Assembly (NCBI GenBank): GCA_036000545.1 | Contig: DASYVD010000004.1 | Span: 1,260-65,259, forward strand | Length of the DNA stretch: 64,000 nucleotides | Origin: Actinomycetota bacterium | GTDB taxonomy: Bacteria > Actinomycetota > UBA4738 > CALAEC01 | Direction: 5' to 3' | Shown: one piece after another, positions 1-64,000 of the stretch | How positions within the stretch are numbered: position 1 is the stretch's first letter | How the letters are laid out: every line of letters starts with the position of its first letter | Made by a program: the position numbers and the translations under genes | The notes under the pieces: model-generated | What the model saw: the letters and a program-made list of their open reading frames with translations, nothing else | What the model was told of the DNA's origin: nothing | Database searches by the model: none

Positions 1-1478
1 AGGGTGCCCTTGCCGGCGACGTGCTTGCCCACCTCCGGGTGGCGCGTCTCCATGAACTGGCGGAACTCCCCCTCGAAGCGCTTGCAGTCGGCCACCGGCA
101 CGTCGTCGAGGTGACCGTTGGTCACTGCCCAGATGATCATCACCTGCTGCTCTACGGGTATGGGCTCGTACTGGAGCTGCTTGAGGATCTCCACGACCCG
201 TGCGCCCCGCTCCAACTGCGCCTGCGACGCACGGTCCAGCTCGGACCCGAACTCGGCGAACGCCTCCAGCTCTCGGAACTGGGCCAGATCGAGCCGTAGC
301 CGCCCAGCCACCTGCTTCATCGCCTTGATCTGCGCGTTCCCGCCCACGCGCGACACGGAGATGCCGACGTTGATGGCGGGGCGCACACCGGCGTTGAAGA
401 GGTCCTTCTCCAGGTAGATCTGTCCGTCGGTGATGGAGATGACGTTCGTGGGGATGTAGCCGGAGACGTCACCCCCCTTCGTCTCGACGATCGGCAGGCC
501 GGTGAGCGAGCCGCCTCCCAGTTCGTCGGAGAGCTTGGCGCAGCGCTCCAGGAGGCGGGAGTGCAGATAGAACACATCGCCGGGAAACGCTTCCCGGCCT
601 GGGGGCCGGCGAAGGAGCTGCGAGACCTGCCGATAGGCCTCGGCCTGCTTCGACAGGTCGTCGAAGACCACCAGGGCATGCTGCCCCTTGTACATCCAGT
701 ACTGGCCGATGGCGGACCCGGCGTACGGAGCGACGTATTTGAACGGTGCGGGGAACGAGGCCGGGGCGTTCACGACCACCGTGTACTCCAGAGCGCCGTG
801 CTCCTCGAGGGCTCCGACCACCTCGGCCACGGTGGAGGCCTTCTGTCCGACGGCCACGTAGACGCACTTCACCTGCTTCTTCGGGTCACCCGAAGCCCAG
901 TTCTCCCGCTGGTTGATGATCGTGTCCACCGCGATGGCCGTCCGCCCGGTCTGCCGGTCTCCGATGATGAGCTCGCGCTGTCCCCGGCCGATCGGAGTCA
1001 TGGCGTCGATGGCCTTGAGCCCGGTCTGGAGGGGCTCCTTCACCGGCTGCCGGTCGATCACCGATGGCGCCTGGAGCTCCAGAGCTCGCTCCTCTCTCGC
1101 CCGGACAGGGCCCTTGCCGTCGAGGGGACGTCCCAGTGGATCCACCACCCGGCCGAGCAGCCTGTCCCCCACTGGGACGGAGAGGATCCGGCCCGTTCGT
1201 TTGACTGGGTCGCCCTCCTCGATCTTCTCCGGCTCCTCGGTCAGGAGCACAACACCGATCTGGTTCTCCTCCAGGTTGAAGGCCAGACCGGTGATACCGC
1301 CCGGGAACTCGAGCAGCTCATTGGCCATGCAGCCGGGGAGACCGGACACGCGGGCGATCCCGTCCCCCGTCTCCAGGACCCGGCCGATCTCCTCCCGCTC
1401 TACTTCGGGCTTGAACGACTCGACGTGCTTCTTGAGTGCCGCCGCGATCTCCGCCGCGTTGATCGTCAGCTCTGCCAC
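1..1478 (-). CDS. atpA: F0F1 ATP synthase subunit alpha (N-terminal about 492 aa; C-terminus beyond window edge)
   Basis: The minus-strand reading from a GTG at 1478 gives [61 protein letters not shown], with a GGAGGAG RBS 8 nt upstream. The frame stays open to position 1 and is absent from the ORF track only because it runs off the edge. Confidence 0.9.
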
Positions 1479-1494
1479 CTGTCCGCTCCTCCGC

Positions 1495-2040
1495 TTACAC
1501 CCCGCTCATACGCACCCGGGCCAGCTCGAGGCGCCGTCGCACTGACCCATCGAACACCTGGTCGCCGACCCGGGCGACGACTCCACCGATGACCGACTCA
1601 GGATCCACGATGACCTTCAATTCGACCTGCTTCCCGGTCGCCCCGGAGAGAGCCTCGGCGAGCCGCTTGCGTTGCTGGCCGGAGAGCGGGACCGCCGTCC
1701 GAACCTCTGCCACGGCCCGCTGCCGGCGCTCCGCGGCCAGCCGCACCAGCTCGTCCACGATGGCGCCGAGGTCCCGGGCCCTTCCCTGCTCCACCACGAA
1801 GGCCAGAAGGTTCACCGTGTGGGGGTTGGCCTTCTTCCCCAGCACGTCGCTCAGGACCCTCCGTTTCCGCTCGGCCGGAAGAGCGATGTCCGTCAGTGCG
1901 TTGCGCAACCGAGTCTGCCTCTCCAGGGCCCGGGCGAACCGGAAGAGCTCATCGCCCACATCGTCGAGAACGCCTTCGGCCTCCGCGACGGAGAACAAAG
2001 CCTGGGCGTAGCCCGCGATCAGGTCCTCGCGCCTGGCCAT
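1495..2040 (-). CDS. atpH: F0F1 ATP synthase subunit delta (OSCP)
   Basis: The ORF 1495..2232 is trimmed to the internal start [23 protein letters not shown], which gives an OSCP-like 181-aa protein. Its position between atpF and atpA supports the call. Confidence 0.8.
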
Positions 2041-2044
2041 CGCT

Positions 2045-2788
2045 CTAGGTCTTCTTCCTGCTCGCCGCGCGCTTCCCCGCGGTGCCTTTCGCGGAGGACG
2101 ATTTCCTCGTAGCGGCTTTGCCGGAGGTGCTCTTGCTTCCTGATGCAGCCTTGCTCGTCGAACGCTTGGACGTGGATTTGCGCCGGCCGCCGTTGCCTTC
2201 CTCGCCTCGGCGCTCACCTCCGGCCTGTCCATTCCCCGATCTGATCAACTCCTCGATGTACTCGTCGACGAGTTTGGCCTGCCGCCGCGCGTCGAGAGAC
2301 TGCCCGATGACCCTCGAGGCCACCTCGATGGACAGCTCGCCCACCTGCCCGCGAAGCTCCTCGAACGTTCGGTCCCGCTCGGCCCGGATCTCCTGCTGGG
2401 CCCGGGCCACGACTTGCCGGGCCTCGTCCTCGGCCTTCGTCAGCATGTCCTTGCGCACGGACTCCGCGGTCTTCCGGGCCTCCTCGATGATCCGGCTGGA
2501 TTCGCCCCGAGCCTCCTTCAACCGTTCCTCGTACCGGGAAAGAAGCTGCTCGGCCTCCCGCCGGGTTTGTTCCGCTTTCTCCAGCTCGCCCTGGATCCTG
2601 GCTCGCCGCTCCTCGAGCAGCCGGTTCACTCGGGGCAACACCCACTTCCACATGAAGAAGAACAGGATGAGGAAGGCGACCGCTCCAACGATCAACTCCT
2701 CCAAGTGGGGATAGAGGTCCTCGGGTTGGTTCTCTTCGACGACCTCTTCTTGAGCCAGAAGCAGGATCGTTGCGATGAACGTGCGCAC
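2045..2788 (-). CDS. atpF: F0F1 ATP synthase subunit b, with an unusual about 60-aa Lys/Ser/Thr-rich basic C-terminal tail
   Basis: It has an N-terminal TM helix and a coiled-coil b-subunit body. The C-terminus reads RKSTSKRSTSKAASGSKSTSGKAATRKSSSAKGTAGKRAASRKKT. It sits in operon position between atpE and atpH. Confidence 0.85.
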   Translation of the reverse strand: MRTFIATILLLAQEEVVEENQPEDLYPHLEELIVGAVAFLILFFFMWKWVLPRVNRLLEERRARIQGELEKAEQTRREAEQLLSRYEERLKEARGESSRIIEEARKTAESVRKDMLTKAEDEARQVVARAQQEIRAERDRTFEELRGQVGELSIEVASRVIGQSLDARRQAKLVDEYIEELIRSGNGQAGGERRGEEGNGGRRKSTSKRSTSKAASGSKSTSGKAATRKSSSAKGTAGKRAASRKKT

Positions 2789-2801
2789 GGTCCCGTTGAC
2801 C

Positions 2802-3854
<1,053 letters not shown>

Positions 3855-3858
<4 letters not shown>

Positions 3859-4283
3859 CGTCGAGCCGGCTCCCTGGTCGAGAAGTCCCAGAGTTCGACT
3901 TGCATCCGTCCCTGTAGCTGCCGCATCTCGAACGCGAGTAGCAGGACCGTCGCCGGGACCACTGCCAGGACGAATGCGAGTGCCGAGAAAAACGCGACGC
4001 GGTCGAGCGCGAACATGATCGCCACGATCGCCGCCAGCCGCAGGATGAATCCTCCCAGCGCCACCGCGTAGAGGACCGTCAACGAGATCCGAGCAGCCCA
4101 GGCAAGGGACCGGCCGTGGACCACGAAGTTCAGGAGAACCACCACGAGCCCGATCGCGGCCGACAGCCCTGCCTCCCGGCTGCTTACAACAGCGCCAGCG
4201 AGGAACGCGAGGAGAACGGCCGGGGGTCCGAAGGGCAAGACCCGACGGATCATCTCGCGTTCGGGCTCAATGCTGTCCATCAT
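3855..4283 (-). CDS. atpI: ATP synthase protein I (AtpI-like small membrane protein)
   Basis: This 142-aa hydrophobic protein lies immediately upstream of atpB with a 4-nt overlap, which is the typical atpI position. Confidence 0.6.
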
Positions 4284-4494
4284 CCCCCTTGCCGTACCGC
4301 AGATACACGAGGTAGATACCTCCGGCCGCTCCCAAGACTATCCCCAGCGTGAAGAAGGGCCCGCGAAGGCCGAGCAGCCAATCAGCCAGGTACCCGAGAC
4401 CGCCCCAGACCGCGATGCCGGCCGCGAGGGTACCAGTGATGGCCCAGGCCGCACTGTAGCCCTCCCAGATATTGCCGGGTGGTCGGCTCATGGC
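4267..4494 (-). CDS. AtpZ/AtpI-family putative F0F1-ATPase-associated membrane protein
   Basis: It is a small two-TM protein (MSRPPGNIWEGYSAAWAITGTLAAGIAVWGGLGYLADWLL...). The start was trimmed to M13 of the ORF 4267..4530. It occupies the conserved position upstream of atpI. Confidence 0.5.
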   Translation of the reverse strand, partial: AMSRPPGNIWEGYSAAWAITGTLAAGIAVWGGLGYLADWLLGLRGPFFTLGIVLGAAGGIYLVYLRYGKGDDGQH

Positions 4495-4591
4495 CCGACC
4501 GAGTATATCGGCCGCCTCTGGCTCGTGCAAAAGCCCGGGGTCTTCATTTTCGCTGGTAGAAGGCCGGATTCGGTCCGCAGCACCCTCACCT

Positions 4592-4607
4592 TGTGAACGG
4601 TTTCACA
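4592..4607. promoter_or_regulatory. Perfect CRP/FNR-family binding site TGTGA-N6-TCACA in the divergent atpZ/potA intergenic region
   Basis: The sequence is ttGTGAacggttTCACAa, a perfect 5+6+5 palindrome, lying about 100 nt upstream of the potA start. Confidence 0.45.
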
Positions 4608-4709
4608 AACTCGGAGCCGTGGTCTTCACCGGCGTGTCCCCGTCGCGGCTCCCCGCCACGGTGTACAAACAGGGAACTCGTTTCGCCCGTCGCGGAGGCA
4701 CCGCCGCGG

Positions 4710-5882
4710 GTGAAGGGACGGGTAGGCTCCACTTGGGGGGAGCGCTTGGCAGAGATCGACGTCCGGCTCATCGAGGTCACGAAACGATTCGGCGACGTCG
4801 TGGCGGTCGACCGGATCTCGCTCGAGATCGACCGGGGAACCTTCTTCAGCCTGCTCGGTCCCTCGGGATGTGGGAAGACCACCACGCTCCGCCTGATCGG
4901 CGGGTTCGAGGAGCCCGACGAGGGGCGCATCGAGCTGGGGGGCCGGAACGTCGCCGGGCTGCCGCCCTATCGCCGCGACGTCAACACGGTGTTCCAGTCC
5001 TACGCTCTCTTCCCCCACCTCGACGTGTTCGAGAACGTGGCCTACGGCCTGCGGCGCAAGCGTGTTCCCCGTGACAGCATCCGCGGGCGGGTTATCGAGA
5101 TCCTGGGGCTGGTGGAGCTCCCCGGCCTGGAGGGGCGCCGGACCTCCCAGCTGTCCGGCGGCCAGCAGCAACGAGTGGCCCTGGCCCGGGCCTTGGTGAA
5201 CAAGCCGCGGGTGCTCCTCCTCGACGAGCCGCTGGGCGCTCTGGACCTGAAGCTCCGCAAGCAGATGCAGCTCTTCCTGAAGGCTCTTCAGCACGAGATC
5301 GGCATCACGTTCATCTACGTGACCCACGACCAGGACGAAGCGATGACCATGTCCGATGGCCTGGCCGTGATGCGGTCGGGACGGGTCGAGCAGGTCGGGG
5401 CGCCGGAGAACGTGTACGAGCATCCGGCGACGGAGTTCGTGGCCGGCTTTCTCGGCGCGTCGAACCTGCTGCCGGGCTCGATCGAAGAGCGGAGAGGGGA
5501 GTTCGGGGTGGTGGCACTCACGTCCGGAGAGAAGCTCCGGGTCCCGGCGCGGGCCCTGAACGGGACCGGGCCTCGGGTGAAGGTGGGCGTGCGCCCGGAG
5601 AAGATCCGGATCCTCCCGGGCTCCGAACCACCCGAGGAAGCGGACAATGCGGTGCGCGGACGGCTTCGGATCTCCACCTACGTCGGGGTCAGCAATCAGT
5701 ACGAGGTGGAGACCCCGGCCGGGGGGACCATCACCGTGTACGAACAGAACCTGGGTGGGCCGGGGAAGTGGGCGCCATCGCCGGGAGAGGACGTGCTCCT
5801 TGCCTGGCACCCGGAGCATACATTCGTCGTCGAGCCCGAGGACGGCGGGGAGACGGATCCGAAAGGAGGCAACGGTGGGTGA
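4710..5882 (+). CDS. potA: Spermidine/putrescine ABC transporter ATP-binding protein
   Basis: It carries Walker A GPSGCGKTT, the LSGGQQQRVALARAL signature, Walker B LLLDEPLGALD and a C-terminal TOBE-like domain. The GTG start has a GGAGG RBS 12 nt upstream. Confidence 0.85.
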   Translation: MKGRVGSTWGERLAEIDVRLIEVTKRFGDVVAVDRISLEIDRGTFFSLLGPSGCGKTTTLRLIGGFEEPDEGRIELGGRNVAGLPPYRRDVNTVFQSYALFPHLDVFENVAYGLRRKRVPRDSIRGRVIEILGLVELPGLEGRRTSQLSGGQQQRVALARALVNKPRVLLLDEPLGALDLKLRKQMQLFLKALQHEIGITFIYVTHDQDEAMTMSDGLAVMRSGRVEQVGAPENVYEHPATEFVAGFLGASNLLPGSIEERRGEFGVVALTSGEKLRVPARALNGTGPRVKVGVRPEKIRILPGSEPPEEADNAVRGRLRISTYVGVSNQYEVETPAGGTITVYEQNLGGPGKWAPSPGEDVLLAWHPEHTFVVEPEDGGETDPKGGNGG

Positions 5883-5886
5883 CGAG

Positions 5887-7104
5887 ATGATCAGGAGGTT
5901 CGGAGGAACCCCGAGACGCCTGTCGCGGCGCGAGGCCCTCGTTCAGATGGGTCGGGGCAGCACCTATCTGGGAGTGATGTCTCTCCTGGCCGCGTGCGGT
6001 GTCCGCGGGACGCAGACCCAGCCCTCCCCCACCGCGGCCAGCCCTTCGCCGCTCCCCGAAAAGGCCGGCGAGCTCCGTGTGGCGAACTGGCCGCTGTACA
6101 TCGATCTGGAGGGCGGCAAGAGCCCGACGCTGAACGCCTTCAAGAAGCAGACGGACATCGACATCACCTACAAGGAAGACATCAACGACAACGACGAGTT
6201 CTTCGGGACCGACCTCCGGCAGCAACTTGCCGCCGGGCAGCCGACGGGTTGGGACATCGTCACCATGACGGACTGGATGATCGCCAAGCTCGCCCGCCTC
6301 GGATGGATTCAGCCGCTCCACCACGAGGTGCTTCCCAACGCCACGGCCAACCTGGACCCGAAGTTCCAGGATGCGTATTTCGATCCCGGCCGGCAGTACA
6401 GCTTCCCCTGGGCCGCAGGCATCACGGGGATCGGCTACAACAAGAAGCTCACCGGTCGCCCCATCACGAGCCTCAACGACCTCTTCGACCCGGCGTTCAA
6501 GGGCAAGGTGGGGATGTTCTCGGAGATGAGGGACACGATCAACTTCGCCCTCTTCCAGCTGGGCATCAAGCCGCCGGAGAACGCCACGATGGACGACATC
6601 GAACGGGCGGTCGACCTGCTGATCAAGCAGCGGGACGACGGGATCGTCCGCGCGTACTACGGGAACGACTACACCGACCAGCTCGCCGAGGGGAATCTCG
6701 CCCTCACGATGGCGTGGTCCGGCGACGTCAACTTCCTGAAGCTCGACGTCCCGGAACTGGAGTTCGTGGTTCCCGAAGAGGGCGGCAACCGTTGGACGGA
6801 CAACATGGCCATCCCGATCCAGGCGGAGCATCCCACGGATGCCCACGAGTGGATCGACTTCGTGTACCAGCCCGACATCGCCACCCGCATCACGGAATGG
6901 GTGTGGTACGAGTCACCGGTGGCGGGGGTGCAGGAGCTGATCCAGGAGCACGCCAAGGAGGATCGCTCGCTCAGGCCCGTAGCGAACAGCGAGCTCGTGT
7001 GGCCCTCTGAGGACGTCCTGGCGAACACCTACGGGTACAAGATCCTCTCCGAGGAAGAGGAACAGGCCTGGCACGACCTGTTCGACCCGCTGATCCAGGG
7101 GTAG
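5887..7104 (+). CDS. potD: Spermidine/putrescine ABC transporter substrate-binding lipoprotein (Tat-type signal plus lipobox)
   Basis: It belongs to the PotD/PotF family. The N-terminus MIRRFGGTPRRLSRREALVQMG...LLAACG has a twin-arginine-like motif and a lipobox. The ATG lies 5 nt after the potA stop. Confidence 0.85.
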   Translation: MIRRFGGTPRRLSRREALVQMGRGSTYLGVMSLLAACGVRGTQTQPSPTAASPSPLPEKAGELRVANWPLYIDLEGGKSPTLNAFKKQTDIDITYKEDINDNDEFFGTDLRQQLAAGQPTGWDIVTMTDWMIAKLARLGWIQPLHHEVLPNATANLDPKFQDAYFDPGRQYSFPWAAGITGIGYNKKLTGRPITSLNDLFDPAFKGKVGMFSEMRDTINFALFQLGIKPPENATMDDIERAVDLLIKQRDDGIVRAYYGNDYTDQLAEGNLALTMAWSGDVNFLKLDVPELEFVVPEEGGNRWTDNMAIPIQAEHPTDAHEWIDFVYQPDIATRITEWVWYESPVAGVQELIQEHAKEDRSLRPVANSELVWPSEDVLANTYGYKILSEEEEQAWHDLFDPLIQG

Positions 7105-7106
7105 AC

Positions 7107-7982
7107 GTGGCCGTCGCCGCCGAGCGCCCGGGCTTCGGGCTCCGCCGGGGACTGGTCGCCTACCTGCTCCTGGTTCCCGGGATCGCCTGGCTGCTGGTCT
7201 TCTACGCGTGGCCCACGATCCAGATGTTCTTCATCTCGCTGCAGGAGGGATCGCTCGAGCGTGGCTACCAGCTCACCTGGCACTGGGCGACATACGGAGA
7301 CGTGTTCTCCAAATACTCAACCCAGCTCATCAGATCGGTGGGGTACGGCCTGATCGTGACGGTGGCCTGCCTGCTGATCAGCTACCCGCTGGCGTACTTC
7401 ATCGCCATCTACGGGGGCCGATGGAAGAACGCTCTGCTCTTCATGGTGATCCTGCCGTTCTTCGTCTCGTTCCTGATCCGGACCCTGTCGTGGAAGTTCA
7501 TCCTGGCCGACAACGGGCTGTTCCTCGGAACGATCAAGCAGATCGGACTGCTGCCGGACGACTTCCGCTTGCTCGCAACCCCGATCGCGGTGATCTCCGG
7601 CCTCATCTACAACTTCCTCCCCTTCATGGCCTTGCCCCTGTACGCATCGTTGGAGAAGCTCGACCGAAGCCTCCTCGAGGCGGCCCAGGACCTCTACTCC
7701 AGCCGGGCGGTGGCGTTCCTCAAGGTGACCCTGCCGCTGTCCCTGCCCGGCGTGTTCGCCGGTTCGCTCCTCACCTTCATCCCCGCCATGGGGGACTTCA
7801 TCAACCCGGCCCTGCTCGGCGGCCCCAACACCACGCTGATCGCGAACGTGATCCAGCGCCGCATGCTGATCAGCAACGATTACCCAGAGGGCGCAGCGAT
7901 CTCATTCATCCTCATGGCCGCGATCCTGGTGGGCGTGGCCGTATACGCGAAGCTCCTAGGAACCGAGGAGCTTACCGGGTGA
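7107..7982 (+). CDS. potB: Spermidine/putrescine ABC transporter permease
   Basis: It is a 6-TM ABC permease with the EAA-like loop LEAAQDLYSSRAVAFLKVTLPL. Confidence 0.85.
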   Translation: MAVAAERPGFGLRRGLVAYLLLVPGIAWLLVFYAWPTIQMFFISLQEGSLERGYQLTWHWATYGDVFSKYSTQLIRSVGYGLIVTVACLLISYPLAYFIAIYGGRWKNALLFMVILPFFVSFLIRTLSWKFILADNGLFLGTIKQIGLLPDDFRLLATPIAVISGLIYNFLPFMALPLYASLEKLDRSLLEAAQDLYSSRAVAFLKVTLPLSLPGVFAGSLLTFIPAMGDFINPALLGGPNTTLIANVIQRRMLISNDYPEGAAISFILMAAILVGVAVYAKLLGTEELTG

Positions 7983-8854
7983 GCACGCGGGCTGGCGAGG
8001 TCGTGGGAGAGCGCCAGCTCTTGCGGGAGCCTCCCCCCGGACGGCGGCGCTCGAAGGGCCGCGGTTGGATCCTTCCCCTGTACACGGGACTGGTGATCGC
8101 CTACCTGTTCCTTCCCATCGCGGTGATGATCCTGTTCGGGTTCAACGACTTGAAGGGCCGGTTCAACTTCACCTGGCAGGGATTCACGCTCCGCCACTAT
8201 CGCGACGTGCTTCAGTTCCAAGAGCTCACCCTGGCCCTGCGGAATTCGTTGCTCATCGCAGCCGTCACCACGCTAGTGGCCACCGTCTTGGGGACGCTCG
8301 TGGCCCTGGCGCTCACTCGCTACCGTTTTCGAGGCCGGGGCGGCACGAACATGTTCATCTTCCTGCCCATGGCCACCCCGGAGGTGGTCCTGGGGGCCTC
8401 CCTCCTGGCTTTCTTCCTCACCCTGGGCCTCCCCCGCGGCCTGCTCACGATCCTGATCGCCCACATCATGTTCACGATCTCGTTCGTGGTGGTGACGGTG
8501 AAGGCCCGGACGCACGGGTTCAACCGGGAGTGGGAGGAGGCCGCCAAAGACCTCGGGGCCACCCCCTGGGTCACCTTCTGGACGGTCACCTTCCCGCTGA
8601 TCTTCCCGGGGATCATGGCCGCCGCCGCCCTGGCCGCGGCCCTCTCCATCGACGATTACGTGGTGACCGCCTTCAACGCCGGCCAGACCTCAACGTTCCC
8701 CCTGTGGGTGTTCGGTGCCTCCCGCTTCGGGGTGCCCCCGCAGGTCAACGTGATGGGCACCATCATTTTCGTCGCGGGCGTGGCCCTGGCCCTGGCAACC
8801 GTGGCCATCCAGCGGCGTCAAGGAGGAGCCGCGCAGCCGCCCGCGGTGTCCTGA
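7979..8854 (+). CDS. potC: Spermidine/putrescine ABC transporter permease
   Basis: The GTG start overlaps the potB stop (GTGA). The permease body reads ...EEAAKDLGATPWVTFWTVTFPLIFPG. The longer ORF 7208..8854 has a wrong-frame-like, P/R-rich N-terminus. Confidence 0.85.
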   Translation: MSTRAGEVVGERQLLREPPPGRRRSKGRGWILPLYTGLVIAYLFLPIAVMILFGFNDLKGRFNFTWQGFTLRHYRDVLQFQELTLALRNSLLIAAVTTLVATVLGTLVALALTRYRFRGRGGTNMFIFLPMATPEVVLGASLLAFFLTLGLPRGLLTILIAHIMFTISFVVVTVKARTHGFNREWEEAAKDLGATPWVTFWTVTFPLIFPGIMAAAALAAALSIDDYVVTAFNAGQTSTFPLWVFGASRFGVPPQVNVMGTIIFVAGVALALATVAIQRRQGGAAQPPAVS

Positions 8855-8881
8855 GCAACCTCGGGACCTGTCCGAACCGCG

Positions 8882-8903
8882 CGGGACTCGCGTCCCTTTT
8901 GTA
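8882..8903 (+). terminator. Rho-independent terminator after the pot operon
   Basis: The sequence GCGGGACTCGCGTCCC forms a GC hairpin followed by TTTTGT, about 30 nt after the potC stop. Confidence 0.55.
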
Positions 8904-8990
8904 CAGCTTGGCCCCGGCGCGATCGCCGAGGGTTGTTACCCTGGGACGGCCCCACGTGGGGACGGGCCGATCCAGGAGGGATAGGGGAGG

Positions 8991-10346
8991 ATGGACGATC
9001 GTCTTATCGTCCGCGCCGGAGAGGTCCAGCGACGGGAGATGGCCCGTTTCGGGGAGCGCACCACGGCTTCGAAGCGGCTGTACGACCGGGCCATAGCCCT
9101 CCTGCCTCTCGGGGTGGCGTCCTCGTTCCAAGCGAACGACCCATACCCCATCTACCTCGACCGGGGCCGGGGCAGCCGCGTTTGGGACGTCGACGGAAAC
9201 GAATACGTCGACTTCCACAACGGGTTCGGCACGATGGCCGTGGGCCACGCTCACCCAAAGGTCGCTCAAGCCATCGAGCGCGCCGCACGGAACGGCACCC
9301 ACTTCGCCGCCACCACCGAGGTAACGGTGGCATTGGCTGAGGAACTCTGCCGGCGATTCCGCCTCGACCGGGTCCGATTCAACAACTCGGGGACCGAGTC
9401 CACTATGGACGCCATCCGCACGGCCAGGGCTGCCACGGGCCGGGACGTGATCGTCAAGATCGAGGGCTCGTATCACGGACACCACGATGCCGTGATGTTC
9501 TCCGTGGTCCCGGGTGCGGGCGTGATGGGAGGGCGTGATCAGCCGGCCTCGGCTCCGATGTCGCTCGGGATCCCTGCAGACACCGCGGAGCGGACACTGG
9601 TGGTGCCGTTCAATGACGCGCCCGCGTTCGAGCGCATCCTCGCTCAGCGGGGCGAAGACATCGCCTGCCTGATCATGGAGCCGGTGATGATGAACATCGG
9701 CATCGTGCTCCCCCACCCTGGATACCTCGAGACCGTCCGCGACCTGTGCACGAAGCACGGAGTGGTTCTGATCTTCGACGAGGTGAAGTCGGGGGCCACC
9801 ATCGCGGAGGGCGGGGCCACGGAGCGCTTCGGCGTTCGGCCCGACCTAGCGTGCTTCGCCAAGGCGATCGGGGGCGGCGCTCCCCTGGGGGCGTTCGGCG
9901 GGACGGCCGCCGTGATGGAGATCATCGGGCGGGGCGCCGCCCAGCAAGGGACGTTCAACGGGAACCCCCTGGCCGCCTCAGCCGGGCTCGCCGCGTTGAC
10001 GGAGGTCCTGACAAAGGACGCCTACGAGCACCTGGCGCGGCTGGGAACGCAGCTCGCCGAGGGATGCCAGAAAGCCATCGCCGACCACGGGATCCCCGCC
10101 CACACCGTGGACCTCGGGTGCAAGGGATGCGTCTCGTACCGGTCGGAGCCGCTGACGAACTATCGGGATTTCCTGGAGACTCACACCGAGCTGTTCGAGG
10201 CCTCGTGGCCGTGGATGGTGAACCGGGAAGTGTTCATGACCCCGGGCGACGAGGAGCAATGGACGATCTCGGTCCAGCACTCCGAAGACGACATCGCTCG
10301 ATACGTCGACGCGTTCGGGGAGTTCTGTACCGAGCTGGCGGGCTGA
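8991..10346 (+). CDS. Class-III (glutamate-1-semialdehyde aminomutase-like) PLP-dependent aminotransferase; possibly polyamine/omega-amine catabolism
   Basis: It is 451 aa with a GSA-AT-like N-terminus VWDVDGNEYVDFHNGFGTMAVGHAHP, and FDEVKSG, the position where class-III enzymes carry the PLP lysine. It is adjacent to the pot importer. Confidence 0.8.
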   Translation: MDDRLIVRAGEVQRREMARFGERTTASKRLYDRAIALLPLGVASSFQANDPYPIYLDRGRGSRVWDVDGNEYVDFHNGFGTMAVGHAHPKVAQAIERAARNGTHFAATTEVTVALAEELCRRFRLDRVRFNNSGTESTMDAIRTARAATGRDVIVKIEGSYHGHHDAVMFSVVPGAGVMGGRDQPASAPMSLGIPADTAERTLVVPFNDAPAFERILAQRGEDIACLIMEPVMMNIGIVLPHPGYLETVRDLCTKHGVVLIFDEVKSGATIAEGGATERFGVRPDLACFAKAIGGGAPLGAFGGTAAVMEIIGRGAAQQGTFNGNPLAASAGLAALTEVLTKDAYEHLARLGTQLAEGCQKAIADHGIPAHTVDLGCKGCVSYRSEPLTNYRDFLETHTELFEASWPWMVNREVFMTPGDEEQWTISVQHSEDDIARYVDAFGEFCTELAG

Positions 10347-10362
10347 GGAAGAGAACGAAGAC

Positions 10363-11571
10363 CTACGACCGATAGATCCGCACTTCCGTCCCGATCGGCA
10401 TGCGCCCGGAGATCCACACCGCCGACCACATCGGAACGCGCACGCACCCGTGGCTGGCCGGATAGGTCGGTACGTCGGGCCAACCGTGCACGGCGCGCAG
10501 GCCGTCGAAGTAGCTCGGATAGTACAGGTGCCCCACGCTGTACCCATAGACCTTTCCGTGGACCCGGAACACGCCGTCGCGCGTCCACCCCTCGACCAGC
10601 CCTGTCGAGACGTGCAGGATGTTAGTGATCCGCCCGTCCTTGACCGTATAGAGGACCTGCCTCGTCTTATCGACCTCGATGTGGAAGCCCGTCGTCCGGG
10701 AACGAGCGCGGGGCCGCCGTGGGCTCACCAGCGCTCGCCAGGTCGACTCGTTCACGTACCGGACCCGAGTCCTCCCCTGCACCTTGTTGAACGCCAGCAC
10801 GGCGTCGCCCGTCCGCGTGTCGAACCGCTTGTCGAGCCCGGGCAGCTTGTAGTGGAGCTCCCGGAGGCGCGTCTCCAGATACAGCACCGTGGGGTGCCTG
10901 GATCCCGGCTCGAGATACGGCATCGGCGTGCGTCGTCGCTCCGTTCGAGCGGTCTTGGGAAGGTGGTCGTCGTCGGAGAAGCGCGTCCGAGCCCAGTAGC
11001 GGCCCGGGCGCCGGAGGGCGAACGTGGTCCGGTAGGTGGCCCCATCGACGAGCGCCACGTCACGCCGCGCAACGCGGGTCGACCCTCGGAAGAGCTCCAC
11101 GACGACTTGCTCACCGGGGTGCACAGGCCGCAACCGGCCGGCCAGCCTGGCTCTGGCGAAGAGATACACGCGCTGGATCGAGATCGAGAGGAGCGGCTGG
11201 ACCGAGACCGTGACCGGCTCGCTCTCCACCGTCTCCGGCAGGGAGTCGTCGGTCCACTCCGCGTGCAGGGTCATGTTCTGGCGCGGAGACAGCGTGGTCG
11301 TGTACGCACCCACCGCATCGGTGGTCGCCGTGGCGACCTCCACCGCATCGGCGTCCACGATTCGAATGGTCTGGCCTTCCACGACCGGTCCACCTTCCAC
11401 GGTGGGCGCGAACGTGCCGGACAGGACGACGTTCTGGCCGAACCGAACCCGGGCCGCCGACGTCTCCAGCGTGAGCGCGGCGTGTGTCGCGGCGGCGGGG
11501 CTCGCAAAGCCCGCGACGGCGAGGGCCGCGACCGTCGCGCAAAGCACGAAGCCACCCGCCCCTTTCCTCAT
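10363..11571 (-). CDS. L,D-transpeptidase (YkuD domain) with N-terminal signal peptide
   Basis: The C-terminal YkuD catalytic motif is PASHGCVRVP. The start was trimmed to MRKGAGGFVLCATVAALAVAGFASPAAA, with a GGAG RBS. Confidence 0.75.
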   Translation of the reverse strand: MRKGAGGFVLCATVAALAVAGFASPAAATHAALTLETSAARVRFGQNVVLSGTFAPTVEGGPVVEGQTIRIVDADAVEVATATTDAVGAYTTTLSPRQNMTLHAEWTDDSLPETVESEPVTVSVQPLLSISIQRVYLFARARLAGRLRPVHPGEQVVVELFRGSTRVARRDVALVDGATYRTTFALRRPGRYWARTRFSDDDHLPKTARTERRRTPMPYLEPGSRHPTVLYLETRLRELHYKLPGLDKRFDTRTGDAVLAFNKVQGRTRVRYVNESTWRALVSPRRPRARSRTTGFHIEVDKTRQVLYTVKDGRITNILHVSTGLVEGWTRDGVFRVHGKVYGYSVGHLYYPSYFDGLRAVHGWPDVPTYPASHGCVRVPMWSAVWISGRMPIGTEVRIYRS

Positions 11572-11653
11572 TCCTGCTCTCCCGGATCCGGGCCTCCGCA
11601 CCGGGCCGAGGGGCTTCTCCCCCGACCGGCCCCTGGAGGCCATCGAAGGAGAT

Positions 11654-12802
11654 TTATACGCCCCCGCCGCTCCCTTGTGGCGCTTTCGCCCGCGATTTCG
11701 TCCGGGCCCACCTCCCCCCGCTACGGCGGGGCCGAGCCAGGGCGCTTCCCGCCAGGGCGGCCACCACCGCCACGATGAGCCACAGAGCCAGGGCCCGGCT
11801 TCGAACGAACGTGATGAGCAGGGCCGATCCGGCGAGCAGCCCGCTCCACAGGTACATCAGGAGCACCGCCTGCCGATGGGAGTGGCCGATCTCCAGCAGC
11901 CGGTGGTGGATGTGCTCCTTGTCGGGGCGGGTCACCGGACGGCCCTGGCGCATCCGCCGAACGATCGCCAGGACCACGTCCACCAGGGGAACGGCGAGGA
12001 CCAACAGCGGGATGACCACCGGGATGGCCAGCGCAGCGAAGTCAGAGAAATGGGTGGGGGCGTCGGTCCTTCCCACCCCGGAGACCGTGGCCGCGGCGAG
12101 GATCATCCCCAGGAGCATGCTTCCCGAGTCCCCCATGAAGATGCGGGCCGGGTTGAAGTTGTACGGGAGGAACCCGAGGGCGGCACCGGCGGCCACGAGC
12201 GACAAGAGCGCCGCTGGCGACGGCCCGCCGAACGCGGGTTGTCCGGCGGGTGCGGCGTACAAGAAGAACGCCCCCGCGGCGATAGCCACCACGCCGGCGG
12301 CCAGCCCGTCGAGCCCGTCGATGAGATTGACCGCGTTGACCACAGCGAGCACCCACACCAGGGTGAGCGGGACGGCCAGGTCGGGACCCAGAGATACGAC
12401 TCCCAGGCCGGGGAACCAGAAGTACACGAGCTGAACCCCGTTCAGGAGCAGCAGGCCGGCGGCCAGGACCTGCCCGGCCACCTTGGCCGGCACCGGGAGG
12501 TCCCGGATGTCGTCGAAGGCCCCCACGACCACGATCACCGTGCCGGCCAGCAGCACCCCGAGGGGCTCGGAGGAACGCTCGAAGATGGTTCGGAAGGCGG
12601 GCATCAGGTAGGCGGCCCCCAAGCCCGCCAGCATGGCCATCCAGATCGCCGCCCCCCCGAGGGTGGGCGTGGGCTTCGGATGGACCTTCCGGTCCGAGGG
12701 CCGATCGATGGCTCCCAACCGGACCGCCAGGAACCGGACCACGGGGGTGGCGACCGCGGCTGCGCCGACGGTCACCAGGAAGACCGTGACGTACGCGACC
12801 AC
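11654..12802 (-). CDS. wecA: UDP-GlcNAc:undecaprenyl-phosphate GlcNAc-1-phosphate transferase (MraY/WecA/GT4 family)
   Basis: It is an 11-TM polyprenyl-phosphate sugar-phosphate transferase containing the VNAVNLIDGLDGLAAG motif. It holds the conserved rfe position next to glyA. Confidence 0.8.
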   Translation of the reverse strand: MVAYVTVFLVTVGAAAVATPVVRFLAVRLGAIDRPSDRKVHPKPTPTLGGAAIWMAMLAGLGAAYLMPAFRTIFERSSEPLGVLLAGTVIVVVGAFDDIRDLPVPAKVAGQVLAAGLLLLNGVQLVYFWFPGLGVVSLGPDLAVPLTLVWVLAVVNAVNLIDGLDGLAAGVVAIAAGAFFLYAAPAGQPAFGGPSPAALLSLVAAGAALGFLPYNFNPARIFMGDSGSMLLGMILAAATVSGVGRTDAPTHFSDFAALAIPVVIPLLVLAVPLVDVVLAIVRRMRQGRPVTRPDKEHIHHRLLEIGHSHRQAVLLMYLWSGLLAGSALLITFVRSRALALWLIVAVVAALAGSALARPRRSGGRWARTKSRAKAPQGSGGGV

Positions 12803-14059
12803 CTACGGATAGGCAGGAAACCGGGCGCAGAGGTCGCTAACCCGCTCCCGGGCCCACCGTTTCACCTCCTCGTCCTCGGGAGCGCTGATGAGCCGGCCGA
12901 TGGTCTCGGCGACCTGGTGCATCTCGAGCTCGTCCATGCCCAGGGTCGCCGGGCCGGGGGTACCCACGCGGATCCCCGATGCCGTCGCCGGGGGCAGTGG
13001 GTCGAACGGGATGGCGTTCTTGTTCAGCGTGATGCCCACCTCGTCGCACAATGCCTCTGCGTCGGCCCCGGTGATGCCGGCGGGCTGGAGGTCGACCAGG
13101 GCGAGGTGGGAGTCGGTGCCCCCCGACACGAGGCGGAGGCCCGCCTCCTGGAGGCCATCGGCCAGCGCCCGCGCCGTGCGCACCACCCGATGCGCGTAGT
13201 CCTTGAACTCGGGGGCCATGGCCTCCTTGAGAGCCACAGCCTTGGCGGCGATGCAGTGCTCCAGGGGCCCTCCTTGAAGCATGGGGAACGCCGCCTTGTT
13301 GACGGCCTTGGCGTGCTCCTCCTTGCAGAGGATCATCGCGCCGCGCGGGCCTCGAAGCGTCTTGTGCGTGGTGAACGTGACCACGTCCGCGAATGGCACC
13401 GGGTTCGGATACGCACCGCCGGCGACGAGCCCGATGAAGTGGGCCGCGTCTACGAGCAGGGTCGCACCCACCTCGTCGGCCACCTCCCGGAACGCGGCGA
13501 AGTCGATGACTCGAGGGTAGGCCGTCGCCCCGCAGATGATCATCTTGGGCCGGTGCTCCTTCGCCAGGTCCCGCACCTGGTCCATGTCGATGAGCTCGGA
13601 ATCCTTGTCCACCTCGTAGCCGATGACGGAGAACCACTTCCCCGAGAAGTTGACCGGCGAGCCGTGCGTAAGGTGGCCACCGTGGGGGAGGCTCATCCCC
13701 AGGATGGTGTCCCCGGTCTCGAGGAATGCGAAGTACGCGGCCATGTTGGCCTGGGCGCCGGCGTGTGGCTGGGCGTTGGCGTGCTCCGCACCGAACAACT
13801 CCTTGGCCCGGTCGATAGCCAGCTGCTCGGCGACGTCCACCCACCTGCAGCCGCCGTAGTACCGCTTGCCCGGCAAGCCTTCGGCGTACTTGTTGTTCAT
13901 CGTCGAGGCCAGGGCGGCCAGCACAGCCGGACTGGTGTAGTTCTCCGAGGCGATCAGTCGGATCGTGGTCCGCTCCCGCTCGAGCTCACCGGCCATGGCC
14001 TCCGCGATCTCGGGGTCCGTTTCTCTTAGCGCGTCCCAGTCGGCAACCCAGTCCTTCAC
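12803..14059 (-). CDS. glyA: Serine hydroxymethyltransferase
   Basis: It is 418 aa with [37 protein letters not shown] and the PLP-Lys region [11 protein letters not shown]. Confidence 0.9.
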
Positions 14060-14508
14060 CTGATGCCCTCCTCAGCCTCGATGTCGGCGATCTGACGCAG
14101 CCGCGAGACATGACGGCCGCCCTCGAACTGTGTCTCCAGCCAGACCTTCACGATCTCCCTCGCAAGGGCCGGCGCCACGATCCGGGCGCCGATGGCGAGG
14201 ACATTCGCGTCGTTGTGGGCCCGGGACATCCGGGCCGTGTACAGGTCGTTGCAGAGTGCAGCGCGGACGCCCCGCACCTTGTTGGCGGCGATCTGCTCTC
14301 CCTGGCCCGAGCCCCCCAGCAGGATTCCCAGGTCGGCCTTCCCACCTCGGACGGCGCGCCCCACCTCCGCGCAGATCGGCGGGTAGTCGGTCGGCTCTTC
14401 CGAGTCGGTCCCCAGGTCCATGGCCTCATGGCCCAGCTCTTTCAGGTGCTGCTTCACGTCCTCCTTGAGCGGGAACCCCGCATGGTCCGAGCCGATCGCG
14501 ATCCGCAC
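14056..14508 (-). CDS. rpiB: Ribose-5-phosphate isomerase B
   Basis: It is 150 aa ([28 protein letters not shown]...[17 protein letters not shown]), typical of the RpiB/LacAB family. Confidence 0.85.
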
Positions 14509-14511
14509 CGG

Positions 14512-15108
14512 TCAGCCCTCTTCCGACGCGGCCGTCCTGGCGGCTCCACGCCGGTCCCCGAAGAGTCCCACGATCACTACGTCGACGGCCGACTCGATGT
14601 CCCAGGCCACGTCGCGGTAGGCGAACAACGCGCTTCCGATCGGGTCTCGGACGTCTGGGTCTCGAACCACCGATCCGGCGACGCCTCCCCGCAGCCGGTG
14701 GGCGTCTGCGATCCGGACCACGGCAGCGTCCCGGTCGGCGTGGACCCGGATGGGCGGCAGGGATTCGAGGAGCGCTGCCAGCTCCTTCAGGGTGAACGTC
14801 TTCGGGGCCGCTTCCGGGACCAGGTCGAGCACCTCGTCGCGGTGCTCCCGAGCTAGTCCCAGGACCAGGTCCGACTCCCTGACCAGGTGCTCGCGCAGCG
14901 GGCGGGCGCGGTGCTCTTCGATCTCCAGTCCCATCTCCCGCGCAGCGATGACGGCGTTGGACGTGGCCGGATTGCCGCGCTGGGCCCATGACCCGGCGGA
15001 TACGACCGAGACGGGCAACGCGAGCTCGCGGGACCGGCTCTGGAGGAGGGCTTCGGCGACGGGAGAACGGCAGATGTTGCCGGTGCACACGAAGAGGACC
15101 GAGAGCAC
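14512..15108 (-). CDS. Low-molecular-weight protein-tyrosine phosphatase
   Basis: The N-terminal P-loop VLFVCTGNICRSP is the CX5R LMW-PTP signature. The protein has a C-terminal extension of about 40 aa. Confidence 0.8.
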   Translation of the reverse strand: MLSVLFVCTGNICRSPVAEALLQSRSRELALPVSVVSAGSWAQRGNPATSNAVIAAREMGLEIEEHRARPLREHLVRESDLVLGLAREHRDEVLDLVPEAAPKTFTLKELAALLESLPPIRVHADRDAAVVRIADAHRLRGGVAGSVVRDPDVRDPIGSALFAYRDVAWDIESAVDVVIVGLFGDRRGAARTAASEEG

Positions 15109-15235
15109 TGGGGCAGTCTAGCATCGGGCCTCTTCGCCAGGTCCGCCGCCTCACCTCCGCTCGTCGCCTGAAGTCCGGATGAAAAGGAACCGGCCCCCGC
15201 GAGGGGACCGGTTCCTTCTCCTACCGGTGCCAACG

Positions 15236-17143
15236 CTACTGTTGGCTGCTCTCACACCTCACGAAGGTGTCGGCACCAGGGCCGCCGAAGCAGCGGTCGT
15301 TGGTACCCCGCCCGCCGTCCAGGTGGTCGTTGCCCCGGCCACCGAACAGCCTGTCGTTGCCGCGGCCGCCCAACAGCGTGTCGGAACCACGGCCTCCGCG
15401 GAGCACGTCCCGGCCACGGCCGCCCCTGAGGGTGTCGGCGTTCCTGCCGCCACGCAGGTCGTCGGCGCCACGGGCTCCCCGGAGGTCGTCCGCCCCCGCG
15501 CCGCCGCGCCCGAGGTCCGCACCGGCACCCGCCAGCAGGAGGTCGTTGCCGCCCAGCCCGCTGAGGGTGTCGTTCCCACCGAACGCGCAGATGATGTCAG
15601 CCCCGGCGGTGCCCGTCAGAACGTCGGCACCGGGAGTCCCGATCACGTCGTTCCGCGGGTCCCCCTCGTAGCCGGGGCACTCCGGCGTCGGCCCCACCAC
15701 AAAGCCCGTGTCAACGTTGAGGCCGAAGAAGCACCCGTTGGTGCACGAGTCCGCCACCGCGTCGATGTTCCCGTCGCTGTTCAGGTCCACGAGCCCATTG
15801 TTGGCGGGATCGGGAGGGTTCCCGAAGCCGCATGGGTTCGTCTCCGCGGCGTTGTTCCCGAGGATGTCGGCCCCGTCCGTGGGGTCGCCGAGGCCGGCGT
15901 CGGCCGTCTGGCCGATGAGCCCGAAGTGACAGTCGTTGAAGTTGATGAACTCGTTGCCGTCGGAGTCCACCCGGCCGCCGATCGCGGACCACGCGAAGTC
16001 GGAGTCGCTGACATCGTTATTGTCCGGATCCGCCGCGTTGAACACGGTGGGCAGCGGTCCATTCGCCACCTGGAACTCCCCGTCGATGACCTCGATCAGC
16101 ACACCGTCAGCGGTACCGTCGTAGCCGCGGAGCTCACAGTCGTCGGCGCCGGTGATCGCACCGTTGCCGGCGGTGCCGTCGTTCTCCGTCGTCCAGTTGT
16201 TGCAGTCCAGGAAGCCGTCGATGATGTGGGTGTCGCCGTAGAACGCGTTCGAATCGTCGCGGCCGGTGACCGCGCCGTCACCGTTGAGGTCGGCCACTCC
16301 GCCGACGATGGTTGGAGAGAAGCCTCCGGTGAACGCATTTGCCGGAGGAGTGGGGAACGGACCGGGCTGCGCCTCCTGCACCACGCCAGTGTCGACGTTA
16401 TGGCCGAAGAAGCAGCCGTTGGTGCAGGAATCCGCGGCGGCGGTGATCTCCCCGTCGCTGTTCAGGTCGACGAGCCCGTTGTTGGCCGCATCGGGCGGGT
16501 TCCCGAACCCACACGGGTTCGTGTTCGCCTGGGTGTTCCCGAGGATGTCCGCCCCGTCCGTCATGTCGCCGGCCCCGGCGTCGACGGTCTCGCCGATGAG
16601 CCCGAAGTGACAGTCGTCGGCAGTGATCTGCTCGTTGCCGTTGGAGTCCACCCGGCCGTTGATCGTGGACCAGGCGAAGTCGGAGTCACCCACGTCGGGG
16701 TTGTCCGGATCCGACGCGTTGAACACGGTTGGCAGCGGTCCATCGCCCACTTGGAACTCGCCGTCCACGACGCCGATGGTTACCCCGTCGGCCGTGCCGT
16801 CGTACCCAATGAGCGTACAGTCATCGGCCGCTGTGATCGCTCCGTCGCCGGCGCTGCCTTCGTTCGCCGTCGCCCCCCAGGCGTTACAGTCGAGCCCGCC
16901 GTCGATGATGTGGGTGTCGCCGTAGAACGCGTTCGAGTCGTCGCGGCCGGTGGCCTCGTTGTCACCGTTGAGGTCGGCCAGTCCGTCGAAGACCGTCGGC
17001 GAGATGCCTCCGGTAAACGGCGCAGCCGCAGCCGGGCCCGCCAGCGTGAGCTGAGTGACGAACGCCATCACGAAAAGCGCGCCCAGGGCCGCTACACGGC
17101 GGCGAGCCCTTCCCGGGCGCGTGGTCGAGCGAATCAAATTCAT
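15236..17143 (-). CDS. Secreted Asp/Cys-rich calcium-binding-like repeat protein: Tat-like signal, 2 x about 229-aa tandem domains, C-terminal RTX/hemolysin-type GG repeats
   Basis: The N-terminus RPGRARRRVAALGALFVMAFVTQLTLAGPAAAAP is Tat-like. Two near-identical modules each contain DLNGDxxxTGRDD and DLNSDGxIxAxAD (dockerin/EF-hand-like) loops plus 7 Cys. The C-terminus carries at least 10 GGxGxD-like repeats (GGRGNDRLFGGRGNDHLDGGRG). A strong RBS GGAAGGAG lies 7 nt upstream of the ATG. Confidence 0.7.
   Translation of the reverse strand: MNLIRSTTRPGRARRRVAALGALFVMAFVTQLTLAGPAAAAPFTGGISPTVFDGLADLNGDNEATGRDDSNAFYGDTHIIDGGLDCNAWGATANEGSAGDGAITAADDCTLIGYDGTADGVTIGVVDGEFQVGDGPLPTVFNASDPDNPDVGDSDFAWSTINGRVDSNGNEQITADDCHFGLIGETVDAGAGDMTDGADILGNTQANTNPCGFGNPPDAANNGLVDLNSDGEITAAADSCTNGCFFGHNVDTGVVQEAQPGPFPTPPANAFTGGFSPTIVGGVADLNGDGAVTGRDDSNAFYGDTHIIDGFLDCNNWTTENDGTAGNGAITGADDCELRGYDGTADGVLIEVIDGEFQVANGPLPTVFNAADPDNNDVSDSDFAWSAIGGRVDSDGNEFINFNDCHFGLIGQTADAGLGDPTDGADILGNNAAETNPCGFGNPPDPANNGLVDLNSDGNIDAVADSCTNGCFFGLNVDTGFVVGPTPECPGYEGDPRNDVIGTPGADVLTGTAGADIICAFGGNDTLSGLGGNDLLLAGAGADLGRGGAGADDLRGARGADDLRGGRNADTLRGGRGRDVLRGGRGSDTLLGGRGNDRLFGGRGNDHLDGGRGTNDRCFGGPGADTFVRCESSQQ
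15659..17023 (-). repeat. Intragenic tandem duplication (2 x 687 nt) within the secreted repeat protein gene
   Basis: The protein modules aa 41-269 and 270-495 are about 75% identical. The antisense frame also repeats with a 687-nt offset (ORF 15936..16124 matches ORF 16623..16925). Confidence 0.75.
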
Positions 17144-17544
17144 ACCATTGCTCCTTCCGAGATCGGCACCGCGAATGGTGCCAAATCGTTACAAATGAGG
17201 CAGCGAGCCTCGGGGTCGCACCCCGCCCGGTCGCTACCCTGGAACCGCGGATGCGGTCCCTTGAGGTTCTCACAGGCCCCCAACCGGCCTCCTTTCCCAG
17301 GTTCTACAAAGCGCAGGAACGCTACCATCCCGACAACTCGGGAAACAAGACCCAAAACCCGAGGTCAGGGAGCCCCTTGCTGGCCGTCACCGGACGTGCC
17401 AGGTCGCTCCCTCATTCCTCACCCATTGATAACGACAAGGGAAGCCGAAGGTTGCTGCCAAACTGCCTTCTTTGGCCGAACATACCGAGCCGTTAGGGCA
17501 CGGCTTCAGAGAGCAGGTGCGTGGGGGGTTAGCAGCGACAAAGG

Positions 17545-18273
17545 TCAGGCGCCGACCCGGGCGTCGGGTCCCGGACCGCTCGGAGGAACCTTAGGGTTCC
17601 CAGAAAGGGCACCAAGGACCACGTCTTCACGCACACGACCCTGTTCGTCCCACGTCCGGCGGAAGCTGTCCCGGGCCCGGTGGATGAGGGCCTTCACCTG
17701 GGCTGGAGACTTTCCCAGAGCGATTCCGATCTCGCGATGGGAGAGCCCGTGGAACTCACGGAGGACCAGGGCCGCCCGCTGTTCCTGGCACAGCCGGGAG
17801 AGGAGGGCGCGGACCCGCCCCTCCTCGGCCAGGCGTTCCACCGCGTCGAAGGGGTCGTCGTCCCCCTTCGTCCCGTTGCCGGGGTCCAACGGGATAGAGA
17901 CTCCGTTTTCCACGCGGCGGGCACGTGATCGGAGAACGTCCAGGCATACGTTCGTGGCGATGCGCGCAACCCAGGCCTTCAGGTAGGTCCCATCGAACCT
18001 GGGAAGCCCCTGGAGGACCCGCAACATCGTCTCCTGGGCCGCCTCCTCGGCGTCGTCGAGGTTGCAGAGCAAGCGGCGACACACTCTGTCGGCGAGCAGC
18101 CGGTATCGTCGGTAGATCTCCGGGTACGCGGACGGATCTCCCTCATGGAACGCGGAAACGAGGTCGCTGTCGGCTGCAGACGTGGGGGCATTAGGCAGGC
18201 GATCGTCCACGACATTTCGTCGCGGCCCCCTCCTCACGTCCACCCACCGCCTCCATGGGCCCCCGGCGGACAC
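17545..18273 (-). CDS. ECF-type RNA polymerase sigma-70 factor
   Basis: The sigma-2 region reads EIYRRYRLLADRVCRRLLCNLDDAEEAAQETMLRVLQGL. The sigma-4 region reads LSHREIGIALGKSPAQVKALIHRARDSFRR. No adjacent anti-sigma gene is present. Confidence 0.75.
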   Translation of the reverse strand: MSAGGPWRRWVDVRRGPRRNVVDDRLPNAPTSAADSDLVSAFHEGDPSAYPEIYRRYRLLADRVCRRLLCNLDDAEEAAQETMLRVLQGLPRFDGTYLKAWVARIATNVCLDVLRSRARRVENGVSIPLDPGNGTKGDDDPFDAVERLAEEGRVRALLSRLCQEQRAALVLREFHGLSHREIGIALGKSPAQVKALIHRARDSFRRTWDEQGRVREDVVLGALSGNPKVPPSGPGPDARVGA

Positions 18274-18351
18274 GGCGACATCGGGAGATCGCTGCGAGGT
18301 TACTTGGTCTCGGGAATCCGAATCAAGACCCGGCGGGGACCGTCCGACGCC

Positions 18352-19683
18352 TTACGCGGAAGCCCGAACCGAAACCACCGGAGGAAGGTGCTCGACCAGA
18401 CGGCCCCAGGTCACTCCGCCGTCCGCCGACCCGAACACCTCGCCGGACTCGGCCCCGAAGAAGAGGCCCAGCGGATCTCGCCCGTCGTGGCAGAAGGCCT
18501 GCCGGAGCACGGTCAGGTACGCCTCGTCCTGAGGAAGCCCATCGAAGCGCGCTTGCCATGAACCGCCGCGGTCGCTGGTCTCGAACACGCGAACCTTCCC
18601 GTCGGGGGTCACGCGGTCGAAGTCCCCACGCAGGGGAATGACGAATGCCCGGTCGGAGTCCCTCGGGTCCACGACCAGGGGGAAGCCGAAGTCTGAGGGC
18701 AGCCCCTCCCCGATGTCCTGCCAGGTCTCACCGGCGTCGTCGGAGCGGTACACGCCGCCGTGGAACTGGAGGTACAGGGTCTCGGGCTGCACGGGAGAGC
18801 GGTGGACGTTGTGCACACACAGGTCCGTCGCACCCTCCCGGGCCTCCTCCGGCAGGTACGGTGCAACGAGCCCCTTGATCCCCCGCCGCCACGACTTGGC
18901 ACCGTCATCGGTCAGCCACACTCCTGCCGCGGAGATCCCCACCGCCATCCGGTCGGGATCGCCCGGCCACGTGGCGATGGAGTGGAGACAGAGGCCTCCG
19001 GCCCCGGGCTCCCACGTCGGCCGGCTCGGCTCCTCCCATAGGCCACGGTTGAGCGCCCAGGTCCGGCCACCGTCCTCGCTTCGGAACAAGGACGCGGGGG
19101 CGACGCCCGCCCAGAGGACGTCGTTCTCCTCACCCGGTTGGATCACCCAGATCCGCTCCACCGCGGCGCCGGCCTCCTCGGGGAAGGCCGGCCCGGACGA
19201 CTGCTCCCAGTCCTTCACTGTGGGATCGTCGGCGACGTACAGCCGCGGCCCGTACTGCCCGTGAGTGACCGATGCGAGATAGGTTCCCGAACGCCGATCC
19301 CGGATTGCGTACTCGACGGTCTGTCCGGAGAACTGCCGGGCAGCCACCTCCATCCGCCCGCCTCGCGGGCCGCGCAGGACGTACAGCCCCTTGCGGGTGC
19401 CGACCAAGAGCTCCCCGGCGTCGCTTCCCCCGGAGATCGCCCCCAGGACGTCCACCCGGTCAACCGTTGCCACGGACACGTCGAGCCCGGCGCGCTCTCC
19501 GTTCACGAACAGCTTGACGTGCTCGCGGACCGAGCCGCGTTCGTCGAGGATCCATCCCGTGAGGCGGGGGTGTGTCTCCTGGAGGCGACGAACGACTTCA
19601 CCGAGGGTCTGCCCCTCGACCTGCAGAGCGCCGTTCCCTCCGGCGAGCTCCCGAAGCGGAGATCGCAGCCGAACCGTAGTCAC
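18352..19683 (-). CDS. Fusion protein: N-terminal MoaD/ThiS-like ubiquitin-fold domain ending in Gly-Gly, plus a BNR/sialidase-like (Ycf48-like) beta-propeller
   Basis: The first 86 aa, MTTVRLRSPLRELAGGNGALQVEGQTLGEVVRRLQETHPRL...VDVLGAISGG, have MoaD/ThiS topology with a terminal GG. The remainder carries at least 5 BNR motifs (SEDGGRTW, TDDGAKSW, SDDAGETW, SDRGGSW, SADGGVTW). Confidence 0.7.
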   Translation of the reverse strand: MTTVRLRSPLRELAGGNGALQVEGQTLGEVVRRLQETHPRLTGWILDERGSVREHVKLFVNGERAGLDVSVATVDRVDVLGAISGGSDAGELLVGTRKGLYVLRGPRGGRMEVAARQFSGQTVEYAIRDRRSGTYLASVTHGQYGPRLYVADDPTVKDWEQSSGPAFPEEAGAAVERIWVIQPGEENDVLWAGVAPASLFRSEDGGRTWALNRGLWEEPSRPTWEPGAGGLCLHSIATWPGDPDRMAVGISAAGVWLTDDGAKSWRRGIKGLVAPYLPEEAREGATDLCVHNVHRSPVQPETLYLQFHGGVYRSDDAGETWQDIGEGLPSDFGFPLVVDPRDSDRAFVIPLRGDFDRVTPDGKVRVFETSDRGGSWQARFDGLPQDEAYLTVLRQAFCHDGRDPLGLFFGAESGEVFGSADGGVTWGRLVEHLPPVVSVRASA

Positions 19684-19692
19684 GTTCGAAGC

Positions 19693-20325
19693 CTAACCCA
19701 AGAGCGTCCTCAGCTCCTCCGCGGGGATGGCGCCTTCCCGGAGGATCTGCGGCTCCGGTCTCGAAAGGTCCACCACGCTCGACGCAACGGCGCCAACAGG
19801 TCCGGCGCACAGGTATACCGCCACCGCCTGACCGAACAGGGACCGGACGCCCGGGCAGTCGGACGGCGTCGGCCCTCCGGATAGATTCGCGCTCGTCACG
19901 GCGAGCGGGCCGGTGATTCTCAACAGATCGAGGGCCAGGGGATGATCGGGCACACGAACACCGACAGTGCTCCTCTCGTCACCGAGGTCCCATCGCCTCG
20001 AAAGCTCGCTCCTCGGAAGCACGAGGGTCAGTCCGCCCGGCCAGAACCTGTCCCCGAGGCCGCGGGCCCGGTCGTCGAGGACGCCCACTCGAGCGGCGTC
20101 CTCCACGCTGGCGGCGAGCACCGGGAGGGTCAGGTCTCGGGAACGGCGCTTCGCGGAGAATAGGGCCGCTGTGGCCTTCTTGCGGTCTGGTCGGGCGCCG
20201 ATCCCGTAGACGGTATCGGTCGGCACGACCACGAGCTCGCCCGCCTTCAGTGCCTGAGCCGCCGCGTCCATCGCCGTCTCGAGGTCCTGTTGGTCCGCTC
20301 CGGTCAGCTCGAACAGCTCGCTCAC
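19693..20325 (-). CDS. tsaC: L-threonylcarbamoyladenylate synthase (TsaC/YrdC family)
   Basis: The YrdC core reads GELVVVPTDTVYGIGARPD ... LAVTSANLSGGPTPSD. The start was trimmed to a GTG abutting the prmC stop. The longer ORF 19693..20466 overlaps prmC by 144 nt and has a G/R-rich N-terminus. Confidence 0.7.
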   Translation of the reverse strand: MSELFELTGADQQDLETAMDAAAQALKAGELVVVPTDTVYGIGARPDRKKATAALFSAKRRSRDLTLPVLAASVEDAARVGVLDDRARGLGDRFWPGGLTLVLPRSELSRRWDLGDERSTVGVRVPDHPLALDLLRITGPLAVTSANLSGGPTPSDCPGVRSLFGQAVAVYLCAGPVGAVASSVVDLSRPEPQILREGAIPAEELRTLLG

Positions 20326-21164
20326 CGGCTCACCCGAGGGAGCCGTCCCCGGACCACCCGGTCCCGCCCGGCCAGGTCCGGCAACACCTCGACCGCCTCG
20401 AACCGCTTCCCCACGATCGCCATTACCTCGTGTCCTTGCGCCGCGCCGACCTCTACCACTAGCCACCCGCCGGGGCGGAGCCAGGCCGGCGCCTCGGCCG
20501 TGAGGCGGCGGTGCACGTCCGTTCCGCCGACCAGGGCGTCGTACGGCTCCGCCTTCACCTCCTCCGGGAGGGAGTCGTACTCCTCGCGCGTCACGTACGG
20601 CGGGTTGCTCACCACGAGGTCCATGTGTCCTCGGACGTCCTGGGGAAGCGGAGACAGGAGGTCACCGTGGAGGACGGTGAGCTCGAGGGTGTGGCGAGAG
20701 GCGTTCGCCTTGGCCACCGCCACGGCGTCCTCGGAGACGTCGGTCGCGTAGACCGAGGCGTCGGGACGCCGGCGCTTGATCGCCAGGGCCACGGCGCCCG
20801 TGCCCGTGCCGACGTCGGCGACGAGCGGCGCCTCGGTCCCATCCAGGGCTTCGAGCGCTCGCTGCACGACCGTCTCGGTTTCCGGCCGCGGCACGAACAC
20901 CCCTGGCGCCACTCCTAGCACGAGGTCGAGGAACTGCTGCTCGCCGGTGAGGTACTGGAGAGGAACACCGTGGCACCGCTGGCACAGCGCCCGGCCGAAG
21001 AGCTTCGCGGTGCGAGTGTCGAGTCCCTGGGCCCGCGCGTAGAGGCCCGCCCGGTCCGTGCCGAGGAAATACTGGAGCAGCGCCTCCGCTGTCTCCCGGG
21101 GGCTCTCGACGCCATGGCGAGCGAGGTAGTCGGTCGCTCGCACGACGACCTCAGACGGCCTCAC
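20322..21164 (-). CDS. prmC: Release factor glutamine N5-methyltransferase
   Basis: It has the DVGTGTGAVALA SAM motif and the VSNPPYV (NPPY) catalytic motif. It lies immediately downstream of prfA. Confidence 0.8.
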   Translation of the reverse strand: MRPSEVVVRATDYLARHGVESPRETAEALLQYFLGTDRAGLYARAQGLDTRTAKLFGRALCQRCHGVPLQYLTGEQQFLDLVLGVAPGVFVPRPETETVVQRALEALDGTEAPLVADVGTGTGAVALAIKRRRPDASVYATDVSEDAVAVAKANASRHTLELTVLHGDLLSPLPQDVRGHMDLVVSNPPYVTREEYDSLPEEVKAEPYDALVGGTDVHRRLTAEAPAWLRPGGWLVVEVGAAQGHEVMAIVGKRFEAVEVLPDLAGRDRVVRGRLPRVSR

Positions 21165-21174
21165 GGCGATCGCC

Positions 21175-22254
21175 TCACCCGGCCGCGGCGAGCTGCTCGG
21201 CGCGCTCCTTGGCCGCCAGGGCGTCCACGAACTGGTCGAGGTCTCCCTCCAGGACTCCGGTCAGATCGTGCACCGTGAGCCCGATCCGATGGTCGGTCAC
21301 CCGGTTCTGGGGGAAGTTGTACGTCCGGATCTTCTCCGACCGCTCCCCCGTCCCGACCTGCGCCCGGCGCGCCTCGGCTTCCTCTCGCTGCTGGCGGTCC
21401 TGCTCCAGCTTGAGCAGCCGGGCCCGCAGGTACCGCATGGCCTTCTCCTTGTTCTGGAGCTGCGAGCGCTCCTCCTGGCAGGCCACCACGATGCGGGTGG
21501 GCTTGTGGGTGATCCGCACGGCCGAGTCCGTGGTGTTGACGGACTGCCCGCCGGGACCCGACGAGCGGTAGACATCGATCTCGATGTCCTCGGGACGGAT
21601 CTCGACATCGATGTCCTCCGCTTCGGGCAGCACGGCCACGGTCGCCGTGGACGTGTGGATCCGACCGCCCGACTCGGTCACCGGAATCCGTTGCACCCGA
21701 TGGACGCCCGACTCGTGCTTGAGCCGCGAGTACGCACGATCGCCCCGAACCTCGACGACGACCTCCTTGAACCCGCCCACGTCCGACGGGCTCGACGAGA
21801 GTACGTCCGTCTTCCACCGGTGGCGCTCGGCGAAACGCCGGTACATCTCGTAGAGGTCCGATGCGAACAACGCCGCCTCGTCTCCGCCCGCCCCCGCTCG
21901 GATCTCCAGCACGACATCCTTCTCGTCGTTGGGGTCCTTGGGGAGCAGCAGGACCTCCAGACGCTGCTCGAGATCGCGGGCCCGGACCGCGGACCGTTCC
22001 GCCTCTTCCCGGTAGTAGGACTGGGACTCGGGATCCCGCTCGTCGCGGGCCAGGGCCCGAGCTTCCTCCTCGTCGGCCATCGCTTTCCGCCAGTCGCGGT
22101 AGGCGGTGACGATCTCCTGGAGCTCGCTGTGGCGCCGCCCGAGATCGCGAATGCGGTTAGGGTCGGCCGCCACGTCCGGGGACGACAGCTGGCGGGTCAG
22201 CTCGTCGTAGCTGCCCTCTAGCTGGTCCAGGCGTTCCCTCAGCTTCTCGCGCAT
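21175..22254 (-). CDS. prfA: Peptide chain release factor 1
   Basis: It is 359 aa with the RF-1 PxT-type recognition motif (here PVT in [14 protein letters not shown]) and the [22 protein letters not shown] motif. Confidence 0.9.
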
Positions 22255-22415
22255 GGCGGTACCAATTCTCTCTTCCTCTGCCCCTCGCTTTCGGCGAGGC
22301 GCTTCGGCCAGGGAGGATGCAGCAGCCTGATTCCGCTCGGCTCCGCCTCGCGGGGCTGCCTGCCCCCCGGACCCCCTGAATTATCGGCGCTGGAAGGGGT
22401 GGTGGCCGGGAGGCG

Positions 22416-23390
22416 CTACGCAGGCCCGTCCGGGCGCTCGGGCTCGATGGGCCCGGCGGCAGGTTCCGCGGCTGCCTCGGCGACGGGTGGTGCGGGCGAG
22501 GCCGCCGGGCCGCCCGCCCCGACCTCGCGCTCCCTGCGGAGCACTTCGTTGAAGGAGGCGATAGCCACTTCGATCTGGGTCAGCGAGGGCGGCTGGGTGG
22601 TGATCTTCTGCAGCCACAGCCCGGGGGCCATCAGCGCCCGCATCACCGTTGAGGTCGAGTACCGGGCGCCCAGCCGGAGCGCCTCGAACGCCAGGCCGGC
22701 GATGATCGGGATGGCCACGATACGAGAGGCGATCCGCCACGGCAGCGTCGGCGTGCCGAAGAACGCGAACACGAAGATCGTTAGGACCATCACGATGAGC
22801 AGGAAGTTCGTCCCGCACCGGACGTGGAGCGTGGAGAACTGGTCCACCCGCTCCGGGTCGAGCTCCTCTCCGTGCTCGTAGGCGGCGATAGTCTTGTGCT
22901 CGGCCCCGTGGTATTCGAACACCCGGCGGATCTCCCTCATCCGCCCGATCAGCCACAGGTACCCGAGGAACAAGAGCACGCGGAACACGCCCTCGGCGGC
23001 GTTCAGCAGGATCCCTGAGGGAACCTGCCGCTGGGCGTACCGGAACAGAACCGTGGGACCCACGATGAACACCGCGATGAAGATGGTGAACGCCACCACC
23101 ATGGACACGGCCATCTGCCGCGGCGTGAGCTTCTCCTCCTCCTCCACCGACTGATTGGCGGAGATCGTGAGGGCCTTCACGCCGATCCGGAGAGCCTGGC
23201 CAAGGGCGATGATCCCCCGGAGCCCGGGCTTGCGCAGGATGGGCCACCGCTCGGCGATCGATTCGATCCGGTGGGATTCAAGGTGGATCGAGGCGTCGGG
23301 ACGGCGAACGGCGACGGCCCACACGTCCCGACCGCGCATCATCACGCCCTCGAGGACGGCCTGCCCGCCGTAGTAGTGCTCCTGGGGCAT
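22416..23390 (-). CDS. DUF1385 domain membrane protein
   Basis: The conserved N-terminus is YYGGQAVLEGVMMRG, followed by a TM core. The start M21 has a GAGGAG RBS. The ORF-track extension was rejected. Confidence 0.75.
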   Translation of the reverse strand: MPQEHYYGGQAVLEGVMMRGRDVWAVAVRRPDASIHLESHRIESIAERWPILRKPGLRGIIALGQALRIGVKALTISANQSVEEEEKLTPRQMAVSMVVAFTIFIAVFIVGPTVLFRYAQRQVPSGILLNAAEGVFRVLLFLGYLWLIGRMREIRRVFEYHGAEHKTIAAYEHGEELDPERVDQFSTLHVRCGTNFLLIVMVLTIFVFAFFGTPTLPWRIASRIVAIPIIAGLAFEALRLGARYSTSTVMRALMAPGLWLQKITTQPPSLTQIEVAIASFNEVLRREREVGAGGPAASPAPPVAEAAAEPAAGPIEPERPDGPA

Positions 23391-23401
23391 CCTCGTGCTC
23401 C

Positions 23402-23775
23402 TCAGAACGTCGGGGGATCTCGGTGCCACCACTCGCGGAGGGAGCGACACCGCCCGTCATCGTCGAACTCCAGCACGAAGACTCCATCGGTCATGGTCCG
23501 GACGCCCGATGGGTCTCGCAGGATCGAAGCCGACCAATGGGCAACGGCTTCCCCGTCCCCGACAAGGAGGACTTCCGCTTCGAACGACACCTCCCGATGG
23601 CCGCCGGTGGCCTCGCCCCAGTACGCGCGGATCCGCTCACGCCCCCGCATGATCTCCTCGAAGGGCGTTTCCTGATACATCGCGTCCTCGGAGAAGATCG
23701 CGGCGGCGGCGTCCGGATCCTTCTTCTCCCAGGCTCGTCCGTATCGGGACAGCCAGCGCTCGACGTCCGTGCGAT
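23402..23775 (-). CDS. SnoaL-like (NTF2 superfamily) small protein; start codon unresolved
   Basis: A SnoaL-fold core of about 124 aa is present (VERWLSRYGRAWEKKDPDAAAAIFSEDAMYQE...HWSAS...VFVLEFDDDGRCRSLREWWHRD). No canonical in-frame start lies downstream of the rpmE stop, and the track ORF overlaps rpmE by 163 nt. Confidence 0.4.
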
Positions 23776-23982
23776 TCAGGATGTCTTCTGCCCGTAGCGA
23801 CGGCGGAACCGGTCCACCCGGCCGCCGGTGTCCACCAGCTTCTGCTTGCCCGTGTAGAACGGGTGGCAGTTCGAGCAGATCTCGACGTGTATCTCCGGCT
23901 TGGTGGCCCGGGTGGTGAACGTGTTGCCGCACGAGCACCGCACCGTGGCTTCCACGTACTCGGGATGGATCCCTTGCTTCAC
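23776..23982 (-). CDS. rpmE: 50S ribosomal protein L31 (zinc-ribbon form)
   Basis: It is 68 aa ([49 protein letters not shown]) with the CxxC...CxxC ribbon. Confidence 0.9.
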
Positions 23983-24005
23983 TTAACTCACACTCCTCTT
24001 CTTGC

Positions 24006-24221
24006 TCAGCTGTAGGAGAGCCCGTAGTCCTCCATCAGACCCTCCACGTACCTGTGGAAATGCAGATGGTCGCTCTTGTATTCCCGCTCTTCGCCGTCCT
24101 TCTCCACCACGACGACATCGAACGGGCCGCCGGGCGAGTCGCGATCCTCCGTGAGCCGGACAGGTTTCCAGCCCTCCTCGATCGCGTCCCGAAGCTCCAC
24201 CAGCGTCGGGTCGTCACCCCA
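24006..24221 (-). CDS. Small hypothetical protein between rho and rpmE
   Basis: It is about 71 aa from a TTG after the rho stop (GWGDDPTLVELRDAIEEGWKPVRL...DVVVVEKDGEEREYKSDHLHFHRYVEGLMEDYGLSYS). The track ORF 24006..24368 overlaps rho. Confidence 0.3.
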   Translation of the reverse strand, partial: WGDDPTLVELRDAIEEGWKPVRLTEDRDSPGGPFDVVVVEKDGEEREYKSDHLHFHRYVEGLMEDYGLSYS

Positions 24222-24235
24222 GCCAGCCAAGGAAG

Positions 24236-25735
24236 CTAATCCCTCACAGGGGCCTTGGCGATCTCCTTGAGGAACTGCTCGTTCGACTTCGTGGACCGGA
24301 TCTTGTCGATGAGCATCTCGACCGCCGCGTTGGAGTCCAATGCGTGCAGCACCCGGCGGAGCCGCCACACGAGCGCCAGCTCCTCCTGGGCCATGAGGCG
24401 CTCCTCCTTGCGGGTACCGGAGGCCTCGATGTTGATGGCCGGGTAGATCCGCTTCTCGGCGAGGTTCCGGTCCAGCCGAAGCTCCATGTTCCCGGTGCCC
24501 TTGAACTCCTCGAAGATCTGGTCGTCCATCCGGGAGCCCGTCTCCACCAGGGTGCTGGCGATAATGGTCAGCGACCCGCCCTCCTCGATGTTCCGGGCGG
24601 CCCCGAAGAACCTTCTCGGGGGATAGAGGGCCGTGGAGTCGATACCCCCGGACAGGATCTTGCCCGAGGCGGGGGCGGACAGGTTGTACGCCCGGGCCAG
24701 CCGGGTGATGGAGTCGAGCAGGATGGCCACGTCGTTCCCCTGCTCCACCAGGCGCTTGGCCCGCTCCAGCACCAGCTCGGTGACCTGGATGTGCTGGTCG
24801 GGGGGCTTGTCGAAGGTCGAGTACACGACCTCCGCGGCCTCCACGGTCCGCTGCCAGTCGGTGACCTCCTCGGGCCGCTCATCGACCAGCAGCACCATCA
24901 CGTGGGTCTCGGGATTCGAATTGATGATGCCGTTGGCGATCTGCTTGAGGACCGTGGTCTTCCCGGCCTTCGGCGGAGACACGACCATCCCACGCTGGCC
25001 CTTCCCGATCGGGGCCACCAGGTCGATGATCCGCTCCGTGACCGCGAGCGGACCGTTCTCCAGGCGGAACCGCTCCTCGGGGAACAGCGGCGTCAGCTTC
25101 TCGAACTCGCGACGCCCCCGGGCCTCGTCGGGGCTGACCTGGTTGACCGTGTCGATCCGAAGCAGCGCCCAGTACTTCTCGTTGTCCTTGGGCGCCCGGA
25201 CGGCGCCGGTGATCTGGTCTCCCTTGCGCAGGCCAAACCGCCGGATCTGCGAGAGCGAAACGTAGATGTCGCCCTGGCTCGGCAGGTATCCCTGGGTGCG
25301 GAGGAACCCGTAGCCCTCCGGAAGGACGTCGAGGATCCCGGTTCGCACCGGCGCCTCGGCTAGCTCCTCCTCCGTGGCCTCACGCGGCCGTTCCCGGTCG
25401 CGATCGCGGCCACGCCGGCGCCGGCGGTCCCTGCCGCCGCGCTCCGGCCGGCCGCCCGTCTCCTCTTCCCGGGTCTCGGGAGCAGCCTCCGCCGTGGCCG
25501 TGCTACCGCGCCCCGACTCGGAGTTGGCCGTCCGGCTCGAGGGTGCGTCCACGGAGCTCCCGTCGGCCTCGCTCGGGGCTCGCTGCTGCCCGTTCACCTT
25601 GGTCAGGATGGCGTCGATAAGCTCGCTTTTCTTCAGCCGCTGGAAGCCCTCGACGCCGGCCGCCGCGGCGATCTCGTGCAGCTCGGTGAGAACCTTCTGC
25701 TCCAGGACCGATCTGTCGATCGTGCGTGAATCCAC
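24236..25735 (-). CDS. rho: Transcription termination factor Rho with an actinobacterial Arg/Asp/Glu-rich N-terminal insertion
   Basis: It is 499 aa with Walker [18 protein letters not shown] loops, and an RD/RE-rich insert ([21 protein letters not shown]). Confidence 0.9.
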
Positions 25736-25738
25736 CTC

Positions 25739-26404
25739 TTATGCTCCTTCCTTGCCCAACTTCTTCTTCAGCTCCGCCCAGTCCGACAGGAACTTCTCCA
25801 GCCCCACGTCGGTGAGCGGGTGTTTCACCAGCTTGGTGAACACGTCATACGGCATCGTCGCGATGTCCGCGCCGGACAGCGCCGCGTCGACGATGTGCAT
25901 TGGGTGGCGCAGGGATGCCGCGAGCACCTTCGTCTCGTACCCCTGGATCTCGTAGATATCACAGATCTGCCGCAGCGCGTGCATGCCATCCGCCGCCGCA
26001 TCGTCGATCCGGCCGAGGAACGGGGACACGATGTACGCCCCGATCTCCGCCGCCAGGATCGCCTGCGCGGGAGAGAACACTAGCGTGACGTTGATCCGAA
26101 CCCCGTCCCCGACCAAGCGCCTCCCCGCCTTGAGCCCGTCTGGGGTCATGGGCACCTTGACCACGGCGTTCGGGCCCATGGTGGCGAGGTACTTCCCCTC
26201 CTCGTACATCTTGTCGGCTTCGGGCTCTGTGGTCTCAAGCGAGACGTCGCCCTCGACCTCCGTCAGGATCTCCTTCCACAGCTGGACCGGGTCGGCCCTC
26301 TCCTTGCCCACCAGGGTCGGGTTGGTGGTGACCCCCGACAGCACACCCCACGAGTTGATCTCGCGGATCTCGTCGATGTTCGCCGTGTCGAGGAACAGCT
26401 TCAC
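25739..26404 (-). CDS. Fructose-6-phosphate aldolase / short transaldolase (Tal-FSA family)
   Basis: It is 221 aa (VKLFLDTANIDEIRE...VTTNPTL...FVSPFLGRIDD). The GTG start has an AAGGAGGG RBS 7 nt upstream and overlaps the upstream stop (GTGA). Confidence 0.8.
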   Translation of the reverse strand: MKLFLDTANIDEIREINSWGVLSGVTTNPTLVGKERADPVQLWKEILTEVEGDVSLETTEPEADKMYEEGKYLATMGPNAVVKVPMTPDGLKAGRRLVGDGVRINVTLVFSPAQAILAAEIGAYIVSPFLGRIDDAAADGMHALRQICDIYEIQGYETKVLAASLRHPMHIVDAALSGADIATMPYDVFTKLVKHPLTDVGLEKFLSDWAELKKKLGKEGA

Positions 26405-27384
26405 AGCGTCTTCCCTCCTTCGAACTCTGGCACGCGCATCGATTCCGCCCTGGGCCGGTGCGCTGCCGCCCACTCGGTGGCCCGCTCCACTACCAGGTCG
26501 ATCACGTCGGCGATCGTCTGGTCCAGGCTGTAGCTGGGAACGATCGGCCACCCATGTGAGAGCGCTTGGCTCTTGATGTACCGCTGCACCTTCCGGATGT
26601 TGTCGAAGCTCGCGAGGTAGTGGTCGAAGGGGCGGCGGGACGGCTCCATTGTACGGGCGATGAAGTGGCTCCGATGGACGTCCTCGTCCTCCACGGTGAT
26701 GACCATGGGGATGGGGGCCACGAAGTCTTCGAGGTCCGCGGTCTCCACGAACCCGGGGACCACGTGCGCTCCTTCGATCACAGTGCTTGATTTCCTGGAC
26801 CCTTCCACAGCCGCCCGCTCGATCAGGGCGTGGACTCCCACGGCGATCGCTGTGGTCTGCTCCCGGAACCCCACGATGACCTTGTCGGCCGGCCGCGGGG
26901 GAGGCTCCCGCAACGCGGAGTCGGCGTCGAACGACGACGTGTGCAGCGTGGGCATGAGCTTGTGAGAGAACAGAGCTCGCATGACCTCCCGGATGGAATC
27001 CGTAGCTACGACGCGGACGATGTCCATACGGTCCGCCACCTTGGTGGCTATGGTGGACTTCCCAACGCCGGTGGCTCCGCCGATCAGGATCACCAGGGGG
27101 ACGTCCAGGTCCGACACATTCTGCCAACGGATGAAGTTCTTGGCGTAGCGGTCCCCGGCCACTTCCTCAAGCACTTGAATGGCCACGTCCCGGAGCTCCT
27201 GCCTGGTTACGGAAGAAAATTGATGCTCCACGAGGTAGTCCTCGATCTTCTCGGCCACCTGGTACGCGCGGTAGGGCGTCATCCCGGTGACCATTACCTG
27301 GGAGGCCATCAGGCCCTTGGAGTAGGGGAGTCCTGGCTCCTGGTCGGAGATGACGACGTTCTGGGTCCGCTTCTTCTTCTTCAT
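26401..27384 (-). CDS. 2-phosphoglycerate kinase (archaeal-type, P-loop)
   Basis: It is 327 aa from MKKKKRTQNVVISDQEPGLPYSKG, with P-loop GGATGVGKST. This is the first step of cyclic 2,3-diphosphoglycerate synthesis and is directly upstream of cDPGS. Confidence 0.75.
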   Translation of the reverse strand: MKKKKRTQNVVISDQEPGLPYSKGLMASQVMVTGMTPYRAYQVAEKIEDYLVEHQFSSVTRQELRDVAIQVLEEVAGDRYAKNFIRWQNVSDLDVPLVILIGGATGVGKSTIATKVADRMDIVRVVATDSIREVMRALFSHKLMPTLHTSSFDADSALREPPPRPADKVIVGFREQTTAIAVGVHALIERAAVEGSRKSSTVIEGAHVVPGFVETADLEDFVAPIPMVITVEDEDVHRSHFIARTMEPSRRPFDHYLASFDNIRKVQRYIKSQALSHGWPIVPSYSLDQTIADVIDLVVERATEWAAAHRPRAESMRVPEFEGGKTL

Positions 27385-27403
27385 GTTGTCTCCGCGGCCG
27401 CGC

Positions 27404-28765
27404 TTAGCTCGATCCGGCGATGCGCCGGTCGCGTCCCTCACTCTCGGCGCGTTCCATCGCAGCCCGAGCCGCCTCCAGCAGGAGGTCGGGGAGCTGCCCG
27501 TCGCCCCCGAGCGTCTCCGCCCGGTTGTCGGCGAACACCACCTCGGCCCCCCGTGCCAGGGCCCGCTCGGCGGCCACGTCCACCGCCGCCGCTTTTAGCT
27601 CGGTGAGCAGGATCTCGAACGACGGAGCGCCGTCGAGGTCCTCGCCCACGCCATTACGGTCGGCCAGCCTGTGGGTCACGCCGACGACCTGGCAGCCGTG
27701 AGCCTCTTCCAGGTGCGAGGCTACGGATGCACCTACGTCGGGCGGAGCCGTGGTCGCGAAGTACACCTTCTTCCCCCTGACCTCGCGTAGCGGAACCGGC
27801 TTGAGCTCCGCCACGACTACCCGTGCATCAGGACGAAGCCTACGGATGTGGGATATCAGGATGGGAACGCGGCCCCCATCGGGGCCACTCCCCAATGTTA
27901 GCACGACCAGGTCTGAAAGCAATACTCGATACGGACCGAAGTAGCCGCCCAGATATTCCTCCGGTGAACCGGCTGAGGCCACCAGGACGCCAGCGTCCCA
28001 CGGCACGGGCGGGACGGCCGACCCACTCCCCTCCAGGATGACCAGGCCCGCCCCGGCTCGGACGGCCACCTGAGCAGCCTCGTGGACGTTCGAGGCGAAG
28101 GGAGCCCCGGCGAGCCCGCCGCCGACACGCCGGGCACCCACGGTGGTCACTCCGGTGGTCATGGCGTCCTCCAGGTAGTCACTGGCGGCGTGCTCCCCCC
28201 GCCGGGCCAGCTCCAGGAGCCGGTCGAGCCCCAGTGATCCGGCTTCCGCCACCTGAGGTTCGGGCGGTCCGCCCCGGCCCATCGCCACCACCACGGGGTC
28301 GAGCCCAGCCCTGGCTGTGACCCGGGCCGCCTCACCAGCGATGGCGGTCTTCCCGGTCCGCTTCCCGGTGCCGATGACCGCGAGAGTGGGCACGGCCAGG
28401 GGAGCGGCCGTGATGGGGGGCTCCAGGCGGAAGTCCGAGCCCACGTAGGGGATCCCGGCGGCCAGCGTCACCGCCGCCAACAGCATCCGTTCGCGGTAGC
28501 CGAGAACCGGCTCGTCCGACAGATCCAGCACGCCGTCCGGACGAACCTCCTCGAGGGCCCGGCGCAGCGCCGAACGGGGATCCTCTCCCCCGTCCAGCAC
28601 CGGCACGTCCCCCAGGTCGAGCCGCCGGTCTGCGCCGAGCTTCTCAGTGCCCCCCAGGAACAAACAGGCGACGACGTCGTACCCGAGGCTCTGCGCGGCG
28701 AAGAGTCCCCACCGCGTGGTGGGGGGGTAGTGTTCACCATCGACGAGCGCGAGCACCCTGTGCAT
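27404..28765 (-). CDS. Cyclic 2,3-diphosphoglycerate synthetase
   Basis: It is 453 aa (MHRVLALVDGEHYPPTTRWGLFAAQSLGYDVVACLFLGGTEKLG...VIGTGKRTGKTAIAGE). The cDPGS family size and motifs match, and the pairing with 2PGK matches the archaeal methanogen pathway. Confidence 0.75.
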   Translation of the reverse strand: MHRVLALVDGEHYPPTTRWGLFAAQSLGYDVVACLFLGGTEKLGADRRLDLGDVPVLDGGEDPRSALRRALEEVRPDGVLDLSDEPVLGYRERMLLAAVTLAAGIPYVGSDFRLEPPITAAPLAVPTLAVIGTGKRTGKTAIAGEAARVTARAGLDPVVVAMGRGGPPEPQVAEAGSLGLDRLLELARRGEHAASDYLEDAMTTGVTTVGARRVGGGLAGAPFASNVHEAAQVAVRAGAGLVILEGSGSAVPPVPWDAGVLVASAGSPEEYLGGYFGPYRVLLSDLVVLTLGSGPDGGRVPILISHIRRLRPDARVVVAELKPVPLREVRGKKVYFATTAPPDVGASVASHLEEAHGCQVVGVTHRLADRNGVGEDLDGAPSFEILLTELKAAAVDVAAERALARGAEVVFADNRAETLGGDGQLPDLLLEAARAAMERAESEGRDRRIAGSS

Positions 28766-28806
28766 GTCGCGATTCGACTCCAGCCGGGCTTCGACCCCCT
28801 GGACCC

Positions 28807-29673
28807 CTAGTCCGTCGGAAGCGGCGCGCCCTGCGATTCGTCGTCGGGCGAACCCTCGCCGGACGACGAACTCAGCGGCGAGTCCGAGAGCCTATGACCG
28901 ATGGGCTCCTGGACCAGGTTCTCCAGCTCCCTGTAGTACTGCTGCCCCGTCGACATGGAGAAATGTGCGATCCGCGTCGACGCTCCGAACGGGAACTTGC
29001 GGAAGATCTTCAGCTCGTCACCATCAAGCTCGACGACGTTGTAACAGGGGCGAGTATGCCCTCGGAGGCGGAGCGAGGAGCAGGTGCCGGCGTTCACGAT
29101 GTAGAGGTTCTCCAAGCGCCACACGTACGGCACGTGCTTGTGCCCCGAGAGCACCAGGTTCACCCCATTCCCAATCAGGATCTCCAGGAGGTCGCCCGCG
29201 TCCATGACCGTGTTGCGCTCGCGGCCTGTGCCGGGGATCGGGATCAGGTGATGGTGCAGAGCAAACACCTTGAGGTCCGCTTGCCCGGCGAACTGCTCCG
29301 CGATCCACGGGTACCGCTCCCGGCCGATCTGTCCCTCGTCGAGGTCGGGCTCGCTGGAGTCCGCCCCCACAACCCGGACCCCTTTCACGTTCGCTCCCCA
29401 GAACCGGGGCCCAATGAGCTCCTCGAAGTGCACGTACCCCACGTTGCGGGCGTCGTGGTTACCCGGGATCGAGTACACGGGGGCAGTGATCCGCTCGAGG
29501 TACGCCACCGCGGTCTTGAACTCCTGGCGATACCCGAAATTGGTGAAGTCGCCCGTGATCACAACGGCGTCGGGCTGGAGCTCGTTGAGCTCCACGATGA
29601 CCCGGTTCATCAGGTTGGGAACGAAGTATGGCGAGCCGACATGGAGGTCGGAGATGTGAGCGATGGTGACCAC
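28807..29673 (-). CDS. Metallophosphoesterase (calcineurin-like)
   Basis: The motifs are ISDLHVG, GDFTNFG, GNHD and ALHHHL. Confidence 0.75.
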   Translation of the reverse strand: MVTIAHISDLHVGSPYFVPNLMNRVIVELNELQPDAVVITGDFTNFGYRQEFKTAVAYLERITAPVYSIPGNHDARNVGYVHFEELIGPRFWGANVKGVRVVGADSSEPDLDEGQIGRERYPWIAEQFAGQADLKVFALHHHLIPIPGTGRERNTVMDAGDLLEILIGNGVNLVLSGHKHVPYVWRLENLYIVNAGTCSSLRLRGHTRPCYNVVELDGDELKIFRKFPFGASTRIAHFSMSTGQQYYRELENLVQEPIGHRLSDSPLSSSSGEGSPDDESQGAPLPTD

Positions 29674-29725
29674 GGTGCAGTTAGTTTACCCCTCGCTTTC
29701 CTCGCTTATCCGCCGTCGTGGGAGG

Positions 29726-30904
29726 ATGGCGCCCGTGAACCTCCTGGACCTCTTCATCATCTTCCTCGTCATCCTCGCCGCAGTTCTTGGGTACCGTAGA
29801 GGAGCAGTGCTCCAGGTCTTCGCCTACGGGGGCCTGGTGCTCGGCCTGTTCCTGGGGGTCCTCCTGGCTCCCCGGGTCGCATCCCTGGCTCGCGACCCGT
29901 TCACCCAGGCCATGCTGGCCCTGGGGACGCTGATCTTCGTGCCCGCCTTGCTGGACGGGGTCGGCTGGTACGTGGGGGCGCACGCATCCGCGGCCACCCG
30001 TCGGGTCTTCGACCCGGTCGACGCCATGGCCGGAACCGTGGTGGGAGCGGTGGCCATGCTCCTGGCCACGTGGCTCCTGGCCTTCAACCTGATCCAGGGG
30101 CCGTTCCCAGTCCTGGCGCGCCAGATCCGGCACTCTGCGGTGGTTCGGGCGATGGACGCGGTGTTCCCCCGGCCGCCGCCGCTCCTGGCACAAGCTCGCC
30201 GGTTCCTCGAGCGGTCGGGGTTCCCAGAGGTGTTCGCGGGCTTGCCCCCCTTCCCGATCGGGCCGGTGCGCAGCCCGACCAGGGGCGAGTTCAACGAAGC
30301 CATCGACGCCTCCGACCAGAGCACTGCGCGCGTCGCCGGTGAAGCCTGCGACCGCATCAGGGTCGGAAGCGGCTTCGTGGTTGAACCCGGCTACATCGTC
30401 ACCAACGCGCACGTGGTCGCGGGGGTGGACGCGCCGGAGGTCCAGTTCCCCGCCGCCGGTCCCTTCGCTGCCACGACGGTCCTGTTCGACGACGACACGG
30501 ACCTGGCGGTGCTCTACGTCGGGAACTCGCTCCCGCGAGATCTGGATCTGCTTGGGTCGGACCTCGATCGTGGCGGCGGTGGAGCCGTTCTCGGCTACCC
30601 CGGTGGAGCGGAGCTCACGGCATCGACTGCCGGGGTCCGCCGCCGGCTGAACGCCGTGGGCCGCGACATCTACGGCCGGGACACCGTTGAGCGCGAGGTG
30701 TACGAGCTCCAGACCAGGGTTCGCCCGGGGAACTCCGGCGGGCCGTTCGTGACCCCCGAGGGGGATGTGGCCGGCGTGGTGTTCGCCGCGTCGACCACGG
30801 ACAACGACGTTGGGTACGCGCTCACGTCGACGCAGGTGGAACCGGTGATCAGACGGGGACTGGGACGCACGAGCGCGGTCGGCACCGGCCCCTGCATCCG
30901 GTAG
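29726..30904 (+). CDS. MarP-like membrane serine protease (CvpA-type TM N-terminus plus trypsin-like S1 domain)
   Basis: The N-terminus has 4 TM helices and a C-terminal chymotrypsin fold follows (TNAHVV ... D ... GNSGGP). The start is ATG 29726 or GTG 29735. The stop TAG sits at the edge of repeat copy 1. Confidence 0.75.
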   Translation: MAPVNLLDLFIIFLVILAAVLGYRRGAVLQVFAYGGLVLGLFLGVLLAPRVASLARDPFTQAMLALGTLIFVPALLDGVGWYVGAHASAATRRVFDPVDAMAGTVVGAVAMLLATWLLAFNLIQGPFPVLARQIRHSAVVRAMDAVFPRPPPLLAQARRFLERSGFPEVFAGLPPFPIGPVRSPTRGEFNEAIDASDQSTARVAGEACDRIRVGSGFVVEPGYIVTNAHVVAGVDAPEVQFPAAGPFAATTVLFDDDTDLAVLYVGNSLPRDLDLLGSDLDRGGGGAVLGYPGGAELTASTAGVRRRLNAVGRDIYGRDTVEREVYELQTRVRPGNSGGPFVTPEGDVAGVVFAASTTDNDVGYALTSTQVEPVIRRGLGRTSAVGTGPCIR

Positions 30905-30976
30905 GGGGGTCCGGGGGGAGTAGCTCGCCCGGAGCCCTCGAGCGGACGAGTAGCATAGCGAGCGGTCCCCCCGGAG
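30904..30976. repeat. Dispersed GC-rich hairpin repeat, copy 1 (family of 4 in this window)
   Basis: The sequence is GGGGGGTCCGGGGGGAGTAGCTCGCCCGGAG-N22-AGCGAGCGGTCCCCCCGGAG. It lies between the convergent ends of the MarP gene and the GDE gene and is immediately followed by TTGACA. Confidence 0.7.
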
Positions 30977-30989
30977 TTGACAGGGCCCG

Positions 30990-33266
30990 CTATTCCTCCA
31001 TCACCACGCGGACGTCGCCGTCCCGGGAGACCAGCGAGAACCCCGTCATCTCCCCCTCGCGGCGGAAGACCAGGGTCAGCGTGCTCTCCCCCACTTTGAG
31101 GTTCCGGAGCTCCACGTAGTTCAGCCACCGGGGGAGGTGAGGCTTGTTCACCGTGAGCAGGTTCTGGTGGGCCATTGCGGAGAGTCCCAGCATCGCCTGG
31201 AGGAGGAGGAACGGGCTCCCCGCGGCCCATGCCTGTGGCGAGCACGCCACCGGGTACTGAACGGGGCTCGTGGGGGTCCTTCGGGTGAACCCGCAGTACA
31301 GCTCGGGGAGCCGCATGTAGTCGCTGTGCACGGCGGCGTCGAACATCGCCGTCGCCACCCGGTTCGTCGTGTTCACGAAGCCGTAGCGCTTCAGCCCCGC
31401 GGCGATCAGCGCGTTGTCGTGTGGCCACACCGAGCCGTCGTGGTAGCTCATGGGATTGTAGGCCTTGGCCGTCTTGCTCATGGTCCGGATCCCCCACCCC
31501 GAGAACATGTCCGGCTGGAACAGTCGTCGGGCCACCTTCTCCGCGAAGTCGTCGTCCACGGCCCCGCAGTACAGGAGATGGCCGGGGTTCGACACCACGG
31601 TGCGAACCTGCTGCTTCGCGCCGTCCAGCGCGCCGGCGAAGTACTGCTCGTCCTCCATCCAGAACGCCTCGGCGAGACGGTCGCGGATTACGGACGCCTC
31701 CTTACGGAGACGGGCGGCCCGCTCCTCGTCGCCGACCACCGCGTAGACGTCGGCCATTCGGACCTTGGCCATGTACACGTATCCCTGTACCTCGACGAGC
31801 GCGATGGGCGGCTCCGCCAGGTTGCCGTCGGTGTGGACCACGGAGTTCCAGGAGTCCTTCCACCCCTGGTTGGTCAGCCCCCGCTTCGACCGGCTCCGGT
31901 ACTCGACCAACCCATCGCCGTCCTGGTCGCCGTACTCGTCGATCCACGCCAGTGCGGCCTCCGCCGCCGGCATGAGCTCGTCGAGGAAGGCCCGGTCGTT
32001 CGTCCACCGGAAGTACTGCGCCAGCAGGATCAGGAACCACGGCGTGGAGTCGACCGACCCGTAGTAGGGAGTATGCGGGAGGAAATTGGAGCCGGCCAGC
32101 TCGCCTCGGCGGATCTCGTGGAGGATCTTCCCGGGCTCCTCGTCGCGCCAGTGGTCAACCTTGGTTCCCTGGAGCCGCGCGAGCACCTGGAGGCTCTCGC
32201 GAGCCGGACCGGTGTTGAGCATGAGGAGCTGATGCGACGTGATCAGGGTGTCTCGCCCGAACACGGCGACGTACCACGGGATGCCCGCGGCGATCACCCC
32301 GCCGCCGTCCAGCCTTGTGTAGAGCGCCCGGAGGTCCCGCAGGCCCCGGGTAAGCAACGAGTTGAAGAGCTCGTTGTCCGTCCGGATCTGGGTGCACTCC
32401 CGCTCCCAGTCCTCGTAGGACCGGCGAAGCTCGTGCACCACGCTGTCGAAGTCGTGGGCGGGGAGCTCCTCCTCGCCGACCTTCGGCTCCACGGTGATGG
32501 CCACCACCTTGGTCTCGTGGGCCTTCAGGTCGAGTCCGAAATCCGCCTCGACGAGGTCGCCGCGGACTTCGAGTCTCGCCGGGTCCATGGCGAACTCGAT
32601 CCGGCTCACCCTCCGCACGCCGTCCTCTCCGAGATACGCGAACTCGACCGTTCGTCCCTCCGCGCGAGGCGGATCGTGGTGCCCGCGCGTGGGCCGAGTG
32701 AGACCCCGAACCTCGAAGATGTCGTGGAAGTCCGCTCCGAACGACAGCTGGATGTCCAGCCGGACCGGGAAGGCGTTGTAGTTCTTCACGCGGATCCGCT
32801 CGTACACGCGGCCGCCGACGGCCCGGAGGCGTCGGATGTTGAGGGTCTGCTGGGGGACGACGAGCTGTTGGTCCTCGTCGTAGAGGGCGGGGTTCGTGAG
32901 ATCCACGAACGACATGTAGGCGCGCTCCGCGGACGAGGAGAGCAGGATCGGATCTCGTCCGGAGATCCGCAGGCGCAGGTGCGACAGGAACCGCGTGTCC
33001 CGGTAGTACATCCCGAGACCGAACCCAGCTCGGTCGTCGAGGTTTCCCTCGGTATCGGAGTAGACGAAGGTCTCACCTTCCTTGACCGCCAGGACCTTGC
33101 TGGGAAGCTCGGCCACGACGACCGGGGCCTGGGCGTGCAACACACGCCCCGCTGCATCGAGGGAGGCTTCGAGGTCTTCCTGCCGGCCGGGCACCGGGCG
33201 ATCGCTCGGGGGTGGCTGGCGGTCGTCGGGAGGTCGGGGAAGAGCGGACGGGTGTTCGTCGCTCAT
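30990..33266 (-). CDS. Amylo-alpha-1,6-glucosidase family (glycogen-debranching-enzyme-like N-terminal and C-terminal domains) protein
   Basis: It is 758 aa with the GDE_C-like six-hairpin glycosidase region WYVAVFGRDTLITS...GLVEYRS....GLTNQGWKDSWNSV. Confidence 0.8.
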   Translation of the reverse strand: MSDEHPSALPRPPDDRQPPPSDRPVPGRQEDLEASLDAAGRVLHAQAPVVVAELPSKVLAVKEGETFVYSDTEGNLDDRAGFGLGMYYRDTRFLSHLRLRISGRDPILLSSSAERAYMSFVDLTNPALYDEDQQLVVPQQTLNIRRLRAVGGRVYERIRVKNYNAFPVRLDIQLSFGADFHDIFEVRGLTRPTRGHHDPPRAEGRTVEFAYLGEDGVRRVSRIEFAMDPARLEVRGDLVEADFGLDLKAHETKVVAITVEPKVGEEELPAHDFDSVVHELRRSYEDWERECTQIRTDNELFNSLLTRGLRDLRALYTRLDGGGVIAAGIPWYVAVFGRDTLITSHQLLMLNTGPARESLQVLARLQGTKVDHWRDEEPGKILHEIRRGELAGSNFLPHTPYYGSVDSTPWFLILLAQYFRWTNDRAFLDELMPAAEAALAWIDEYGDQDGDGLVEYRSRSKRGLTNQGWKDSWNSVVHTDGNLAEPPIALVEVQGYVYMAKVRMADVYAVVGDEERAARLRKEASVIRDRLAEAFWMEDEQYFAGALDGAKQQVRTVVSNPGHLLYCGAVDDDFAEKVARRLFQPDMFSGWGIRTMSKTAKAYNPMSYHDGSVWPHDNALIAAGLKRYGFVNTTNRVATAMFDAAVHSDYMRLPELYCGFTRRTPTSPVQYPVACSPQAWAAGSPFLLLQAMLGLSAMAHQNLLTVNKPHLPRWLNYVELRNLKVGESTLTLVFRREGEMTGFSLVSRDGDVRVVMEE

Positions 33267-33448
33267 TGGGGCGGCAGTCTAGGTGGGACTTCTCACCTCC
33301 TCAACCTCTCAGACCATCTTCCAGTGTCGGCGGGTTACAGGAGCAACCTGAGGAACACACTCACCGCGAGCGGCCGGGCTCGGAGGCCGAGCGCGCCCAG
33401 CCCCCTTCCCTCGCCCACGCGCTCAACCCCCTCGCCCGGCCAACCCAC

Positions 33449-34315
33449 CTAGAGCCTCCTCAGCTCAGCTCCTGGAGCAATGCGGGGACGGAGGACGCGC
33501 CAGCCGGGTCCGAGCTCTGGGACGACGGCGCTGTCGGTCTCGAACGCGAGGAGCGAAGGCCCCGCTCCCGCCACGCATACCGCCAGGCCGGCGTCGCGGA
33601 GGTCCTGAAAGAGAGCACGAGAGGCCGGGGCCAGGGCCAGCCGGCGGGCCTGGTGGAGCCGGTCTTCGAGGGCCTCGAGAAGGAGCTCGGGCCGGGCGGT
33701 CAGCGCGACCACGGTGAGAGCCGCCCGGCCCACGTTGTGGGCGGCGGCGGAGAGGGGGACCTCTCTCGGAAGGATCCGCCGGGCGTCGGCTGTCGGGACG
33801 CGCTCCTCCTCCGGAACGAGCAGGACAGGGCGGAGCGACGCGTGCGGCTCCAGGGGCTCGGCTCGCCATCCCGTTGCCGATAGATAGGCGACCACCAGCC
33901 CTCCGAGGATGCAGGCGGCCACGTTGTCCGGGTGGCCTTCGATGTCCACAGCGACCTGGAGCAGCCCGGGGGGGTCGAGACGGGACCCGATCAGCTCGTT
34001 GGCGAGCAGGAGACCGGCGACCGTCGCCGACGACGACGACCCGAGACCCCGTTCGAGCGGGATGGCGTTTCGGCACCGGAGTCTGAACGGGGGCAGGGAC
34101 CCGCCGGCCTCGCGCGCGAGGTAGGCCATGGACCGGAACACGAGGTTGGAGGCGTCCTCGGGGAGCTCACCGGCTCCCTCACCCTCCACGACCACGGCCG
34201 GCCGGGCCTCCGTGTCGACTTCCACCTCGTTCTCGACGTCCACGGCGAGGGCCAGGGCGTCAAATCCCGGGCCGAGGTTGGCCACGGTGGCCGGAGTCCG
34301 GGCGAGGAGGCGCAT
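33449..34315 (-). CDS. thrB: Homoserine kinase
   Basis: It belongs to the GHMP kinase family (TVANLGPGFDALALAV, PLERGLGSSSSATVAG). The ATG overlaps the thrC stop (ATGA). The start was trimmed from the ORF 33449..34429. Confidence 0.85.
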   Translation of the reverse strand: MRLLARTPATVANLGPGFDALALAVDVENEVEVDTEARPAVVVEGEGAGELPEDASNLVFRSMAYLAREAGGSLPPFRLRCRNAIPLERGLGSSSSATVAGLLLANELIGSRLDPPGLLQVAVDIEGHPDNVAACILGGLVVAYLSATGWRAEPLEPHASLRPVLLVPEEERVPTADARRILPREVPLSAAAHNVGRAALTVVALTARPELLLEALEDRLHQARRLALAPASRALFQDLRDAGLAVCVAGAGPSLLAFETDSAVVPELGPGWRVLRPRIAPGAELRRL

Positions 34316-35400
34316 CAGAGACCGAGCTCGGCGGCCACCGCGTCGGGGTCGGCCGGGACCGTCGCCGGCGGAACGGTCCGGGACACCGCGACCTGAGGGT
34401 CCTTCAGACCGTGGCCGGTGAGGACGCACACGACGACGTCCCCGCGCGAGATTCGCTCCCCCTCGGCCACCGCCAGAAGCCCGGCCACCGACGCCGCCGA
34501 CGCCGGCTCGCAGAAGATGCCCTCTCTGGCCAACCGGTCGTACGCGGCCAGGATGTCGTTGTCGGGGACGGCCAGGATGTCTCCCCCGGATTCCTCCGCG
34601 GCCCGGACGGCTCCCTCCCAGGACGCCGGGTTGCCGATGCGGATCGCGCTGGCAACCGTCTCGGGGTGCTCGACCGGCTCCCCGCGAACGATCGGCGCCG
34701 CGCCCTCGGCCTGGAACCCGAAGACAACCGGCAGGGCGTCCGTCCTCCCGCCGTCCCGGTACTCTCGGTAGCCCATCCAGTGGCTGGTGATGTTCCCCGC
34801 ATTCCCCACCGGAAGGAGGTGGACGTCGGGTGCACGACCGAGGGCGTCACAGATCTCGAAAGCGCAGGTCTTCTGACCTTGCAGCCGGTCGGGGTTCACC
34901 GAGTTGACCATGGTGACGGGGTGGGCGTCGGCGAGCTGGCGGGTGAGGACCAGCGCTCGGTCGAAGCTCCCTTCGACCTCGAGGACCCTGGCCCCGGCCA
35001 CCAGCGTCTGGGCCATCTTCCCGAGAGCCACTCCGCCCTTGGGCACGACGACGGCGCAGGTGAGCCCGGCCCGGGCGGCATACGCCGCGGCCGAGGCGCT
35101 GGTGTTGCCGGTGGACGCGCACACCACGGCCTTCGACCCCTGCTCCAGGGCCTTGGAGACGGCCACGGTCATCCCCCGATCCTTGAACGAGCCGGTCGGG
35201 TTGGCTCCCTCGACCTTCAGGAAGACCTCGCAGCCCGTCGCCTGGGAGAGGGAGGCGGACCGAACCAGCGGCGTCCCACCCTCGAGCAGAGTGACCACCG
35301 GGGTCGCGTCGGTCACGGGCAGCCGGGCCCGGAACTCCTCGATGACCCCGCGCCAGGGCGCGGGGCGGGCCCTTCTCGGCGAGCCAGCCCTACTCGCCAC
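34315..35400 (-). CDS. thrC: Threonine synthase
   Basis: It has the PLP-fold motif [22 protein letters not shown] and sits in operon with hom and thrB. Confidence 0.85.
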
Positions 35401-36682
35401 CCTCCACCCGCATGACGCTCTTGACCTCGGAGACGACGTCCAGGGCCCGCAGGTCGTTCACCGTCCGCTGGAGCGCTCCTTCGTTGGCCCGGTGAGTGAT
35501 CATCACCAGGAGGGCTCTCTCGCCGCCCCCCTCCTGCCACACCTCCTTGATGGAGACCTCGTTCTCCCCGAACGCTCCCGCCACCTTGGCCAAGACGCCC
35601 GGTCGGTCCACCGCCTCCAGGAGCAGGTAGTACTGACTCTCGTGACGGTCCATCGGGCGGACCGTTCGCTCCTCGTAGCAGGTGCAGCCGATCTCCCGGC
35701 CGCCCCACTTGAGATTGCGGGCCACGGCGACGAGATCACCTACCACCGCCGTGGCGGTTGGCCCCCCGCCCGCGCCCCTCCCGTAGAACATGAGAGGTCC
35801 CGCGGCCGCCCCTTCCACGAAGACGGCATTCAGATTTTCGCGCACCGCGGCCAGCGGGTGGTCCCGGGGAATCATCGCCGGGTGCACTCGGACGGCCACC
35901 TCACTGTCCTCGAGACCGGCGAACGCGATGAGCTTGATGACGTAGCCGAGACGCTCGGCGAACCGGATATCCTCGGCGGTCACGCCGGCGATCCCCTCGC
36001 GGTACACGTCGCTCGCCACCACCCGGGCGTTGAAGGCGATCGAGGCCAGGATGGCGCACTTGGCCGCGGCATCGAACCCCTCGACGTCTTCGGTGGGATC
36101 GCGCTCCGCGTAGCCGAGCTGCTGCGCCTGCGCCAGGGCGTCCGGGAACGACATCCCGTCCTCCGTCATCCGAGTCAGGACGTAGTTCGTCGTTCCGTTC
36201 ACGATGCCCATCAATCGAATGACACGCTCGCCGGCGAGCGACTCCTTCATCGGTCGGACCAGCGGGATCCCTCCGGCTACCGACCCTTCGAAGGCCAGAT
36301 CTGCTCGGGTCTCTTCCGCCGCGTCGAAGAGCTCCCTGCCGAAGTTGGCGAGAAGCTCCTTGTTCGCCGTGACCACGGGCTTGCCGGCTCGGAGCGACCG
36401 GAGGATCAACGAGCGGGCAGGCTCGATGCCCCCGATGACCTCGCAGACCACGTCCACGTCGGGATCGTCGACGACCTCCTCTGGAGCAGTGGTGAACAGC
36501 TCCTGGGGAACCGGGACCTCTCGGTCAGCCGACGGGTTGCGCACCGCCACCCGCACGAGCTCGAGTCGGCAGCCTACCCGCCGTTCGATGTCCGAGCTGT
36601 GCTCGCTGAGGAGGCGGGCCACGGCGGCGCCGACGGTCCCGCATCCGAGCATGCCGATCCGTACAGGCGCTGCTTCGCTCAC
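35390..36682 (-). CDS. hom: Homoserine dehydrogenase (with C-terminal ACT domain)
   Basis: It is 430 aa with NAD-binding [17 protein letters not shown], a catalytic domain and an ACT domain. Confidence 0.85.
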
Positions 36683-36725
36683 CGATGAGGTTCCGGTCCG
36701 CGGGTGGGGGGTAACCTCGTCCCGC

Positions 36726-37319
36726 TCACGGGAGCCACCGGGCCATCACGATCTCGTCGTCGTAGCCGTAGGACTTCTTCGACTGACCGATGAGGCGGCC
36801 CTCTTCCTCGAACCCGAATTTCCGGTACAGCGCCCGGGCCACCTCGTTGTGCGGGTAGACGGTCAGGCTCACCTTCTCCACCCCCGACCACTCGGCCCAT
36901 CGAAGAGCCTCGGCGAGAAGAGCCGAACCAACACCTCGCCCGCGCCACTCCCGAGAGACCGACATCCCCAACTCGGCCACGTGCCGGAGGTTGGCGTGCT
37001 TCTCCCGCGTGATCCCCAGGTCGCCAACGACTCGCCCATCCGCCACGGCCACGATGCGTGCGCCGGTGGATGTCCACGACCTACGGAACTGCCGGCGCAG
37101 CTGGCGCACGGTCCAGGGAACTTCCTCCGTCCGGATGAACCGCCGCTCCGCGGCGACGGCCTTCACCAGGTCGAGGATCTGCCGGGCGTCACTGGGGCGG
37201 GCGGGCCGCACTTCCACACCCGGCGGCGGGAAAGGCTCCGGGAGCGACGGACCGGTCGGCCGGCCGCGTGAGACCGGCGGAGCCCCTTCATCTCCGCGAT
37301 TTTCCCCTGGAACCCCCAT
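36726..37319 (-). CDS. GNAT family N-acetyltransferase (occupies the slot where lysA lies in other actinobacteria)
   Basis: The acetyl-CoA motif is REWRGRGVGSALL...ALYRKFGFEEEG. The ATG immediately follows the argS stop (TAGATG). Confidence 0.6.
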   Translation of the reverse strand: MGVPGENRGDEGAPPVSRGRPTGPSLPEPFPPPGVEVRPARPSDARQILDLVKAVAAERRFIRTEEVPWTVRQLRRQFRRSWTSTGARIVAVADGRVVGDLGITREKHANLRHVAELGMSVSREWRGRGVGSALLAEALRWAEWSGVEKVSLTVYPHNEVARALYRKFGFEEEGRLIGQSKKSYGYDDEIVMARWLP

Positions 37320-39002
37320 CTATTCGGTTCCCTCCAGCCGCTCCATGCTGTCCGGCGCCGAGACGCCGAGGATCGCCAGCACGTTGCCGATCACCTGCTT
37401 GGTAGCCGCGGCGAGATGCATGCGCGCCTGGGTGAGGTCGGGGTCATCGGTCACCACCCGGCACTCCGTGTAGAAACGGTGGAAGTCGGCGGCCAACTCC
37501 TCCGCGTACCGGGTCAGCCGGTACGGCGCCCTGCCCTCAGCTGCGAACCGCACCTGTTCCGGCATCTCCGCGATCTTCCGGAGCAGGTCGAGCTCGGTCT
37601 CGTGGACCAGCTCCTCGGCCCGGACCTTCTCGAAGGGCTCCATGGCGACGCCCTGCTCCTCGGCGAACCGAAGGATGCTGGCGATCCGGGCGTGCGCGTA
37701 CTGGACGTAATACACGGGATTCTCCAAGGTCTGGCTCTTCACGAGGTCGATATCGAAGTCGAGCGCGGTGTCGGTGGAACGGGTAAGGAGCGTGTATCGG
37801 GCGGCGTCCGGTCCGACCTCGTCGAGTACCTCGTCGAGTGTGATGATGTCGCCGGTCCGCTTGCTCATCCGCACCGGTTCTCCCCCCCGGTACAGGTTGA
37901 CCAGCTGGTACAGGATGAACTCCACCCGGTCGACCTCGTAACCGAACGCCTGCGCCGCCCCCACGAGGCGCTTCATGGTCCCGTGGTGGTCGGCCCCCCA
38001 CACGTAGATCAGCCGGTCGAACCCACGGGCGAACTTCTCGCGGAGGTACGCGCAGTCGGCCGCGAAGTAGGTGGGCTCCCCGTTGGAGCGCACCAGCACG
38101 CGGTCCTTCTCGTCCCCGAACCGAGTGGACCGGAACCAGATTGCTCCGTCGTCCTCGTAGGCCAGCTCCCGGTCCTTGAGGAGTTGGATGGCCTGGTCGA
38201 TCCGGCCCTCGGCCCGAAGTGTGGTCTCGCGGAACCAGGTCTCGATGCGCACGTTCATCCGATCCAACGTTGCCCGGATGGCGTCGAGCTCCCGGCGCAT
38301 CCCTTCATCCCCAAGCAGGGCCCGGCGCTCCTCTGGAGGCAGGCTCACAAACTCATCGCCGGCGTCGGCCGCGATCTCCTCGGCGAGCTCGGCCAGGTAG
38401 CTTCCTTGATAGCCGCCCTCGGGGATCTCTGCCTCGCGCCCGAAGCGCTGGAGGTACCGGGCCTCCAGCGATGCGGCGAACAGCTCCGCCTGTCCTCCGG
38501 CGTCGTTCACGTAGTACTCGCGCTCGACTCGGTAACCCGCCGTCTCCAGCAGGCGAGCCAAGGCGTCCCCAATGGCAGCGCCCCGCCCGTGGCCTACGTG
38601 CAGTGGACCGGTGGGGTTGGCGGATACGAACTCGACCTGGACACGCTCGCCGGCCCCCACGTCGACCCGCCCGTAGGCCGGCCCGAGCCGTTCCACCTCA
38701 CCCATCACCTCGTAGAGCCAGCCGTGCGCCAGGAAGAAGTTGATGAACCCCGGCCCGGCCACCTCGGCCTTGGCCACGAAGGCGGCCGGCGGGAGGTGCT
38801 TCACGATGATGTCGGCGACATCCCTGGGATTCCGAACGATTCGCGGCGCCAGCGCCAGGGCTATATTGGTGGTGTAGTCGCCGTGGTCCTTCTGGCGGGG
38901 GCGAACCACCTCGATCGCATCGGGCACGTCTTCCAGTCGGAGCTCAACCGCGGCCGCGGCAACGGCCTCACGGACTATCCGGGCGAGCTGCTCCTCGATC
39001 AT
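37320..39002 (-). CDS. argS: Arginine--tRNA ligase
   Basis: It is a 560-aa class I ligase with HIGH-type motif SANPTGPLHVGHGRGAAIGD and KMSKS-like MSKRTG, plus a DALR anticodon-binding C-terminus. Confidence 0.9.
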   Translation of the reverse strand: MIEEQLARIVREAVAAAAVELRLEDVPDAIEVVRPRQKDHGDYTTNIALALAPRIVRNPRDVADIIVKHLPPAAFVAKAEVAGPGFINFFLAHGWLYEVMGEVERLGPAYGRVDVGAGERVQVEFVSANPTGPLHVGHGRGAAIGDALARLLETAGYRVEREYYVNDAGGQAELFAASLEARYLQRFGREAEIPEGGYQGSYLAELAEEIAADAGDEFVSLPPEERRALLGDEGMRRELDAIRATLDRMNVRIETWFRETTLRAEGRIDQAIQLLKDRELAYEDDGAIWFRSTRFGDEKDRVLVRSNGEPTYFAADCAYLREKFARGFDRLIYVWGADHHGTMKRLVGAAQAFGYEVDRVEFILYQLVNLYRGGEPVRMSKRTGDIITLDEVLDEVGPDAARYTLLTRSTDTALDFDIDLVKSQTLENPVYYVQYAHARIASILRFAEEQGVAMEPFEKVRAEELVHETELDLLRKIAEMPEQVRFAAEGRAPYRLTRYAEELAADFHRFYTECRVVTDDPDLTQARMHLAAATKQVIGNVLAILGVSAPDSMERLEGTE

Positions 39003-39017
39003 GGGCTCAGGGCGAGC

Positions 39018-39434
39018 CTACTCCTGCGGTTCCTGTGAGCCTCCCAGCGAGCGCTGGACGACCTCGATGAGCTCTCCCGGGTCGAACGGCTTGGTCACGT
39101 AGGCCACCACGCCGAGCTCGTACCCGCGCCGCCGGTCCTGGTCCTGGGCCCGGGCCGATAGGAAGATCACCGGGATGGCCGCGGTGGCCTGGTCCTCCTT
39201 GAGCCGGCGGCATACCTCCCAGCCGTCGACCCCGGGCATCATGACGTCGAGCAGGATGATGTCGGGGAGATGCTCTCTTGCCTTCTCGAACGCTTCCTCC
39301 CCCCTGGTGGCCGTGTGGACCTCGAATCCCTCGAGGTTGAAGTTCACCTGGAGAAGACGAAGGATGACGGGGTCGTCGTCGGCAACCAGGATCCGCGTCG
39401 GCCTGCTCGTCCCCGTCAAGAGTGACGGAATCAT
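39018..39434 (-). CDS. Single-domain response regulator (CheY-like receiver)
   Basis: It is 138 aa from MIPSLL (RILVADDDPVILRLL...LLDVMMPGVDGWEV...YVTKPFDPGEL). It has no output domain. Confidence 0.7.
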   Translation of the reverse strand: MIPSLLTGTSRPTRILVADDDPVILRLLQVNFNLEGFEVHTATRGEEAFEKAREHLPDIILLDVMMPGVDGWEVCRRLKEDQATAAIPVIFLSARAQDQDRRRGYELGVVAYVTKPFDPGELIEVVQRSLGGSQEPQE

Positions 39435-39463
39435 AGCAGCGAGCCGCGGCTGCGGCGCCCGGT

Positions 39464-39992
39464 TCAGGCCACTGTGAGCTCGGCCTTCATTCCCAGCTTG
39501 GCGTGCGGCTTCCCGGTCTTGGGATCGGGGAAGAAGCAGCGAACCTGATAGGTGCCGGGCTCGAGATCGATCGAGCTCCACATCCAACCGCCGGGAGCCG
39601 GTGCGAGGCTGAAGAACCCTTCTTCCTCGGCACCCTGCTCGTAGATCAGGACCTCGTGGCCCTGTTTGCCGAGGTTGGAGTCCCCACCGTCGCTTCCCCC
39701 GCTACGGCGCCTTCGATCTTGAAGTAGAACTCGCCCACCTCGATGGTGAAGTCCGCCGCAGGGACTCGCACCTCTGGTCCCGTGGCAGCTGCGACTTCGA
39801 AGAATCCCACCGGAGGGGGCCCTCTGCTTCGGGGTCGACCACGAGGTACGACCCCTCCGGGAACTCGAGCGTCGCCTGGCTGGTGCCTCCCGGCTTCGCA
39901 ACGGGGAGGCCCCGACGACCGTAATCAACGCGAGGATCGGCACGCGGCGAGGGCGACGAGGGCAAGCGCAGTGAGACGAGCAGCGATCGCGG
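39464..39992 (-). pseudogene. Cupredoxin-like (type-1 copper) lipoprotein gene disrupted by about 3 frameshifts
   Basis: Frame A (start about 39992) gives the lipoprotein signal VNRTAIAARLTALALVALAAC with a GGAGGA RBS, then hits TGA. A linker is in frame B (39702..39965). The strands ADFTIEVGEFYFKIEGAVAGEA return in frame A. The copper-site half GHEVLIYEQG...YQVRCFFPDPKTGKPHAKLGMKAELTVA (H...C...H...M) is in frame C (39464..39943). Two junctions fall in G/C homopolymer runs. Confidence 0.45.
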
Positions 39993-40118
39993 TGCGGTTC
40001 ACGTGATTTCCTCCTGGGAGGCGGCGGACCTATCTCACCCTGCGCAGCGTCTAGACGCCTGCGGACGGAGGCAACTCGGGGCGCCGAGGGCGAAAAGCTC
40101 GCTGCTACTATTGCCGTG

Positions 40119-40190
40119 GCGCCCGTAGCTCAGGGGATAGAGCACCGGCCTCCGGAGCCGGGTGCGGAGGTTCGAATCCTCCCGGGCGCA
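40119..40190 (+). tRNA. tRNA-Arg (anticodon CCG)
   Basis: The cloverleaf has acceptor GCGCCCG/CGGGCGC, D-arm GCTC-AGGGGATA-GAGC, anticodon arm CCGGC-CTCCGGA-GCCGG and T-arm GGAGG-TTCGAAT-CCTCC, with discriminator A. CCA is not encoded. Confidence 0.85.
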
Positions 40191-40314
40191 CACTGCCGGG
40201 GGCGTGCCTGCTCTGCTGATGTTCCCACCCCCGCTCTGCAGGTCAAAGCCTCCGTATAGGATGTGCAGGCACCCGGCCTGCATCACCGGAGGGCTGTCCC
40301 GACGAGGTGGCATC

Positions 40315-40725
40315 ATGAAGATAGACGTCTCGGAGTCGATCGCCCGCCCCCCGGCCGATGTGTTCCGCTTCGTGGCAACGGACCACGTCGAGAACCATCC
40401 GCGCTGGGATCCGCAAATGAACCTGGTTCAGGAGACGCCGGGCCCCATCGGCGTCGGCACCAGGATCCGCCGGCGCCATACTCGTGGGGAGACCCCGGTC
40501 GAGGGTGAGATGGAGGTCGTTGAGTTCGACCCCGGCCGCTCGATGGCGGCGGTGATCCGCGACGGCCCCATGGAGCTCCGCTCGCGGATGATCGTGGAGC
40601 CCGAGGGAGAGGAGCGCACCCGGCTGACGTTCGAGGTCGAATCGGATGCCCCCCTCGAGATGATGGAGGATCCGATCCGGGGGAGCCTCCGGCGGATCAA
40701 GGAGCTCATCGAGGCTGAAGCATAG
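40315..40725 (+). CDS. SRPBCC (polyketide cyclase/dehydrase-like START fold) family protein
   Basis: It is 136 aa from MKIDVSESIARPPADVFRFVATDHVENHPRWDP. The track ORF 40162 start overlaps the tRNA and was rejected. Confidence 0.7.
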   Translation: MKIDVSESIARPPADVFRFVATDHVENHPRWDPQMNLVQETPGPIGVGTRIRRRHTRGETPVEGEMEVVEFDPGRSMAAVIRDGPMELRSRMIVEPEGEERTRLTFEVESDAPLEMMEDPIRGSLRRIKELIEAEA

Positions 40726-40974
40726 GGCGGTTCCTCGGAGTCGCCGCATGGCTCCGGACCGATACCCGACCTACCCCAACACTTAGGTCGACCTGAGTTC
40801 GAACCGGTCTCCAACGATTCTGACCCGTCGTCCCGGCACCTCCCGGGCGGCCGAAAGTCTGAGCGGACCGAGGCGCGACCCTCGTGGCGGGTCACGCCTC
40901 TTACACGGGCGCAATGGTCCGCACTGCGCGCCCTCTAGCTTCTAACCGGGACCGCACATCAGCTCCGGCCGTGG

Positions 40975-41282
40975 AGCGGGGAGAAATCGGGAGTTCCCCG
41001 GAGGCCGTGGAGAAATCGTGAAGGCTGGGCACTCGACCGTTCCAGAGCCCGCCGGAAACTTCAGCTCCCGCCCATCACGGAGAACCGCTGCTCGCATAAC
41101 GACCCTGAGCGTCCCGCGCCGCTTCAGGCGACCGACCAAGACTGGCCTTCCGCACCTCGAAACTCCCGTTGACGATCAGCCCGCCACTCGAATCAGCAGG
41201 TCGTTGCGGTGCCCATGTTTTCGGTGTCCCTCCGGGGGCACGTGGAGAAATCGTGGAGTCTCTCTCCCCGATCTCTCCACGC
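40975..41282. promoter_or_regulatory. Cluster of 4 copies of a GGAGAAATCG(T/G)G motif (3 direct, 1 inverted) in a 600-bp non-coding gap between convergent genes
   Basis: GGGGAGAAATCGGGAG, GTGGAGAAATCGTGAAGG and GTGGAGAAATCGTGGAG are the direct copies. GATCTCTCCAC is the inverted copy. No convincing CDS is present. Confidence 0.4.
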
Positions 41283-41323
41283 CGGCTCCCTGCGTCCCGC
41301 CCGCGGGGAAGTGGCGAGGACGC

Positions 41324-41947
41324 TCAGCGGTTCACCCGGCCGCCCACGAGCACCCGGCGGCGCACAGCCACAGCAGCGAGTGACAGGGCGGCCAACCCCA
41401 CGAGAACCACGACGATGCCCGCCCACGGCGCCGTCTGGGCCCCTGGTGCGGTATCTGGGGCACGCTCGCGAGTGGCGACCGAGGCAACGGGATTCGTTTC
41501 CGGCAGGCCGTGTTTCACGAGGTAATGGAAGAAGCCGAGGGAGCTCTGGTACCAGCCGGCAGTGATCGGCATGTTGACACCGGCTGTCAGCTCCTGGCCC
41601 GGCGGGGTATACGTCACCGGCCCGCCCTTCGCGTACGGATACAGGTCCTGTCGGATGAGGACGTCGCTGAAGTCGAACCGGTAGGTCACGAGGTACCTGG
41701 GCCCCAGATCCGCGGGAGTCCGTCCCAACTCCTCGACCGAGTCGGCCCGGGTGTCGTCCAGACCGCCCGCCACATCGATCCCGGACTCCCATAGTCCCTC
41801 CGTGTCGGGGGCTTCGATCCTCAGCCCGCCTCCGAGTCCCGGGCCGGTGATGTTGGCCTCGGCGACGGACGCCTTGGCCGATGCGGGTCCAGCGGTGACC
41901 ACGGTCGATATCGCCACCAGTCCTGCGAACAGCACCCGTGCTCTCAT
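41324..41947 (-). CDS. Secreted hypothetical protein with an LPETN-like motif, C-terminal TM helix and basic tail (sortase-substrate-like architecture)
   Basis: The signal peptide is MRARVLFAGLVAISTVVTAGPASA. The C-terminus has HGLPETNPV..., then 29 aa, then GIVVVLVGLAALSLAAVAV and RRRVLVGGRVNR. Confidence 0.55.
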   Translation of the reverse strand: MRARVLFAGLVAISTVVTAGPASAKASVAEANITGPGLGGGLRIEAPDTEGLWESGIDVAGGLDDTRADSVEELGRTPADLGPRYLVTYRFDFSDVLIRQDLYPYAKGGPVTYTPPGQELTAGVNMPITAGWYQSSLGFFHYLVKHGLPETNPVASVATRERAPDTAPGAQTAPWAGIVVVLVGLAALSLAAVAVRRRVLVGGRVNR

Positions 41948-42382
41948 GGTCCTTCATCCTTACTCGGCTGCCTGCAGTACACCGCCAGTGGCTCGCCGGT
42001 TCCCTTCCCATTTCCCCAGGATTTCGGCGTTACCCACAGGCCCGGACCTGCGACGGCCGGGTTCGTACCACTGCACCTCCGCCTCTGCGATCGGGAATCG
42101 AACTCACGGGGTTCGGCGGCGGTAGTAACCGCCTCGCCGAATCTTGGCGTGGCGCTTGCTGAGAGCAACCGGCAGCCCTTCTACCTGCGGATACTTTTTC
42201 GACTTCTGTCCAGTTGGGTGCACCTAGGGCGTCTCCACAGACAACCCGACCAATGAAACGCCCCCCGCGAGCGGCTGGTTTATCGGATTCCTCGCATCTT
42301 TTCGAGTATGGCAAGGGTTCCGTAAGGGTCCGATAAGCCGCAGCCCCTACCGTAGACCCGTCCATACCGCGGAGGTGGTCGC

Positions 42383-43288
42383 ATGCGAGGGAACCGATCC
42401 CGGCGACTGGCCGGCACGCTCTTGCTTGCTCTCGGTCTCGCCACCGGCGTGTCAACGGGCGCGAGCGCTTCGCATCTACGGCCCGCCCACGAGATCAAGC
42501 TGCGCGTCGAGCGCCTGCAGCGGCTCGAGGGCGCCTTCTACGAGCTCTGGGTCGTCAAGGGGACCCGGAAGGAATCCGCCGGGTCGTTCAACGTTACCGA
42601 CAGCGGGCGGCTGGAGGACGGGTTCGGCCACCGGGCCCGGTTCTTCTCTCGGATCGATCCCGCACAGGCCGACGCCCTGGTCGTGACGATCGAGCCGCTT
42701 CCTGACCCGGACCCAGGCCCGAGCGGGATCGCCATCCTCACGGGCGCACCTGGCCGCCACGACGCGATGCTTCGCTTCCCCGTGAACCAGCGGCGCATGA
42801 GGGGATCCTTCATCCTCGCCACTCCTACCGACTCGGACAGCACCAACGAGACGGCCGGCGTGTGGTTCCTCGATCCGGCGGCCGGCCCGGGACCTTCGCT
42901 CATCCTTCCCCAGCTTCCCGGTGGCTGGGTGTTCGAGGGCTGGGGGGTCACCCAGGGACACCCCCTCACGACGGGGCGGTTCACCGCGGCCTCGGGTGCC
43001 GACTCGGCGGCGCCTTTCTCCGGACCGAACCCCGGGCCACCGTTTCCGGGAGAGGACTTCTTGATGAATCTGCCGCCGGAGATCACCCGGCCCGTCGACC
43101 TGGCCGACGGCAGCTCGGCCATCGTCCTCACCCTGGAGCCGGACCTCTCCGGCGTGGACCCCACTGGCGAAGGCCCATTCTCGATCAAGCCGCTTCTGGC
43201 AGCTGTGCCGGCGGGCGCGGCGGATCACACGTCGATCGAGCTTTCCCTGGATCTGAGCACCGTCCCCATCGGGAGGGCGACCTACTGA
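42383..43288 (+). CDS. Secreted protein with two tandem anti-sigma-K-factor RskA C-terminal-like domains (no N-terminal anti-sigma domain)
   Basis: It has a signal peptide. Copy 1 reads AFYELWVVKG...ESAGSF...LVVTIEPLPDPDPGPSG and copy 2 reads GVWFLDPAAG...GRFTAASG...IVLTLEPDLSGVDPTGEGP. Confidence 0.65.
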   Translation: MRGNRSRRLAGTLLLALGLATGVSTGASASHLRPAHEIKLRVERLQRLEGAFYELWVVKGTRKESAGSFNVTDSGRLEDGFGHRARFFSRIDPAQADALVVTIEPLPDPDPGPSGIAILTGAPGRHDAMLRFPVNQRRMRGSFILATPTDSDSTNETAGVWFLDPAAGPGPSLILPQLPGGWVFEGWGVTQGHPLTTGRFTAASGADSAAPFSGPNPGPPFPGEDFLMNLPPEITRPVDLADGSSAIVLTLEPDLSGVDPTGEGPFSIKPLLAAVPAGAADHTSIELSLDLSTVPIGRATY

Positions 43289-43318
43289 GGCTGGCCGCCC
43301 CAGTGTGACCGCGGTCGT

Positions 43319-44404
43319 TCACACGGACGGAGCGAACCGGAGGTCACGCGTTTCGGCGTCGGCGGCTACGAAGGCGAGCAGCCGTGCGCCCTCCTCGGCC
43401 ACGGCGGTGCGGTCCCGTGGCGCCAGTGGCTCGAAGGGCTCGATCACCAGGCTCGCTCCGCCGCCGACGCGCTGCAGCTTCCAAGTTGCGCGGACGAAGC
43501 CGTCCACCAGCACCGTGGGCGTCCCGATGCCGAGCCTGCGGTCCTGGTCGGAGATGATGCGGCTGCGGTCGTCGTGGGAGAGAAGCACATTGTCGAACTG
43601 TGGCAGGAAGCGAGGTGGGGCTGGTGTGTCCGGGTCGGGCCGGGGCGCATCGGGCAAGTCGAACAGCTCGCGGCCGCGCTCGTCCCGGAAGGTGCGCAGG
43701 TGTGGGCGGAGTCGTTCGACCACCTCGCGCAGGCCGGTCAGCCAGGACCACGTCCGGATGTCTGCGACCGTTGCCGGGCCGAACGCCGCCAGGTACCGCC
43801 TGACCATCTCGTCGGGCGAAGGGTCGGGATCCAGGGCACGGCCGAGCCAGGCCTCCACCGTGGTCCAGATAGCCTGCCCGCTGACTCCCCAGACCCCGCG
43901 GGGCGGCATCTGGACCACTGGGACCAGGAAGCGGATGGCGTACGCGAGGGATGCTGCATCGCGATCTGTCCAACGCTCTCCTAGGATCTCCCGCAGCGCC
44001 GCGGTGGTGCGCGGCCGTTCCTCGACGAGGGTCCGCCCCGCCGTCAGGAGCGCTTCCATGTCCATCCCTTCGAGGTTCCGGCGGAACGGGCTGGTCGAGA
44101 AGGCGCGTTCCAAGACCGACTGGACGACGGGGCGAAGCGCCACACAGTCGCGCGCGGTCACCAGGTGCAGCGTCGTGCGGATCAGCGGGACGCGCACCGC
44201 CTGTCGGTCGTTGATCATCTGGGCCAGCTCATCCGGGCGGAAGCCGTGCAGCCGCGTCCACAGCCCGAGGTAGGGATCGGTCGGGACCTGCGCCTGCATG
44301 CCGACAAGCCGCTCGATCGCATCGTAGGCAGGGAGCTTCCGGCGACGGAGCAGCATATGCCGCTCGAGCAGCGAGCGGTTGAGCGCGCGCCGGCCGAGGA
44401 CGGG
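43319..44404 (-). CDS. Winged-helix DNA glycosylase-like protein (YcaQ/AlkZ family)
   Basis: The length and motifs match the HTH_42/YcaQ family ([22 protein letters not shown]...). The start was trimmed to a GTG to avoid overlap with the upstream gene. Confidence 0.65.
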
Positions 44405-44412
44405 AACCGAGG

Positions 44413-45243
44413 CTATCCCAGGCCTCGGGCGTCCTGCTTCAGCGCGGTGTCGACCGCCAGCGAAGCGGCCACCACGAGGCTCCGCAGGGGATCCTCGAGC
44501 GGCCGGTGGATCTGAACCACGTAATTGTCGGCCGTCGTGAACAGGGTCTTGGCCAGGCCCTCCCACGTCTTCGTGATCCGAGCGACTTCCATCCCCGACT
44601 GGTCCTGAATGTTGAAGTTCCACGCCCGCCAGTTCTCCGCGTTGATCGAGCCGCACGCCTGACCACCGGCCTCGAGCGAGAACCGGATCTTCCCGATGAC
44701 GTTCTGCTGGACGATCTGGCCGATCTCCCGGCCGCCGGCGTCCTCTACGACGATTCGTGACTTGAGGAGCTTCGCGGGTCGCGTGAGCCGCAGGATGACG
44801 CTACCCCTCGTGTCGACGATCTCGAGTCGATGAGTCAGGTACTGATCCAGCGAGGTGAGCAGCCGCAGGGCCTTGCGGGCGGTGCTCTGGCCGACCTGTC
44901 GAACGGCGCCGATCTGGTTCGCCTCGCGATCGAAGACCGCGTACTCGTTGGTCAGCTCGAAGATCTTGGCCTTCTGGTTGACCACGAGCACGGGCTCGGT
45001 GAGCACGGTGCCGCCGCCGGGCATCCCCGCTCCCTGGGCGCCCGCCCGGGTCACGTCTTGACGGATCTTGTCCGGCGAGCGCTGGACGGTAGGGACCGTC
45101 GGGCTGCCTACTGGCTCATCCATGCTCGTTTGACCACCGGTGGAGACGTGAGCAGTCCACGCTCGTCCGTCCCAGTACCGCAGCTCGTCCCGGCCCAGCG
45201 GGTCGGGGTACCAGCCGGCCGCGGCTTCGCCTCCGCTGGTCAC
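44413..45243 (-). CDS. DUF2510 (N-terminal) plus LURP-one-related/scramblase-like (Tubby C-2) domain protein
   Basis: The N-terminus reads [24 protein letters not shown]. The C-terminus has a LOR-like fold. Confidence 0.65.
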
Positions 45244-45356
45244 GGCCGGGACGCTACCAGGTCGGGGCGCGATATGCGCGAATGGGAGTCGGACGTGGCG
45301 GGTGCTTCCTTCTCACTCTCCTGCGAGGGCCGACCGGCCCTCTCGCCGTCGCCCTA

Positions 45357-46463
45357 TCAGGCGACGGCCTGTTGCTCCGAGGCCGGCGGATCGGGAGGCG
45401 GTGGCAAGACCGCTCGAACGCCGGCCGCGCTGACACCGGGAACCAGGCGAGTGGCCTGGCCGGAGCGCCACGCGTACAGGGTTCCCTCTCCCTCGCAACC
45501 AGCCTCACGCGCCAGCACGAGGAGCTCGCCATTCGGGAGCCATCCGACCGGCTCGGTCGAGAGCCCTTTGAGCTCCCCTGCCAGCTCCGTGACGGCACCG
45601 TCCCACACTCGCGTCGTGTTGCCCTCTTCGCAGGAGCCCACGGTGTAGGCGACGTTCTCCGAGATGAACTCGGAGGCGATCACGTCCCCCATCTCCGTGG
45701 AAGCGGTATCGAGCCTCCCGAGCTCGGCATCACGGGTCGCGCCTTTCTTGTCCTGCAAGGCCAGGCGAAGCGAGTGGACGTCGTATCGATCGTCGTGTTC
45801 CGCCGCGTAGTAGATCGTCGTGCCGTCGTGCGCGAACGAGAGGGAGAAGATCCTTCGAGCGTCTTCGCCGATCGCGAGGAGTTGGACATCCTTTCCCACG
45901 TTCGTGGCCAGCCACAGACCGTAGGTTCCGTCTTCAGCGGTTCCAGTAACCGCGACATGCGTTCCTGCAGGGTGATAGACGACCTCATCGTGGTCGGCGA
46001 GGAACGAGATGTCGGCGGGCTCGTCGCTGAACGCATCCACCTTCATCAGCCGCCCCTCCGACACGTAGACGATCGCCCGCCCGGTCGGTCGAGACCAGGC
46101 GATCGACTCGGAGACGTCGTCGAGGGAGACGACTCCCTCGCCCTCGTACCTGCGGAGATCGCCGAAGCTCACGCGATCACCCTCTGGGCCCCAGTCGAGA
46201 TCCAACGCCTGAGGGATCTCGAGGACGCAACGCGCGACGGTCCCGGATCGGCGGGCCACGTACAGTTCTGAGCCGAGGACGAAGCTCACCTCGGACCCGT
46301 GAAGTCTGCGGAGACCGCCACATCCTCCGGTGATCTGGAACACGCCGGCGCCACCGGGCTGAGAAGGCGACGGCCCGTCGGTGTTCGGCCCCTGCCCTTG
46401 GGGCGTGCAGCCCACCGCGAGGAGGAACCAGCAGATCACCGGGGCAAGGAGCCTTAGCTTCAC
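45357..46463 (-). CDS. Lipoprotein with predicted beta-propeller (TolB/WD40-like) fold
   Basis: The signal plus lipobox is MKLRLLAPVICWFLLAVGCT. Repeated strand/turn patterns follow. Confidence 0.6.
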   Translation of the reverse strand: MKLRLLAPVICWFLLAVGCTPQGQGPNTDGPSPSQPGGAGVFQITGGCGGLRRLHGSEVSFVLGSELYVARRSGTVARCVLEIPQALDLDWGPEGDRVSFGDLRRYEGEGVVSLDDVSESIAWSRPTGRAIVYVSEGRLMKVDAFSDEPADISFLADHDEVVYHPAGTHVAVTGTAEDGTYGLWLATNVGKDVQLLAIGEDARRIFSLSFAHDGTTIYYAAEHDDRYDVHSLRLALQDKKGATRDAELGRLDTASTEMGDVIASEFISENVAYTVGSCEEGNTTRVWDGAVTELAGELKGLSTEPVGWLPNGELLVLAREAGCEGEGTLYAWRSGQATRLVPGVSAAGVRAVLPPPPDPPASEQQAVA

Positions 46464-46539
46464 GCGCCCAGCAGCCTACCGCTTCGGGCCGTTCGGCTGC
46501 GGACCGCCCAACGAGAGCTCGGGCCCGGAGCTGGCCGCC

Positions 46540-46857
46540 CTACGCGATCAGCCGGAACGTCGCGGTGGCTGCCGCGGCAACGACGACCACGACGAGCACG
46601 GGCGCACGGAGGGCGAGCGCCACGAGAGCCACAGAGAGGCCTAGGACGCGCTCGTCCAGAACAAGGCTGCGGCCGAAGCCGAACACCTGAGTGGCAACCA
46701 GCGCCGCCAGAAGCGCCGGGGCCAAGAGCGTCACGACATCCAGCACGCGAGGGGGAAGCTCTCGTCCGCCGAGGATCACCGGGCCGGTCGCCTTGATCAG
46801 CATCGTGGCGACGCCGATCACGGCGATGGCTATCCATCCCGCGCTCACGATCTCCGG
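46540..46857 (-). CDS. azlD: Branched-chain amino acid exporter small subunit AzlD
   Basis: It is a 105-aa hydrophobic protein. Its GTG start overlaps the azlC stop (GTGA). The start was trimmed from the ORF 46540..47211. Confidence 0.7.
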   Translation of the reverse strand, partial: PEIVSAGWIAIAVIGVATMLIKATGPVILGGRELPPRVLDVVTLLAPALLAALVATQVFGFGRSLVLDERVLGLSVALVALALRAPVLVVVVVAAAATATFRLIA

Positions 46858-47513
46858 AGCCCCACGAGACAACCAGCGCTGGCGGCCAGGATGGGCAGCC
46901 CTAGTGGGACGAACGGCGTGAGGACGAGCGCGATGGACGCCCCCAGGACCGCAGCCACGATGCCTCGCCTCTCGCGGAGCTGCGACCACAGTAGGGCAAG
47001 GAACAACGCGGGGAAGGCTGCGTCGAGGCCGAGCGCCGTCGGATCGCCTATCGCCTGCGCCCCAAGGGCCCCGAGCGCGGTGGTGCTGACCCACGTGACG
47101 TAGAGAACGGCACCGGCGCCGATCAGCAGCCCGCGGTCGAATCGGCCACCTCGATTGGCGATGGCCCAGGACTCGTCCACCACGAGCTGAGCGAGGAGGA
47201 AGCGCTTCCACAGGGAACCACCCAGTACCGGTGCCACCGAGACCCCGATGGGCGCGTATCGAGCGTTCAGGAGGATGGCCGCGACCACAGCCGCCGCCAC
47301 GGCTCCACCGGCATCGAGGATCGAGGCCGCGGCGAACTGAGCGGAGCCCGCGAAGGTAGTGGCGGACATGACCACGGCGCCGAGAGACCCGAATCCCGCC
47401 GATCGGGCCAACAGGCCGAAGGGGATGCCGAACGCTCCCACCGCCACCGCGAAGGGAAGAGCCGCGCGCGCGCCATCACGGAACCGAGAGGAGGGCATCG
47501 GTTGGCGGAGCAT
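46845..47513 (-). CDS. azlC: AzlC family branched-chain amino acid exporter permease
   Basis: The AzlC-like TM protein starts MLRQPMPSSRFRDGARAALPFAVAVGAFGIPFG. Confidence 0.75.
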   Translation of the reverse strand: MLRQPMPSSRFRDGARAALPFAVAVGAFGIPFGLLARSAGFGSLGAVVMSATTFAGSAQFAAASILDAGGAVAAAVVAAILLNARYAPIGVSVAPVLGGSLWKRFLLAQLVVDESWAIANRGGRFDRGLLIGAGAVLYVTWVSTTALGALGAQAIGDPTALGLDAAFPALFLALLWSQLRERRGIVAAVLGASIALVLTPFVPLGLPILAASAGCLVGLRRS

Positions 47514-47547
47514 AGCGCTCGCCCGGGGAGGAACTTGAGCTCCCTCG

Positions 47548-48018
47548 GTGCCCCAACACACGGAACTCTGGACGTGCCCGAAGTGCGGAAGGCGGTTCGT
47601 CTCCCGCAACATGTGGCACGCCTGCGGCTACTACTCGGTGGACGGGTTCCTGGAGGGAAAGGGTCCAGGGGCCCGCAAGCTATTCGATCGATTCGAAGAG
47701 CCGATCCAGCGTGTGGCCCGTGTGAGCTCGCGCCGGCGAAGACACGGGTGGCGTTCATGGGCCGGGTTCGATTCGCCGGCGTAACCAGGTGAGCGATCGA
47801 GGGATGGCGCTCGCCTTCGGAATGCCCAGATCCCTGTCCCATCCACGGGTCCGCAAGATCGGCGGTTCGGCCCCACGTGGCACGTTCACACCGTCCGGAT
47901 CAGCTCGCTCGAGGAACTCGACGACGAGCTCCTGGAGTGGCTTCGCGAGTCGTACCACCAGATGGGGATGCAGGAGCGACTGGCTAACTGGAAGCCGGCT
48001 CCGGTGCGGGAGCGCTGA
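47548..48018 (+). pseudogene. DUF5655 (zinc-ribbon) family gene split across four reading frames
   Basis: Frame 1 gives MPQHTELWTCPKCGRRFVSRNMWHACG...LFDRFEE. A shift gives CGPCELAPAKTRVAFMGRVRFAGV. A second shift gives DRGMALAFGMPRSLSHPRVRKIGGSAP. A third shift gives TWHVHTVRISSLEELDDELLEWLRESY...VRER*. Together these reconstitute a full-length family member. Confidence 0.5.
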
Positions 48019-48025
48019 GCCCCGG

Positions 48026-48493
48026 TTACCTGGCGGCCGCCGCCCGGCCTCTGGCCAACTCGGCGTCGGCATCCGCCACCTTGCGAAGGAGATCGCGCAG
48101 CTGGCGCTGCTCGGCGGCGGTGAGCGCGCTGAACGAGGAGGGGGGCTCGTGGAGCACCTCGAAGGCGCGTTTCCTGGCTGCGATGCCCTCCTCGGTGAGG
48201 GCGATCATCTTCACCCGGCGGTCGGTAGGGTGGGGCCTTCGCTCGGTCAGGCCTCGCTCCTCCAGCGCGTCGGCCAGGTTGGTCACGTACGACGCGTCAC
48301 ACCGCCAGTGGTCGGCGAGGTCCCGCATGGGCAGGCCCTCGCCGGGTTCGAGGTGGAAGAGCGTCTTCAAAAGACCCGGGGACACTCCGACAGCGGCGCT
48401 CGCCTCGGTCATTCGGGTATGAGCCTCACCATCGAAGATGAGCTCGAAGATGGTGCGCCACGCCTCCCGACCTGCCCTGGTGTTCACGTCCAC
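48026..48493 (-). CDS. MarR family transcriptional regulator
   Basis: The winged HTH reads LPMRDLADHWRCDASYVTNLADALEERGLTERRPHPTDRRVKMIALTEEG. Confidence 0.8.
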   Translation of the reverse strand: MDVNTRAGREAWRTIFELIFDGEAHTRMTEASAAVGVSPGLLKTLFHLEPGEGLPMRDLADHWRCDASYVTNLADALEERGLTERRPHPTDRRVKMIALTEEGIAARKRAFEVLHEPPSSFSALTAAEQRQLRDLLRKVADADAELARGRAAAAR

Positions 48494-48620
48494 ATGCTAC
48501 TTCGTTCATGGACGGACGTCAACCATCCAGTTGACTCAAGCAAACACTTGACAATCCTCAAAGGTTGGGGGTAGCCTAGGTCCCACGACAGACTGGGACG
48601 GAAACGGAAGGATCCCTGCC

Positions 48621-49607
48621 ATGAGCGACAAAGCCATCCTCGTCGAGGGACTCGCCAAGAGCTTCGGGCCCGTGGCGGCGCTCGACGGCATCGACTTCGA
48701 CGTTCCACCCGCGAGCGTGTTCGGGCTGCTGGGCCCGAACGGAGCCGGGAAGACGACTGCGGTGCGCATCCTGACCACGATCCTGATCCCCGACGGGGGG
48801 CGGGCAGAGGTGCTCGGTCACGACGTGGTCCGCGATCCCTGGGCCGTTCGCAGTCGCATCGGCCTCGCCGGGCAAAACGCTGCCGTCGACCCGAACCTCA
48901 CCGGCCGCGAGAACCTCCGGCTCGTCGGTCGCCTCGCCCACGTCGCTCGTCATCTGATCGGCCCGCGCACCGACGAGCTGCTGGAGCGATTCGATCTCTC
49001 CGACGCGGCCGACCGACCCGTGCGCACGTACTCGGGCGGGATGCGCCGGCGTCTCGACGTGAGCGCGGCCCTCGTCCAGCGGCCCGAGGTGCTGTTCCTG
49101 GACGAGCCCACGACCGGACTCGACCTCCGCAGCCGGAACGAGCTGTGGGAGATGATCCGCGAGCTCGTCGCCGAAGGCACCACGGTCTTGCTCACCACGC
49201 AGTATCTGGAGGAGGCCGACCGGTTGACCCACAACATCGCCGTGGTGGACCACGGTCATGTCATCGCCCGAGGCACCCCGGCCGATCTCAAATCGCGACT
49301 CGGCAGCACGGTGATCGAGATCGGGATGGCCGACGAGCACCAGGCCATACGAGCCGAAGGAGTGCTGGCCCCTTACGTTCCCGGGAAGCCCGAGCGCGAG
49401 GGCGCGCTGGTGCGCGTCACCTCGGATGACGGGCCACGCGTCCTGATCGAGGTGCTCCGGTCTCTCGACGCCCACGAGCTCGCTCCCGGGAGCCTCACGG
49501 TCCGGGAGCCGAGCCTCGATGACGTGTTCCTCGCCCTCACCGGGCGGCACGCCGAGCCCGAACCGACCCCAGACAGAGAAGCCGTTCCCACAGGAGGTGC
49601 CGCGTGA
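48621..49607 (+). CDS. ABC transporter ATP-binding protein (DrrA-like ABC-2 exporter)
   Basis: It carries Walker A GPNGAGKTT, the YSGGMRRRLDV signature and Walker B LFLDEPTTGLD. It lies divergent from marR. Confidence 0.85.
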   Translation: MSDKAILVEGLAKSFGPVAALDGIDFDVPPASVFGLLGPNGAGKTTAVRILTTILIPDGGRAEVLGHDVVRDPWAVRSRIGLAGQNAAVDPNLTGRENLRLVGRLAHVARHLIGPRTDELLERFDLSDAADRPVRTYSGGMRRRLDVSAALVQRPEVLFLDEPTTGLDLRSRNELWEMIRELVAEGTTVLLTTQYLEEADRLTHNIAVVDHGHVIARGTPADLKSRLGSTVIEIGMADEHQAIRAEGVLAPYVPGKPEREGALVRVTSDDGPRVLIEVLRSLDAHELAPGSLTVREPSLDDVFLALTGRHAEPEPTPDREAVPTGGAA

Positions 49608-50422
49608 GCGCGACGACTGTTCCCGCTTCCCCGCCGTTCGAGCATCGGGGACTGCACCGCGTTGCCGGAGCGATCTCGGATGGGCTGACGCTCACGTGGC
49701 GCTACCTGATCCACTATCGGCGGGTTCCCCAACTGCTCGTGTTCTCCACGATCCAGCCGGTGATCTTCGTGTTGCTGTTCCGGTACGTCTTCGGTGGGGC
49801 CATCCATATACCAGGGGGGGTGCCCTACGTCGACTTCCTCATACCCGGCATCTTCGTCCAGACGGCCGTGTTCGGCGCGATCGCCGCCGCCATCGGCCTG
49901 GCCGCCGATTTCAAGACCGGGGTGATCGAGCGGTTCCATGCTCTCCCTATGGCCCGCTCGGCTCTTCTGGTTGGCCGGACTACCGCGGACCTGACGCGGA
50001 ACGTCTTCGTGACAGTCCTCATGGCCGCGGTGGGATTCGCCGTGGGGTTCCGCATCCACACGAACGCGCTGGCCTTCGTGGCCAGCCTGGCCGTGCTGCT
50101 GTTCTTCGGCTACGCGATGTCTTGGATCTTCGCCACGGTGGGGCTGGCCGTCGGCGATCCGGAGACCGCCCAGGCGGCCGCGTTCCCTGTCATGGCCCCG
50201 CTGGTTTTCGCGTCATCGGCATTCGTGCCGGTCGACACGATGCCCGGGTGGCTCCAGGTCTTCGCAGAGCATCAGCCGGTCTCGGTGACGGCTTCGGCCG
50301 TTCGGGCGCTGGTGCTGGGAGGGCCGACGGCCTCGTACGTCCTGCAATCGCTGGCGTGGAGCGCGGGCCTCCTGCTGGTGTTCGCGCCACTCGCCGTTCG
50401 CCGGTACCGCCGGGCAGTGTGA
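49604..50422 (+). CDS. ABC-2 type transporter permease
   Basis: It is a 6-TM ABC-2 family permease. It overlaps the ATPase stop by 4 nt. Confidence 0.8.
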   Translation: MSATTVPASPPFEHRGLHRVAGAISDGLTLTWRYLIHYRRVPQLLVFSTIQPVIFVLLFRYVFGGAIHIPGGVPYVDFLIPGIFVQTAVFGAIAAAIGLAADFKTGVIERFHALPMARSALLVGRTTADLTRNVFVTVLMAAVGFAVGFRIHTNALAFVASLAVLLFFGYAMSWIFATVGLAVGDPETAQAAAFPVMAPLVFASSAFVPVDTMPGWLQVFAEHQPVSVTASAVRALVLGGPTASYVLQSLAWSAGLLLVFAPLAVRRYRRAV

Positions 50423-50442
50423 TCCACGGGAGGAGGCATCCA

Positions 50443-50730
50443 TTGCGGGCATACGTTCTGATCCAGACAGAGCCGGAGACGGAACGCGTCACCGATCAGC
50501 TCCGAGCCGTCCCGGGAGTGCTCTTCGCTGACGATGTCACCGGAGCCTACGACGCCGTCGCCGTGGCCCAGTCCAGCTCGATGCGCCACCTGACGGAGGT
50601 CGTCCTGCCGGAGATCCGCAACGTCCCCGGCGTCACGCGGGCGCTTCCCGCCCCCGTGCTCGACGGCTCGGAGCGGGATCGGGAGACCGAGCCGTCCGGA
50701 AAGGCCTCCGCCACTGTTCGGGCCGCCTGA
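50443..50730 (+). CDS. Standalone Lrp/AsnC ligand-binding (RAM) domain protein
   Basis: It is about 95 aa (LRAYVLIQTEPETERVTDQLRAVPGVLFADDVTGAYDAVAVAQ...). The TTG start has a GGGAGGAGG RBS 6 nt upstream. An alternative GTG at 50419 overlaps the permease stop. Confidence 0.55.
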   Translation: MRAYVLIQTEPETERVTDQLRAVPGVLFADDVTGAYDAVAVAQSSSMRHLTEVVLPEIRNVPGVTRALPAPVLDGSERDRETEPSGKASATVRAA

Positions 50731-51009
50731 GCGGATAATCCGGATGTGGGCTGGTGGGAGGAGCCACGGAACGACTGGATGCACGGGTCCTGGTACCCCG
50801 TTCGGGCTCGCGGCCAACGGCACCGTGATGCTCGCCTTTCACGCCGGGGACGGATCCTCTGGTCCGTGGTCTTCGTTACTTGGGGCTGCCGTCGTCGCCC
50901 CCATAGCGCTCGCGATGCTCGACGGGATCTGACCGGCTCGCGCCGACCCCAAAAAGAGTGACAAAAACGCGCGAAGGCTTGCGCCCCGGCGGCCCGTTGA
51001 TATAGAAAT

Positions 51010-51053
51010 GCTTCGGAACCGCTGGAGTCTTCGGACTCCGGCGGTTCCGTTTT
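51010..51053. terminator. Bidirectional intrinsic terminator-like hairpin
   Basis: CGGAACCGCTGGAGTC-TTCG-GACTCCGGCGGTTCCG forms a 15-16 bp stem followed by TTTTCC. It lies about 110 nt beyond the sensor kinase stop. Confidence 0.5.
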
Positions 51054-51163
51054 CCGGGTCGTTCGCCCTCCCGACCGACCTCCTAGCCGGAGGATGGACG
51101 TCCTCGTCCGGTGCCGGGGGTCCGCTGGCCGGACTCGCCAATGCCTTCTCGCTCCCGGGCCAG

Positions 51164-52378
51164 CTACCCCCCCGGACCCCCCTCCGGTACCCACACCGCA
51201 AAGCGTGACCCCTCGGCCAGGCTGCTCCGGACCTCGATCCGCCCTCCAAGGGACTCAACGATCTTCTTGGCGAGGGCGAGCCCCAGTCCCGAGCCGTCGC
51301 CCGACCGCGACGCATCCGCCTGCCAGAACGGCTCGAACACGTGCGCCAGGGCGTCCGGGGCGATCCCCTCGCCGGTGTCCTCCACGGTCACCTCGACCCC
51401 GCTCCGGTCCCAGCTCGCCTCGATCCGCACGGTGCCGTCGGCGGGGGTGTGGCGGATCGCGTTGTGCAGGAGGTTCTGAAGGACGCGAAGGAGCCGAGGC
51501 GAGCACAGGGCGCCCGCCGCCGGGGCCACCGACGTCTCCAGAACCAGGCCCTTCTCCCGAGCTTGGCCCTGGAGATCCGCGACCGCCGACCGCACCAGTT
51601 GGCCGAGGGGGATCCGGTCCGTCTCGCGCTCGATGGCCCCCGCGTCGATCTGAGCCAGCTCGAAGAGGTCGTCCACGAGGTGGGACAGCGAGCCCACGGC
51701 CCTCCGCATCTCCCGCGCGTACCGCCGGAGGCTGGGCGGGTCGCCCACCACACCCTCGTCGATGGCCTCGACCATGGCCCTGAGGCCGGCCAGCGGGGTA
51801 CGCAGGTCGTGCGACACAGCGGTGATGAGATCGCGGCGGCGAGCCTCCAGATCGCGCTCCCGGGAGATCGACGCTTGGAGTCGCTCGGCCATCTCGTCGA
51901 GCGTCCGGCCCAGGTCACCGAGCTCGGAATCGGCGACAATCGGCCCGACCCGCGCCGTGAGGTCTCCCCGGGCCAGCTCCTCGGCCGTGCCGGTGACCCG
52001 GCGCAGCGCGGCAACCGTGGTGCGCGTGAGCGCCAGCGCGGCGCCGATTCCGACTACAGCGGAGGACGCCAGGACCACGGCGACCAGCGAGGCGTCGTGC
52101 CGGCTCACGAACATCAGCGCGGCGACCGCTCCGAGCATCGAGAGGGCCACGACGACGCCGACGACGGCCACGGCCAGGAACCGATGGCGGAGGGAGGAGC
52201 CGGCGAGCCACCGGGACCCCACCGCCGTCAAGAGCACGAGAACCACGGCGGAGGCCGCGAGCGTCAGCACCAGCTGGGCGACGTCCGAGGTCGGCATTCC
52301 CACGAGGGCGCCGCCGGCCAGCGTGGCGAGCGCACCCACAGCCGCGGTGACCCCCACCAGGGCGAGCCCGCTCCTCAT
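51164..52378 (-). CDS. Sensor histidine kinase (2 TM, HAMP, HisKA, HATPase)
   Basis: The H-box is AVSHDLRTPLAGL. The N/G boxes are LLHNAIRHT and DTGEGI...GSGLGLAL. The ATG overlaps the response regulator stop (ATGA). Confidence 0.8.
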   Translation of the reverse strand: MRSGLALVGVTAAVGALATLAGGALVGMPTSDVAQLVLTLAASAVVLVLLTAVGSRWLAGSSLRHRFLAVAVVGVVVALSMLGAVAALMFVSRHDASLVAVVLASSAVVGIGAALALTRTTVAALRRVTGTAEELARGDLTARVGPIVADSELGDLGRTLDEMAERLQASISRERDLEARRRDLITAVSHDLRTPLAGLRAMVEAIDEGVVGDPPSLRRYAREMRRAVGSLSHLVDDLFELAQIDAGAIERETDRIPLGQLVRSAVADLQGQAREKGLVLETSVAPAAGALCSPRLLRVLQNLLHNAIRHTPADGTVRIEASWDRSGVEVTVEDTGEGIAPDALAHVFEPFWQADASRSGDGSGLGLALAKKIVESLGGRIEVRSSLAEGSRFAVWVPEGGPGG

Positions 52379-53073
52379 GGCTCGAAGCGGTAGCCGACGC
52401 CCCATATGGTCATCAGGTGGCGGGGGCGGGATGGGTCGGCCTCGATCTTCTCCCGGATCCGGCGGATGTGGACCGTGACCGTCGAAGAGTCACCCTCCCA
52501 TGCGAAGTCCCACACCTGCTCGAGCAACTGGAGCCTCTTGAACACCACGCCGGGGTTGGACGCCAGCAGGTGAAGGAGGTCGAACTCCTTTCGGGTGAGG
52601 TGCACGGCTTCCCCCCGAGCCCGAACGTCCCTGCGTTCCACGTCGATCTCGAGATCCTCGAACCGCAACGGGGGAGTCGGGCCCTCCGCGGCCGGGCTCG
52701 CGGTGCGACGAAGCACCGCCCGCACCCGGGCCACGACCTCCCGCGGGGAGAACGGTTTGGTGACGTAGTCGTCTGCGCCGAGCTCAAGGCCGACGATGCG
52801 ATCGGTTTCCTCGCCCTTAGCCGTCAGCATGATGACGGCCGGAAACGGTGACGGGATCGCGTCACGCATCCGACGGAACACCTCCAGCCCGTCGATGCGC
52901 GGAAGCATCAGGTCGAGGATGACCACGTCCGGCCGGGCCCGCTCGACCGCGGAGAGGGCCCGCTCCCCGTCCTCGGCCGCCTCCACGTCGAAGCCCTCCC
53001 GGGCCAGGTAGCGCGACAGCACCTCGCGCACGATCGGCTCGTCGTCGACGACCAGCACCCTTGCTCCGGTCAC
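52375..53073 (-). CDS. OmpR-family response regulator
   Basis: The receiver is RVLVVDDEPIVREVL...DVVILDLMLPRIDGLEV and a winged-helix output is LTRKEFDLLHLLASNPGVVF...MTIWGVGYRF. The start was trimmed to a GTG from the ORF 52375..53523. Confidence 0.8.
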   Translation of the reverse strand: MTGARVLVVDDEPIVREVLSRYLAREGFDVEAAEDGERALSAVERARPDVVILDLMLPRIDGLEVFRRMRDAIPSPFPAVIMLTAKGEETDRIVGLELGADDYVTKPFSPREVVARVRAVLRRTASPAAEGPTPPLRFEDLEIDVERRDVRARGEAVHLTRKEFDLLHLLASNPGVVFKRLQLLEQVWDFAWEGDSSTVTVHIRRIREKIEADPSRPRHLMTIWGVGYRFEP

Positions 53074-53217
53074 ACCACAGATTGTGGCCCACGGAGGTTG
53101 CGAAAGTCTTACGACCCATAGGCCTCCGGAGAATTCCGCAACCCGTAACGGTCCTGAAAGGGTCCGGCAAGATCCCTCCTCCACACTTGCGGCCATCCGA
53201 CCACGAAGGAGGGAACG

Positions 53218-53655
53218 ATGATCCGCAAGACCGTGGTGCTGGCGGTGGCTCTCGCCGCCGTCGCGCTGTCGGCGGGGATCGCTCGGGCGGGTGTGGGCGG
53301 CCCGGCGTTCTACGTCGACGGCGTCATCTATCGCACGGTCGGCACCCCGACCGATCTCTCGGGCACCGGAGCCCCGGAGCACAGCTTCGACACCATCTAC
53401 CAGTTCTTCGGCCTCCAGCTGAACGTCGCTACCGCAGCGCCCGGAGACCCCGGCTACAACGGAGGGCGGTGGATGGTGCACGGCCTGTCGTTCTCCGACT
53501 ACGCCGCCGCGGTCGCCGCCCACGACGCCAACGGCAGCGGCAACTTCGACAGTGACGAGGAGGTGGCCGCGGCACTAGCGTCCGGAGCGGCCTCCGACAT
53601 CGGGATCGTCAAGATGTTCGAGTGCCCGGTGATCCCGCTGCCACGAAGCGGCTGA
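53218..53655 (+). CDS. Small secreted hypothetical protein
   Basis: The signal peptide is MIRKTVVLAVALAAVALSAGIARA. The protein is 145 aa with no recognisable domain. Confidence 0.5.
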   Translation: MIRKTVVLAVALAAVALSAGIARAGVGGPAFYVDGVIYRTVGTPTDLSGTGAPEHSFDTIYQFFGLQLNVATAAPGDPGYNGGRWMVHGLSFSDYAAAVAAHDANGSGNFDSDEEVAAALASGAASDIGIVKMFECPVIPLPRSG

Positions 53656-53689
53656 CCTGAGAGCTCACCCTTGGTGGAGGCCGGCGGCG

Positions 53690-54450
53690 TCAGCGCCGGC
53701 CTGCCACCAGGTCGTGGCGCGGAAGCAGATCCTGGGCGCGGCCCAGTACCGCGCCCGGTAGCCTTCCCTCATCGAGGTCGAAGCGGTCAGCGAACCGGTC
53801 GAGGATGGCTCCCGCGACGTCGTCCCAGCCCGTCCCCGGGACCTCCTCTTCCACGCTTCCGACGGTCGCCGGATCCCACGGCAGCTCCAGCGCGGCGTAG
53901 ACGGGCACTAGGACGTCTCGCACGCGGTCGGCGCCGGAGACGACGACCACCCCTCCGACGTGCGCGGCGCGGGCCACGACCCGCTGGCCCACGCCCATGA
54001 GCTTCTTCTCCCCTCGGGCGTTCACGCTGTGCTCCCCGGGGCAGTACTCGCCCGGGACCTCTCCGATCCTGGCATCGACGCCAAGCGATCCCAGCGCCTC
54101 CGCGACGATTTCGGCCAGCTCGTCGAACCGCGCTCGGATCCCTTCTCGAGGTGACGGATCCGGGATGGCCCAGGAGAAGGCCACGGTGCCTTGATGGAAT
54201 ACCGCAGCCCGCCCCCCGGCCAGCCGCTCGACCGCCGCGAAACCCCGTGCCCGGGCGGCCGCCATGGCTGCGGGTGCTCCCGGCTCGACGAGGTCGCGGG
54301 GGCCGAACGCCACGATCGCCGCCGGGCGGTGGAGCCGGAGCGTCTCGGGAAGGCTCCCTTCGCTCACGAGCTCCAGGGTGGCCCGGGAGACCGCGGTATC
54401 CAGAGCGGGCGGGTCCGGATAGGAATCCCGCACAAGCAGGATCCTTCGCT
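53690..54450 (-). CDS. Lipoate-protein ligase / octanoyltransferase family (BPL_LplA_LipB catalytic domain) protein
   Basis: The catalytic-domain pattern is ...AVFHQGTVAFSW...GEYCPGEHSVNARGEKKLMGVGQRV. The start was trimmed to a GTG from the ORF 53690..54745. Confidence 0.6.
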
Positions 54451-54563
54451 TGGTCACGAAACCAGTCTCTACCCCCGGCGCCGGATCCGTCCGGCGAGCG
54501 CGATCGCCCGTTCGGATCGTCGCCCCCGCCGCGCTCGCTGTGCTATATGGGGCCGAGCCCGAA

Positions 54564-54635
54564 GGGGGGTCCGGGGAGAGTAGCTCGCCCGGAGGGGGCG
54601 ATGCGTGAAGTGGGACAGCGAGCGGTCCCCCGGAG
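54564..54635. repeat. Dispersed GC-rich hairpin repeat, copy 2
   Basis: The sequence is GGGGGGTCCGGGGAGAGTAGCTCGCCCGGAG-N22-AGCGAGCGGTCCCCCGGAG. It lies in the divergent gap between the lplA-like gene and the pyruvyl transferase gene. Confidence 0.7.
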
Positions 54636-54650
54636 TGATAAGGGAGCCGG

Positions 54651-56225
54651 ATGCGGGAACGTCGGGGAAGCCGAGCATCGGAACGGTCGTCCAGGCGGTC
54701 CTCGCGCGCCGGGGCGTCCCGGACGAAGCCGGCCCGCAGAGCCACGAAGCCTCGGCGTGAGCCCTCCGCGCGGGAAGCGCCCCGCTCCGCCCGGGCGGCC
54801 GGGCCCCGTATCGGGCTGTGGGGGACCTTCGACCTTGAGAACTACGAAGACATGCTGTTCCCCCGCATCCTCGAGGAGGAGCTGGGCCGGCGGATTCCCG
54901 ACGCCCACATCCGGGTCTTCGCTCCGGTCGGCTACACGGGACTGAACCGCTTCGAGGAGCGGGAGCCGGCGGAGCCTCTGGGCCCGTGGAGCCCGGAGCG
55001 CGTGACCGAGCTGGCCGGCGATCTCGACTGCGTGGTAATCGGCCCCGGCGAGATCATCCACGGCCGCGACGAGCTCCTGAGTCCCCACTACGGCCTGACG
55101 CCGGCCGAGATGCGGCGACGGGCCCCGAGCCGCTTCTTCCTGGGCGGCCTCGGTCCCGACCTCGAGCGCGAGTGCCCGGTCGTGTGGTCCGCCGTGGGGA
55201 TCCCCTTCGACTTCCGGGCGAGAGAGGCGGCTCGGGCCCGGGAGTCTCTGGCGAGCCGGCCGATCGTCTCGGTCCGCGATGAAGTTTCGCGGCGTCGCCT
55301 CCGCAAGGCCGGCGTGGATCGGGAAGTCGAGGTGGTGCCGGATCCCGCGTTCCTCGGTTCGCGGCTGTTCCCCCCGCCTCTCCTCGAGAAGCGCCTTGCT
55401 CAGCTCCGGGCTACCGGCGTCTACCCCGAGCAGCCTCCCCTGGTCGTGCAGGGCAACGCGGCGAGCATCTTCCAGGTCCAGGGGCTCGCGTCCGCACTGG
55501 AACGCCTCCGCGAGGAACGGGAGATCGCGAGGGTCGTCCTCGTGGAGACGGGCCCTTGCCACGGAGACGGGGAGTTCGCTCGGGCGCTGGAAGAGGCGAT
55601 GCCGGGCACGGTCAGACTCCCGTCGGCCGGCCTGGCCGACGTGACCGCTGCGATCGCCGCGTCCGCCGGGTTCATCGGAACCTCGCTGCACGGGAACATC
55701 ACCGCGCTCACCTTCGACCGGCCCCACCTCGTTCTGGCCTGGGGCGGGGAAACGAAGCTCGAGGGATTCGCCGAGGCCATCGACAATCTCGACTGCTTGG
55801 TGGAGCGGGCAGAGGACGTTCCAGGGGCGTTCGAGAAGGTCGCCGCCCTGGGCTCCCGGACCGACATCGTGGCCGATCTCGCCCGGCGGGTGGACGCCCA
55901 TCTCGACCGGGTTGCCGAGGTCGCGGTGACAGCCACAGCCCGCCGCGAGCGTCCCCCGGCCGCGGCCTCTCTCGCCGAGCAACTCGAGCTGCTGCGGCGG
56001 GCATACGAGCGGCGAGGACGGTTGCTGGTGGCCCAGCGGTGGACCCTGGCCGACCGGTTCGCCGACCTCGACGCGGAGATCGCCGCGTTGAGGGAGGAGA
56101 TCGCCCGGCTCGAGCGGGAGGTGGGCGGAAGGGCCGGGGAGCTCGAGCGCCTCCTCAATACCAAGACGTTCCGGTACACCAGCGCCCTCAGGCGCCTGTA
56201 CGGGAGCCTCCGCCGAGGCCGCTGA
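54651..56225 (+). CDS. Polysaccharide pyruvyl transferase family protein (CsaB-like) with a C-terminal coiled coil; start uncertain
   Basis: The PS_pyruv_trans core starts IGLWGTFDLENYEDMLFPRILEEEL. There is no canonical start just upstream, so either ATG 54651 adds an about 50-aa Arg/Ser-rich N-terminus or the start is non-canonical near 54810. Confidence 0.6.
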   Translation: MRERRGSRASERSSRRSSRAGASRTKPARRATKPRREPSAREAPRSARAAGPRIGLWGTFDLENYEDMLFPRILEEELGRRIPDAHIRVFAPVGYTGLNRFEEREPAEPLGPWSPERVTELAGDLDCVVIGPGEIIHGRDELLSPHYGLTPAEMRRRAPSRFFLGGLGPDLERECPVVWSAVGIPFDFRAREAARARESLASRPIVSVRDEVSRRRLRKAGVDREVEVVPDPAFLGSRLFPPPLLEKRLAQLRATGVYPEQPPLVVQGNAASIFQVQGLASALERLREEREIARVVLVETGPCHGDGEFARALEEAMPGTVRLPSAGLADVTAAIAASAGFIGTSLHGNITALTFDRPHLVLAWGGETKLEGFAEAIDNLDCLVERAEDVPGAFEKVAALGSRTDIVADLARRVDAHLDRVAEVAVTATARRERPPAAASLAEQLELLRRAYERRGRLLVAQRWTLADRFADLDAEIAALREEIARLEREVGGRAGELERLLNTKTFRYTSALRRLYGSLRRGR

Positions 56226-57595
56226 TGACGGTCCTGTCCCTTCCCCCGGTCGACCGTCCTCTGCTGACGGTGGTCATGGTGACCTACGGGGGATGGGACT
56301 GGCCCCGGCGGGCCCTCGAGTCGCTGCGCGCGCACACCGATCCGATCTACGAGGTCGTCGTGGTCGACAACGCGTCACCCGACGAGACGGCGCAGCGGCT
56401 CCGGGACGAGATCCGGGGGGCCAGGCTGATCTTCAACGACCGGAATCTGGGGTTCGCCGTTGCCGCCAACCAGGGCGCCGGCGAAGCGACCGGCAGATAC
56501 CTGTGCTTCCTCAACCCGGACGCGCTGGTCCAGCCGGGGTGGTTTCCCCCGCTGGTCGAGACGCTGGAGACCTTCGCCCAGGCCGGCGCGGTGGTGCCGA
56601 GATTCCTGGCCCCCGACGGGACCGTGGAGGAGGCGGGATCCCTGGTGGACCGGGAAGCCCGGACGCTCGCGTACGGGCGGGGCGGGAGCGCGGACGACTC
56701 TCAGTACCGGTTCCGCCGGGTGATCGACTACGGCTCGGCCGCCTGCCTGGTCTTGCCGGCGTGGACGTTCCGGCGGGCCGGCGGGTTCGACCCAGTGTTC
56801 CAGCCCGCCTACTGCGAGGATGTGGACCTCTTGCTCACGCTCCGCGCGATGGGCCTCTCCACGGTGTACGACCCGCGCTCCACGGTCGTCCACGTGGGGG
56901 CCGGGTCGAGCGACGACGTGGTCCGAGGAACCCTGATCGACCGCAATCGCCCCATTCTCCTGGCTCGCTGGGCGCAGGCTCTAGCGGACCGCCCAACCCT
57001 CCTCGAGCTTGACGACCACCCGCAGCGGGTGGTCGCGGTTCGGGACGCGGGGATCACCGATCGCCTGCTGATCACCGTCGACGGCGTGGGCCGGGAACGA
57101 CTTGAGTCGCTGGCGGGTCACTTGGCCGAAGCCCGTCCCGACCTCAGGGTCACGCTTCTGCGCGTGGCCCGGCCGGACGGAAACCCTCCGGGCCCGGGGG
57201 ACGAGGAGCTCTTGGCGAAGGGGATCGAAGAGGCGGCTCCCGCCGACCCAGCCGGGTGGCTAGACGCGCGGCGCCTTCACTACACGGCGGCTATCCTCGA
57301 CGGGCCTCGGGTGACCGCTCGGCTCGATCCGAGCCTCCGCCGCAGCCACCCGGAGATCCTGCGGGCCTACATCGCCGCCGACGGCGTGGACGGCGACCCT
57401 GCCCATCCTCGAGGCGCCTCCGGGTGGCGATCGTCCGAAGTCTCCGCGATGCGCGAAGCGAGCGCGGTCCTCTGTCGAAGCGAGGCTGGACGGCGCACGG
57501 CGCGTATCGTTGCCCCGGACGTGCCGACGTTCATGCTCGAAGAGCTGGGGGGAGGCGACGAGCTCCTTTCACTACTGGGGATCGCTCCGCGCTAG
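56225..57595 (+). CDS. Family-2 glycosyltransferase with an about 200-aa uncharacterised C-terminal domain
   Basis: The GT-A fold reads LLTVVMVTYGGWDWPRRALESL...VVVVDNASPDET...DxD-like NPDA. The ATG overlaps the pyruvyl transferase stop (TGATG). Confidence 0.75.
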   Translation: MTVLSLPPVDRPLLTVVMVTYGGWDWPRRALESLRAHTDPIYEVVVVDNASPDETAQRLRDEIRGARLIFNDRNLGFAVAANQGAGEATGRYLCFLNPDALVQPGWFPPLVETLETFAQAGAVVPRFLAPDGTVEEAGSLVDREARTLAYGRGGSADDSQYRFRRVIDYGSAACLVLPAWTFRRAGGFDPVFQPAYCEDVDLLLTLRAMGLSTVYDPRSTVVHVGAGSSDDVVRGTLIDRNRPILLARWAQALADRPTLLELDDHPQRVVAVRDAGITDRLLITVDGVGRERLESLAGHLAEARPDLRVTLLRVARPDGNPPGPGDEELLAKGIEEAAPADPAGWLDARRLHYTAAILDGPRVTARLDPSLRRSHPEILRAYIAADGVDGDPAHPRGASGWRSSEVSAMREASAVLCRSEAGRRTARIVAPDVPTFMLEELGGGDELLSLLGIAPR

Positions 57596-57797
57596 TCAGT
57601 CCGCTCGAGGGCCCTCTCGCTCCGAGCCCGCCCTCTCCAAGAACCCCAAGCCCAGCAGCTTCGTCACCAGCGCCACGGCGCGGACAGGGAAGAGCATCGT
57701 ACCGGAGGACGCTCAGGTACCCGCCCCTACGGACGGTGTAGGCAAGACGGAGGGGGCGGAGCACCCCCTCCGTCACTCGATCAATGGTCGATCGGCC

Positions 57798-60065
57798 TTA
57801 CAGCTCCGCCCCGACTGGCACGCGTTCCTCCTCGATCACCTCGAAGGTGGGCTCGCGGCCTTCGACGTGGACCTCCGGGAGCCACCGCAGCCACCGTGGG
57901 AGGTACCAGTTCCAGTCGCCGAGCAGCCGCATCGAGGCGGGTACGAGAAGGGTCCGGACGATCGTGGCGTCCATGAGGACCGCGACCGCCAGACCGAAGC
58001 CCATCTGCTGGAGCGGACCGAGCCGGCCGGCCGCGAACCCGGTGAACACCGCGACCATGATCAGCGCGGCCCCGGTGATGATGCCGGCCGTGGTCCGCAG
58101 GCCGTAGGCGACGGCCTCCGTGTTGTCCCGGGTCTTGTCGTACTCCTCCCGAATCCTCGACAAGAGGAACACGTGGTAGTCCATGGACAGCCCGAACAGC
58201 ACCGAGAACAGGAACAGGGGCAGCCATGCCTCGATCGCCTCGACCTGCTGGAACTGGAACCCCAGAGCGTTGAAGAACCCGATGCCGAAGCCCTCCTGGA
58301 AGACCAGGGTCACGGCGCCGTACGCCGCCCCGACCGACAGCAGGTTCATGATGATGGCCTTCACCGGCACCACGATCGACCGGAACACCACGGTCAGCAG
58401 GATGAAGGACAGCCCCAGGACGAACGCGAGGACTGCCCACTGATACCGGTCGGCCACGTCGAGGAAGTCCGTGAAGAACGCGGTGTTCCCCCCGACGAGG
58501 ACCTCGACACCATCCGCACCCTCGAAGGCCGCAGGCACGATCGTGCTCCGCAGGTCGCGGATCCCCTGGAAGGCGGCTTCGTTGGAGGGGTCGCTCTTGA
58601 AGAAAGCGTCCACCACCACCGCGCTGCCGTCGCGACTGGCATTGACCTGCGTCTGGGGAGCGAACGCCTCATTGTCGGCGATGGCCTGCTGGAGCTCACC
58701 GATCGCTGCCTGCGCTGAGGTGCTCTCGACGTCGCCGGTGATCACGATCCTCGCCGGGTCGGTTACCCCACCGGCGAACTCCCGCTGCAGGGTCAGGAAG
58801 GCCTGCTTCGATCGGAAGTCGTCGGGCAACTGACTGACGTTCTGCGACGTTCCTCGATTGAGTTGGAAGTAGAAGGATCCCAGCCCGCCAAGGATGGCCA
58901 CCGACAGCAGGAGGTACACGACGGGATAGGCCATGACTCCGCGGGTGAGCCGGTCCCAGAACCCGCCCTTCGGGTCGTGACCGGAGTCGATCCGAGCCCG
59001 TCTGGCCAGCCGCGGCCAGTTCACGCGGTCGCCGAGCAGGCCAACGATCGCCGGGAGGAGAGTCATCGATGCGGCCAGGGACGCCAACGTCACGAGGATG
59101 GCACCGGACGCCAAACTGGCGAAGATGTTCGCAGGGATGATCAACATCCCGAGCAACGCGATCACCACGGTCAAGCCGCTGAAGAACACTGCCCGGTTCG
59201 CTGTGGCCCCGGCGGCGCCGATCGCCTCGAGCTTGGGGAAGCCCTTCTTCCGCTCCTCCCGGTAGCGGGACACGATGAACAGCGAGTAGTCGATGCCCAC
59301 CGCCAGGCCGATCATGGTGACCATGTTCGTCACGAACAGGTTGAAGCTCACCACCTGACCGATCAGGGATACCAGTCCGAGGGCAACCGCGATGGCGAAG
59401 AGGGCCATGACGATGGGGGCGATGGCCGCGACGACGGCGGCGAACACCACGATCAGCACGATCAGCGCGGCCCCGATGCCGATGGACTCTCCCCTTTGAA
59501 GGTCCTCCTCGGCGATCTCCGTGAAGTCCGCGAAGAGCACTCCTTGCCCGGCGACCTGGACGGTGAAACCGTCGGGCCGGCCCTGCTCTGCGACCGATCG
59601 CAGCTCCTCGATGGTGGACAGCTCGGTGTCCTTGAGGGCAACTGCGATGAGCGTGGCTCGCCCGTCCCGCGAGACCAGTCCGGCGGCCAGCTCTGGGGAT
59701 TGCTCCACGAGGTCGTAGTAGGTCATCGGCGGGCTCGCCAGGATCTCCCCGTCGAGCGTGGAGATCTCGTCCCGGAGCTCCTTGACGGCCTGCTCGAACC
59801 GGGCGTCCTCGATGGTGAGGGATCCGGACTGCACGATCACGAACTCGGTGTCCTCGGCGCCGTTCGTCTCGAACTTCTCGTCGATGACGTCTTGGGCTCG
59901 TACGGACTCAGGCTCGTTGGTGAACTCGAACTCTTGGCTGAGGACGTCCGCGAGCAGCCGGCTGCTGACGATCCCCATGCTCACGATCACGACCACCCAG
60001 ATGCCAATGGTCCGCCACGGGTGGCGGCTGCTGGCTCGGGCCAGCCGCTCGGGGCTCAGTCTCAT
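57798..60065 (-). CDS. MMPL family (RND superfamily) transporter
   Basis: It has 12 TM helices with two periplasmic porter domains and the MMPL signature regions. The start M13 has a GAGGAGGG RBS. Confidence 0.85.
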   Translation of the reverse strand: MRLSPERLARASSRHPWRTIGIWVVVIVSMGIVSSRLLADVLSQEFEFTNEPESVRAQDVIDEKFETNGAEDTEFVIVQSGSLTIEDARFEQAVKELRDEISTLDGEILASPPMTYYDLVEQSPELAAGLVSRDGRATLIAVALKDTELSTIEELRSVAEQGRPDGFTVQVAGQGVLFADFTEIAEEDLQRGESIGIGAALIVLIVVFAAVVAAIAPIVMALFAIAVALGLVSLIGQVVSFNLFVTNMVTMIGLAVGIDYSLFIVSRYREERKKGFPKLEAIGAAGATANRAVFFSGLTVVIALLGMLIIPANIFASLASGAILVTLASLAASMTLLPAIVGLLGDRVNWPRLARRARIDSGHDPKGGFWDRLTRGVMAYPVVYLLLSVAILGGLGSFYFQLNRGTSQNVSQLPDDFRSKQAFLTLQREFAGGVTDPARIVITGDVESTSAQAAIGELQQAIADNEAFAPQTQVNASRDGSAVVVDAFFKSDPSNEAAFQGIRDLRSTIVPAAFEGADGVEVLVGGNTAFFTDFLDVADRYQWAVLAFVLGLSFILLTVVFRSIVVPVKAIIMNLLSVGAAYGAVTLVFQEGFGIGFFNALGFQFQQVEAIEAWLPLFLFSVLFGLSMDYHVFLLSRIREEYDKTRDNTEAVAYGLRTTAGIITGAALIMVAVFTGFAAGRLGPLQQMGFGLAVAVLMDATIVRTLLVPASMRLLGDWNWYLPRWLRWLPEVHVEGREPTFEVIEEERVPVGAEL

Positions 60066-60174
60066 CAGGTCATCCCTCCTCAGCGGGCTTACGCTGTCCA
60101 CTTACGTCATACGTTGACGGCGTAAGCCTACGGGTGTACGATGTAAGTGTCAACCCCTAGAAGGTGAAATCTTG

Positions 60175-60897
60175 ATGGACAAGGTGCAGACGGAGGACCA
60201 AAGCCCCACCTCCACCGGCCCAAGGTCGCTTGAACAGCACGGAAAACGCCGCCGAGAGCCGCTGACGAGGGAGCGCATCATCCGGACCGCCCTTCGGATC
60301 ATGGACGAGGAGGGGCTCGACGCGGTCACCATGCGACACATCGGTCGCCAGCTCGGCGTGGAGGCCATGTCGCTGTACAACCACGTGCGGGACAAGGAGG
60401 AGATCCTCGACGGTATCTGCGAGGAGGTGCTGGCCGAGTTTCGAGTCCCGCAGGTGGAGGGCTGGACCGAGGCGGCCCGACTCGGTGCTCACGAGTACCG
60501 GCGCCTGCTGCTCGCCCACCCCAACGTGATCACGCTCATGACCGAACGCAAGGGAGCCTTCACCAACGCCGAATCCCTGCGGGCCTACGAGTTCGCGCTG
60601 GGCCTTTTCCGGTCCGCCGGCCTGTCCGAAGCCGACTCGGTCAAGGCCTTCCACACGTTCGGCGGCTACATCCTCGGCTTCGTGACGATGGAGCTGGGCC
60701 TGATGATCGGCGGGCCGGAAGACGAGGCCCACGTGCAGGCCCACGAGGCGATGGCTCGACTGGTCGCGTCGGCGGACCTCCCTCGGCTCCGCGAGGCGCT
60801 CCCTTACATCATCGACTGCGACGTCGAGGAGCAGTTCGAGTTCGGACTCGATCTCCTGATCCAAGGACTTCGGGCCCGGACCCCCCCGACCGGCTAG
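60175..60897 (+). CDS. TetR/AcrR family transcriptional regulator (divergent from the MMPL gene)
   Basis: The HTH is LTRERIIRTALRIMDEEGLDAVTMRHIGRQLGVEAMSLYNHV. Confidence 0.8.
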   Translation: MDKVQTEDQSPTSTGPRSLEQHGKRRREPLTRERIIRTALRIMDEEGLDAVTMRHIGRQLGVEAMSLYNHVRDKEEILDGICEEVLAEFRVPQVEGWTEAARLGAHEYRRLLLAHPNVITLMTERKGAFTNAESLRAYEFALGLFRSAGLSEADSVKAFHTFGGYILGFVTMELGLMIGGPEDEAHVQAHEAMARLVASADLPRLREALPYIIDCDVEEQFEFGLDLLIQGLRARTPPTG

Positions 60898-61015
60898 CTC
60901 AGAGCCGAAACCTGGACTTTTCCGGCCTCGTCGGGCTGCAGGAAGGCTCATTCTCCGAGGGCAACTCCGGCTAGGCTCTTGAGAGCCCGAGCAAGACCCC
61001 CGAGGGAGGATCGTC

Positions 61016-61888
61016 ATGGCGAAGGTCGCGTTTCTCGGCCTCGGGCAGATGGGAAGCCCGATGGCGCGCCGGTTGGTGGCGTCCGGACATGACGTCACCG
61101 TGTGGAACCGCACTCCTGAAAAGGCCGAGCCGCTCGTGGCGGAGGGAGCGCGTCAGGGAGCGACTCTCGCGGACGCCGGACAGTCGGCGGAGGCCGCGGT
61201 CACCATGCTCGCCGACCCGGATGCCCTCGAGACCGTCCTGTTCGGACCGGACGGCCTCGCTGCGACCCTCCAGGAAGGAGCCACCCTCATCGACATGTCC
61301 ACCGTCGGCCCGGAGACGGTTCGCCGGGTTGCGGAGCGCCTTCCTCGAGGAGTCACCATGCTCGACGCGCCCGTCCTGGGGACGGTGCCGCACGCCGAGG
61401 AAGGCCACCTGAAGATCTTCGTCGGTGGTCCCGAGGACGTGTTTGAGCGGTGGCGTCCTCTCCTCGATGTGCTGGGGACCCCGACCCACCTCGGACCTGT
61501 TGGCGGCGGGGCTTCGATGAAATTGGTGGTCAACTCGACGCTCGGGGCGGTGATGTCTGGGATCGGCGAAGCGCTGGCGCTCGCGGACGCACTCGGGCTC
61601 GACGAGGAAATGACGCTGAACGTGCTGGCCGACTCGGTCGTCGGGACCGGCGTGACCAGGGCCCGCCCGAGCATCGAGAGCGGCACGTTCCCGCCGCGGT
61701 TCAAGCTCTCGCTGGCCCGCAAGGACCTCGGCTTGGTGACCGACGCAGCGGGACGAGCCGGCCTGGAACTGCAGGTGGCGTCCGCCGCGCACGACTGGTT
61801 TCAGTCGGCAGTCGACCCAGGGGCTCGGGGAGCTCGACTACACCACGGTCGTGGCCCACATCCGGGGCCGGGGGGTCCGGGGGGGTAG
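61016..61888 (+). CDS. NAD(P)-dependent 3-hydroxyisobutyrate dehydrogenase-family oxidoreductase; 3' end probably frameshifted
   Basis: The Rossmann fold VAFLGLGQMGSPMARRL and the catalytic KLVVNS are present. The annotated tail ...ARLHHGRGPHPGPGGPGG* is atypical. The +1 frame after GARG gives the family-typical ELDYTTVVAHIRG... and runs into repeat copy 3. Confidence 0.7.
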   Translation: MAKVAFLGLGQMGSPMARRLVASGHDVTVWNRTPEKAEPLVAEGARQGATLADAGQSAEAAVTMLADPDALETVLFGPDGLAATLQEGATLIDMSTVGPETVRRVAERLPRGVTMLDAPVLGTVPHAEEGHLKIFVGGPEDVFERWRPLLDVLGTPTHLGPVGGGASMKLVVNSTLGAVMSGIGEALALADALGLDEEMTLNVLADSVVGTGVTRARPSIESGTFPPRFKLSLARKDLGLVTDAAGRAGLELQVASAAHDWFQSAVDPGARGARLHHGRGPHPGPGGPGG

Positions 61889-61940
61889 CTCGCCCCGTAC
61901 GCGGGGGCGAGGGGACGAGAAAGCGAGCGAACCCTCCGGA
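61868..61940. repeat. Dispersed GC-rich hairpin repeat, copy 3 (diverged)
   Basis: The sequence is GGGGGGTCCGGGGGGGTAGCTCGCCCC...AAGCGAGCGAACCCTCCGGA. Its internal TAG is the stop codon of the dehydrogenase ORF. Confidence 0.6.
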
Positions 61941-62068
61941 TAGAAAGGAAGCGCGGCGCTCCTAGCGGCGCCGGGTAGCATATCCCCGCCGTTCGCGGCG
62001 CTAAGGGAGGGCGTTCGAGCAGGAACCGGCTCTCCTGGCCTTGAATACGAAACGGGAGGGATACGCAC

Positions 62069-62836
62069 GTGAACGTGATCGTGCTGTCGAAGTTCATACC
62101 GAACCCCACGGGGACCCCCGAGCTCGGCGACGACTTCCTGGTGAAGCGGGAGGGAGTGGAGGGCGGGCTCGATCCGGGAGACGAGTACGCGGTGGAAGCC
62201 GCCCTGCAGATCGCGGAGAAGACCGGGGGCGAGGTCACCGTGGTGTCGATGGGGCCAGAGCCGGCCCTGGCCGCCGTTCGAAAGGCGCTCTCGCTCGGGT
62301 GCGCCAAGGGCGTGCTGGTGACCGACGACGGCCTCCGCGGATCCGACGTCCTGGTCACCGCCACCGTCCTGGCCAAGGCCATCGAGCGAGAAGGATTCGA
62401 CCTCCTGCTCGCCGGCGTGGAGTCGACCGACGGTTCCACGGGCACCCTCCCCATGGCCCTGGCCGAGCTCCTCGGAGTCCCGAGCCTCACGTTCGCCCGG
62501 AAGGTCGATGTGGCCGACGGGAGCGTGACCATCGAGCGGCAGACCGAGGCGGGCTACGACGTCGTGCAGTGCCCGCTTCCCGCTCTGGTCACCGTGACCG
62601 CCGGGGCCACGGAACCGCGCTATCCAACCCTCAAGGGAATCATGCAAGCGAAGCAGAAGCCTGTTGACCAGCGCTCACTGTCCGACCTGGGCTTGTCCGC
62701 CGACGACGCGAAGCCCACGCAACGAGTCACGAGGATCGAGGACGCACCCGAGCGGGGCGCGGGAGAGATCGTGGAGAACGAGAGCCGGGCCGCCGACCGC
62801 ATCGCCCAGTTCCTTCAAGAGGCCAAGGTGCTCTGA
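62069..62836 (+). CDS. etfB: Electron transfer flavoprotein subunit beta
   Basis: It is 255 aa (MNVIVLSKFIPNPTG...) and belongs to the EtfB family. Confidence 0.9.
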   Translation: MNVIVLSKFIPNPTGTPELGDDFLVKREGVEGGLDPGDEYAVEAALQIAEKTGGEVTVVSMGPEPALAAVRKALSLGCAKGVLVTDDGLRGSDVLVTATVLAKAIEREGFDLLLAGVESTDGSTGTLPMALAELLGVPSLTFARKVDVADGSVTIERQTEAGYDVVQCPLPALVTVTAGATEPRYPTLKGIMQAKQKPVDQRSLSDLGLSADDAKPTQRVTRIEDAPERGAGEIVENESRAADRIAQFLQEAKVL

Positions 62837-62837
62837 C

Positions 62838-63812
62838 ATGGCCAAGGTGTGGGTCTATGCGGAGCTCTCTCCCGACGGAAGCGTCCACGCCACCGCTCTC
62901 GAGCTGCTCACCAAGGCCCGGTCGCTGGGCGACACCGTCGAGGCGGTCGTCCTTGGGCCCGGGGCGACCGGCGCGGCCGGCCCTCTCGGCGAGCACGGTG
63001 CGCAGCGCGTGTTCGCCAGCGACGAAGAGGTGTTTGCCAACCACCTGGCCCAGCCGGCCACGCAGGCGCTCCATCAGCTCGTCCAGGAGCATCAGCCCAA
63101 CCTCATCCTGTTCGCCTACAGCTACAACTCACGCGACGTGGCTGGGCGGCTCCAGGCGAAGACGCGCTCCGCTCTCATGAGCAACGTAACGGACGTTCTC
63201 GGGCCCGAGGAGGCGCAGACTCAGATCTTCGGAGGAACCAAGATCGTGACCTGTTCCCTCGAGGGCCCGGACCCCAAGTTGCTGGTGGTCCGGCCCAAGG
63301 CCTTCGAGCCCGAGCCCTCGGGGGGGAGCGCCGAGGTCGTTCCGGTCCAGGTAGACATCCCCGACGAGCTCAAGAAGGCGGCGGTCGGAGATCGGCACGA
63401 GGAGCAGGCCGCCGGACCCAAGCTCGAGGAGGCCCGCGTCGTCGTGGCCGGAGGCCGCGGCCTCCAGGAGTCCGGCAACTTCGAGATCCTCCGGGAGCTC
63501 GCCGAGGCCATCGGGAACACGGCGGTAGGCGCCACGCGCGCCGTCGTCGACGCCGGCTGGGTCCCCTACAGCATGCAGATCGGACAGACGGGAACCACGG
63601 TGAAGCCCGAGGTCTACATCGCCATCGGGATCAGCGGAGCCACCCAGCATCTCGTGGGAATGAAGGAAGCCAAGCGGATCGTCGCCATCAACAAGGATGC
63701 CGACGCCCCCATCTTCAAGCTGGCCGATCTGGGTGTGGTGGGAGACGCGCTAAAGATCGTGCCCCAGCTGGTGGAACAGATCCAGTCGATGAGGGGGGGC
63801 CGGGGAGAGTAG
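62838..63812 (+). CDS. etfA: Electron transfer flavoprotein subunit alpha
   Basis: It is 324 aa from MAKVWVYAEL and has the FAD-binding C-terminus ...PEVYIAIGISGATQHLVGMK. The stop TAG is supplied by repeat copy 4. Confidence 0.9.
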   Translation: MAKVWVYAELSPDGSVHATALELLTKARSLGDTVEAVVLGPGATGAAGPLGEHGAQRVFASDEEVFANHLAQPATQALHQLVQEHQPNLILFAYSYNSRDVAGRLQAKTRSALMSNVTDVLGPEEAQTQIFGGTKIVTCSLEGPDPKLLVVRPKAFEPEPSGGSAEVVPVQVDIPDELKKAAVGDRHEEQAAGPKLEEARVVVAGGRGLQESGNFEILRELAEAIGNTAVGATRAVVDAGWVPYSMQIGQTGTTVKPEVYIAIGISGATQHLVGMKEAKRIVAINKDADAPIFKLADLGVVGDALKIVPQLVEQIQSMRGGRGE

Positions 63813-63870
63813 CTCGCCCGGAGAAGTCGAAGCGTTGAGCGGGAGTGCAAGCGGTGCCCGGGCGAGAGAA
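63793..63870. repeat. Dispersed GC-rich hairpin repeat, copy 4
   Basis: The sequence is GGGGGGGCCGGGGAGAGTAGCTCGCCCGGAG-N-AGCGGTGCCCGGGCGAG. It overlaps the last 6 codons of etfA. Confidence 0.65.
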
Positions 63871-63890
63871 GGGCGAGGCCCAGCCGAAGC

Positions 63891-64000
63891 CTACGATGCG
63901 TCCAGTTCGGCCTCCAGCTCGATGTCGACGTTGCCCCGGATCGCTCCCGATATCGGGCAGCCCTGCTCGCCGGCCCGCGCCGCATCCTGGAAGCTGGGCT
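63891..64000 (-). CDS. OsmC/Ohr-family protein (C-terminal fragment; gene continues beyond window)
   Basis: The minus-strand frame open to the window edge gives ...AGEQGCPISGAIRGNVDIELEAELDAS*, an OsmC-like C-terminal Cys motif. Confidence 0.35.
   Translation of the reverse strand, partial: PSFQDAARAGEQGCPISGAIRGNVDIELEAELDAS

Follow-up and report, generated by a model that had tools for sequence, protein, structure and literature searches.

A predicted Sec-exported RTX protein of uncultured Actinomycetota, encoded next to an ECF sigma factor gene and preceded by two candidate promoters and a predicted structured leader

RTX repeats, which are tandem GGxGxD nonapeptides, are usually read as a sign that a Gram-negative bacterium exports the protein by type-1 secretion. 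The substrates of type-1 secretion systems (T1SS) have an uncleaved C-terminal signal of tens of residues and no N-terminal signal peptide, and RTX beta-rolls are described in the C-terminal domains of serralysin and alkaline protease, the RTX blocks of CyaA, and the R-modules of AlgE. A different calcium-binding element, the 12-residue loop D-x-N-x-D-G-x-V-x-x-x-D, characterizes EF-hands and type I dockerins, the latter being domains of about 65 aa with a duplicated loop-helix architecture. Regarding expression, highly expressed surface and S-layer genes have a strong housekeeping-type promoter followed by a long hairpin-rich leader (110-240 nt) that stabilizes the transcript, and such leaders are a frequent feature of secreted proteins made in large amounts. 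ECF (group 4) sigma factors possess only the sigma2 and sigma4 domains, and their target promoters contain AAC at -35 and CGT at -10; the cognate anti-sigma gene is typically a neighbour, usually at position +1. Some of them lack an anti-sigma partner, for instance, the ECF41/SigJ-type factors, which have a SnoaL extension, and ECF238/CorE2, which has a short Cys-rich tail. Casas-Pastor et al. 2021 (PMC7826278) report a putative anti-sigma factor for 114 of 157 ECF groups and note that, where the C-terminal tail is short, a group often has no other regulator.

Here, we describe a locus that is a new combination of such familiar parts and not a new kind of system. It lies in a 64,000-nt stretch (hereafter, the window) of contig DASYVD010000004.1 from the metagenome-assembled genome (MAG) of an Actinomycetota bacterium (GCA_036000545.1), and all of the features discussed below are on the minus strand of the window. 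In our opinion, the locus probably encodes a Sec-exported two-module RTX protein whose gene has two promoters, with the distal one being read by the ECF sigma factor encoded upstream.

The 635-aa open reading frame announced in the preliminary description is indeed found at 15236..17143; it has an exact match in the protein collection, and NCBI lists its product as HEV8681204.1, "calcium-binding protein". It is preceded by the ribosome-binding site GGAAGGAG (17151..17158), and (A/G)AAGGAG before the start codon is kept in the homologues. The orthologue in the related locus L120 is 95% identical. Sequence and hydropathy delimit a predicted signal peptide at aa 1-41 (17021..17143), which comprises an n-region with RRR, a hydrophobic core, and AAAAA at aa 37-41, and is followed by Pro42, the first residue of module 1. 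Two Asp/Cys-rich modules come next, at aa 42-270 (16334..17020) and aa 271-497 (15653..16333, ending in an ECPGY linker), and the protein closes with an RTX block at aa 498-630 (15254..15652). At least ten nonapeptides had been claimed for this block, and we count 13 to 14 (PF00353, E=3.5e-29). The block also matches the beta-rolls of CyaA, lipase, and serralysin among PDB sequences and, given these matches and the significant PF00353 score, a calcium-dependent beta-roll is to be expected. In contrast to the described beta-roll proteins, the block ends in a conserved Cys pair (C618 and C630), which would cap the calcium-loaded roll, and its N-terminal passenger is an unrelated, undescribed module.

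The two modules had been presented as a perfect 687-nt tandem duplication with seven conserved cysteines each. The tandem arrangement holds, but the perfection does not: pairwise alignment gives 170/223 identical amino acids (76%) and 544/678 identical nucleotides (80%), with indels, and the offset between modules is 229 aa over the first ~45 residues and 227 aa thereafter. Because the period exceeds 500 nt, TRF is blind to this duplication, and we used a self-offset scan in its place, which gave 681 as the best DNA offset. The duplication is thus old and imperfect. It is not an artefact of assembly either, as the two-module protein is found in three independent assemblies, and both two- and three-module relatives exist. 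Each module contains six cysteines; the seventh sits in the ECPGY linker after module 2. The calcium-loop-like motifs are present, with three clear D-x-N/D-x-D/N-G-x-I-x-x-x-D loops of EF-hand/dockerin type per module plus a related GDGAITAADDC segment.

Searches of the module against Pfam, NCBIfam, and PDB sequences returned no match beyond the calcium-loop motif, which in the Pfam and PDB profile searches was of dockerin type. The resemblance to dockerins does not go further than this loop. Pfam Dockerin_1 matches were sub-threshold in 16 of 23 modules, PF00404 reached 20.6 bits on the 635-aa protein against a cut-off of 22.9 while spanning just 23 residues, and the matches to PDB dockerins (E 0.07-0.3) were confined to the loop. 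Furthermore, in contrast to dockerins, the module has about 225 aa and six cysteines, is all-beta in the model, lacks the duplicated loop-helix architecture, and was seen in no cohesin context. The model in question is an AlphaFold prediction (m7bb7291da31b; pLDDT 94.4, pTM 0.89) built from a 64-sequence alignment that included distant representatives; an earlier run on 30 close homologues had reached a pLDDT of 58, and its Foldseek matches were meaningless. A beta-roll, an FG-GAP, or a dockerin-like fold had been anticipated. What was obtained is a confident all-beta model for which Foldseek found no PDB neighbour at E<5. We take each module for an all-beta domain from a family not described so far, in which the six conserved cysteines probably form three disulfides and three to four EF-hand/dockerin-type loops would bind calcium. 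Taken together, the sequence supports the earlier view of a secreted repeat protein that is rich in calcium loops and belongs to a new domain family, and its most likely role would be that of a calcium-dependent extracellular binding or scaffold protein.

The module family is small and confined to uncultured Actinomycetota and Gaiellaceae. We found 465 close matches, mostly with one module plus RTX repeats and all from metagenomes or Gaiellaceae; in a collection of 1.84 billion proteins, the family makes up only 107 clusters (50% identity), and 35 MAG loci are all from Actinomycetota. In relatives, the module is combined with Big_1, Calx-beta, IPT/TIG-like repeats, or DUF346, while an enzyme domain was never found fused to it in the family. 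A literature search on Gaiella and RTX yielded nothing relevant.

The repeats had also been taken as a hallmark of type-1 secretion, and the signal peptide as Tat-like. The 13 to 14 nonapeptides are what a classical RTX exoprotein would show, and they are the one feature that speaks for a T1SS substrate; the remaining evidence points elsewhere. T1SS substrates lack an N-terminal signal peptide, and this protein has a conserved one, with its n-region, h-region, and Ala-rich end kept across the homologues. As only about seven residues (RCESSQQ) follow the last repeat, there is no C-terminal secretion signal. The genes tabulated for the surroundings of the locus and ten large open reading frames of the window comprise no ABC/MFP/TolC-type components, and the host is an Actinomycetota MAG. 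Thus, we regard export by a T1SS as extremely unlikely. With respect to the Tat route, whose signals carry an almost invariant twin arginine within S/T-R-R-x-F-L-K, the RRR is there (RRRVAAL), but the twin arginine is not conserved, being present in 103 of 131 homologous signal peptides and missing from 28 (21%). Judging from these features, the signal peptide most likely directs the protein through Sec, with cleavage probably occurring after the Ala run and folding taking place outside the cell.

Upstream of the RTX gene, and co-directional with it, lies the gene of an ECF sigma factor (17545..18273), separated by a 401-nt spacer that agrees with the ~400 nt first reported. The likely start is the GTG at 18243, which gives a product of 232 aa, the same length as that of P0224, to which it is 96% identical. 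The product scores with Sigma70_r2 (1.8e-15), Sigma70_r4_2 (6.8e-13), and TIGR02937 (above the cut-off), and has only the sigma2 and sigma4 domains, an architecture that it shares with the anti-sigma-less factors mentioned above. Its C-terminal tail is short (~30 aa) and Pro/Gly-rich and, unlike in ECF41/SigJ-type factors and ECF238/CorE2, there is no SnoaL or Cys-rich extension; SnoaL_2, which would mark an ECF41/ECF56-type factor, occurs in distant matches only. The absence of an anti-sigma gene was borne out, as no minus-strand open reading frame longer than 24 aa is found between the sigma gene and the leader region, and none for an anti-sigma factor lies by the sigma gene in L120 or for the related factor P0226. 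The nearest relatives outside this lineage (47-55% identity) carry a hydrophobic, membrane-type C-terminal extension of ~150 aa that is missing in the window lineage. Downstream of them lies a HemolysinCabind gene or, in L125, open reading frame fragments.

The order sua5 - MoaD/BNR - sigma - RTX - PTP recurs in relatives with sigma factors 96% and 68% identical to that of the window. This synteny emerged from a search starting from the sigma factor, and it shows that the window is not alone in having the sigma gene beside the RTX gene. The second gene in this order encodes a 443-aa fusion of a MoaD/ThiS-like domain with a BNR/Asp-box beta-propeller (18352..19683, from Pfam and NCBIfam matches), and it is syntenic with the sigma gene in L120 and on the contig of P0226. 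It is at most a tentative member of the sigma-RTX unit. Given that the BNR protein beside the sigma gene in L122 is secreted and has no detectable homology to the MoaD-BNR fusion of the window, we do not claim a conserved BNR-sigma-RTX triad.

A candidate ECF-type promoter, GCAAC-N16-CGTT, had been reported in the spacer between the two genes. We find it at 17455-17431, and L120 and L121 have conserved it; in full, we delimit it as GCAACC-N14-TCGTTA (17430..17455), with AAC at -35 and CGT at -10, as in the target promoters of ECF sigma factors. In the comparison between the window and L121, whose sigma factors are 67-68% identical, the block GCAACCTTC...TCGTTATCAATGGGTG is the sole conserved part of the spacer, and the flanks do not align. 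More generally, each of the eight loci examined from the sigma clade has CAACC-N14-16-CGTT between the sigma gene and an RTX-protein gene, and all five relatives at 47-55% identity have it between the sigma gene and the downstream RTX gene or fragments. Upstream of family and RTX genes as a whole, the motif was observed 19 times against 1.6 expected, and it turns up in front of family genes from at least four sequence groups that are unrelated to each other. From this pattern, we infer that the sigma factor of the window recognizes the motif, which would add inducible expression of the RTX gene.

The sigma gene itself appears to be under housekeeping-type control. In L123, L125, and L126, CAACC-N14-16-CGTT is also found just upstream of the sigma gene, whereas in the window, L120, and L121, it is absent there, so the autoregulation typical of ECF sigma factors is absent here. 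Its place is taken by TTGATT-N18-TAAC(C/G)T, which in the window reads TTGATT-N18-TAACCT (18297..18326).

Closer to the RTX gene, there is a second predicted promoter, TTGTTT-N18-TAGCGT (17319..17348), which is of housekeeping (SigA-like) type, with its -35 at 17348-17343, an 18-nt spacer, and an extended -10 (TGgTAGCGT; hexamer at 17324-17319). A stricter sigma-70 consensus scan flagged nothing in 14900-19900, and we base the call on the actinobacterial TANNNT -10 consensus together with conservation across loci: TTGnnn-N17-18-TAnnnT was found upstream of 27 of 31, then of 61 of 90, homologues, the background rate being 0.022 per 400 nt. A terminator-like site at 17366-17349 was discarded, as it is within chance expectation and overlaps the conserved element upstream of this promoter. 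Most homologues have no sigma gene nearby and instead have a housekeeping-type promoter and a long leader. Transcripts from the proximal promoter would begin with a structured 5′ leader of about 170 nt (17144..17312), predicted from nhmmer matches, folding, and a covariance model, with four hairpins in series. We call this leader class A. With nhmmer, it was detected ahead of 34 of the 90 unique homologue starts; it has a fold z-score of -2.54, and its covariance-model matches are found only directly upstream of family genes. An upstream open reading frame in the leader (17140..17355), whose end overlaps the start codon as ATGA, was considered and rejected, as class A leaders do not keep their reading frames open; in L025, for instance, each of the three frames runs into a stop within 10-21 codons. 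In terms of promoter and leader, the RTX gene resembles the surface and S-layer genes mentioned above, but its product, in contrast to S-layer proteins, is small and Cys-rich.

It might be proposed that this leader is a riboswitch that senses a metal ion or calcium, occludes the ribosome-binding site, and constitutes the main regulatory layer. Its conservation in about a third of the homologues would fit, as would the position of the hairpin UUGGCACC-N6-GGUGCCGA (17163..17184; helix 7 of the model), whose GGCACC-N6-GGTGCC part at 17182-17165 had already been noticed, directly 5′ of the ribosome-binding site (17158-17151), and the SD-like GGAGG box in the 5′ part of the leader. Compensatory changes also back the helices: in helix 7, 91.9% of the cells are paired, and three pairs have changed on both sides. 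These strong pair counts come, however, from an alignment fitted to the covariance model, which was needed because RNAalifold on a plain MAFFT alignment recovered only the hairpin next to the ribosome-binding site and almost no consensus structure. Moreover, the structure is a plain string of hairpins with no multi-stem junction, Rfam gave no leader match in 14000-20000 (two chance miRNA matches lie elsewhere, E 0.075 and 0.11), other family members have different leaders, and long stabilizing leaders are, as noted above, nothing unusual in front of strongly expressed secreted proteins. Thus, a riboswitch seems very unlikely to us.

An important question is whether the sigma factor of the window, and not another one, reads the distal promoter, or whether it is read at all. 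The preliminary description proposed dedicated sigma control, and the conserved ECF-type promoter supports a role for the sigma factor, although not an exclusive one, given that the gene also has a housekeeping-type promoter that is conserved and a leader that is predicted to be structured. Exclusivity is further contradicted by the 119 loci retrieved through the protein family (L001-L119), none of which has a close relative of this sigma factor within 3-6 kb. The two weak sigma matches among them have E values of 0.001-0.003, and the one in L096 is a different ECF sigma factor, whose anti-sigma gene lies with it just downstream of the family gene. Here, the order is motif, family gene, sigma gene, and membrane protein with a PD40-like propeller. 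Similarly, in L122-L126, a second ECF sigma gene (~162 aa) just downstream of the RTX gene is followed by a gene for a putative anti-sigma factor (~195 aa), and the sigma factor of L096 is closer to this second factor (E 2e-11) than the second factor is to that of the window (E 9e-5). CAACC-N14-16-CGTT could then be read by such downstream pairs, and the sigma gene of the window would be adjacent through synteny without direct regulation, or as part of a cascade of two sigma factors, which the absence of the motif upstream of this gene would also fit. We consider this unlikely, as the window lineage has no second sigma gene near the RTX gene, the motif stands right in front of the first sigma gene in three of the loci that have both, and only the first factor keeps its adjacency across both genomic contexts.

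The same survey of 119 loci, together with the housekeeping-type promoter in 61 of 90 upstream regions, is what one would expect if the ECF motif of the window were a relic, with the gene run from the proximal promoter, tuned by its leader, and the sigma factor irrelevant. The ECF motif stands alone in L121, while both promoters are present in the window, which is consistent with the later insertion of a promoter/leader cassette. Nevertheless, a relic would hardly be preserved as a block between two lineages whose surrounding spacers do not align, nor would it recur in front of family genes in unrelated sequence groups, and we find this possibility distinctly improbable. Our preferred reading thus remains one of two promoters, in which the proximal promoter and its leader, common to most family members, would be complemented by the distal promoter under a sigma factor that has neither an anti-sigma partner nor the membrane-spanning extension of its relatives, and whose own gene is preceded by a predicted promoter of housekeeping type.

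A more far-reaching interpretation, which we regard as a rather long shot, is that the module is a new calcium-binding fold of Gaiellales-like Actinomycetota and a signature regulon member of an undescribed anti-sigma-less ECF clade that reads CAACC-N15-CGTT and controls Sec-exported actinobacterial RTX proteins, with the leader being a new cis-regulatory RNA that provides a second, possibly metal-responsive, layer of control. In any case, RTX repeats are found here as the C-terminal part of proteins that bear signal peptides, in soil actinobacteria that are uncultured, abundant, and poorly known, and they are joined to a domain with no Pfam, NCBIfam, or PDB match and with a confident predicted structure. 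The locus pairs an anti-sigma-less ECF sigma factor with a specific promoter motif and also has a candidate structured leader; the domain, this pairing, and the leader all lend themselves to tests in a heterologous host, with no need to grow the organism. Even if none of these proposals holds, the locus warns against inferring the secretion route of a protein from its RTX repeats.

We consider the ECF sigma factor and the secreted RTX protein to form a real and coherent locus, and most of what the preliminary description reported for it stands, with some details corrected. The window was drawn from a contig of 66.9 kb, part of an NCBI MAG that bears the label "Actinomycetota bacterium", and has a G+C content of 63-72%. 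The order on the minus strand is prmC, sua5, a MoaD/ThiS-BNR fusion (18352-19683), the ECF sigma gene (17545-18273), a 401-nt spacer, the 635-aa ORF (15236-17143, deposited as HEV8681204.1, "calcium-binding protein"), a low-molecular-weight phosphatase, rpiB, and glyA. The fusion unites a MoaD/ThiS (SAMP1-like) ubiquitin-fold domain and a BNR/Asp-box beta-propeller in one 443-aa protein without a signal peptide, and it keeps its place directly upstream of the sigma gene in the window's lineage. A 935-aa ORF on the plus strand (15179-17986), which overlaps the RTX gene and part of the sigma gene in antisense, was rejected as a high-G+C artefact, since its translation is of low complexity and rich in Arg, Ala, Val, Gly, and Pro.

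The 635-aa protein consists of a signal peptide (aa 1-41), two Asp/Cys-rich modules (aa 42-270 and 271-497), 13-14 RTX nonapeptides (aa 498-630; PF00353, E=3.5e-29), and a remainder of about 7 residues. Each module contains three clear D-x-N/D-x-D/N-G-x-I-x-x-x-D loops and one related segment. The tandem duplication is genuine, as the two-module architecture occurs in three independent assemblies, including a 960-kb JGI contig (L120), and both two- and three-module relatives were found. It is not the perfect 687-nt repeat first described, but an old and diverged one: the modules agree at 170/223 protein positions (76%) and 544/678 DNA positions (80%), and indels shift their offset from 229 to 227 residues. 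Likewise, we count six cysteines in each module rather than seven, the seventh belonging to an ECPGY linker past module 2. A further conserved pair (C...GGPGxDT...CE; aa 618 and 630, within 15254-15300, minus strand) closes the last RTX turn family-wide and is also present in the module-less RTX proteins of two loci reached from the sigma side (L122 and L123); it may act as a disulfide cap in place of the usual C-terminal capping structure.

A single-module query returned 465 close homologues from soil metagenomes or Gaiellaceae MAGs. Nearly all of them are 360-400 aa long and combine one module with RTX repeats behind a signal peptide. HMMER, run exhaustively against 1.84 billion cluster representatives, yielded 107 clusters only. 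Of the 35 genome loci, one is a short contig that bears the label Candidatus Limnocylindria, and all others belong to uncultured Actinomycetota. Longer relatives join the module to Calx-beta, Big_1, DUF346, or IPT/TIG-like repeats, and no enzyme domain accompanies it in these architectures. Neither Pfam nor NCBIfam holds a model for the module, giving only sub-threshold matches to Dockerin_1 and EF-hand loops, and the family profile matched only dockerin calcium loops among PDB sequences (E >= 0.07).

The RTX repeats had been taken as a sign of type-1 secretion, a reading that the family does not bear out. An N-terminal signal peptide is kept across it, the repeats reach almost to the C-terminus and so leave no space for a C-terminal secretion signal, and no ABC/MFP/TolC-type genes appear in the gene table around the locus or among ten large ORFs of the window. 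We would amend the proposal to export by the signal peptide rather than by a T1SS. The signal had also been called Tat-like, but the twin arginine is missing in 28 of 131 homologous signal peptides, which counts against an obligatory Tat route. On the most economical reading, the protein would leave the cell through Sec, after which calcium would drive its folding and its disulfides would form outside.

The sigma factor contains sigma2 and sigma4 domains and nothing else, and its likely start is a GTG at 18243, giving 232 aa and matching the homologue P0224. In the closest relatives from outside the lineage, the sigma ends in a hydrophobic C-terminal extension of about 150 aa, whereas the window's lineage has a short Pro/Gly-rich tail. 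As previously noted, no anti-sigma ORF follows the gene. This absence is unexceptional, since putative anti-sigma factors are found in 114 of 157 ECF groups and groups with short tails are often without any other regulator (Casas-Pastor et al. 2021, PMC7826278). The sigma gene has a conserved, predicted housekeeping-type promoter of its own (TTGATT-N18-TAACCT, 18297-18326, minus strand), and the ECF autoregulatory motif is absent from its upstream region.

When the search started from the protein, none of 119 homologous loci had a sigma closely related to this one within 3-6 kb; there were two weak matches only (E 0.001-0.003), of which the L096 match, a short way downstream of the family gene, proved to be a different ECF sigma accompanied by its anti-sigma. 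When it started from the sigma, we found that relatives 96% and 68% identical share an identical synteny of sua5, MoaD/BNR, sigma, RTX protein, and PTP. In the more distant of the two (L121), the sigma-RTX spacer is 246 nt, and a single block, CAGCAACCTTC...TCGTTATCAATGGGTG, is conserved with the window, the remainder being unalignable. This block (17455-17430, minus strand) coincides with the candidate ECF promoter GCAAC-N16-CGTT of the preliminary description. Sigma relatives of 47-55% identity lie in another genomic context, followed by a HemolysinCabind gene without the Asp/Cys module, and CAACC-N14-16-CGTT stands between the two genes in all five such loci. In three of the five, a copy also sits directly upstream of the sigma gene, as is classical for ECF autoregulation. 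We counted 42 occurrences of the motif in 1.73 Mb of fetched sequence; 19 of them precede a family or RTX gene by at most 560 nt, compared with 1.6 expected.

Several additional strong copies stand ahead of a different secreted protein, found in two loci (L117, 1345-2435; L086, 1986-3065), that combines IPT/TIG-like repeats with a CarboxypepD_reg-like domain at its C-terminus; there the copy reads GGGCAACCTTCTT..CGTCGTT. They hint at a small regulon of surface proteins.

It could be that the motif is truly read by a second sigma/anti-sigma pair downstream of the target gene, or that such a pair is part of a cascade, and a second, canonical pair is indeed present in this position in L096 and in the five loci with 47-55% identical sigmas (L122-L126). 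In the latter, the block (about 3600-10200) comprises a secreted BNR_2 protein, the sigma with the hydrophobic extension, the RTX protein, a second ECF sigma of 162 aa, and a gene of about 195 aa that may encode the anti-sigma, and it adjoins a divergent sugar ABC transporter. In L096 (776-4457), an ECF-type motif precedes the family gene (431 aa; module, IPT/TIG, and C-terminal beta domain), an ECF sigma, and a single-pass membrane protein of 403 aa bearing a PD40/TolB-like propeller, an arrangement that looks like a canonical autoregulated sigma/anti-sigma operon headed by the module protein. AAC at -35 and CGT at -10 are features expected of ECF promoters. On these features and the comparative motif evidence, we judge the ECF-type promoter to be real and most probably read by the window's own sigma clade. 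Of the dedicated sigma control proposed for the RTX protein, the link to the sigma is thus supported, but exclusive control is not, as dual promoters are predicted.

The other predicted promoter, of housekeeping type, follows the ECF motif and precedes the start codon (minus strand), with TTGTTT (17348-17343), an 18-nt spacer, and TGgTAGCGT, whose -10 hexamer is at 17324-17319. A stricter E. coli-type scan missed it, and the call rests on conservation and on the actinobacterial -10 consensus, TANNNT. Of 31 unique upstream regions from homologues, 27 carry TTGnnn-N17-18-TAnnnT between -90 and -300, as do 61 of a later set of 90, against a background of 0.022 per 400 nt. Downstream of it, a leader of about 170 nt (17144-17312, minus strand) folds into four hairpins (z=-2.54) and is kept in 34 of 90 loci, and its covariance model matches solely directly upstream of family genes. 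The helices are strongly supported in a model-guided alignment: 86.6% of cells pair, a share that falls to 32-47% on sliding the partners, both sides change in 16 of 38 pairs, and none of 500 shuffles matches the observed score. These figures are qualified by the fitting of this alignment to the structure; from a plain MAFFT alignment, RNAalifold retained the RBS-proximal hairpin alone. The hairpin noted earlier before the RBS (17182-17165) corresponds to helix 7 of the leader and shows compensatory changes. There is no Rfam match, and an interpretation as a conserved upstream ORF was rejected; the leader may be a 5' UTR with a stabilising or regulatory role. Other family members have different conserved leaders behind the same promoter type, beginning CGG..GGTTCCAATCCA..GGGAGGCAGC in one class (L008, L010, L014-L016, L021, L030, and L036) and GGTTTCGCGAAAGCGAA in another (L017, L018, L020, and L028).

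The locus is built from components of known kinds; undescribed variants among them are the passenger domain, the leader, and the sigma clade together with its promoter motif. We predict that the RTX gene is under dual control, by a housekeeping-type promoter with a structured leader and by an ECF-type promoter. A terminator-like hairpin with a T-run (17349-17366, minus strand) separates the ECF motif from the -35 of the proximal promoter, in sequence where the count of terminator-like sites is within chance expectation; if functional, it would insulate the two promoters from one another.

Follow-up and report, generated by a model that had tools for sequence, protein, structure and literature searches.

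The question raised by this locus, which lies in a window of 64,000 nucleotides (the whole stretch of DNA that was analyzed), is whether one open reading frame truly joins a ubiquitin-like carrier domain to a beta-propeller and what becomes of the Gly-Gly at which the carrier domain closes. The sequence-only reading had taken positions 18352-19683 to encode one polypeptide, and these coordinates correspond exactly to a single ORF, whose strand, left unstated in that reading, is minus; it encodes 443 residues, from a GTG start at 19683 to a stop codon at 18352-18354. A homolog (P0001) that is 99% identical to the window protein is likewise 443 residues long. The stop codon of the upstream gene, tsaC/sua5 (19693-20466, minus strand), lies 9 nt before the GTG, and because neither a promoter-like site nor a terminator was seen between the two genes, the fusion ORF is probably carried in one transcript with prfA-prmC-tsaC. 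This neighborhood is not kept among homologs. GC content is even (0.65-0.71), and horizontal transfer was rejected as a candidate on that basis.

The fusion is real and conserved. Both PF02597 and PF15902 are present in all 120 of the top homologs of the window protein, and at the DNA level uninterrupted fused ORFs were found in 16 independent contigs, labeled as Actinomycetota, Gemmatimonadota, Acidobacteria, and Myxococcota MAGs. An assembly or frameshift artefact was considered and rejected, as the in-frame linkers in these 16 contigs differ in length. No signal peptide, hydrophobic N-terminus, or transmembrane segment was detected in the window protein, and its AlphaFold2 model has two confident domains (mean pLDDT 89). 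The product is a cytoplasmic two-domain protein consisting of a beta-grasp domain, a short disordered linker, and a propeller of the 3B7F family.

The first 86 residues (19426-19683, minus strand) had been described from the sequence as MoaD/ThiS/CysO-like, and profile, sequence, and model comparisons agree that they are a beta-grasp (ubiquitin-like) domain of the MoaD/ThiS/SAMP type. Residues 1-86 scored 30.7 bits against the Pfam ThiS family PF02597 (25.6 bits for the whole protein; gathering cut-off 22.5 bits), with the final profile position falling on Gly86, so that the domain does close in AISGG (residues 82-86), as had been proposed. The best-scoring characterized relative is SAMP1, whose NCBIfam model (NF041918) aligned end to end with residues 1-86 (E 2.5e-12), although its score of 47.1 bits is under the equivalog cut-off of 60; the archaeal-type MoaD model TIGR01687 gave 29.2 bits vs. 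a cut-off of 49.5. In a sequence comparison the solved SAMP1 and CysO chains matched the same residues (E 5e-5 to 3e-4), and solved ThiS and MoaD chains also matched this domain. In the AlphaFold2 model pLDDT is 82-93 over residues 1-80, and residues 1-81 follow a beta-beta-alpha-beta-beta order, consistent with a beta-grasp fold, which disposes of the concern in the sequence-only reading that the N-terminus might not score as one. The subfamily has its own signature, [WY]-[IL]-L-D-[DE]-x-G-x-[VLI]-R-x-H roughly midway along and [ST]-G-G as the closing residues, and this motif co-varies with the presence of the propeller.

The C-terminal domain (residues 91-443; 18355-19413, minus strand) is a seven-bladed Asp-box (BNR) beta-propeller of the 3B7F type, as determined by phmmer against PDB chain 3b7f_A (E 5.8e-56 over residues 91-441, 34% identity) and by Foldseek (E 2.7e-31, TM 0.89 on target). 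The earlier count of at least five S-x-D-x-G-x-T-W motifs was essentially right. Four copies match [ST]-x-D-x-G-x-[ST]-W exactly, namely SEDGGRTW (residues 202-209, 19057-19080), SDDAGETW (314-321, 18721-18744), TSDRGGSW (369-376, 18556-18579), and SADGGVTW (419-426, 18406-18429); a fifth, TDDGAKSW (258-265, 18889-18912), has Ala where the family consensus has Gly, and a further copy (151-159) is degenerate. All five sites with nucleotide coordinates are on the minus strand. Shuffled sequences contained a mean of 0.004 Asp-box matches and in none of 20,000 shuffles were five reached.

The same reading had called this domain a sialidase or Ycf48-like BNR propeller, of which the Asp-box propeller stands and both of the named relatives fall. 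The sialidase model BNR_2 (PF13088) gave no match in the window protein at E ≤ 1, BNR_3 gave 10.5 bits vs. a cut-off of 27, and there is no FRIP motif ([FY]R[IV]P) in the protein; the catalytic profile, FRIP motif, and usual secretion that define GH33 sialidases are thus all lacking here. For Ycf48/HCF136 the scores were 14-15.6 bits vs. 27 with PF14870 (PSII_BNR) and 15 bits vs. 326 with NF010237. GH74 enzymes, in which two tandem seven-bladed propellers form the catalytic cleft, differ in that the window protein has a single propeller, and its TM score on GH74 xyloglucanase targets was only 0.3.

Residue conservation in the propeller was computed over 79 representatives. His234 (18982-18984), a candidate functional site that is 90% conserved and also found in 3B7F, opens the inner strand of blade 4, and DSSP and blade topology would place it on the top face. 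His291 (18811-18813, 92% conserved) is similarly placed where the inner strand of blade 5 begins, His308 (18760-18762, 92% conserved), within a Q-x-H-x-G motif, in the loop that links the second and third strands of that blade, and Arg394 (18502-18504, 96% conserved) on the inner strand of blade 7, all four codons being on the minus strand. The window protein and 3B7F have in common the conserved polar residues K98, H234, H291, Q306, H308, R357, and R394. That the His and Arg residues cluster, and on which face, was read from strand topology and not from coordinates. Related propellers that have no adjacent MoaD-like gene occur in Streptomyces and Rhodobacter, and in another case the fusion partner is a Ser/Thr kinase; because of these, the core function of the propeller is not strictly tied to a dedicated ubiquitin-like partner.

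At the boundary between the two domains is the diglycine Gly85-Gly86 (codons GGG GGA, 19426-19431, minus strand), a candidate processing site, followed by the linker SDAG (residues 87-90, 19414-19425, minus strand). The [S/T/A]GG is present in every one of the 121 aligned sequences (the query plus its 120 hits), and the GG was kept in all fused representatives down to 43% identity; homologs therefore do not drop the terminal GG, a possibility that the sequence-only reading had left to be checked. The linker, in contrast to the GG beside it, varies freely, with 4-39 residues of unrelated sequence after the GG in fused homologs, and of 118 fused homologs, 97 have Ala and 15 have Ser at P1′. In the AlphaFold2 model pLDDT falls below 50 only at residues 82-87, the GG tail. 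A GG followed by an exposed linker is the junction found in fusion precursors processed by JAMM proteases, and the window protein has it. Its GG is internal, with 357 more residues after it, so the protein as translated has no free Gly-Gly carboxylate. An internal start that would make a separate propeller from the fused mRNA was considered and rejected, as codon usage at residues 88-94 is unconserved across 16 loci.

The split orthologs, by contrast, do have a free C-terminal GG, with the stop codon straight after the equivalent diglycine; a terminus exactly at GG is the hallmark of ubiquitin-like proteins that are activated by an E1. A stand-alone MoaD/ThiS protein of 86-94 residues that stops exactly at GG is encoded immediately upstream of a propeller gene in Thermoleophilia, Ralstonia, Burkholderia, Cupriavidus, Pseudomonas aeruginosa, Mitsuaria, and a Bacteroidota species. 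At three loci of the Thermoleophilia type (L028, L029, and L032) the small protein ends in PAITGG and the propeller start codon follows its stop by 2-4 nt; in the split arrangement generally, the two genes appear to be translationally coupled. In Ralstonia, P. aeruginosa, Burkholderia, Mitsuaria, and Chondrinema, the gene just upstream of the propeller is publicly annotated as a "MoaD/ThiS family protein," and the propellers there are annotated as "exo-alpha-sialidase," "glycosyl hydrolase," or "hypothetical protein." The 3B7F homolog of C. metallidurans CH34 has a MoaD-like neighbor. In a plasmid/chromid collection, where the MoaD-like match spans at least 80% of the query in 54 records, it lies immediately upstream of the propeller match in every record listed in both searches. 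Among Burkholderiaceae the small protein shares 75-98% identity and ends in [ST]GG-stop in 120 of 120 homologs. Over residues 1-86 the window beta-grasp domain shares 50% identity with the separate ThiS-family protein encoded at L028, and it is 28-38% identical to the small proteins of Proteobacteria and Bacteroidota, and judged by these sequences the beta-grasp parts of fused and split forms are orthologous. The window propeller is 57% identical to that of the split clade and 43% identical to that of one fused representative; since the split-clade propeller is the closer, fusion or fission occurred more than once. The window protein is, then, the fused form of a conserved, self-contained, and widespread two-gene module.

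The genes that surround the module offer little that is constant. Across about 16 neighborhoods of fused and split forms there is no third conserved gene beside the pair. Pfam annotation of called genes and ORFs identified no E1-like or JAMM gene in the window, in which a few ORFs have no Pfam match, and neither the JAMM (H[ST]H..S..D) nor the E1 (D.D.V..SNL.RQ) motif appeared when the window and 27 loci were translated in six frames, which upholds what had been reported for the window from the sequence; nor was either gene found within about 5-10 kb of the module at any homolog locus examined. Sulfur or Moco surroundings were seen in only one or two of the approximately 16 contexts: in Chondrinema the pair adjoins a cysteine desulfurase-SufU-MoaE cluster and XdhC, with no other MoaD annotated beside that MoaE, and at L032 the pair has a MOSC gene about 750 nt upstream of it. 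There are no Moco genes near the fusion gene in the window. Redox and detoxification genes (peroxiredoxin, GST, glyoxalase/VOC, MBL-fold, and DJ-1), all of common families, recur loosely near the module. We also considered an anti-phage ubiquitin-like defense system and rejected it, as PADLOC returned no match to a defense-system model for either the fusion or the Ralstonia pair.

Several characterized systems resemble parts of this arrangement. The sequence-only reading had invoked CysO-CysM-type fusions, an analogy that holds loosely: the documented cleaved fusions are of MoaD to MoaE. In Deinococcus the JAMM protease DR0402 cleaves the MoaD-MoaE fusion DR2607, exposing the C-terminal Gly, and activity needs this cleavage (PMC8832034); M. 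tuberculosis MoaX (Rv3323c) behaves in the same way (PMC8832034), and JAB cleavage of fused ThiS/MoaD had been predicted earlier (PMC1779556). As in those fusions, an N-terminal MoaD/ThiS beta-grasp domain ending in GG is joined directly to its partner and the pair is split in other taxa; unlike in them, the partner is an Asp-box propeller and cleavage is a candidate only. The M. tuberculosis CysO-CysM-Mec+ system (PDB 3DWG chain C) is similar in pairing a GG-ended MoaD/ThiS-type carrier with a dedicated acceptor enzyme, with a JAMM enzyme acting at the GG (PMC1779556), and differs in that CysO is not normally fused to CysM and that no PLP enzyme, JAMM, or E1 gene is near the window gene. Haloferax volcanii SAMP1 (PDB 2L83, 3PO0) is matched over its full length, including the C-terminal [ST]GG, whereas the window protein is bacterial, fused, and marked by its own motif. 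On the propeller side, 3B7F (Reut_B4987, YP_299179.1, from Ralstonia eutropha JMP134) is likewise seven-bladed and shares the conserved His, Arg, and Lys positions, but it stands alone and comes from a structural-genomics project, and its function is listed as "not known" in a survey of Asp-box proteins (PMC2716378). The structural matches also include the sortilin Vps10 domain, Ycf48, and DAIP, non-enzymatic proteins of the same fold class that bind peptides or C-termini. Although these are extracellular or lumenal, have no ubiquitin-like partner, and share only 12-17% identity with the window protein, their likeness suggests that a tail-binding role for its propeller is possible.

Taking these observations together, our preferred reading, which we advance tentatively and place a little short of an even chance, is that a MoaD-like protein and a propeller form a dedicated pair in which the free GG tail is E1-activated, fused forms are cleaved after Gly86, and the propeller is on the acceptor side. 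The small protein and propeller would act as do MoaD-MoaE and ThiS-ThiG, pairs that are found both fused and split, and the active small protein would be the form whose Gly-Gly carboxylate is free. It would be adenylated, and probably thiocarboxylated, by an E1-like housekeeping enzyme of the MoeB/MoeZ type that is encoded elsewhere. In fused forms the beta-grasp domain would be freed by a cut after Gly86, for which a JAMM/MPN+ metalloprotease encoded elsewhere would be the likeliest agent by analogy with MoaD-MoaE fusions. The propeller, as acceptor-side partner, would bind the GG tail at the His/His/His/Arg cluster on the face away from the Asp boxes, and then either use the activated C-terminus on some substrate or serve as a receptor for the tail. 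The likeliest reading has the small protein active in its free, GG-ended form, with the propeller as its dedicated partner; all the same, the module has switched often between the fused and the split state, and this could mean that a free C-terminus is not required.

That last point leads to the alternative to which we give most weight, while still thinking it unlikely, namely that this is a permanent two-domain protein whose beta-grasp part is never freed and serves as a built-in adaptor, regulatory, or stabilizing subunit docked on the propeller, with the GG as a flexible hinge. Non-conjugated beta-grasp subunits, such as those of the TmoB type, are a model for it, and no protease or E1 gene occurs in any neighborhood examined, as few as four residues join the C-terminus of the beta-grasp domain to the N-terminus of the propeller, and the easy exchange between the fused and the split state suggests tolerance of a covalent link. 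A hinge, however, leaves unexplained why every split form (120 of 120) stops exactly at GG, why the GG is invariant beside a freely varying linker, and why the P1′ residue is mostly Ala.

Three further readings carry less weight. The beta-grasp part may function as the small subunit of molybdopterin synthase (a MoaD paralog) or as a shared sulfur carrier for MoaE, with the propeller as a Moco or sulfur accessory, as the Chondrinema and L032 settings and the resemblance of its profile to archaeal MoaD/SAMP1 would allow; we consider this improbable, given how rare such settings are, the absence of Moco genes near the window gene, scores below the MoaD-type cut-offs (29 vs. 49.5 and 47 vs. 60 bits), and a signature motif that follows the propeller. 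Somewhat more improbable again is a pro-protein, in which the ubiquitin-like part aids only the folding or stability of the propeller and is then removed with no later role. The layout of N-terminal ubiquitin-like domain, GG, and cargo does mirror the eukaryotic fusions of ubiquitin to ribosomal proteins, and the linker is disordered in the AlphaFold2 model, but the small gene of split loci is kept separate and well conserved in Burkholderiaceae, which argues that the free small protein has a role. We give almost no credence to a secreted enzyme (sialidase or glycosidase) or an assembly factor resembling Ycf48, with the N-terminus as a targeting region: public annotations ("exo-alpha-sialidase," "photosystem II stability/assembly factor-like") point that way, and against them are the folded beta-grasp N-terminus, the lack of a signal peptide, transmembrane segment, or FRIP motif, PSII_BNR and Ycf48 scores far below cut-off with no BNR_2 match, and one propeller in place of the two of GH74.

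A full-text literature search for MoaD with propeller or BNR, for 3B7F, and for Reut_B4987 returned only the Asp-box survey (PMC2716378), and two surveys of beta-grasp and ubiquitin-like proteins by the Aravind group mention no propeller, BNR, or sialidase association. We thus found no published description of the MoaD-like/propeller pairing, in which a distinct MoaD/ThiS subfamily is tied to a cytoplasmic propeller by gene fusion and tight adjacency across several phyla. Ubiquitin has its bacterial ancestors in the GG-terminated MoaD/ThiS-type proteins, and to our knowledge every known one of these has a defined partner enzyme, whether MoaE, ThiG, CysM, or the tRNA thiolases; E2 is another known partner of GG-ended ubiquitin-like proteins. 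It is conceivable, though we regard it as doubtful, that the module, which ranges from Pseudomonas, Burkholderia, and Ralstonia to Actinomycetota, represents an unrecognized bacterial ubiquitin-like pathway with the propeller as dedicated partner, either as a new class of thiocarboxylate-dependent sulfur-transfer enzyme or as a receptor or ligase, and with fused forms matured at the GG. If the pair is indeed a sulfur-transfer or conjugation system, it would add a new type of acceptor to ubiquitin-like biochemistry and would give a function to a large family, with a crystal structure available since 2007 (3B7F), that currently bears the mistaken label "exo-alpha-sialidase" or "photosystem II assembly factor-like." The module is present in the genetically tractable P. 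aeruginosa, Burkholderia, Ralstonia, and Cupriavidus metallidurans, and the question is therefore directly testable.

The fusion gene (18352-19683, minus strand) begins with a GTG at 19683, which the tsaC/sua5 stop codon precedes by 9 nt, and encodes 443 residues in a single ORF, bearing out the view of the sequence-only reading that one polypeptide carries a ubiquitin-like domain ending in GG followed by BNR repeats. That reading had also assigned the first 86 residues to a MoaD/ThiS-type domain, and the Pfam ThiS profile (PF02597) agrees, as residues 1-86 score 30.7 bits (cut-off 22.5 bits) and Gly86 occupies the last profile column. The NCBIfam SAMP1 model likewise covers residues 1-86 end to end (E 2.5e-12), although the segment falls under the equivalog cut-offs for both the SAMP1 and archaeal-MoaD models. 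Its sequence matches include the solved SAMP1 structures 2L83, 3PO0, and 4HRO, as well as CysO (3DWG chain C) and another ThiS/MoaD chain. In an AlphaFold2 model of the fusion protein (built on a 57-sequence alignment; mean pLDDT 89, pTM 0.77), the AISGGS tail (residues 82-87) was the sole segment with a pLDDT <50.

Beyond the beta-grasp domain we counted four exact Asp-boxes, one with Ala for Gly, and one degenerate copy (mean in shuffled sequences 0.004), consistent with the at least five BNR motifs noted initially. Residues 91-441 align with PDB 3B7F (E 5.8e-56), a Ralstonia eutropha protein (Reut_B4987) annotated as "glycosyl hydrolase, BNR repeat," which was also the top Foldseek match (TM 0.89 on target), with GH74 enzymes, DAIP, sortilin, and Ycf48 far behind. 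In a survey of Asp-box propellers, 3B7F appears as a seven-bladed structure whose function is given as "not known" (PMC2716378). The fusion protein contains no TM segment, hydrophobic N-terminus, or sialidase FRIP motif. As it scored under the cut-off of every Ycf48 and GH-type model, the names "exo-alpha-sialidase" and "photosystem II assembly factor-like" reflect the repeats only; of the proposed "sialidase or Ycf48-like BNR propeller," the Asp-box repeats stand and the two affiliations do not.

The fusion is real and conserved. A large protein collection yielded 7,707 matches to the fusion protein, the best 120 of which (66-99% identity) all combine ThiS and propeller. The terminal GG, to which the sequence-only reading had attached weight, is kept in 121/121 aligned sequences (the query and these 120 matches), and by all fused representatives down to 43% identity. 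Beyond it comes a linker of 4 to 39 residues, unrelated in sequence among homologs; of 118 sequences, 97 have Ala and 15 have Ser immediately behind the GG. The reading frame is unbroken across the junction in 16 independent contigs, and the named bins that bear it carry the labels Actinomycetota, Gemmatimonadota, Acidobacteria, Myxococcota, and Solirubrobacteraceae.

The fusion gene is the fused version of a two-gene module comprising a MoaD-like gene and a propeller gene. Relatives at ≤45% identity are mostly propeller-only proteins of ~360 residues that start at query residue ~91. In replicons of Ralstonia, P. aeruginosa, Burkholderia, Mitsuaria, and Chondrinema (Bacteroidota) a "MoaD/ThiS family protein" of 89-90 residues is annotated immediately 5' of the propeller gene and in the same orientation, and the translated small proteins end in SGG-stop in Ralstonia, Pseudomonas, Burkholderia sp. 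JSH-S8, and Chondrinema. An [ST]GG terminus is present in 120/120 small-protein homologs from Burkholderiaceae. A plasmid/chromid collection held 54 records with a MoaD-like match covering at least 80% of the query, and in records listed in both searches this match always lay immediately 5' of the propeller match; records with the pair include Cupriavidus metallidurans CH34 and Paraburkholderia. The nearest propeller-only clade (bins labelled Solirubrobacteraceae and Gaiellales among its members) has a propeller 57% identical to that of the window, preceded by a ThiS-family gene ending in PAITGG-stop, with the propeller start codon following after 2-4 nt. The window beta-grasp is 50% identical to the stand-alone ThiS protein of this clade (gapless, residues 1-86) and 28-38% identical to the proteobacterial/Bacteroidota small proteins, and all beta-grasps compared, fused and stand-alone, have the motif [WY]-[IL]-L-D-[DE]-x-G-x-[VLI]-R-x-H. 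Because a fused lineage (43%) is farther from the window than this split clade (57%), fusion or fission has occurred more than once. Some propeller relatives (Streptomyces, Rhodobacter) are without a MoaD-like neighbor gene.

In three Thermoleophilia-type split loci (L028 at 5975-6003, and the equivalent junctions of L029 and L032) the codons GGA GGC precede TGA, forming a Shine-Dalgarno-like GGAGG 6-8 nt ahead of the propeller start, with a stop-to-start gap of 2-4 nt. As the diglycine codons spell GGAGG at this position, they may double as the ribosome-binding site of the partner gene, i.e., translational coupling. The first 67 residues of one homolog, P0149, resemble an out-of-frame reading of an upstream MoaD-like gene, and its back-translation is compatible with AISGG-TGA right ahead of the propeller ATG; judged from back-translation only, this stretch probably reflects a wrongly called start in a split locus and not a new N-terminal domain. 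A Ktedonobacteraceae bin (L017, 3698-3991) encodes a stand-alone 97-residue beta-grasp relative (43% identity over residues 3-63, REHVKLFVN motif in common) that ends in SSSGV instead of GG, with no propeller ORF of at least 60 residues in the ~860 bases downstream. In L030 (3907-4731, minus strand) a fused homolog has as its divergent neighbor another BNR/Sortilin-type propeller gene, which is shorter (274 residues). One representative, P0125 (704 residues), joins a cytoplasmic Ser/Thr protein kinase domain (10-262) to the propeller family of the fusion protein (309-666, 45% identity), with no TM segment between them and the three conserved His retained, which hints that the propeller can have a sensing or binding role in the cytoplasm.

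The gene order in the window is rho-rpmE-prfA-prmC-tsaC, the fusion gene, and an ECF sigma factor gene (17545-18273, minus strand). No promoter-like site or terminator was found at the tsaC/fusion-gene junction, and GC content is uniform. Two genes downstream of the fusion gene, past the ECF sigma factor gene, lies a gene (15236-17143, minus strand) for an RTX-like repeat protein of 635 residues, with two ~190-residue internal repeats (FTGG.SPT...DLNGD...DSNAFYGDTHIIDG.LDCN.W...) and, at the C-terminus, a series of RTX-like GG.G.D repeats; a near-identical JGI gene matches Pfam HemolysinCabind and, faintly, Dockerin_1. Together these three genes (15236-19683) separate tsaC from an LMW-phosphatase-rpiB-glyA-glycosyltransferase-ATP synthase run, and they may represent an insertion into a conserved actinobacterial housekeeping cluster; GC content is not deviant.

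Among ~16 neighborhoods of fused and split forms, the rho-to-tsaC/ECF sigma context is unconserved and no third gene is common. The absence of E1-like and JAMM genes from the window, remarked on from sequence, held in Pfam searches for ThiF/MoeB or JAMM genes, and a motif scan for both across the window and 27 loci gave zero matches. The only clearly sulfur-/Moco-themed neighborhood among those examined is on the Chondrinema litorale plasmid NZ_CP111049.1 (157829-162415; L034 17830-22416), where XdhC and a cysteine desulfurase-SufU-MoaE operon adjoin the split pair; the annotation shows no separate MoaD beside this MoaE. A MOSC gene lies near the split pair of L032. Genes of thiol and redox metabolism and of electrophile detoxification turn up repeatedly around the module (L020 9489-9941, L035 2601-4928, L029 4842-5426, and the L025, L028, and L031 flanks), namely peroxiredoxin (immediately 5' of the module in L020), ahpC-ahpF, GST, glyoxalase/VOC, MBL-fold hydrolase, DJ-1, and thioredoxin-family genes, all common families.

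Over an alignment of 79 full-length representatives, the most conserved polar residues outside the Asp-boxes are K98, H234, S251, H291, Q306, H308, R313, R357, and R394, with the G-F motif at 332-334 also among the best-conserved positions; the conserved residues checked against 3B7F are all present there. In this class of propellers, Asp-boxes link strand 3 to strand 4 on the "bottom" face, and functional sites lie on the opposite face (PMC2716378). Applied to the DSSP strand order, this rule would put the conserved residues at inner-strand tops or in strand 2-3 loops, and thus on the functional "top" face. On similar grounds, the propeller chain would begin at the bottom of blade 1 strand 2, which would tether the beta-grasp to the Asp-box face, opposite the top face. 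Linkers are only 4-7 residues in 60/118 sequences, and with these an uncleaved GG tail is predicted to be unable to reach the top face in cis.

The reading we tentatively favor, at slightly less than an even chance, is that the beta-grasp and propeller proteins work as a dedicated pair in which the free, GG-ended small protein would be the active species. Fused versions would be matured through cleavage following Gly86, after which an E1-like enzyme encoded elsewhere would activate the C-terminus, with the propeller as the partner on the acceptor side. In MoaD-MoaE fusions, JAMM/MPN+ enzymes cut at the equivalent point and cleavage is required for activity (PMC8832034), and such cleavage of fused ThiS/MoaD has been proposed as a general idea (PMC1779556). 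The main rival, that the beta-grasp is a permanent adaptor domain that is never cleaved, seems to us somewhat less likely. It leaves unexplained both that each split form has its stop codon exactly after GG and that an invariant GG sits beside a freely varying linker.

A MoaD/ThiS-family beta-grasp fused or adjacent to its partner is of an already known kind; a cytoplasmic Asp-box propeller as the partner class is outside the known partners. Broad surveys of prokaryotic ubiquitin-like domains (including PMC1779556) do not mention a propeller partner, and full-text searches, limited to searchable papers, returned nothing on the pairing, although the architecture is already apparent in automated database annotations. 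The MoaD-like/propeller module, whose mechanism we infer, is widespread and open to experiment.

Follow-up and report, generated by a model that had tools for sequence, protein, structure and literature searches.

The window analysed here, a 64,000-nucleotide stretch of contig DASYVD010000004.1 from an uncultured bacterium of the phylum Actinomycetota, contains a tightly packed run of minus-strand genes encoding, in the order of transcription, a metallophosphoesterase, a homolog of cyclic 2,3-diphosphoglycerate (cDPG) synthetase (cDPGS), a homolog of 2-phosphoglycerate kinase (2PGK), a transaldolase and the transcription termination factor Rho, with rho as the last gene. The families to which the genes of the window belong were assigned by Pfam and NCBIfam profile searches. 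The class-III-type (GpdQ/Rv0805/CpdA-like) metallophosphoesterase (28807-29673, minus strand, 288 amino acids) lies 41 nt upstream of the cDPGS homolog (27404-28765, minus strand, 453 amino acids, ATG start), and the TAA stop of the latter (27406-27404) is separated by exactly 19 nt, including a GGAG at -9, from the ATG (27384) of the 2PGK homolog, a P-loop kinase (26401-27384, minus strand, 327 amino acids) for which the gene call in IMG is identical. The GTG start of the TalC-type short transaldolase (25739-26404, minus strand, 221 amino acids) overlaps the TGA stop of the kinase gene by 4 nt (GTGA), and 3 nt separate the transaldolase stop from the start of rho (24236-25735, minus strand, 499 amino acids; Pfam Rho_N, Rho_RNA_bind and ATP-synt_ab), at the junction ...GGAGCATAAGAGGTG. 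A scan for consensus promoters and terminators yielded no sites within the block, so the operon structure is deduced from gene spacing, which suggests that the cDPGS and 2PGK genes are most likely co-transcribed with rho. An Rfam scan detected no leader or riboswitch at the gathering threshold or at E <= 0.1.

On the upstream side, the run is followed by a gene for a MarP-family membrane serine protease on the plus strand (29663, likelier 29726, to 30904) and a gene for a GDE-type amylo-alpha-1,6-glucosidase on the minus strand (30990-33266, 758 amino acids; Pfam GDE_N_bis, MGH1-like_GH and GDE_C), the latter located just beyond the end (30976) of the segment covered by the first-pass annotation. 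The upstream border of the block is formed by the homoserine kinase gene thrB (33449-34429, minus strand; Pfam GHMP_kinases_N and GHMP_kinases_C), upstream of which are thrC, hom, a GNAT gene and argS. The placement of the block between thrB and rho in the first-pass annotation is borne out by gene calls and Pfam matches, and the gene positions, the implied strands and the 19-nt gap given there are correct.

Sequence search against the PDB, from which the identity of the cDPGS homolog was taken, matched it over its full length to the cDPGS of Methanothermus fervidus (phmmer E = 1.3e-94 to 8ORU/8ORK and 8.9e-94 to 9SXB), with residues 3-438 aligned to M. fervidus residues 5-453 at 40% identity over 436 amino acids. 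In the M. fervidus enzyme, Lys145 and Arg146 bind 2,3-diphosphoglycerate (2,3-DPG), Lys149 is catalytic, Thr150 and Asp208 are the Mg ligands, and Glu45 and Lys46 contact the substrate from the other subunit (PMC10690619). All ten ligand and catalytic residues (for phosphate, Mg and substrate) named in that study are kept in the window protein, where E41, K42, K135, R136, K139, T140, D196, T339, E389 and K391 correspond to M. fervidus E45, K46, K145, R146, K149, T150, D208, T353, E404 and K406. The same residues are 100% kept in 75 bacterial loci and vary little or not at all among 58 representatives of the family. The Walker A motif, IGTGKRTGKT, which contains K135, R136, K139 and T140, is likewise invariant across the 75 loci; by contrast, M. 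fervidus E305, a peripheral adenosine contact, is replaced by Ser in the window at a position that varies throughout the family.

An AlphaFold2 monomer model of the window protein (pLDDT 84.9, pTM 0.80) was matched by Foldseek to 8ORU and 8ORK with TM scores of 0.82 and 0.79, respectively, and the next fold, LpxK, scored 0.35, so that the modelled fold is the two-domain fold of 8ORK/8ORU. The conserved trans-acting Glu-Lys pair is consistent with a homodimer with an inter-subunit active site. LpxK, UreG and HypB, the structural neighbors of the cDPGS C-terminal domain, share the P-loop core fold (PMC10690619), but reach TM scores of only 0.29-0.35 and identities of 13-16%, and have neither the CpgS N-terminal domain nor the substrate residues. 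Thus, the first-pass identification of a full-length cDPGS homolog withstood both sequence and structure comparison, and the active-site motifs are intact. The synthetase name is already given by annotation pipelines: an identical protein is present in NCBI as '2,3-diphosphoglycerate synthetase' (HEV8681217.1), with a precomputed match to PF27272 (CpgS_N), a family not included in the Pfam-A and NCBIfam sets used here, which accordingly gave no match.

The kinase encoded downstream aligns with positions 3-298 of the 306 positions of the NCBIfam model PRK04220 ('2-phosphoglycerate kinase'; 286 bits, E = 3.5e-85), scoring lower against PRK12337 (268 bits), the paralogous PRK12338 (147 bits) and mevalonate-3-phosphate 5-kinase (61 bits), and contains the Walker A motif GGATGVGKST. 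The 2PGK family, which is of the COG2074 type, has members with other substrates, mevalonate-3-phosphate 5-kinase being one example. Because 286 bits falls below the equivalog cutoff of PRK04220 (343 bits), we file the protein as a 2PGK-family kinase, with its function predicted from genomic linkage. Other actinobacterial partners of cDPGS score 256-313 bits against this model, and one partner, from a locus with the reversed gene order (L074), scores 362 bits, above the cutoff; the L074 kinase has a Pfam ATP-cone match that is missing from the N-terminal region of the window kinase. For the cDPGS-adjacent kinases of Streptomyces, an Aquicultor-like clade and another phylum, the best full-length match is likewise to 2PGK models. 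A PDB search for the family returned no solved structure.

The metallophosphoesterase (Pfam Metallophos, 2.9e-21) has GpdQ (2ZO9, 8e-12) and Rv0805 (2e-11) as its closest solved relatives. The transaldolase, which the first-pass annotation had taken for a fructose-6-phosphate aldolase (FSA), scores 262 bits against TIGR00875, above the cutoff of that model, and its best PDB matches are 1VPX (2.6e-73), 1WX0, 3R8R and 3S0C (8e-61), compared to 8e-29 for E. coli FSA (1L6W). Sautner et al. in 2015 reportedly distinguished FSA, with Gln and Tyr, from transaldolase, with Glu60 and Phe132 (Thermoplasma acidophilum numbering). In the window protein, the Schiff-base Lys of the T. acidophilum transaldolase is kept, as are its Glu60/Phe132-type residues, the Glu in DVSLE and the Phe in VSPFLGR; this signature, together with transaldolases being the nearest PDB relatives, speaks against the aldolase identity, and the product is most likely a short transaldolase. 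The remaining flanking assignments in the first-pass annotation, namely the metallophosphoesterase, the MarP-like protease and the GDE-family glucosidase, were all upheld by the family searches. The protease matches NCBIfam MarP_fam_protase (352 bits, cutoff 250) from residue 28 onward; its reading frame opens at 29663, but translation probably begins at Met22 (29726). The glucosidase matches Pfam GDE_N_bis (5.8e-58) and the solved structure 7VMA (1.2e-93).

We identified cDPGS homologs in at least 480 species genomes, in a scan seeded with an 11-sequence alignment, the alignment of the 58 representatives being too diverse to serve as a seed. Among 79 independent loci in other genomes, 75 have a 2PGK homolog adjoining the cDPGS homolog, a pairing that spans two gene orders and several phyla. 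The recurrent arrangement, thrC-thrB-[GDE, MarP]-metallophosphoesterase-cDPGS-2PGK-transaldolase-rho-prfA, is found in dozens of species-level Actinomycetota metagenome-assembled genomes (MAGs), down to 40% cDPGS identity. The rho gene is downstream of the pair in 57/65 loci, the transaldolase gene lies between 2PGK and rho in 59/73 loci, and the metallophosphoesterase is directly upstream of cDPGS in 52 of the 72 loci with enough upstream sequence, an adjacency that reaches deep clades at only 40-48% cDPGS identity. The more variable members are MarP, which occurs in many syntenic loci but is missing from some, and the GDE gene, which occurs between thrB and the phosphoesterase in about half of them.

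Several loci deviate from this arrangement. In Acidimicrobiia, the pair is also located upstream of rho in the thr-rho region (ApgM-cDPGS-2PGK-rho), but the transaldolase is missing and an archaeal-type, cofactor-independent phosphoglycerate mutase, which converts 3-phosphoglycerate (3PG) to 2-phosphoglycerate (2PG), replaces the phosphoesterase directly upstream of cDPGS in six loci of this clade. The mutase, cDPGS and 2PGK are three consecutive pathway steps. A phosphoglycerate mutase of this archaeal type is also present inside the block in three Aquicultor-like loci, and in L074, the reversed cDPGS and 2PGK genes still overlap. In Streptomyces (strains NRRL S-920 and WAC 01529 and S. anatolicus; WP_051819753.1 cluster), a cDPGS homolog with 47% identity to the window protein is followed by an overlapping 2PGK gene (40%), but this cassette consists of two isolated genes (in sp. 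NRRL S-920), is non-syntenic and near a transposase, and adjoins no phosphoesterase, transaldolase or rho. Because the phosphoesterase is absent from the Acidimicrobiia and Streptomyces versions of the locus, it is not obligatory. The adjacency across loci, the reversed but overlapping genes of L074, the isolated Streptomyces cassette and the linked mutases jointly argue for functional coupling of the pair.

Given these observations, we consider it probable that the locus provides a functional bacterial counterpart of the two-step cDPG pathway. The 2PGK homolog would phosphorylate 2-phosphoglycerate at O3 with ATP to yield 2,3-DPG, and the cDPGS homolog would then convert 2,3-DPG and ATP to cDPG, ADP and Pi, by the dimeric P-loop mechanism described for M. 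fervidus. The proposal in the first-pass annotation that the organism makes cDPG appears reasonable because the proteins are true homologs, the cDPGS active site is intact and the kinase scores best against 2PGK models. Compared to the archaeal pathway, both enzyme families are shared, as are the two-domain cDPGS fold, the Walker A signature GTGKRxGKT with its substrate-binding Lys-Arg, the Mg ligands and the trans-subunit Glu-Lys pair. The differences are that the host is a bacterium of high GC content whose soil-type lineage shows no sign of thermophily, that the product is predicted, that the pair belongs to one operon whereas the corresponding genes are non-adjacent in the two archaeal loci compared, and that the operon additionally includes the metallophosphoesterase, the transaldolase and rho. 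A role as a phosphate, carbon or energy reserve has been proposed for cDPG in Methanothermobacter. In the non-thermophilic hosts of the block, cDPG would probably be an anionic osmolyte, a desiccation solute or a store of phosphate, carbon or energy, and not a thermoprotectant. The upstream metallophosphoesterase is a candidate cDPG or 2,3-DPG hydrolase that would open or dephosphorylate these compounds and return carbon and phosphate to glycolysis.

Alternative interpretations of the pair concern the kinase and the product. In NCBI, the kinase, which IMG names 2-phosphoglycerate kinase, is labeled 'zeta toxin family protein' (HEV8681216.1), and its only Pfam matches are weak ones to Zeta_toxin and AAA_33, so that it could be viewed as an unrelated P-loop or zeta-toxin-like protein next to cDPGS without metabolic significance. 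We give this view next to no credence, since the 2PGK model is matched along the full length with 286 bits, compared to 24 bits for Zeta_toxin, and since the association with cDPGS persists across gene orders and phyla; the first-pass assignment to the 2PGK family stands. A genuine pair with a different product or direction is a less remote prospect, albeit an unlikely one. The end product could be 2,3-DPG itself, acting as a cofactor or regulator, or a related cyclised diphosphorylated acid, or else the synthetase could run mainly in reverse and regenerate ATP from a stored cyclic pyrophosphate. For the M. fervidus enzyme, reversibility has been reported and a function in storing energy discussed (PMC1224877); the sub-cutoff score of the kinase points in the same direction, as does the literature searched, in which we found no paper on cDPG in bacteria. 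Other uses of the cDPGS family are also suggested by one Bacillota homolog that lacks 2PGK and adjoins a GntR regulator and an ABC importer. Conversely, E45, K46, K145, R146, K149 and K406 (M. fervidus numbering), which make the substrate and transition-state contacts in 8ORU, are invariant in the bacterial clade, and the 3PG/2PG mutase linkage in two clades points to phosphoglycerate chemistry, both of which favor cDPG synthesis.

The first-pass annotation had further viewed the block as an accessory island, hinting at a thermophilic or stress-adapted lifestyle or at horizontal acquisition. The characterized enzymes indeed come from archaeal hyperthermophiles, the Streptomyces pair does look accessory, with its adjoining transposase, and the window-wide IVYWREL fraction of 0.417 nominally corresponds to about 55 C. 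Furthermore, thrB and rho are neighbors in model actinobacteria such as Mycobacterium tuberculosis (Rv1296 and Rv1297), so the extra genes resemble an insertion. However, dozens of Actinomycetota species have the block in this very position; in GC content, GC3 and codon usage (RSCU), it cannot be distinguished from the core genes on either side (Mann-Whitney p = 0.19, 0.26 and 0.74, respectively); and its borders contain no flanking repeats, tRNA, integrase or transposase, the repeat search at the locus having detected only short chance matches. No rRNA was found within the 64-kb window. In a neighbor-joining tree, the window cDPGS nests in an actinobacterial clade with 99% bootstrap support, away from the methanogen sequences, with the deep branching order at bootstraps of only 32-56%. 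The temperature estimate was discarded since the same values are seen in relatives from soil and sediment and a few antisense ORFs contaminate the gene set; for seven core proteins, the window value of 0.428 falls within the range of the block-bearing relatives (0.415-0.429), which were recovered in the SMAG soil catalogue and among Danish MAGs from soil and sediment (PMC10640626, PMC12313526). Recent archaeal acquisition as a sign of thermophily is thus very improbable, and thermophily is not indicated for the window organism. On the evidence of synteny, composition and the absence of mobile-element marks, the block has been inherited vertically as a conserved component of the thr-rho-prfA-atp core region in many, mostly uncultured Actinomycetota and is no accessory island.

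The published view that restricts cDPG to hyperthermophilic archaea is at odds with such an ancient, conserved core operon, which hundreds of bacterial species share. Reviews and the enzymology papers of 2023-2025 limit the compound to hyperthermophilic methanogens and assign it a thermoprotective role (PMC10690619, PMC12136491). If the prediction is true, hundreds of Actinomycetota species from soil and sediment would possess a conserved pathway with an intact active site, which would alter this picture and move the presumed role away from heat protection, to protection against osmotic stress or desiccation or to the storage of phosphate, carbon and energy. Soil phosphorus cycling would gain a phosphorus-rich solute, and biotechnology would gain mesophilic, probably salt-independent cDPG-making enzymes. 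Hydrolysis of cDPG is known only biochemically, as an activity in Methanothermobacter, and we are aware of no gene assigned to it; the upstream metallophosphoesterase is now a named candidate for cDPG breakdown. A broader scenario, which we put forward as possible but rather doubtful, is that in an extensive mesophilic branch of Actinomycetota, for the most part uncultured and numbering at least 480 species-level genomes, cDPG is a core metabolite made constitutively by enzymes whose genes are expressed in one operon with the essential rho, and that the metallophosphoesterase is the cDPG hydrolase, in which case a cycle of synthesis and hydrolysis would buffer phosphate, carbon and osmotic state in these soil bacteria. 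Cluster look-ups for cultured hosts yielded only Streptomyces, the rest being metagenome proteins and one Ca. Bipolaricaulota MAG. Since cultured Streptomyces strains carry the pair, the question of bacterial cDPG is directly testable.

The stretch studied here has a GC content of about 68%, and its genes were chosen by third-position GC and confirmed with profile searches. On the minus strand, the order is argS, a GNAT gene, hom, thrC, thrB (33449-34429), a GDE-type glucosidase (30990-33266) and a metallophosphoesterase (28807-29673), both assigned by profile searches, the gene for a 453 amino acid homolog of cyclic 2,3-diphosphoglycerate (cDPG) synthetase, cDPGS (27404-28765), a 327 amino acid P-loop kinase of the 2-phosphoglycerate kinase (2PGK) family (26401-27384), a TalC/FSA-family gene (25739-26404), rho (24236-25735), rpmE, DUF1385, prfA and prmC, beyond which lie glyA, rpiB and atpF. 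The coordinates and the 19-nt gap between 2PGK and cDPGS in the first-pass annotation are exact. Little sequence separates the genes from the phosphoesterase to rho: the first two spacers measure 41 and 19 nt, the kinase stop overlaps the next start codon (GTGA), and 3 nt precede rho. A terminator scan found no terminator-like sites within the block between thrB and rho. The cDPGS gene is coupled to a 2PGK-family kinase in one packed gene run that ends in rho. On the plus strand, a MarP-family protease (29663 or 29726 to 30904) is annotated with a start at 29663 that overlaps the divergent phosphoesterase start at 29673. The alignment to the MarP model begins only at residue 28 and the second methionine is residue 22; translation probably starts at 29726, leaving 52 nt as a divergent promoter region.

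The 453 amino acid protein has no matches in local copies of Pfam and NCBIfam. Nevertheless, the crystallized cDPGS of M. fervidus matches it over the whole length (E = 1.3e-94), and a second deposited cDPGS, 9SXB, is also matched; the AlphaFold model (pLDDT 84.9) superimposes on the M. fervidus structure 8ORU with a TM-score of 0.82, the next fold being LpxK at 0.35. The earlier identification of a full-length cDPGS homolog is thereby borne out. The residues that bind 2,3-diphosphoglycerate (2,3-DPG), Mg and ATP in the M. fervidus enzyme are E45 and K46 (from the partner subunit), K145, R146, K149, T150, D208, T353, E404 and K406 (PMC10690619). All ten are kept in the window protein, are invariant in 75 bacterial sequences from other genomes, and are invariant or nearly so among 58 family representatives. 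The sole differing contact is E305, a peripheral adenosine contact at a position that is variable family-wide. The window synthetase is complete and selectively maintained, with the active site of the M. fervidus enzyme.

The kinase matches the NCBIfam 2PGK model over its full length with 286 bits (E = 3.5e-85), and its scores against paralogous models are well below that value. The score falls short of the 343-bit equivalog cutoff, and the protein is placed here in the 2PGK family; no solved 2PGK structure was found for residue comparison. IMG labels the protein “2-phosphoglycerate kinase”, whereas NCBI calls it “zeta toxin family protein” (HEV8681216.1), a name that hides the pathway in NCBI records. 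The TalC/FSA-family product, previously labeled fructose-6-phosphate aldolase, is a short transaldolase as judged by its nearest relatives and catalytic signature.

The cDPGS family comprises 241 clusters at 50% identity (E <= 1e-30), and when each species was represented by a single genome, at least 480 of the genomes scanned had a relative. The best 80 of these are nearly all uncultured Actinomycetota, with entries of the SMAG soil catalogue and MAGs from Danish soil and sediment making up many of them (PMC10640626, PMC12313526); carriers also include Ca. Aquicultor, Euzebyaceae, Acidimicrobiia, one Bacillota MAG and two archaeal MAGs. Window proteins were mapped onto the relatives' loci, counting only loci with enough sequence. 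A 2PGK homolog adjoins cDPGS in 75 of 79 loci, the metallophosphoesterase lies directly upstream in 52 of 72 and thrC upstream in 44 of 58, with the transaldolase (59/73) and rho (57/65) downstream. This order is kept even where cDPGS identity falls to 40-48%, as in loci L055, L059, L060, L062, L067 and L088. The tight transaldolase-rho junction also recurs in relatives, with spacings of 1 nt in L005 and 21 nt in L088.

The first-pass annotation called the block an accessory island and took it to hint at a thermophilic or stress-adapted lifestyle or a horizontal acquisition. The conserved synteny speaks against an island, and comparison of the six block genes with 28 flanking genes shows no difference in GC, GC3 or codon usage (p = 0.19, 0.26 and 0.74, respectively). 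Likewise, no border repeats, adjacent tRNA, integrase or Rfam element were found at the block. For this lineage, these observations together exclude a recent island. In a neighbor-joining tree, the window cDPGS falls inside an actinobacterial clade (bootstrap 99%), apart from the methanogen sequences, although the deep branching order is not settled. As for thermophily, amino acid composition shows no sign of it: seven core proteins of the window have an IVYWREL index of 0.428, within the range of the Danish relatives (0.415-0.429).

In the proposed pathway, the kinase would convert 2-phosphoglycerate (2PG) to 2,3-DPG, and the synthetase would close the pyrophosphate ring via the two SN2 steps proposed for this enzyme (PMC10690619). 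The pair is most likely co-transcribed with rho, and the block genes are therefore probably expressed constitutively. For Methanothermobacter, the roles discussed for cDPG are those of an osmolyte and of a carbon, phosphate or energy store, and a cDPG hydrolase is known only as an activity (PMC1224877). For a soil bacterium, osmolyte or storage roles would be more fitting than heat protection. The conserved GpdQ/Rv0805-type phosphoesterase is a reasonable candidate for breaking down cDPG; the Acidimicrobiia and Streptomyces versions of the locus lack it. The rho gene itself lacks its own leader, its GTG start lying 3 nt past the transaldolase stop (24236-25741, minus strand); any rho autoregulation would accordingly have to act within or upstream of the cDPG genes.

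Variant loci extend this picture. A cofactor-independent, archaeal-type phosphoglycerate mutase (PhosphMutase and Metalloenzyme domains) lies directly upstream of cDPGS in six Acidimicrobiia-clade loci (L081, at 6303-7673, L075, L078, L065, L072 and L076) and inside the block in three Aquicultor-like loci (L088, at 3577-4752, L059 and L067). The mutase, missing from the window block, is thus linked to the pair in two separate clades, bringing together three consecutive steps, from 3-phosphoglycerate via 2PG and 2,3-DPG to cDPG. Locus L074, which belongs to a different phylum, has the reversed order: its ATP-cone 2PGK scores 362 bits, above the equivalog cutoff, and overlaps the cDPGS start. 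Cultured Streptomyces strains also carry the pair as an overlapping cassette. Unlike the window pair, that of Streptomyces sp. NRRL S-920 (L086 8001-10276, JODF01000029.1) is isolated outside the thr-rho region, with a DDE transposase a few kb away, and the pair in Streptomyces does look horizontally acquired. In Bacillota MAG-64 (L066 7041-12140), a cDPGS homolog without an adjoining 2PGK is flanked by genes for a GntR/UTRA regulator and for the binding protein and permease of an ABC transporter, a different context, which hints that the family also serves another purpose.

The window enzymes belong to known families, and public databases already contain identical proteins under HEV8681215 to HEV8681220, the synthetase having been named as such by annotation pipelines. 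The literature that we found on cDPG synthetase concerns archaea only, with no bacterial account, and recent enzymology papers describe cDPG as exclusive or unique to hyperthermophilic methanogens (PMC10690619, PMC12136491). The novelty lies in the range of hosts, in the conservation of an operon linked to rho, and in two associated genes, one for the mutase and one for the candidate hydrolase.

Several other features of the window deserve mention. A 650 amino acid protein with six matches to RTX (HemolysinCabind) calcium-binding repeats (15236-17188, minus strand) is encoded in an otherwise housekeeping run, between an LMW phosphatase gene and a gene for a 443 amino acid protein with a ThiS-like N-terminus and BNR/Sortilin-type repeats (18352-19692, minus strand); the latter gene is conserved beside sua5 in JGI contigs. 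A 96-nt tRNA-Asp called by ARAGORN (53233-53328, plus strand) lies inside a coding-like ORF (53158-53655), is not found by Rfam at the gathering threshold, and is probably a false positive, whereas tRNA-Arg(CCG) at 40119-40191 is backed by both tools. Finally, the gene at 44413-45312 (minus strand) encodes a bacterial protein with a Scramblase domain and DUF2510.

Follow-up and report, generated by a model that had tools for sequence, protein, structure and literature searches.

The 64-kb stretch of DNA analysed here (the window), from an uncultured actinobacterial lineage, raises the question of what a GC-rich palindromic sequence that recurs at the borders of otherwise dissimilar genes might be: a mobile element, a regulatory signal or a chance resemblance. 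Multiple lines of evidence from empty sites in relatives, from copies at non-homologous loci and from the anatomy of the unit point to a lineage-specific repeat family of the REP/MITE kind, interspersed, palindromic and non-autonomous, with a unit of ~76 nt, a reading to which we assign a probability of roughly 0.72.

The unit, for which we use the working name actinobacterial GTAG-tagged palindromic intergenic repeat, begins at its 5′ end with a run of 5-7 G, followed by a left arm of ~20 nt (TCCGGGGGGA-GTA-GCTCGC) that bears the tetranucleotide GTAG, a 22-29 nt centre whose drift is approximately neutral, a right arm complementary to the left one (GCGAGC-GG-TCCCCCCGGA) and, at the 3′ end, a short purine tail, (G/T)AGAAA. 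Together, the two arms make up an imperfect 19-20 nt inverted repeat, and a short non-coding unit bounded by terminal inverted repeats is characteristic of MITEs. GTAG is located immediately before the inner stem or overlaps it in 19 of the 20 aligned copies, which include model-found ones (c5 and L156) and not just matches to a GTAG-containing pattern; the single exception (L001:2510) carries GCAG.

Five copies in the window are recognized by a covariance model at E < 1e-9. Copy c1 (30904-30981, plus strand, 84 bits) consists of the G-run (30904-30909), the left arm with GTAG (30910-30934), the variable centre (30935-30956), the right arm (30957-30976) and the tail TTGAC, and is located between the stop codons of a MarP-like gene (TAG, 30902-30904) and of a convergent GDE-like gene (30990-30992); the MarP-like stop indeed adjoins the G-run, as had been claimed. 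Copy c2 (54564-54640, plus strand, 81 bits) lies within a divergent gene pair, in the leader of a polysaccharide pyruvyl transferase gene (ATG at 54651), with a conserved -10-like sequence (gtgcTATATgg) on one side, the native Shine-Dalgarno sequence aagggag on the other and AAGGG at both flanks; this site is empty in L156, L157 and L158. Copy c3 (61871-61946, plus strand, 61 bits), which a MAFFT alignment with L156 identifies as a 76-nt insertion, is situated within the last codons of an HIBADH-like gene and contains GTAG at 61885-61888 and a second in-element stop codon, TAG, at 61941-61943. Copy c4 (63793-63870, plus strand, 63 bits), whose site is empty in L156, L158 and L160, has a degraded right arm (GCAAGCGGTGCCCGGGCG) and faces the convergent OsmC stop codon at 63891-63893. 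Copy c5 (51102-51189, minus strand, 51 bits, E 1.5e-10) represents a subfamily B, in which the inner stem GCTGGCC/GGCCAGC is compensated relative to GCTCGC/GCGAGC. Two further stretches of the minus strand are probable copies with weak evidence. The first, probably decayed (57563-57654; 15 bits, and 20 bits in L162), lies downstream of an MMPL gene on the same strand and has a centre that resembles that of c1; according to the gene maps, relatives carry at this position a methyltransferase gene that is lacking in the source genome. The second, probably diverged (22310-22376; 12.7 bits), starts 4 nt past the TAA stop codon of the minus-strand ORF 22381-23247 and contains GGGGGTCCGGGGGG, with CAG replacing GTA and the inner stem GCAGCC/GGCTGC. 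The earlier note on this DNA had reported c1 to c4, all of which were recovered at the coordinates that it gives, on the plus strand; one clear copy (c5) and the two probable decayed copies had been overlooked.

Altogether, the source species has 6 intact copies in the 74 kb read, none of them within the first 22 kb of the window. Further copies are present in the 99.6%-identical assembly L162, in the metagenome-assembled genomes DASYUI01 (L001-L004, L006 and L156) and JBOGWB01 (L005) and at a contig end in L160; a strict 24-nt pattern finds 5 copies in a related metagenome-assembled genome. More distant relatives of the unit occur on soil-type metagenome contigs: a search of metagenomes with the gapped pattern GTAGCTCGCCC N20-34 GCGAGCG yielded 120 loci, of which ~8 are real relatives and the remainder chance matches. 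All 29 matches on viral contigs were due to chance, and a BLAST search of plasmids with a consensus-like copy retrieved nothing relevant. All copies are singletons, and one, in L003, has a partial right arm in tandem.

Comparison of syntenic loci indicates that the unit moves, or has moved. In the syntenic loci L156, L158 and L160, the sites of c2, c3 and c4 are unoccupied, and, judging from these empty sites, the three copies are insertions. At the etfA site, L157 retains the 5′ arm alone, a truncated copy, and a copy next to a DUF309 gene is present in L156 and L162 and absent in L157 and L158. Presence or absence at c2, c3, c4 and the DUF309 site is accordingly polymorphic among five syntenic loci, again in the manner of MITEs. 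In the cleanest case, that of c3, 76 nt have been inserted and the native C-terminal codons remain behind: the displaced remnant 3′ of the element (61947-61965, plus strand; ggaagcgcggcgctccTAG), recognized by alignment with L156, L157, L158 and L160, holds these codons and the former stop, is no longer translated, and corresponds to the point where the genes of the relatives end in ...GREARLS*. Moreover, L002 and c4 have near-identical centres at non-syntenic loci. These empty-site comparisons and the copies at non-homologous loci bear out the suggestion of a dispersed MITE/REP-like element.

The flanks are NGGG, mostly AGGG, on the left and AGGG or AGGA on the right, and the empty sites hold one copy of the motif (AAGGGAG, GGGAGG, AAGGG or TGGG). 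Such flanks fit either a duplication of 3-5 bp or HUH-type insertion beside a fixed motif, with the G-run blurring the boundary, and the flanking AGGG is thus ambiguous between a target-site duplication and a target motif that doubles as the terminal motif of the element. Taken together, the element has inserted at different loci in different relatives, at short G-rich, Shine-Dalgarno-like (A)GGG motifs that are met in front of genes and sometimes within their last codons. The mover could be a RAYT/IS200-like Y1 enzyme or a DDE transposase acting in trans, both of which are compatible with the flanks. No insertion sequences were seen in the window or the compared loci. A tblastn search of ~200 kb of DNA from the clade with YafM and IS608 TnpA sequences as queries, which is a weak test, gave no significant RAYT match; the sole weak one (E ~1) fell on the region upstream of a 3-hydroxyacyl-CoA dehydrogenase gene in L002 and was discarded.

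The empty sites also reveal the native C-termini of EtfA and of the HIBADH-like protein, and comparison with these relatives proves for both genes the remodelling of C-termini that had been proposed. The stop codon of etfA is the TAG at 63810-63812, within GAGTAGCTCG of c4, whose G-run and GTAG replace the native end of EtfA (relatives of EtfA end in ...KKGGG or KKSSG). For the histidine kinase gene at 51164-52405 (minus strand), the stop codon (51166-51164) is the TAG of the GTAG of c5. As anticipated, the G-run is translated as a Gly/Arg-rich tail, ...RGGRGE in EtfA and ...EGGPGG in the kinase. In the HIBADH-like gene, c3 cuts off the native C-terminus; the ORF as read in the window ends at 61886-61888, but one C at ~61816 is missing from three sibling assemblies of this species (GACCAGG vs. 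GACCCAGG), and the native frame that they show reads through the whole of c3 and stops at the other TAG of the element, at 61941-61943. The proposal that the TAG of GTAG terminates the upstream gene is therefore valid for etfA and, in the case of HIBADH, for the window ORF but not for the sibling frame; the antisense pseudo-ORF said to stop at 54583 is no gene, c2 being located between divergent genes, in a leader. Depending on the frame, translation is closed before the G-run, at the TAG of GTAG, at a TGA at +26, at a TAG at +55 or at +73. The clean pairs of filled and empty sites show the rewriting of C-termini for EtfA, the HIBADH-like dehydrogenase and the histidine kinase, and call for caution in annotation: Gly/Arg-rich tails (e.g., ...GVRGE) and tails of ~24 residues in database proteins are encoded by the element, and contigs break inside the repeat.

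Among the alternatives, the one that survives best, although we consider it unlikely, is that the family consists of REPs or REPINs in the strict sense, in which GTAG and the hairpin would be recognized and cleaved by a single-copy RAYT (TnpA_REP, a Y1 HUH enzyme) encoded elsewhere in the genome and spread would proceed through single-stranded DNA; the flanking AGGG would then be no duplication but a tetranucleotide that serves as target or is cleaved. REPs are defined by GTAG or GTGG 0-2 nt 5′ of a stem (PMC6006769); we further took as characteristic a size of 20-40 bp, with a basal stem of 7-20 paired nucleotides and a loop of 2-5 nt or a second stem reached via a bulge of 1-3 nt, a copy number typically above 100 per genome and, for REPs and REPINs, a RAYT gene that is usually REP-flanked. 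In favour of this alternative, GTAG adjoins the base of the inner stem in nearly all copies, the two conserved inverted arms enclose a variable spacer in the manner of REPINs, and the flanks are compatible with HUH-type insertion beside a fixed tetranucleotide; the units are also extragenic, most of them placed between ORFs that run in one direction or converge, and lend TAG as a stop, as is typical of REPs (PMC3733652). Several copies lie between divergent genes as well. However, the unit measures 76 nt, and the stem that follows GTAG, of 6-8 bp, encloses 22-29 nt instead of a 2-5 nt loop; GTAG itself is part of an internal loop, around which an outer stem of 9-10 bp closes, and the right arm has CC in place of TAC, so that the left arm alone carries GTAG. 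Neither inverted dimers nor BIME-like clusters occur among these singleton copies, and the ~200 kb searched for a Y1 transposase yielded none by the weak test described above. Furthermore, the 2013 survey of GTAG repeats covered eight phyla, Actinobacteria (Actinomycetota) not being among them, and reported no such repeats for this phylum (PMC3733652), and a literature search joining REP, RAYT and Actinobacteria found no paper.

The preferred reading of a mobile mini-element must also be weighed against structure and conservation. The hairpin has TCCGGGGGG(A)/(T)CCCCCCGGA as its outer and GCTCGC/GCGAGC as its inner stem, with RNA minimum free energies of -41, -32 and -43 kcal/mol for c1, c2 and c3, respectively. 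The asserted complementarity of the arms and long interrupted hairpin thus hold for these three copies but not for c4, where the 3′ arm is degraded and folding is no better than that of shuffles; a consensus-like copy in L003 folds with z = -5.4. Compensated changes are present in both stems, although the support from covariation is modest (79.9% paired vs. 77.3% in shuffles) because the stems are G/C runs. RNAalifold, applied to 10 copies, returned a slipped fold dominated by a local palindrome of the left arm rather than the long hairpin, and the latter was therefore imposed by hand. G-U pairs are not in excess over A-C mismatches among the aligned copies, so that selection of the structure at the RNA level, as opposed to the DNA level, is not indicated. 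Between c1 and its ortholog in L006, the arms are identical at 56 of 56 positions and the centres at 11 of 22, against 66-71% identity at third-codon positions of the flanking genes; this identity could stem from gene conversion or from a genuine function, and not from tolerance alone. An inversion of the centre between the orthologous copies was considered and discarded, the centres not being reverse complements by eye.

It is improbable, in our estimate, that the unit is instead a functional, non-mobile motif that acts in cis as RNA or through protein binding and is maintained by selection at certain gene junctions (it might, for instance, direct processing by an RNase, bind a regulatory protein or couple the translation of adjacent genes). 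Such a motif would account for the 100% identity of the arms between orthologous copies of different species despite ~30% divergence at synonymous positions, for the conserved GUA/GG internal loop, for the compensated changes in both stems and for the strictly sense orientation of copies near stops and starts. It is contradicted by flanking genes that are unrelated (protease, ETF, dehydrogenases, kinase, purQ, pdhB-like, pyrR and gabT-like), by the same junctions in close relatives that have no element or only fragments, by native C-termini that the element has cut, by the loss of the right arm in c4 and by the lack of a match to any Rfam family.

The orientation of the repeat with respect to genes follows a pattern. 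All 6 of the 6 independent copies between same-direction genes are in the sense orientation. Copies in one-directional contexts abut a stop codon at their 5′ side or a start codon at their 3′ side; in convergent contexts the GTAG side points toward the stop codon of the co-oriented gene, and in divergent ones the 3′ end lies ~7-25 nt ahead of the start of the co-oriented gene. Copies of the last type (c2, L002, the DUF309 copy and L102) are located in 5′ leaders just before start codons, so that the description of the element as inserted precisely at gene 3′ ends has to be abandoned. Of the three frames, a mean of 2.05 is closed on the sense strand and 0.25 on the antisense strand. The sense-only copies may represent the outcome of a survival filter, whereby the purine-rich sense strand would close frames fast through the TAG within GTAG, a central TGA and TAG or TGA in the tail, and the antisense strand, with almost no stop codons, would be disfavoured. 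On the 3′ side, the AGAAA tail joined to the GGG of the target would yield AGAAAGG(G/A), a potential ribosome-binding-like site for the next gene. Once transcribed, the unit is expected to fold into the long hairpin described above, with RNA free energies of -32 to -43 kcal/mol, and its predicted role, as in REPs, would most likely be that of a barrier at mRNA 3′ ends or to processing. The combination of sense-only orientation and Shine-Dalgarno-like flanks offers the testable hypothesis that selection or target choice shapes the survival of mini-elements. A bolder version, which we regard as improbable, sees a domesticated gene-junction module that specifically targets Shine-Dalgarno-like AGGG, is kept by selection, is recognized by a host factor as an RNA hairpin formed by the conserved arms with the GUA/GG internal loop, and supplies stop codons to the gene upstream, a signal for mRNA processing or stability and a rebuilt ribosome-binding site to the gene downstream; if true, a bacterial mini-element that inserts at ribosome-binding sites would represent a novel kind of target specificity.

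Less probable still is the idea, also voiced in the earlier note, that the copies are sequence-conserved intrinsic terminators, possibly with promoters. Strong GC-rich hairpins do stand directly past several stop codons, and TTGACA follows c1; but no copy overlaps or adjoins a sigma-70-like hexamer pair or a U-tract hairpin terminator, the tails being purine-rich and followed by no T-tract, which speaks against both activities. Moreover, c2, the DUF309 copy and L102 (the last between the PyrR attenuator and pyrR) separate the start codon of an otherwise intact gene from a promoter-like -10 or an attenuator, and a terminator placed there would shut the gene off. The motif TAGCATA, read as an element-borne -10 hexamer, fails in both of its occurrences: near c3 it is native and outside the element, with four element-free relatives sharing it ahead of etfB in the conserved form GGGTAGCATAT, and in c1 it belongs to the fast-drifting centre and is not found in the orthologous copy. 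An Rfam search of the window detected a tRNA as the sole family at threshold and none that matches the element, with the best sub-threshold matches on c1, c3 and c4 at chance level (e.g., Actino-pnp, 16 bits vs. a threshold of 47.7). Two other candidates were dropped: a PyrR site, suggested by the copies upstream of pyrR in L102 and L120 (the Rfam PyrR attenuator lies just before the element, not on it), and a tRNA-like element, suggested by GUAGCUC (no tRNA or Rfam support).

Coincidental similarity, conceivable in a genome of ~70% G+C where G/C runs pair easily (the shuffle control), is already refuted by 3 window matches to the 30-nt core with up to 3 mismatches vs. 0 in 100 shuffles, by covariance-model E-values down to 1e-20 and by the recurrence of the 76-nt unit at non-homologous loci across several genomes. 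Copies c1-c4 score 61-84 bits (E 1e-12 to 1e-18). Copy c3, which differs from the core by a 1-nt deletion, was retrieved with GTAGCTCGCCC. The dispersed hairpin repeat family of this uncultured actinobacterial lineage, which occupies intergenic spaces and last codons, is thus real.

With respect to known systems, small bacterial MITEs, such as Correia/NEMIS of Neisseria, ERIC/IRU of enterobacteria and RUP/BOX of pneumococcus, are non-coding, have terminal inverted repeats, are polymorphic in their insertion sites among close relatives, form part of the transcripts of flanking genes, whose mRNA they affect in an orientation-dependent manner, and can alter gene ends. The actinobacterial repeat shares the terminal inverted repeats, the lack of coding capacity, the insertion polymorphism and the altered gene ends, but is smaller than most of these elements and has (A)GGG on both sides rather than a proven target duplication; we know of no parent insertion sequence. 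Within the same phylum, the MIRUs of Mycobacterium tuberculosis, reportedly described by Supply et al. in 1997, are said to measure 46-101 bp, to lie between operon cistrons with reading frames that extend over the stop codon of the preceding gene and the start of the following one, and to form tandem arrays (VNTR) rather than long hairpins. The gene-junction location and the stop/start overlap are comparable, whereas single hairpin units without tandem arrays set our repeat apart from MIRUs as so described, and no sequence similarity between the two is known to us. As for REPs, Liang, Rudd and Deutscher reportedly dealt in 2015 with those near stop codons in relation to trans-translation, and strict sense orientation with Shine-Dalgarno-like flanks is, to our knowledge, not a REPIN trait. 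With REPINs (Bertels and Rainey, 2011, PMC3116915) the family has in common two conserved inverted arms of ~20 nt, a less conserved spacer, a hairpin of ~70-110 nt and long persistence of copies with conserved arms (PMC3116915), but its arms are not two complete GTAG-bearing REPs. GTAG-tagged palindromes that lend a TAG stop to flanking ORFs have already been described (Di Nocera et al., 2013, PMC3733652), with E. coli REP/BIME, Pseudomonas REPs and Stenotrophomonas SMAG as examples (PMC3733652). The assertion that nothing known has this consensus accordingly stands at the level of sequence, for which the Rfam and plasmid searches were empty, but not at that of organization, and a literature search on REP/RAYT in Actinobacteria or on MITEs at Shine-Dalgarno sites found no description of the family. 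Like these repeats, ours has GTAG at the foot of a GC-rich stem, is intergenic and mostly past genes, with some copies within ORF ends where TAG is the stop, and includes subfamilies with compensated stem changes, in keeping with the thought that REPs act as transcribed hairpins. Unlike them, it is 76 rather than 20-40 nt long, has the additional outer stem and an inner "loop" of 22-29 nt, occurs as all-sense singletons without inverted dimers, belongs to the phylum Actinomycetota, and has no RAYT in the ~200 kb searched. We conclude that it is a new repeat family within the already known REP/MITE-like class of small bacterial repeats, which extends GTAG-tagged palindromic repeats to an uncultured lineage of Actinomycetota, a phylum outside the main survey.

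The GC-rich intergenic repeat described in an earlier note is real: it forms hairpins and is, or once was, mobile. The main idea of that note, namely that it represents a dispersed element, is right. All four copies originally named (c1 to c4) are present on the forward strand of the window, and a search with a 30-nt core, allowing up to three mismatches, matched three of them compared with none in 100 dinucleotide-preserving shuffles; c3, which is missing 1 nt, has the invariant GTAGCTCGCCC in common with other copies. A covariance model was built from 17 copies on an imposed long-hairpin structure; c1 to c4 reach 61-84 bits with it, and it identifies a fifth, previously overlooked copy of subfamily B on the reverse strand (c5, 51102-51189; 51 bits, E 1.5e-10). 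Two weak reverse-strand matches look like decayed or diverged copies: one at 57563-57654, with a centre similar to that of c1, and one at about 22310-22376, which lies directly 3' of a TAA stop and has a compensated inner stem (GCAGCC/GGCTGC). The unit spans about 76 nt, from the G-run to (G/T)AGAAA, its boundaries being set by the c3 insertion and by a tandem junction at locus L003 of the metagenome-assembled genome (MAG) DASYUI01. At the latter (L003:36-60), a solo right arm, GGGCGGTCCCCCCGGAGAGAA, directly precedes a complete copy, the sole tandem arrangement seen. The approximately 550-680 nt downstream of c5 (50547-51100) contain no Pfam-matching ORF and no confident coding signal. A 96-nt 'tRNA-Asp' called by ARAGORN at 53233-53328, which the Rfam tRNA model does not report at the gathering threshold, is probably either spurious or an unusual tRNA of intron-like type.

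Mobility was assessed by comparing filled and empty sites. A search for EtfA homologues yielded four syntenic loci from relatives, L156 (93% EtfA identity), L157 and L158 (87%) and L160 (84%), along with a locus of the same species, L162, with 99.6% DNA identity to the window. Where the etfA site is empty (L156, L158 and L160), the protein ends in ...SKK(S/G)(S/G)G-stop, and the stop of a convergent OsmC gene follows within 1-30 nt; in the window, where c4 is inserted, the end is element-encoded (...SMRGGRGE-stop); L157 retains only a left arm (GGGGTCCGGGGGGAGTAGCTCGCC), and its protein ends in ...KKGVRGE. At the end of the HIBADH-like dehydrogenase gene (61016-61888, forward), all four relatives are free of the element and read ...GREARLS-stop, whereas in the window c3 forms a 76-nt block (61871-61946) between GGGGCCG and GGAAGCGCGG, with the orphaned native codons and stop still present 3' of it (61947-61965). 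The leader of the polysaccharide pyruvyl transferase gene is empty in L156, L157 and L158 (...gtgcTATATggggccgaagc-ttAGGGAGccggATG) and in the window accommodates c2 between a -10-like TATAT and the native AAGGGAG. Furthermore, L156 and L162 have a copy in the leader of a DUF309 gene that L157 and L158 lack. Together, these four sites show gain, loss and decay among closely related species. In L157 the gene call splits the HIBADH-like gene (L157:8314-9187) into parts of 99 and 197 aa, and the end of this gene reads GGAAAGAAGGCGCGG, similar to the c3 tail junction, which may be the footprint of a lost copy. Separately, at the junction 57596-57797 all four relatives have a gene of about 1.5 kb combining DUF7059 with a methyltransferase domain (L156:3356-4861), with an MMPL gene as its neighbour in three cases. 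In the window and L162 this gene is missing and the junction holds a probable decayed element copy, which may reflect an element-associated deletion.

Beyond these loci, an exact 24-nt pattern recovered six loci from species-representative genomes, five in DASYUI01 (Actinomycetota bacterium SMAG_U4591) and one in the MAG JBOGWB01. One of them, L006, is syntenic with 27.5-35.5 kb of the window at 86% identity and has an orthologue of c1; the covariance model added copies at L001:2510-2595 and L156:15837-15923. A looser gapped pattern gave mainly chance matches in metagenomes; about eight loci there are real, more distant relatives (L051, L056, L073, L097, L102/L120, L117 and possibly L078), in which the outer stem is different yet complementary, e.g., TCGAGGG/CCCTCGA vs TCCGGGGGG/CCCCCCGGA. 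The centres of c4 and of the copy at L002, an unrelated locus, are nearly identical, which favours an origin of both from a shared master sequence. Contig ends inside copies are typical of repeats; the contig of L160 stops within one (L160:11478-11541), showing that the repeat breaks metagenome assemblies.

The predicted interrupted hairpin is recovered by RNA folding for c1, c2 and c3 (-41, -32 and -43 kcal/mol, respectively), but not for every copy as had been claimed: c4 has a degraded right arm and folds no better than shuffled sequence. The consensus-like L003 copy folds with z = -5.4. In the aligned copies, 79.9% of positions are paired vs 77.3% in shuffles, with double changes at seven pairs, among them a CG-to-GC switch in the subfamily B inner stem; this support for the hairpin is modest because the stems are runs of G and C. 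G-U pairs are not more numerous than A-C mismatches in this alignment, so that an RNA-specific signature is absent. Between the window and L006, c1 shows full identity at the 56 positions of its arms and tail, compared with 11 of the 22 centre positions and 66-71% of the third-codon positions of the two flanking genes. Thus, either constraint or homogenisation acts on the arms, and the centre drifts freely; the pair of DUF309 copies follows the same pattern.

With respect to function, none of the copies overlaps a canonical promoter or a U-tract terminator, so the suggestion that the element may carry such activity is not supported. The TAGCATA assigned to c3 lies about 30 nt beyond the element, within GGGTAGCATAT (61974-61985), which is kept ahead of etfB (62069-62836, forward) in the window and in the four element-free relatives and is therefore a native promoter-like motif, probably the -10 element of the etfBA promoter; that of c1 belongs to the drifting centre, and the orthologous copy lacks it. 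An argument against strong termination is that several copies separate a promoter or attenuator from an intact gene.

The proposal that the element inserts precisely at gene 3' ends is not supported. With the flanking genes identified by Pfam, the TAG within GTAG is indeed the stop of etfA (about 62838-63812, forward; c4, 63810-63812), as well as that of a histidine kinase gene (51164-52405, reverse; c5, 51166-51164), and the stop of the MarP-like gene (CvpA plus trypsin-like protease; 29663-30904, forward), which faces a glycogen-debranching-like gene (30990-33266, reverse), adjoins the G-run of c1. However, no gene ends at c2, which occupies the region between two divergent genes and is followed after about 10-15 nt by the ATG of the pyruvyl transferase gene (54651-56225, forward). 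For the HIBADH-like gene, the window ORF does end at GTAG, but this stop at 61888 depends on a frameshift: at about 61816 (61809-61822) the window reads GACCCAGG vs GACCAGG in the same-species assemblies L162, L163 and L164 and in L156, and the extra C, which is a rare variant or else an assembly error, shifts the last 25 or so codons. In the native frame the whole element is translated, with the tail ...HIRGRGVRGGSSPRTRGRGDEKASEPSG, up to a second in-element TAG (61941-61943). Across copies, the stop used by the upstream ORF precedes the G-run in c1, L006 and L001b and is the GTAG-borne TAG in c4, c5, L051 and, in the window frame, c3; it lies at +26 in L005, at +55 in L004 and, in the native frame, c3, and at +73 in L001a, where it overlaps the next ATG. 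Upstream ORFs thus end at the first in-frame stop, and 'stop donation' reflects reading frame and selection rather than precise targeting of stop codons.

A different insertion preference is suggested by the flanks: NGGG, mainly AGGG, precedes almost every copy, AGGG or AGGA follows, and each empty site has a single such motif (AAGGGAG, GGGAGG, AAGGG or TGGG). Both a target duplication of 3-5 bp and insertion beside a fixed tetranucleotide that is also found at the element end are compatible with these flanks. The target motifs are Shine-Dalgarno-like, which would explain both that a start codon follows many copies at a distance of about 7-25 nt (c2, DUF309, L001 (purQ-like), L004/L005 (E1-beta-like), L051, L056, L073 and L102 (pyrR)) and that others cut the last codons of the upstream gene. 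In a distant relative (L102:5388-5568 and L120:745-925), the element lies exactly between a PyrR attenuator (sub-threshold at 41 bits, the gathering score being 54) and the start codon of pyrR, and has therefore inserted into a regulated leader. Moreover, one orientation rule holds for every copy with readable context: between same-direction genes the element is in the sense orientation in 6/6 independent cases (c3, L001a, L004/5, L051, L056 and L073), between convergent genes its GTAG side is turned towards the co-oriented gene's stop, and between divergent genes its tail is turned towards the co-oriented gene's start. On average, the sense strand of a copy closes 2.05 of the three frames, vs 0.25 for the antisense strand. 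Three features merit follow-up: this strict orientation, the resemblance of the flanks to Shine-Dalgarno sites and the fact that the arms are conserved at the species level.

Rfam contains no family for the element. Under the operational definition of REPs (PMC6006769), it has the GTAG at the stem but differs in size and loop length and forms no inverted dimers; like MITEs, it has terminal inverted repeats and insertion polymorphism, although target duplication is ambiguous and neither the window nor the compared loci contain a visible insertion sequence that might be its parent. The nearest class is the GTAG-tagged REPs, which lie mainly between unidirectional and convergent ORFs, often give a TAG stop to flanking ORFs through their termini and in some families have long loops (PMC3733652). 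The GTAG repeats listed in that survey came from Proteobacteria, Cyanobacteria, Chloroflexi and the PVC group, with Actinobacteria not among them (PMC3733652). The element behaves as a REP/MITE-type mini-repeat of a new sequence family, not to be classed as a canonical REP: the kind of repeat is already known, and the family and the host lineage are new.
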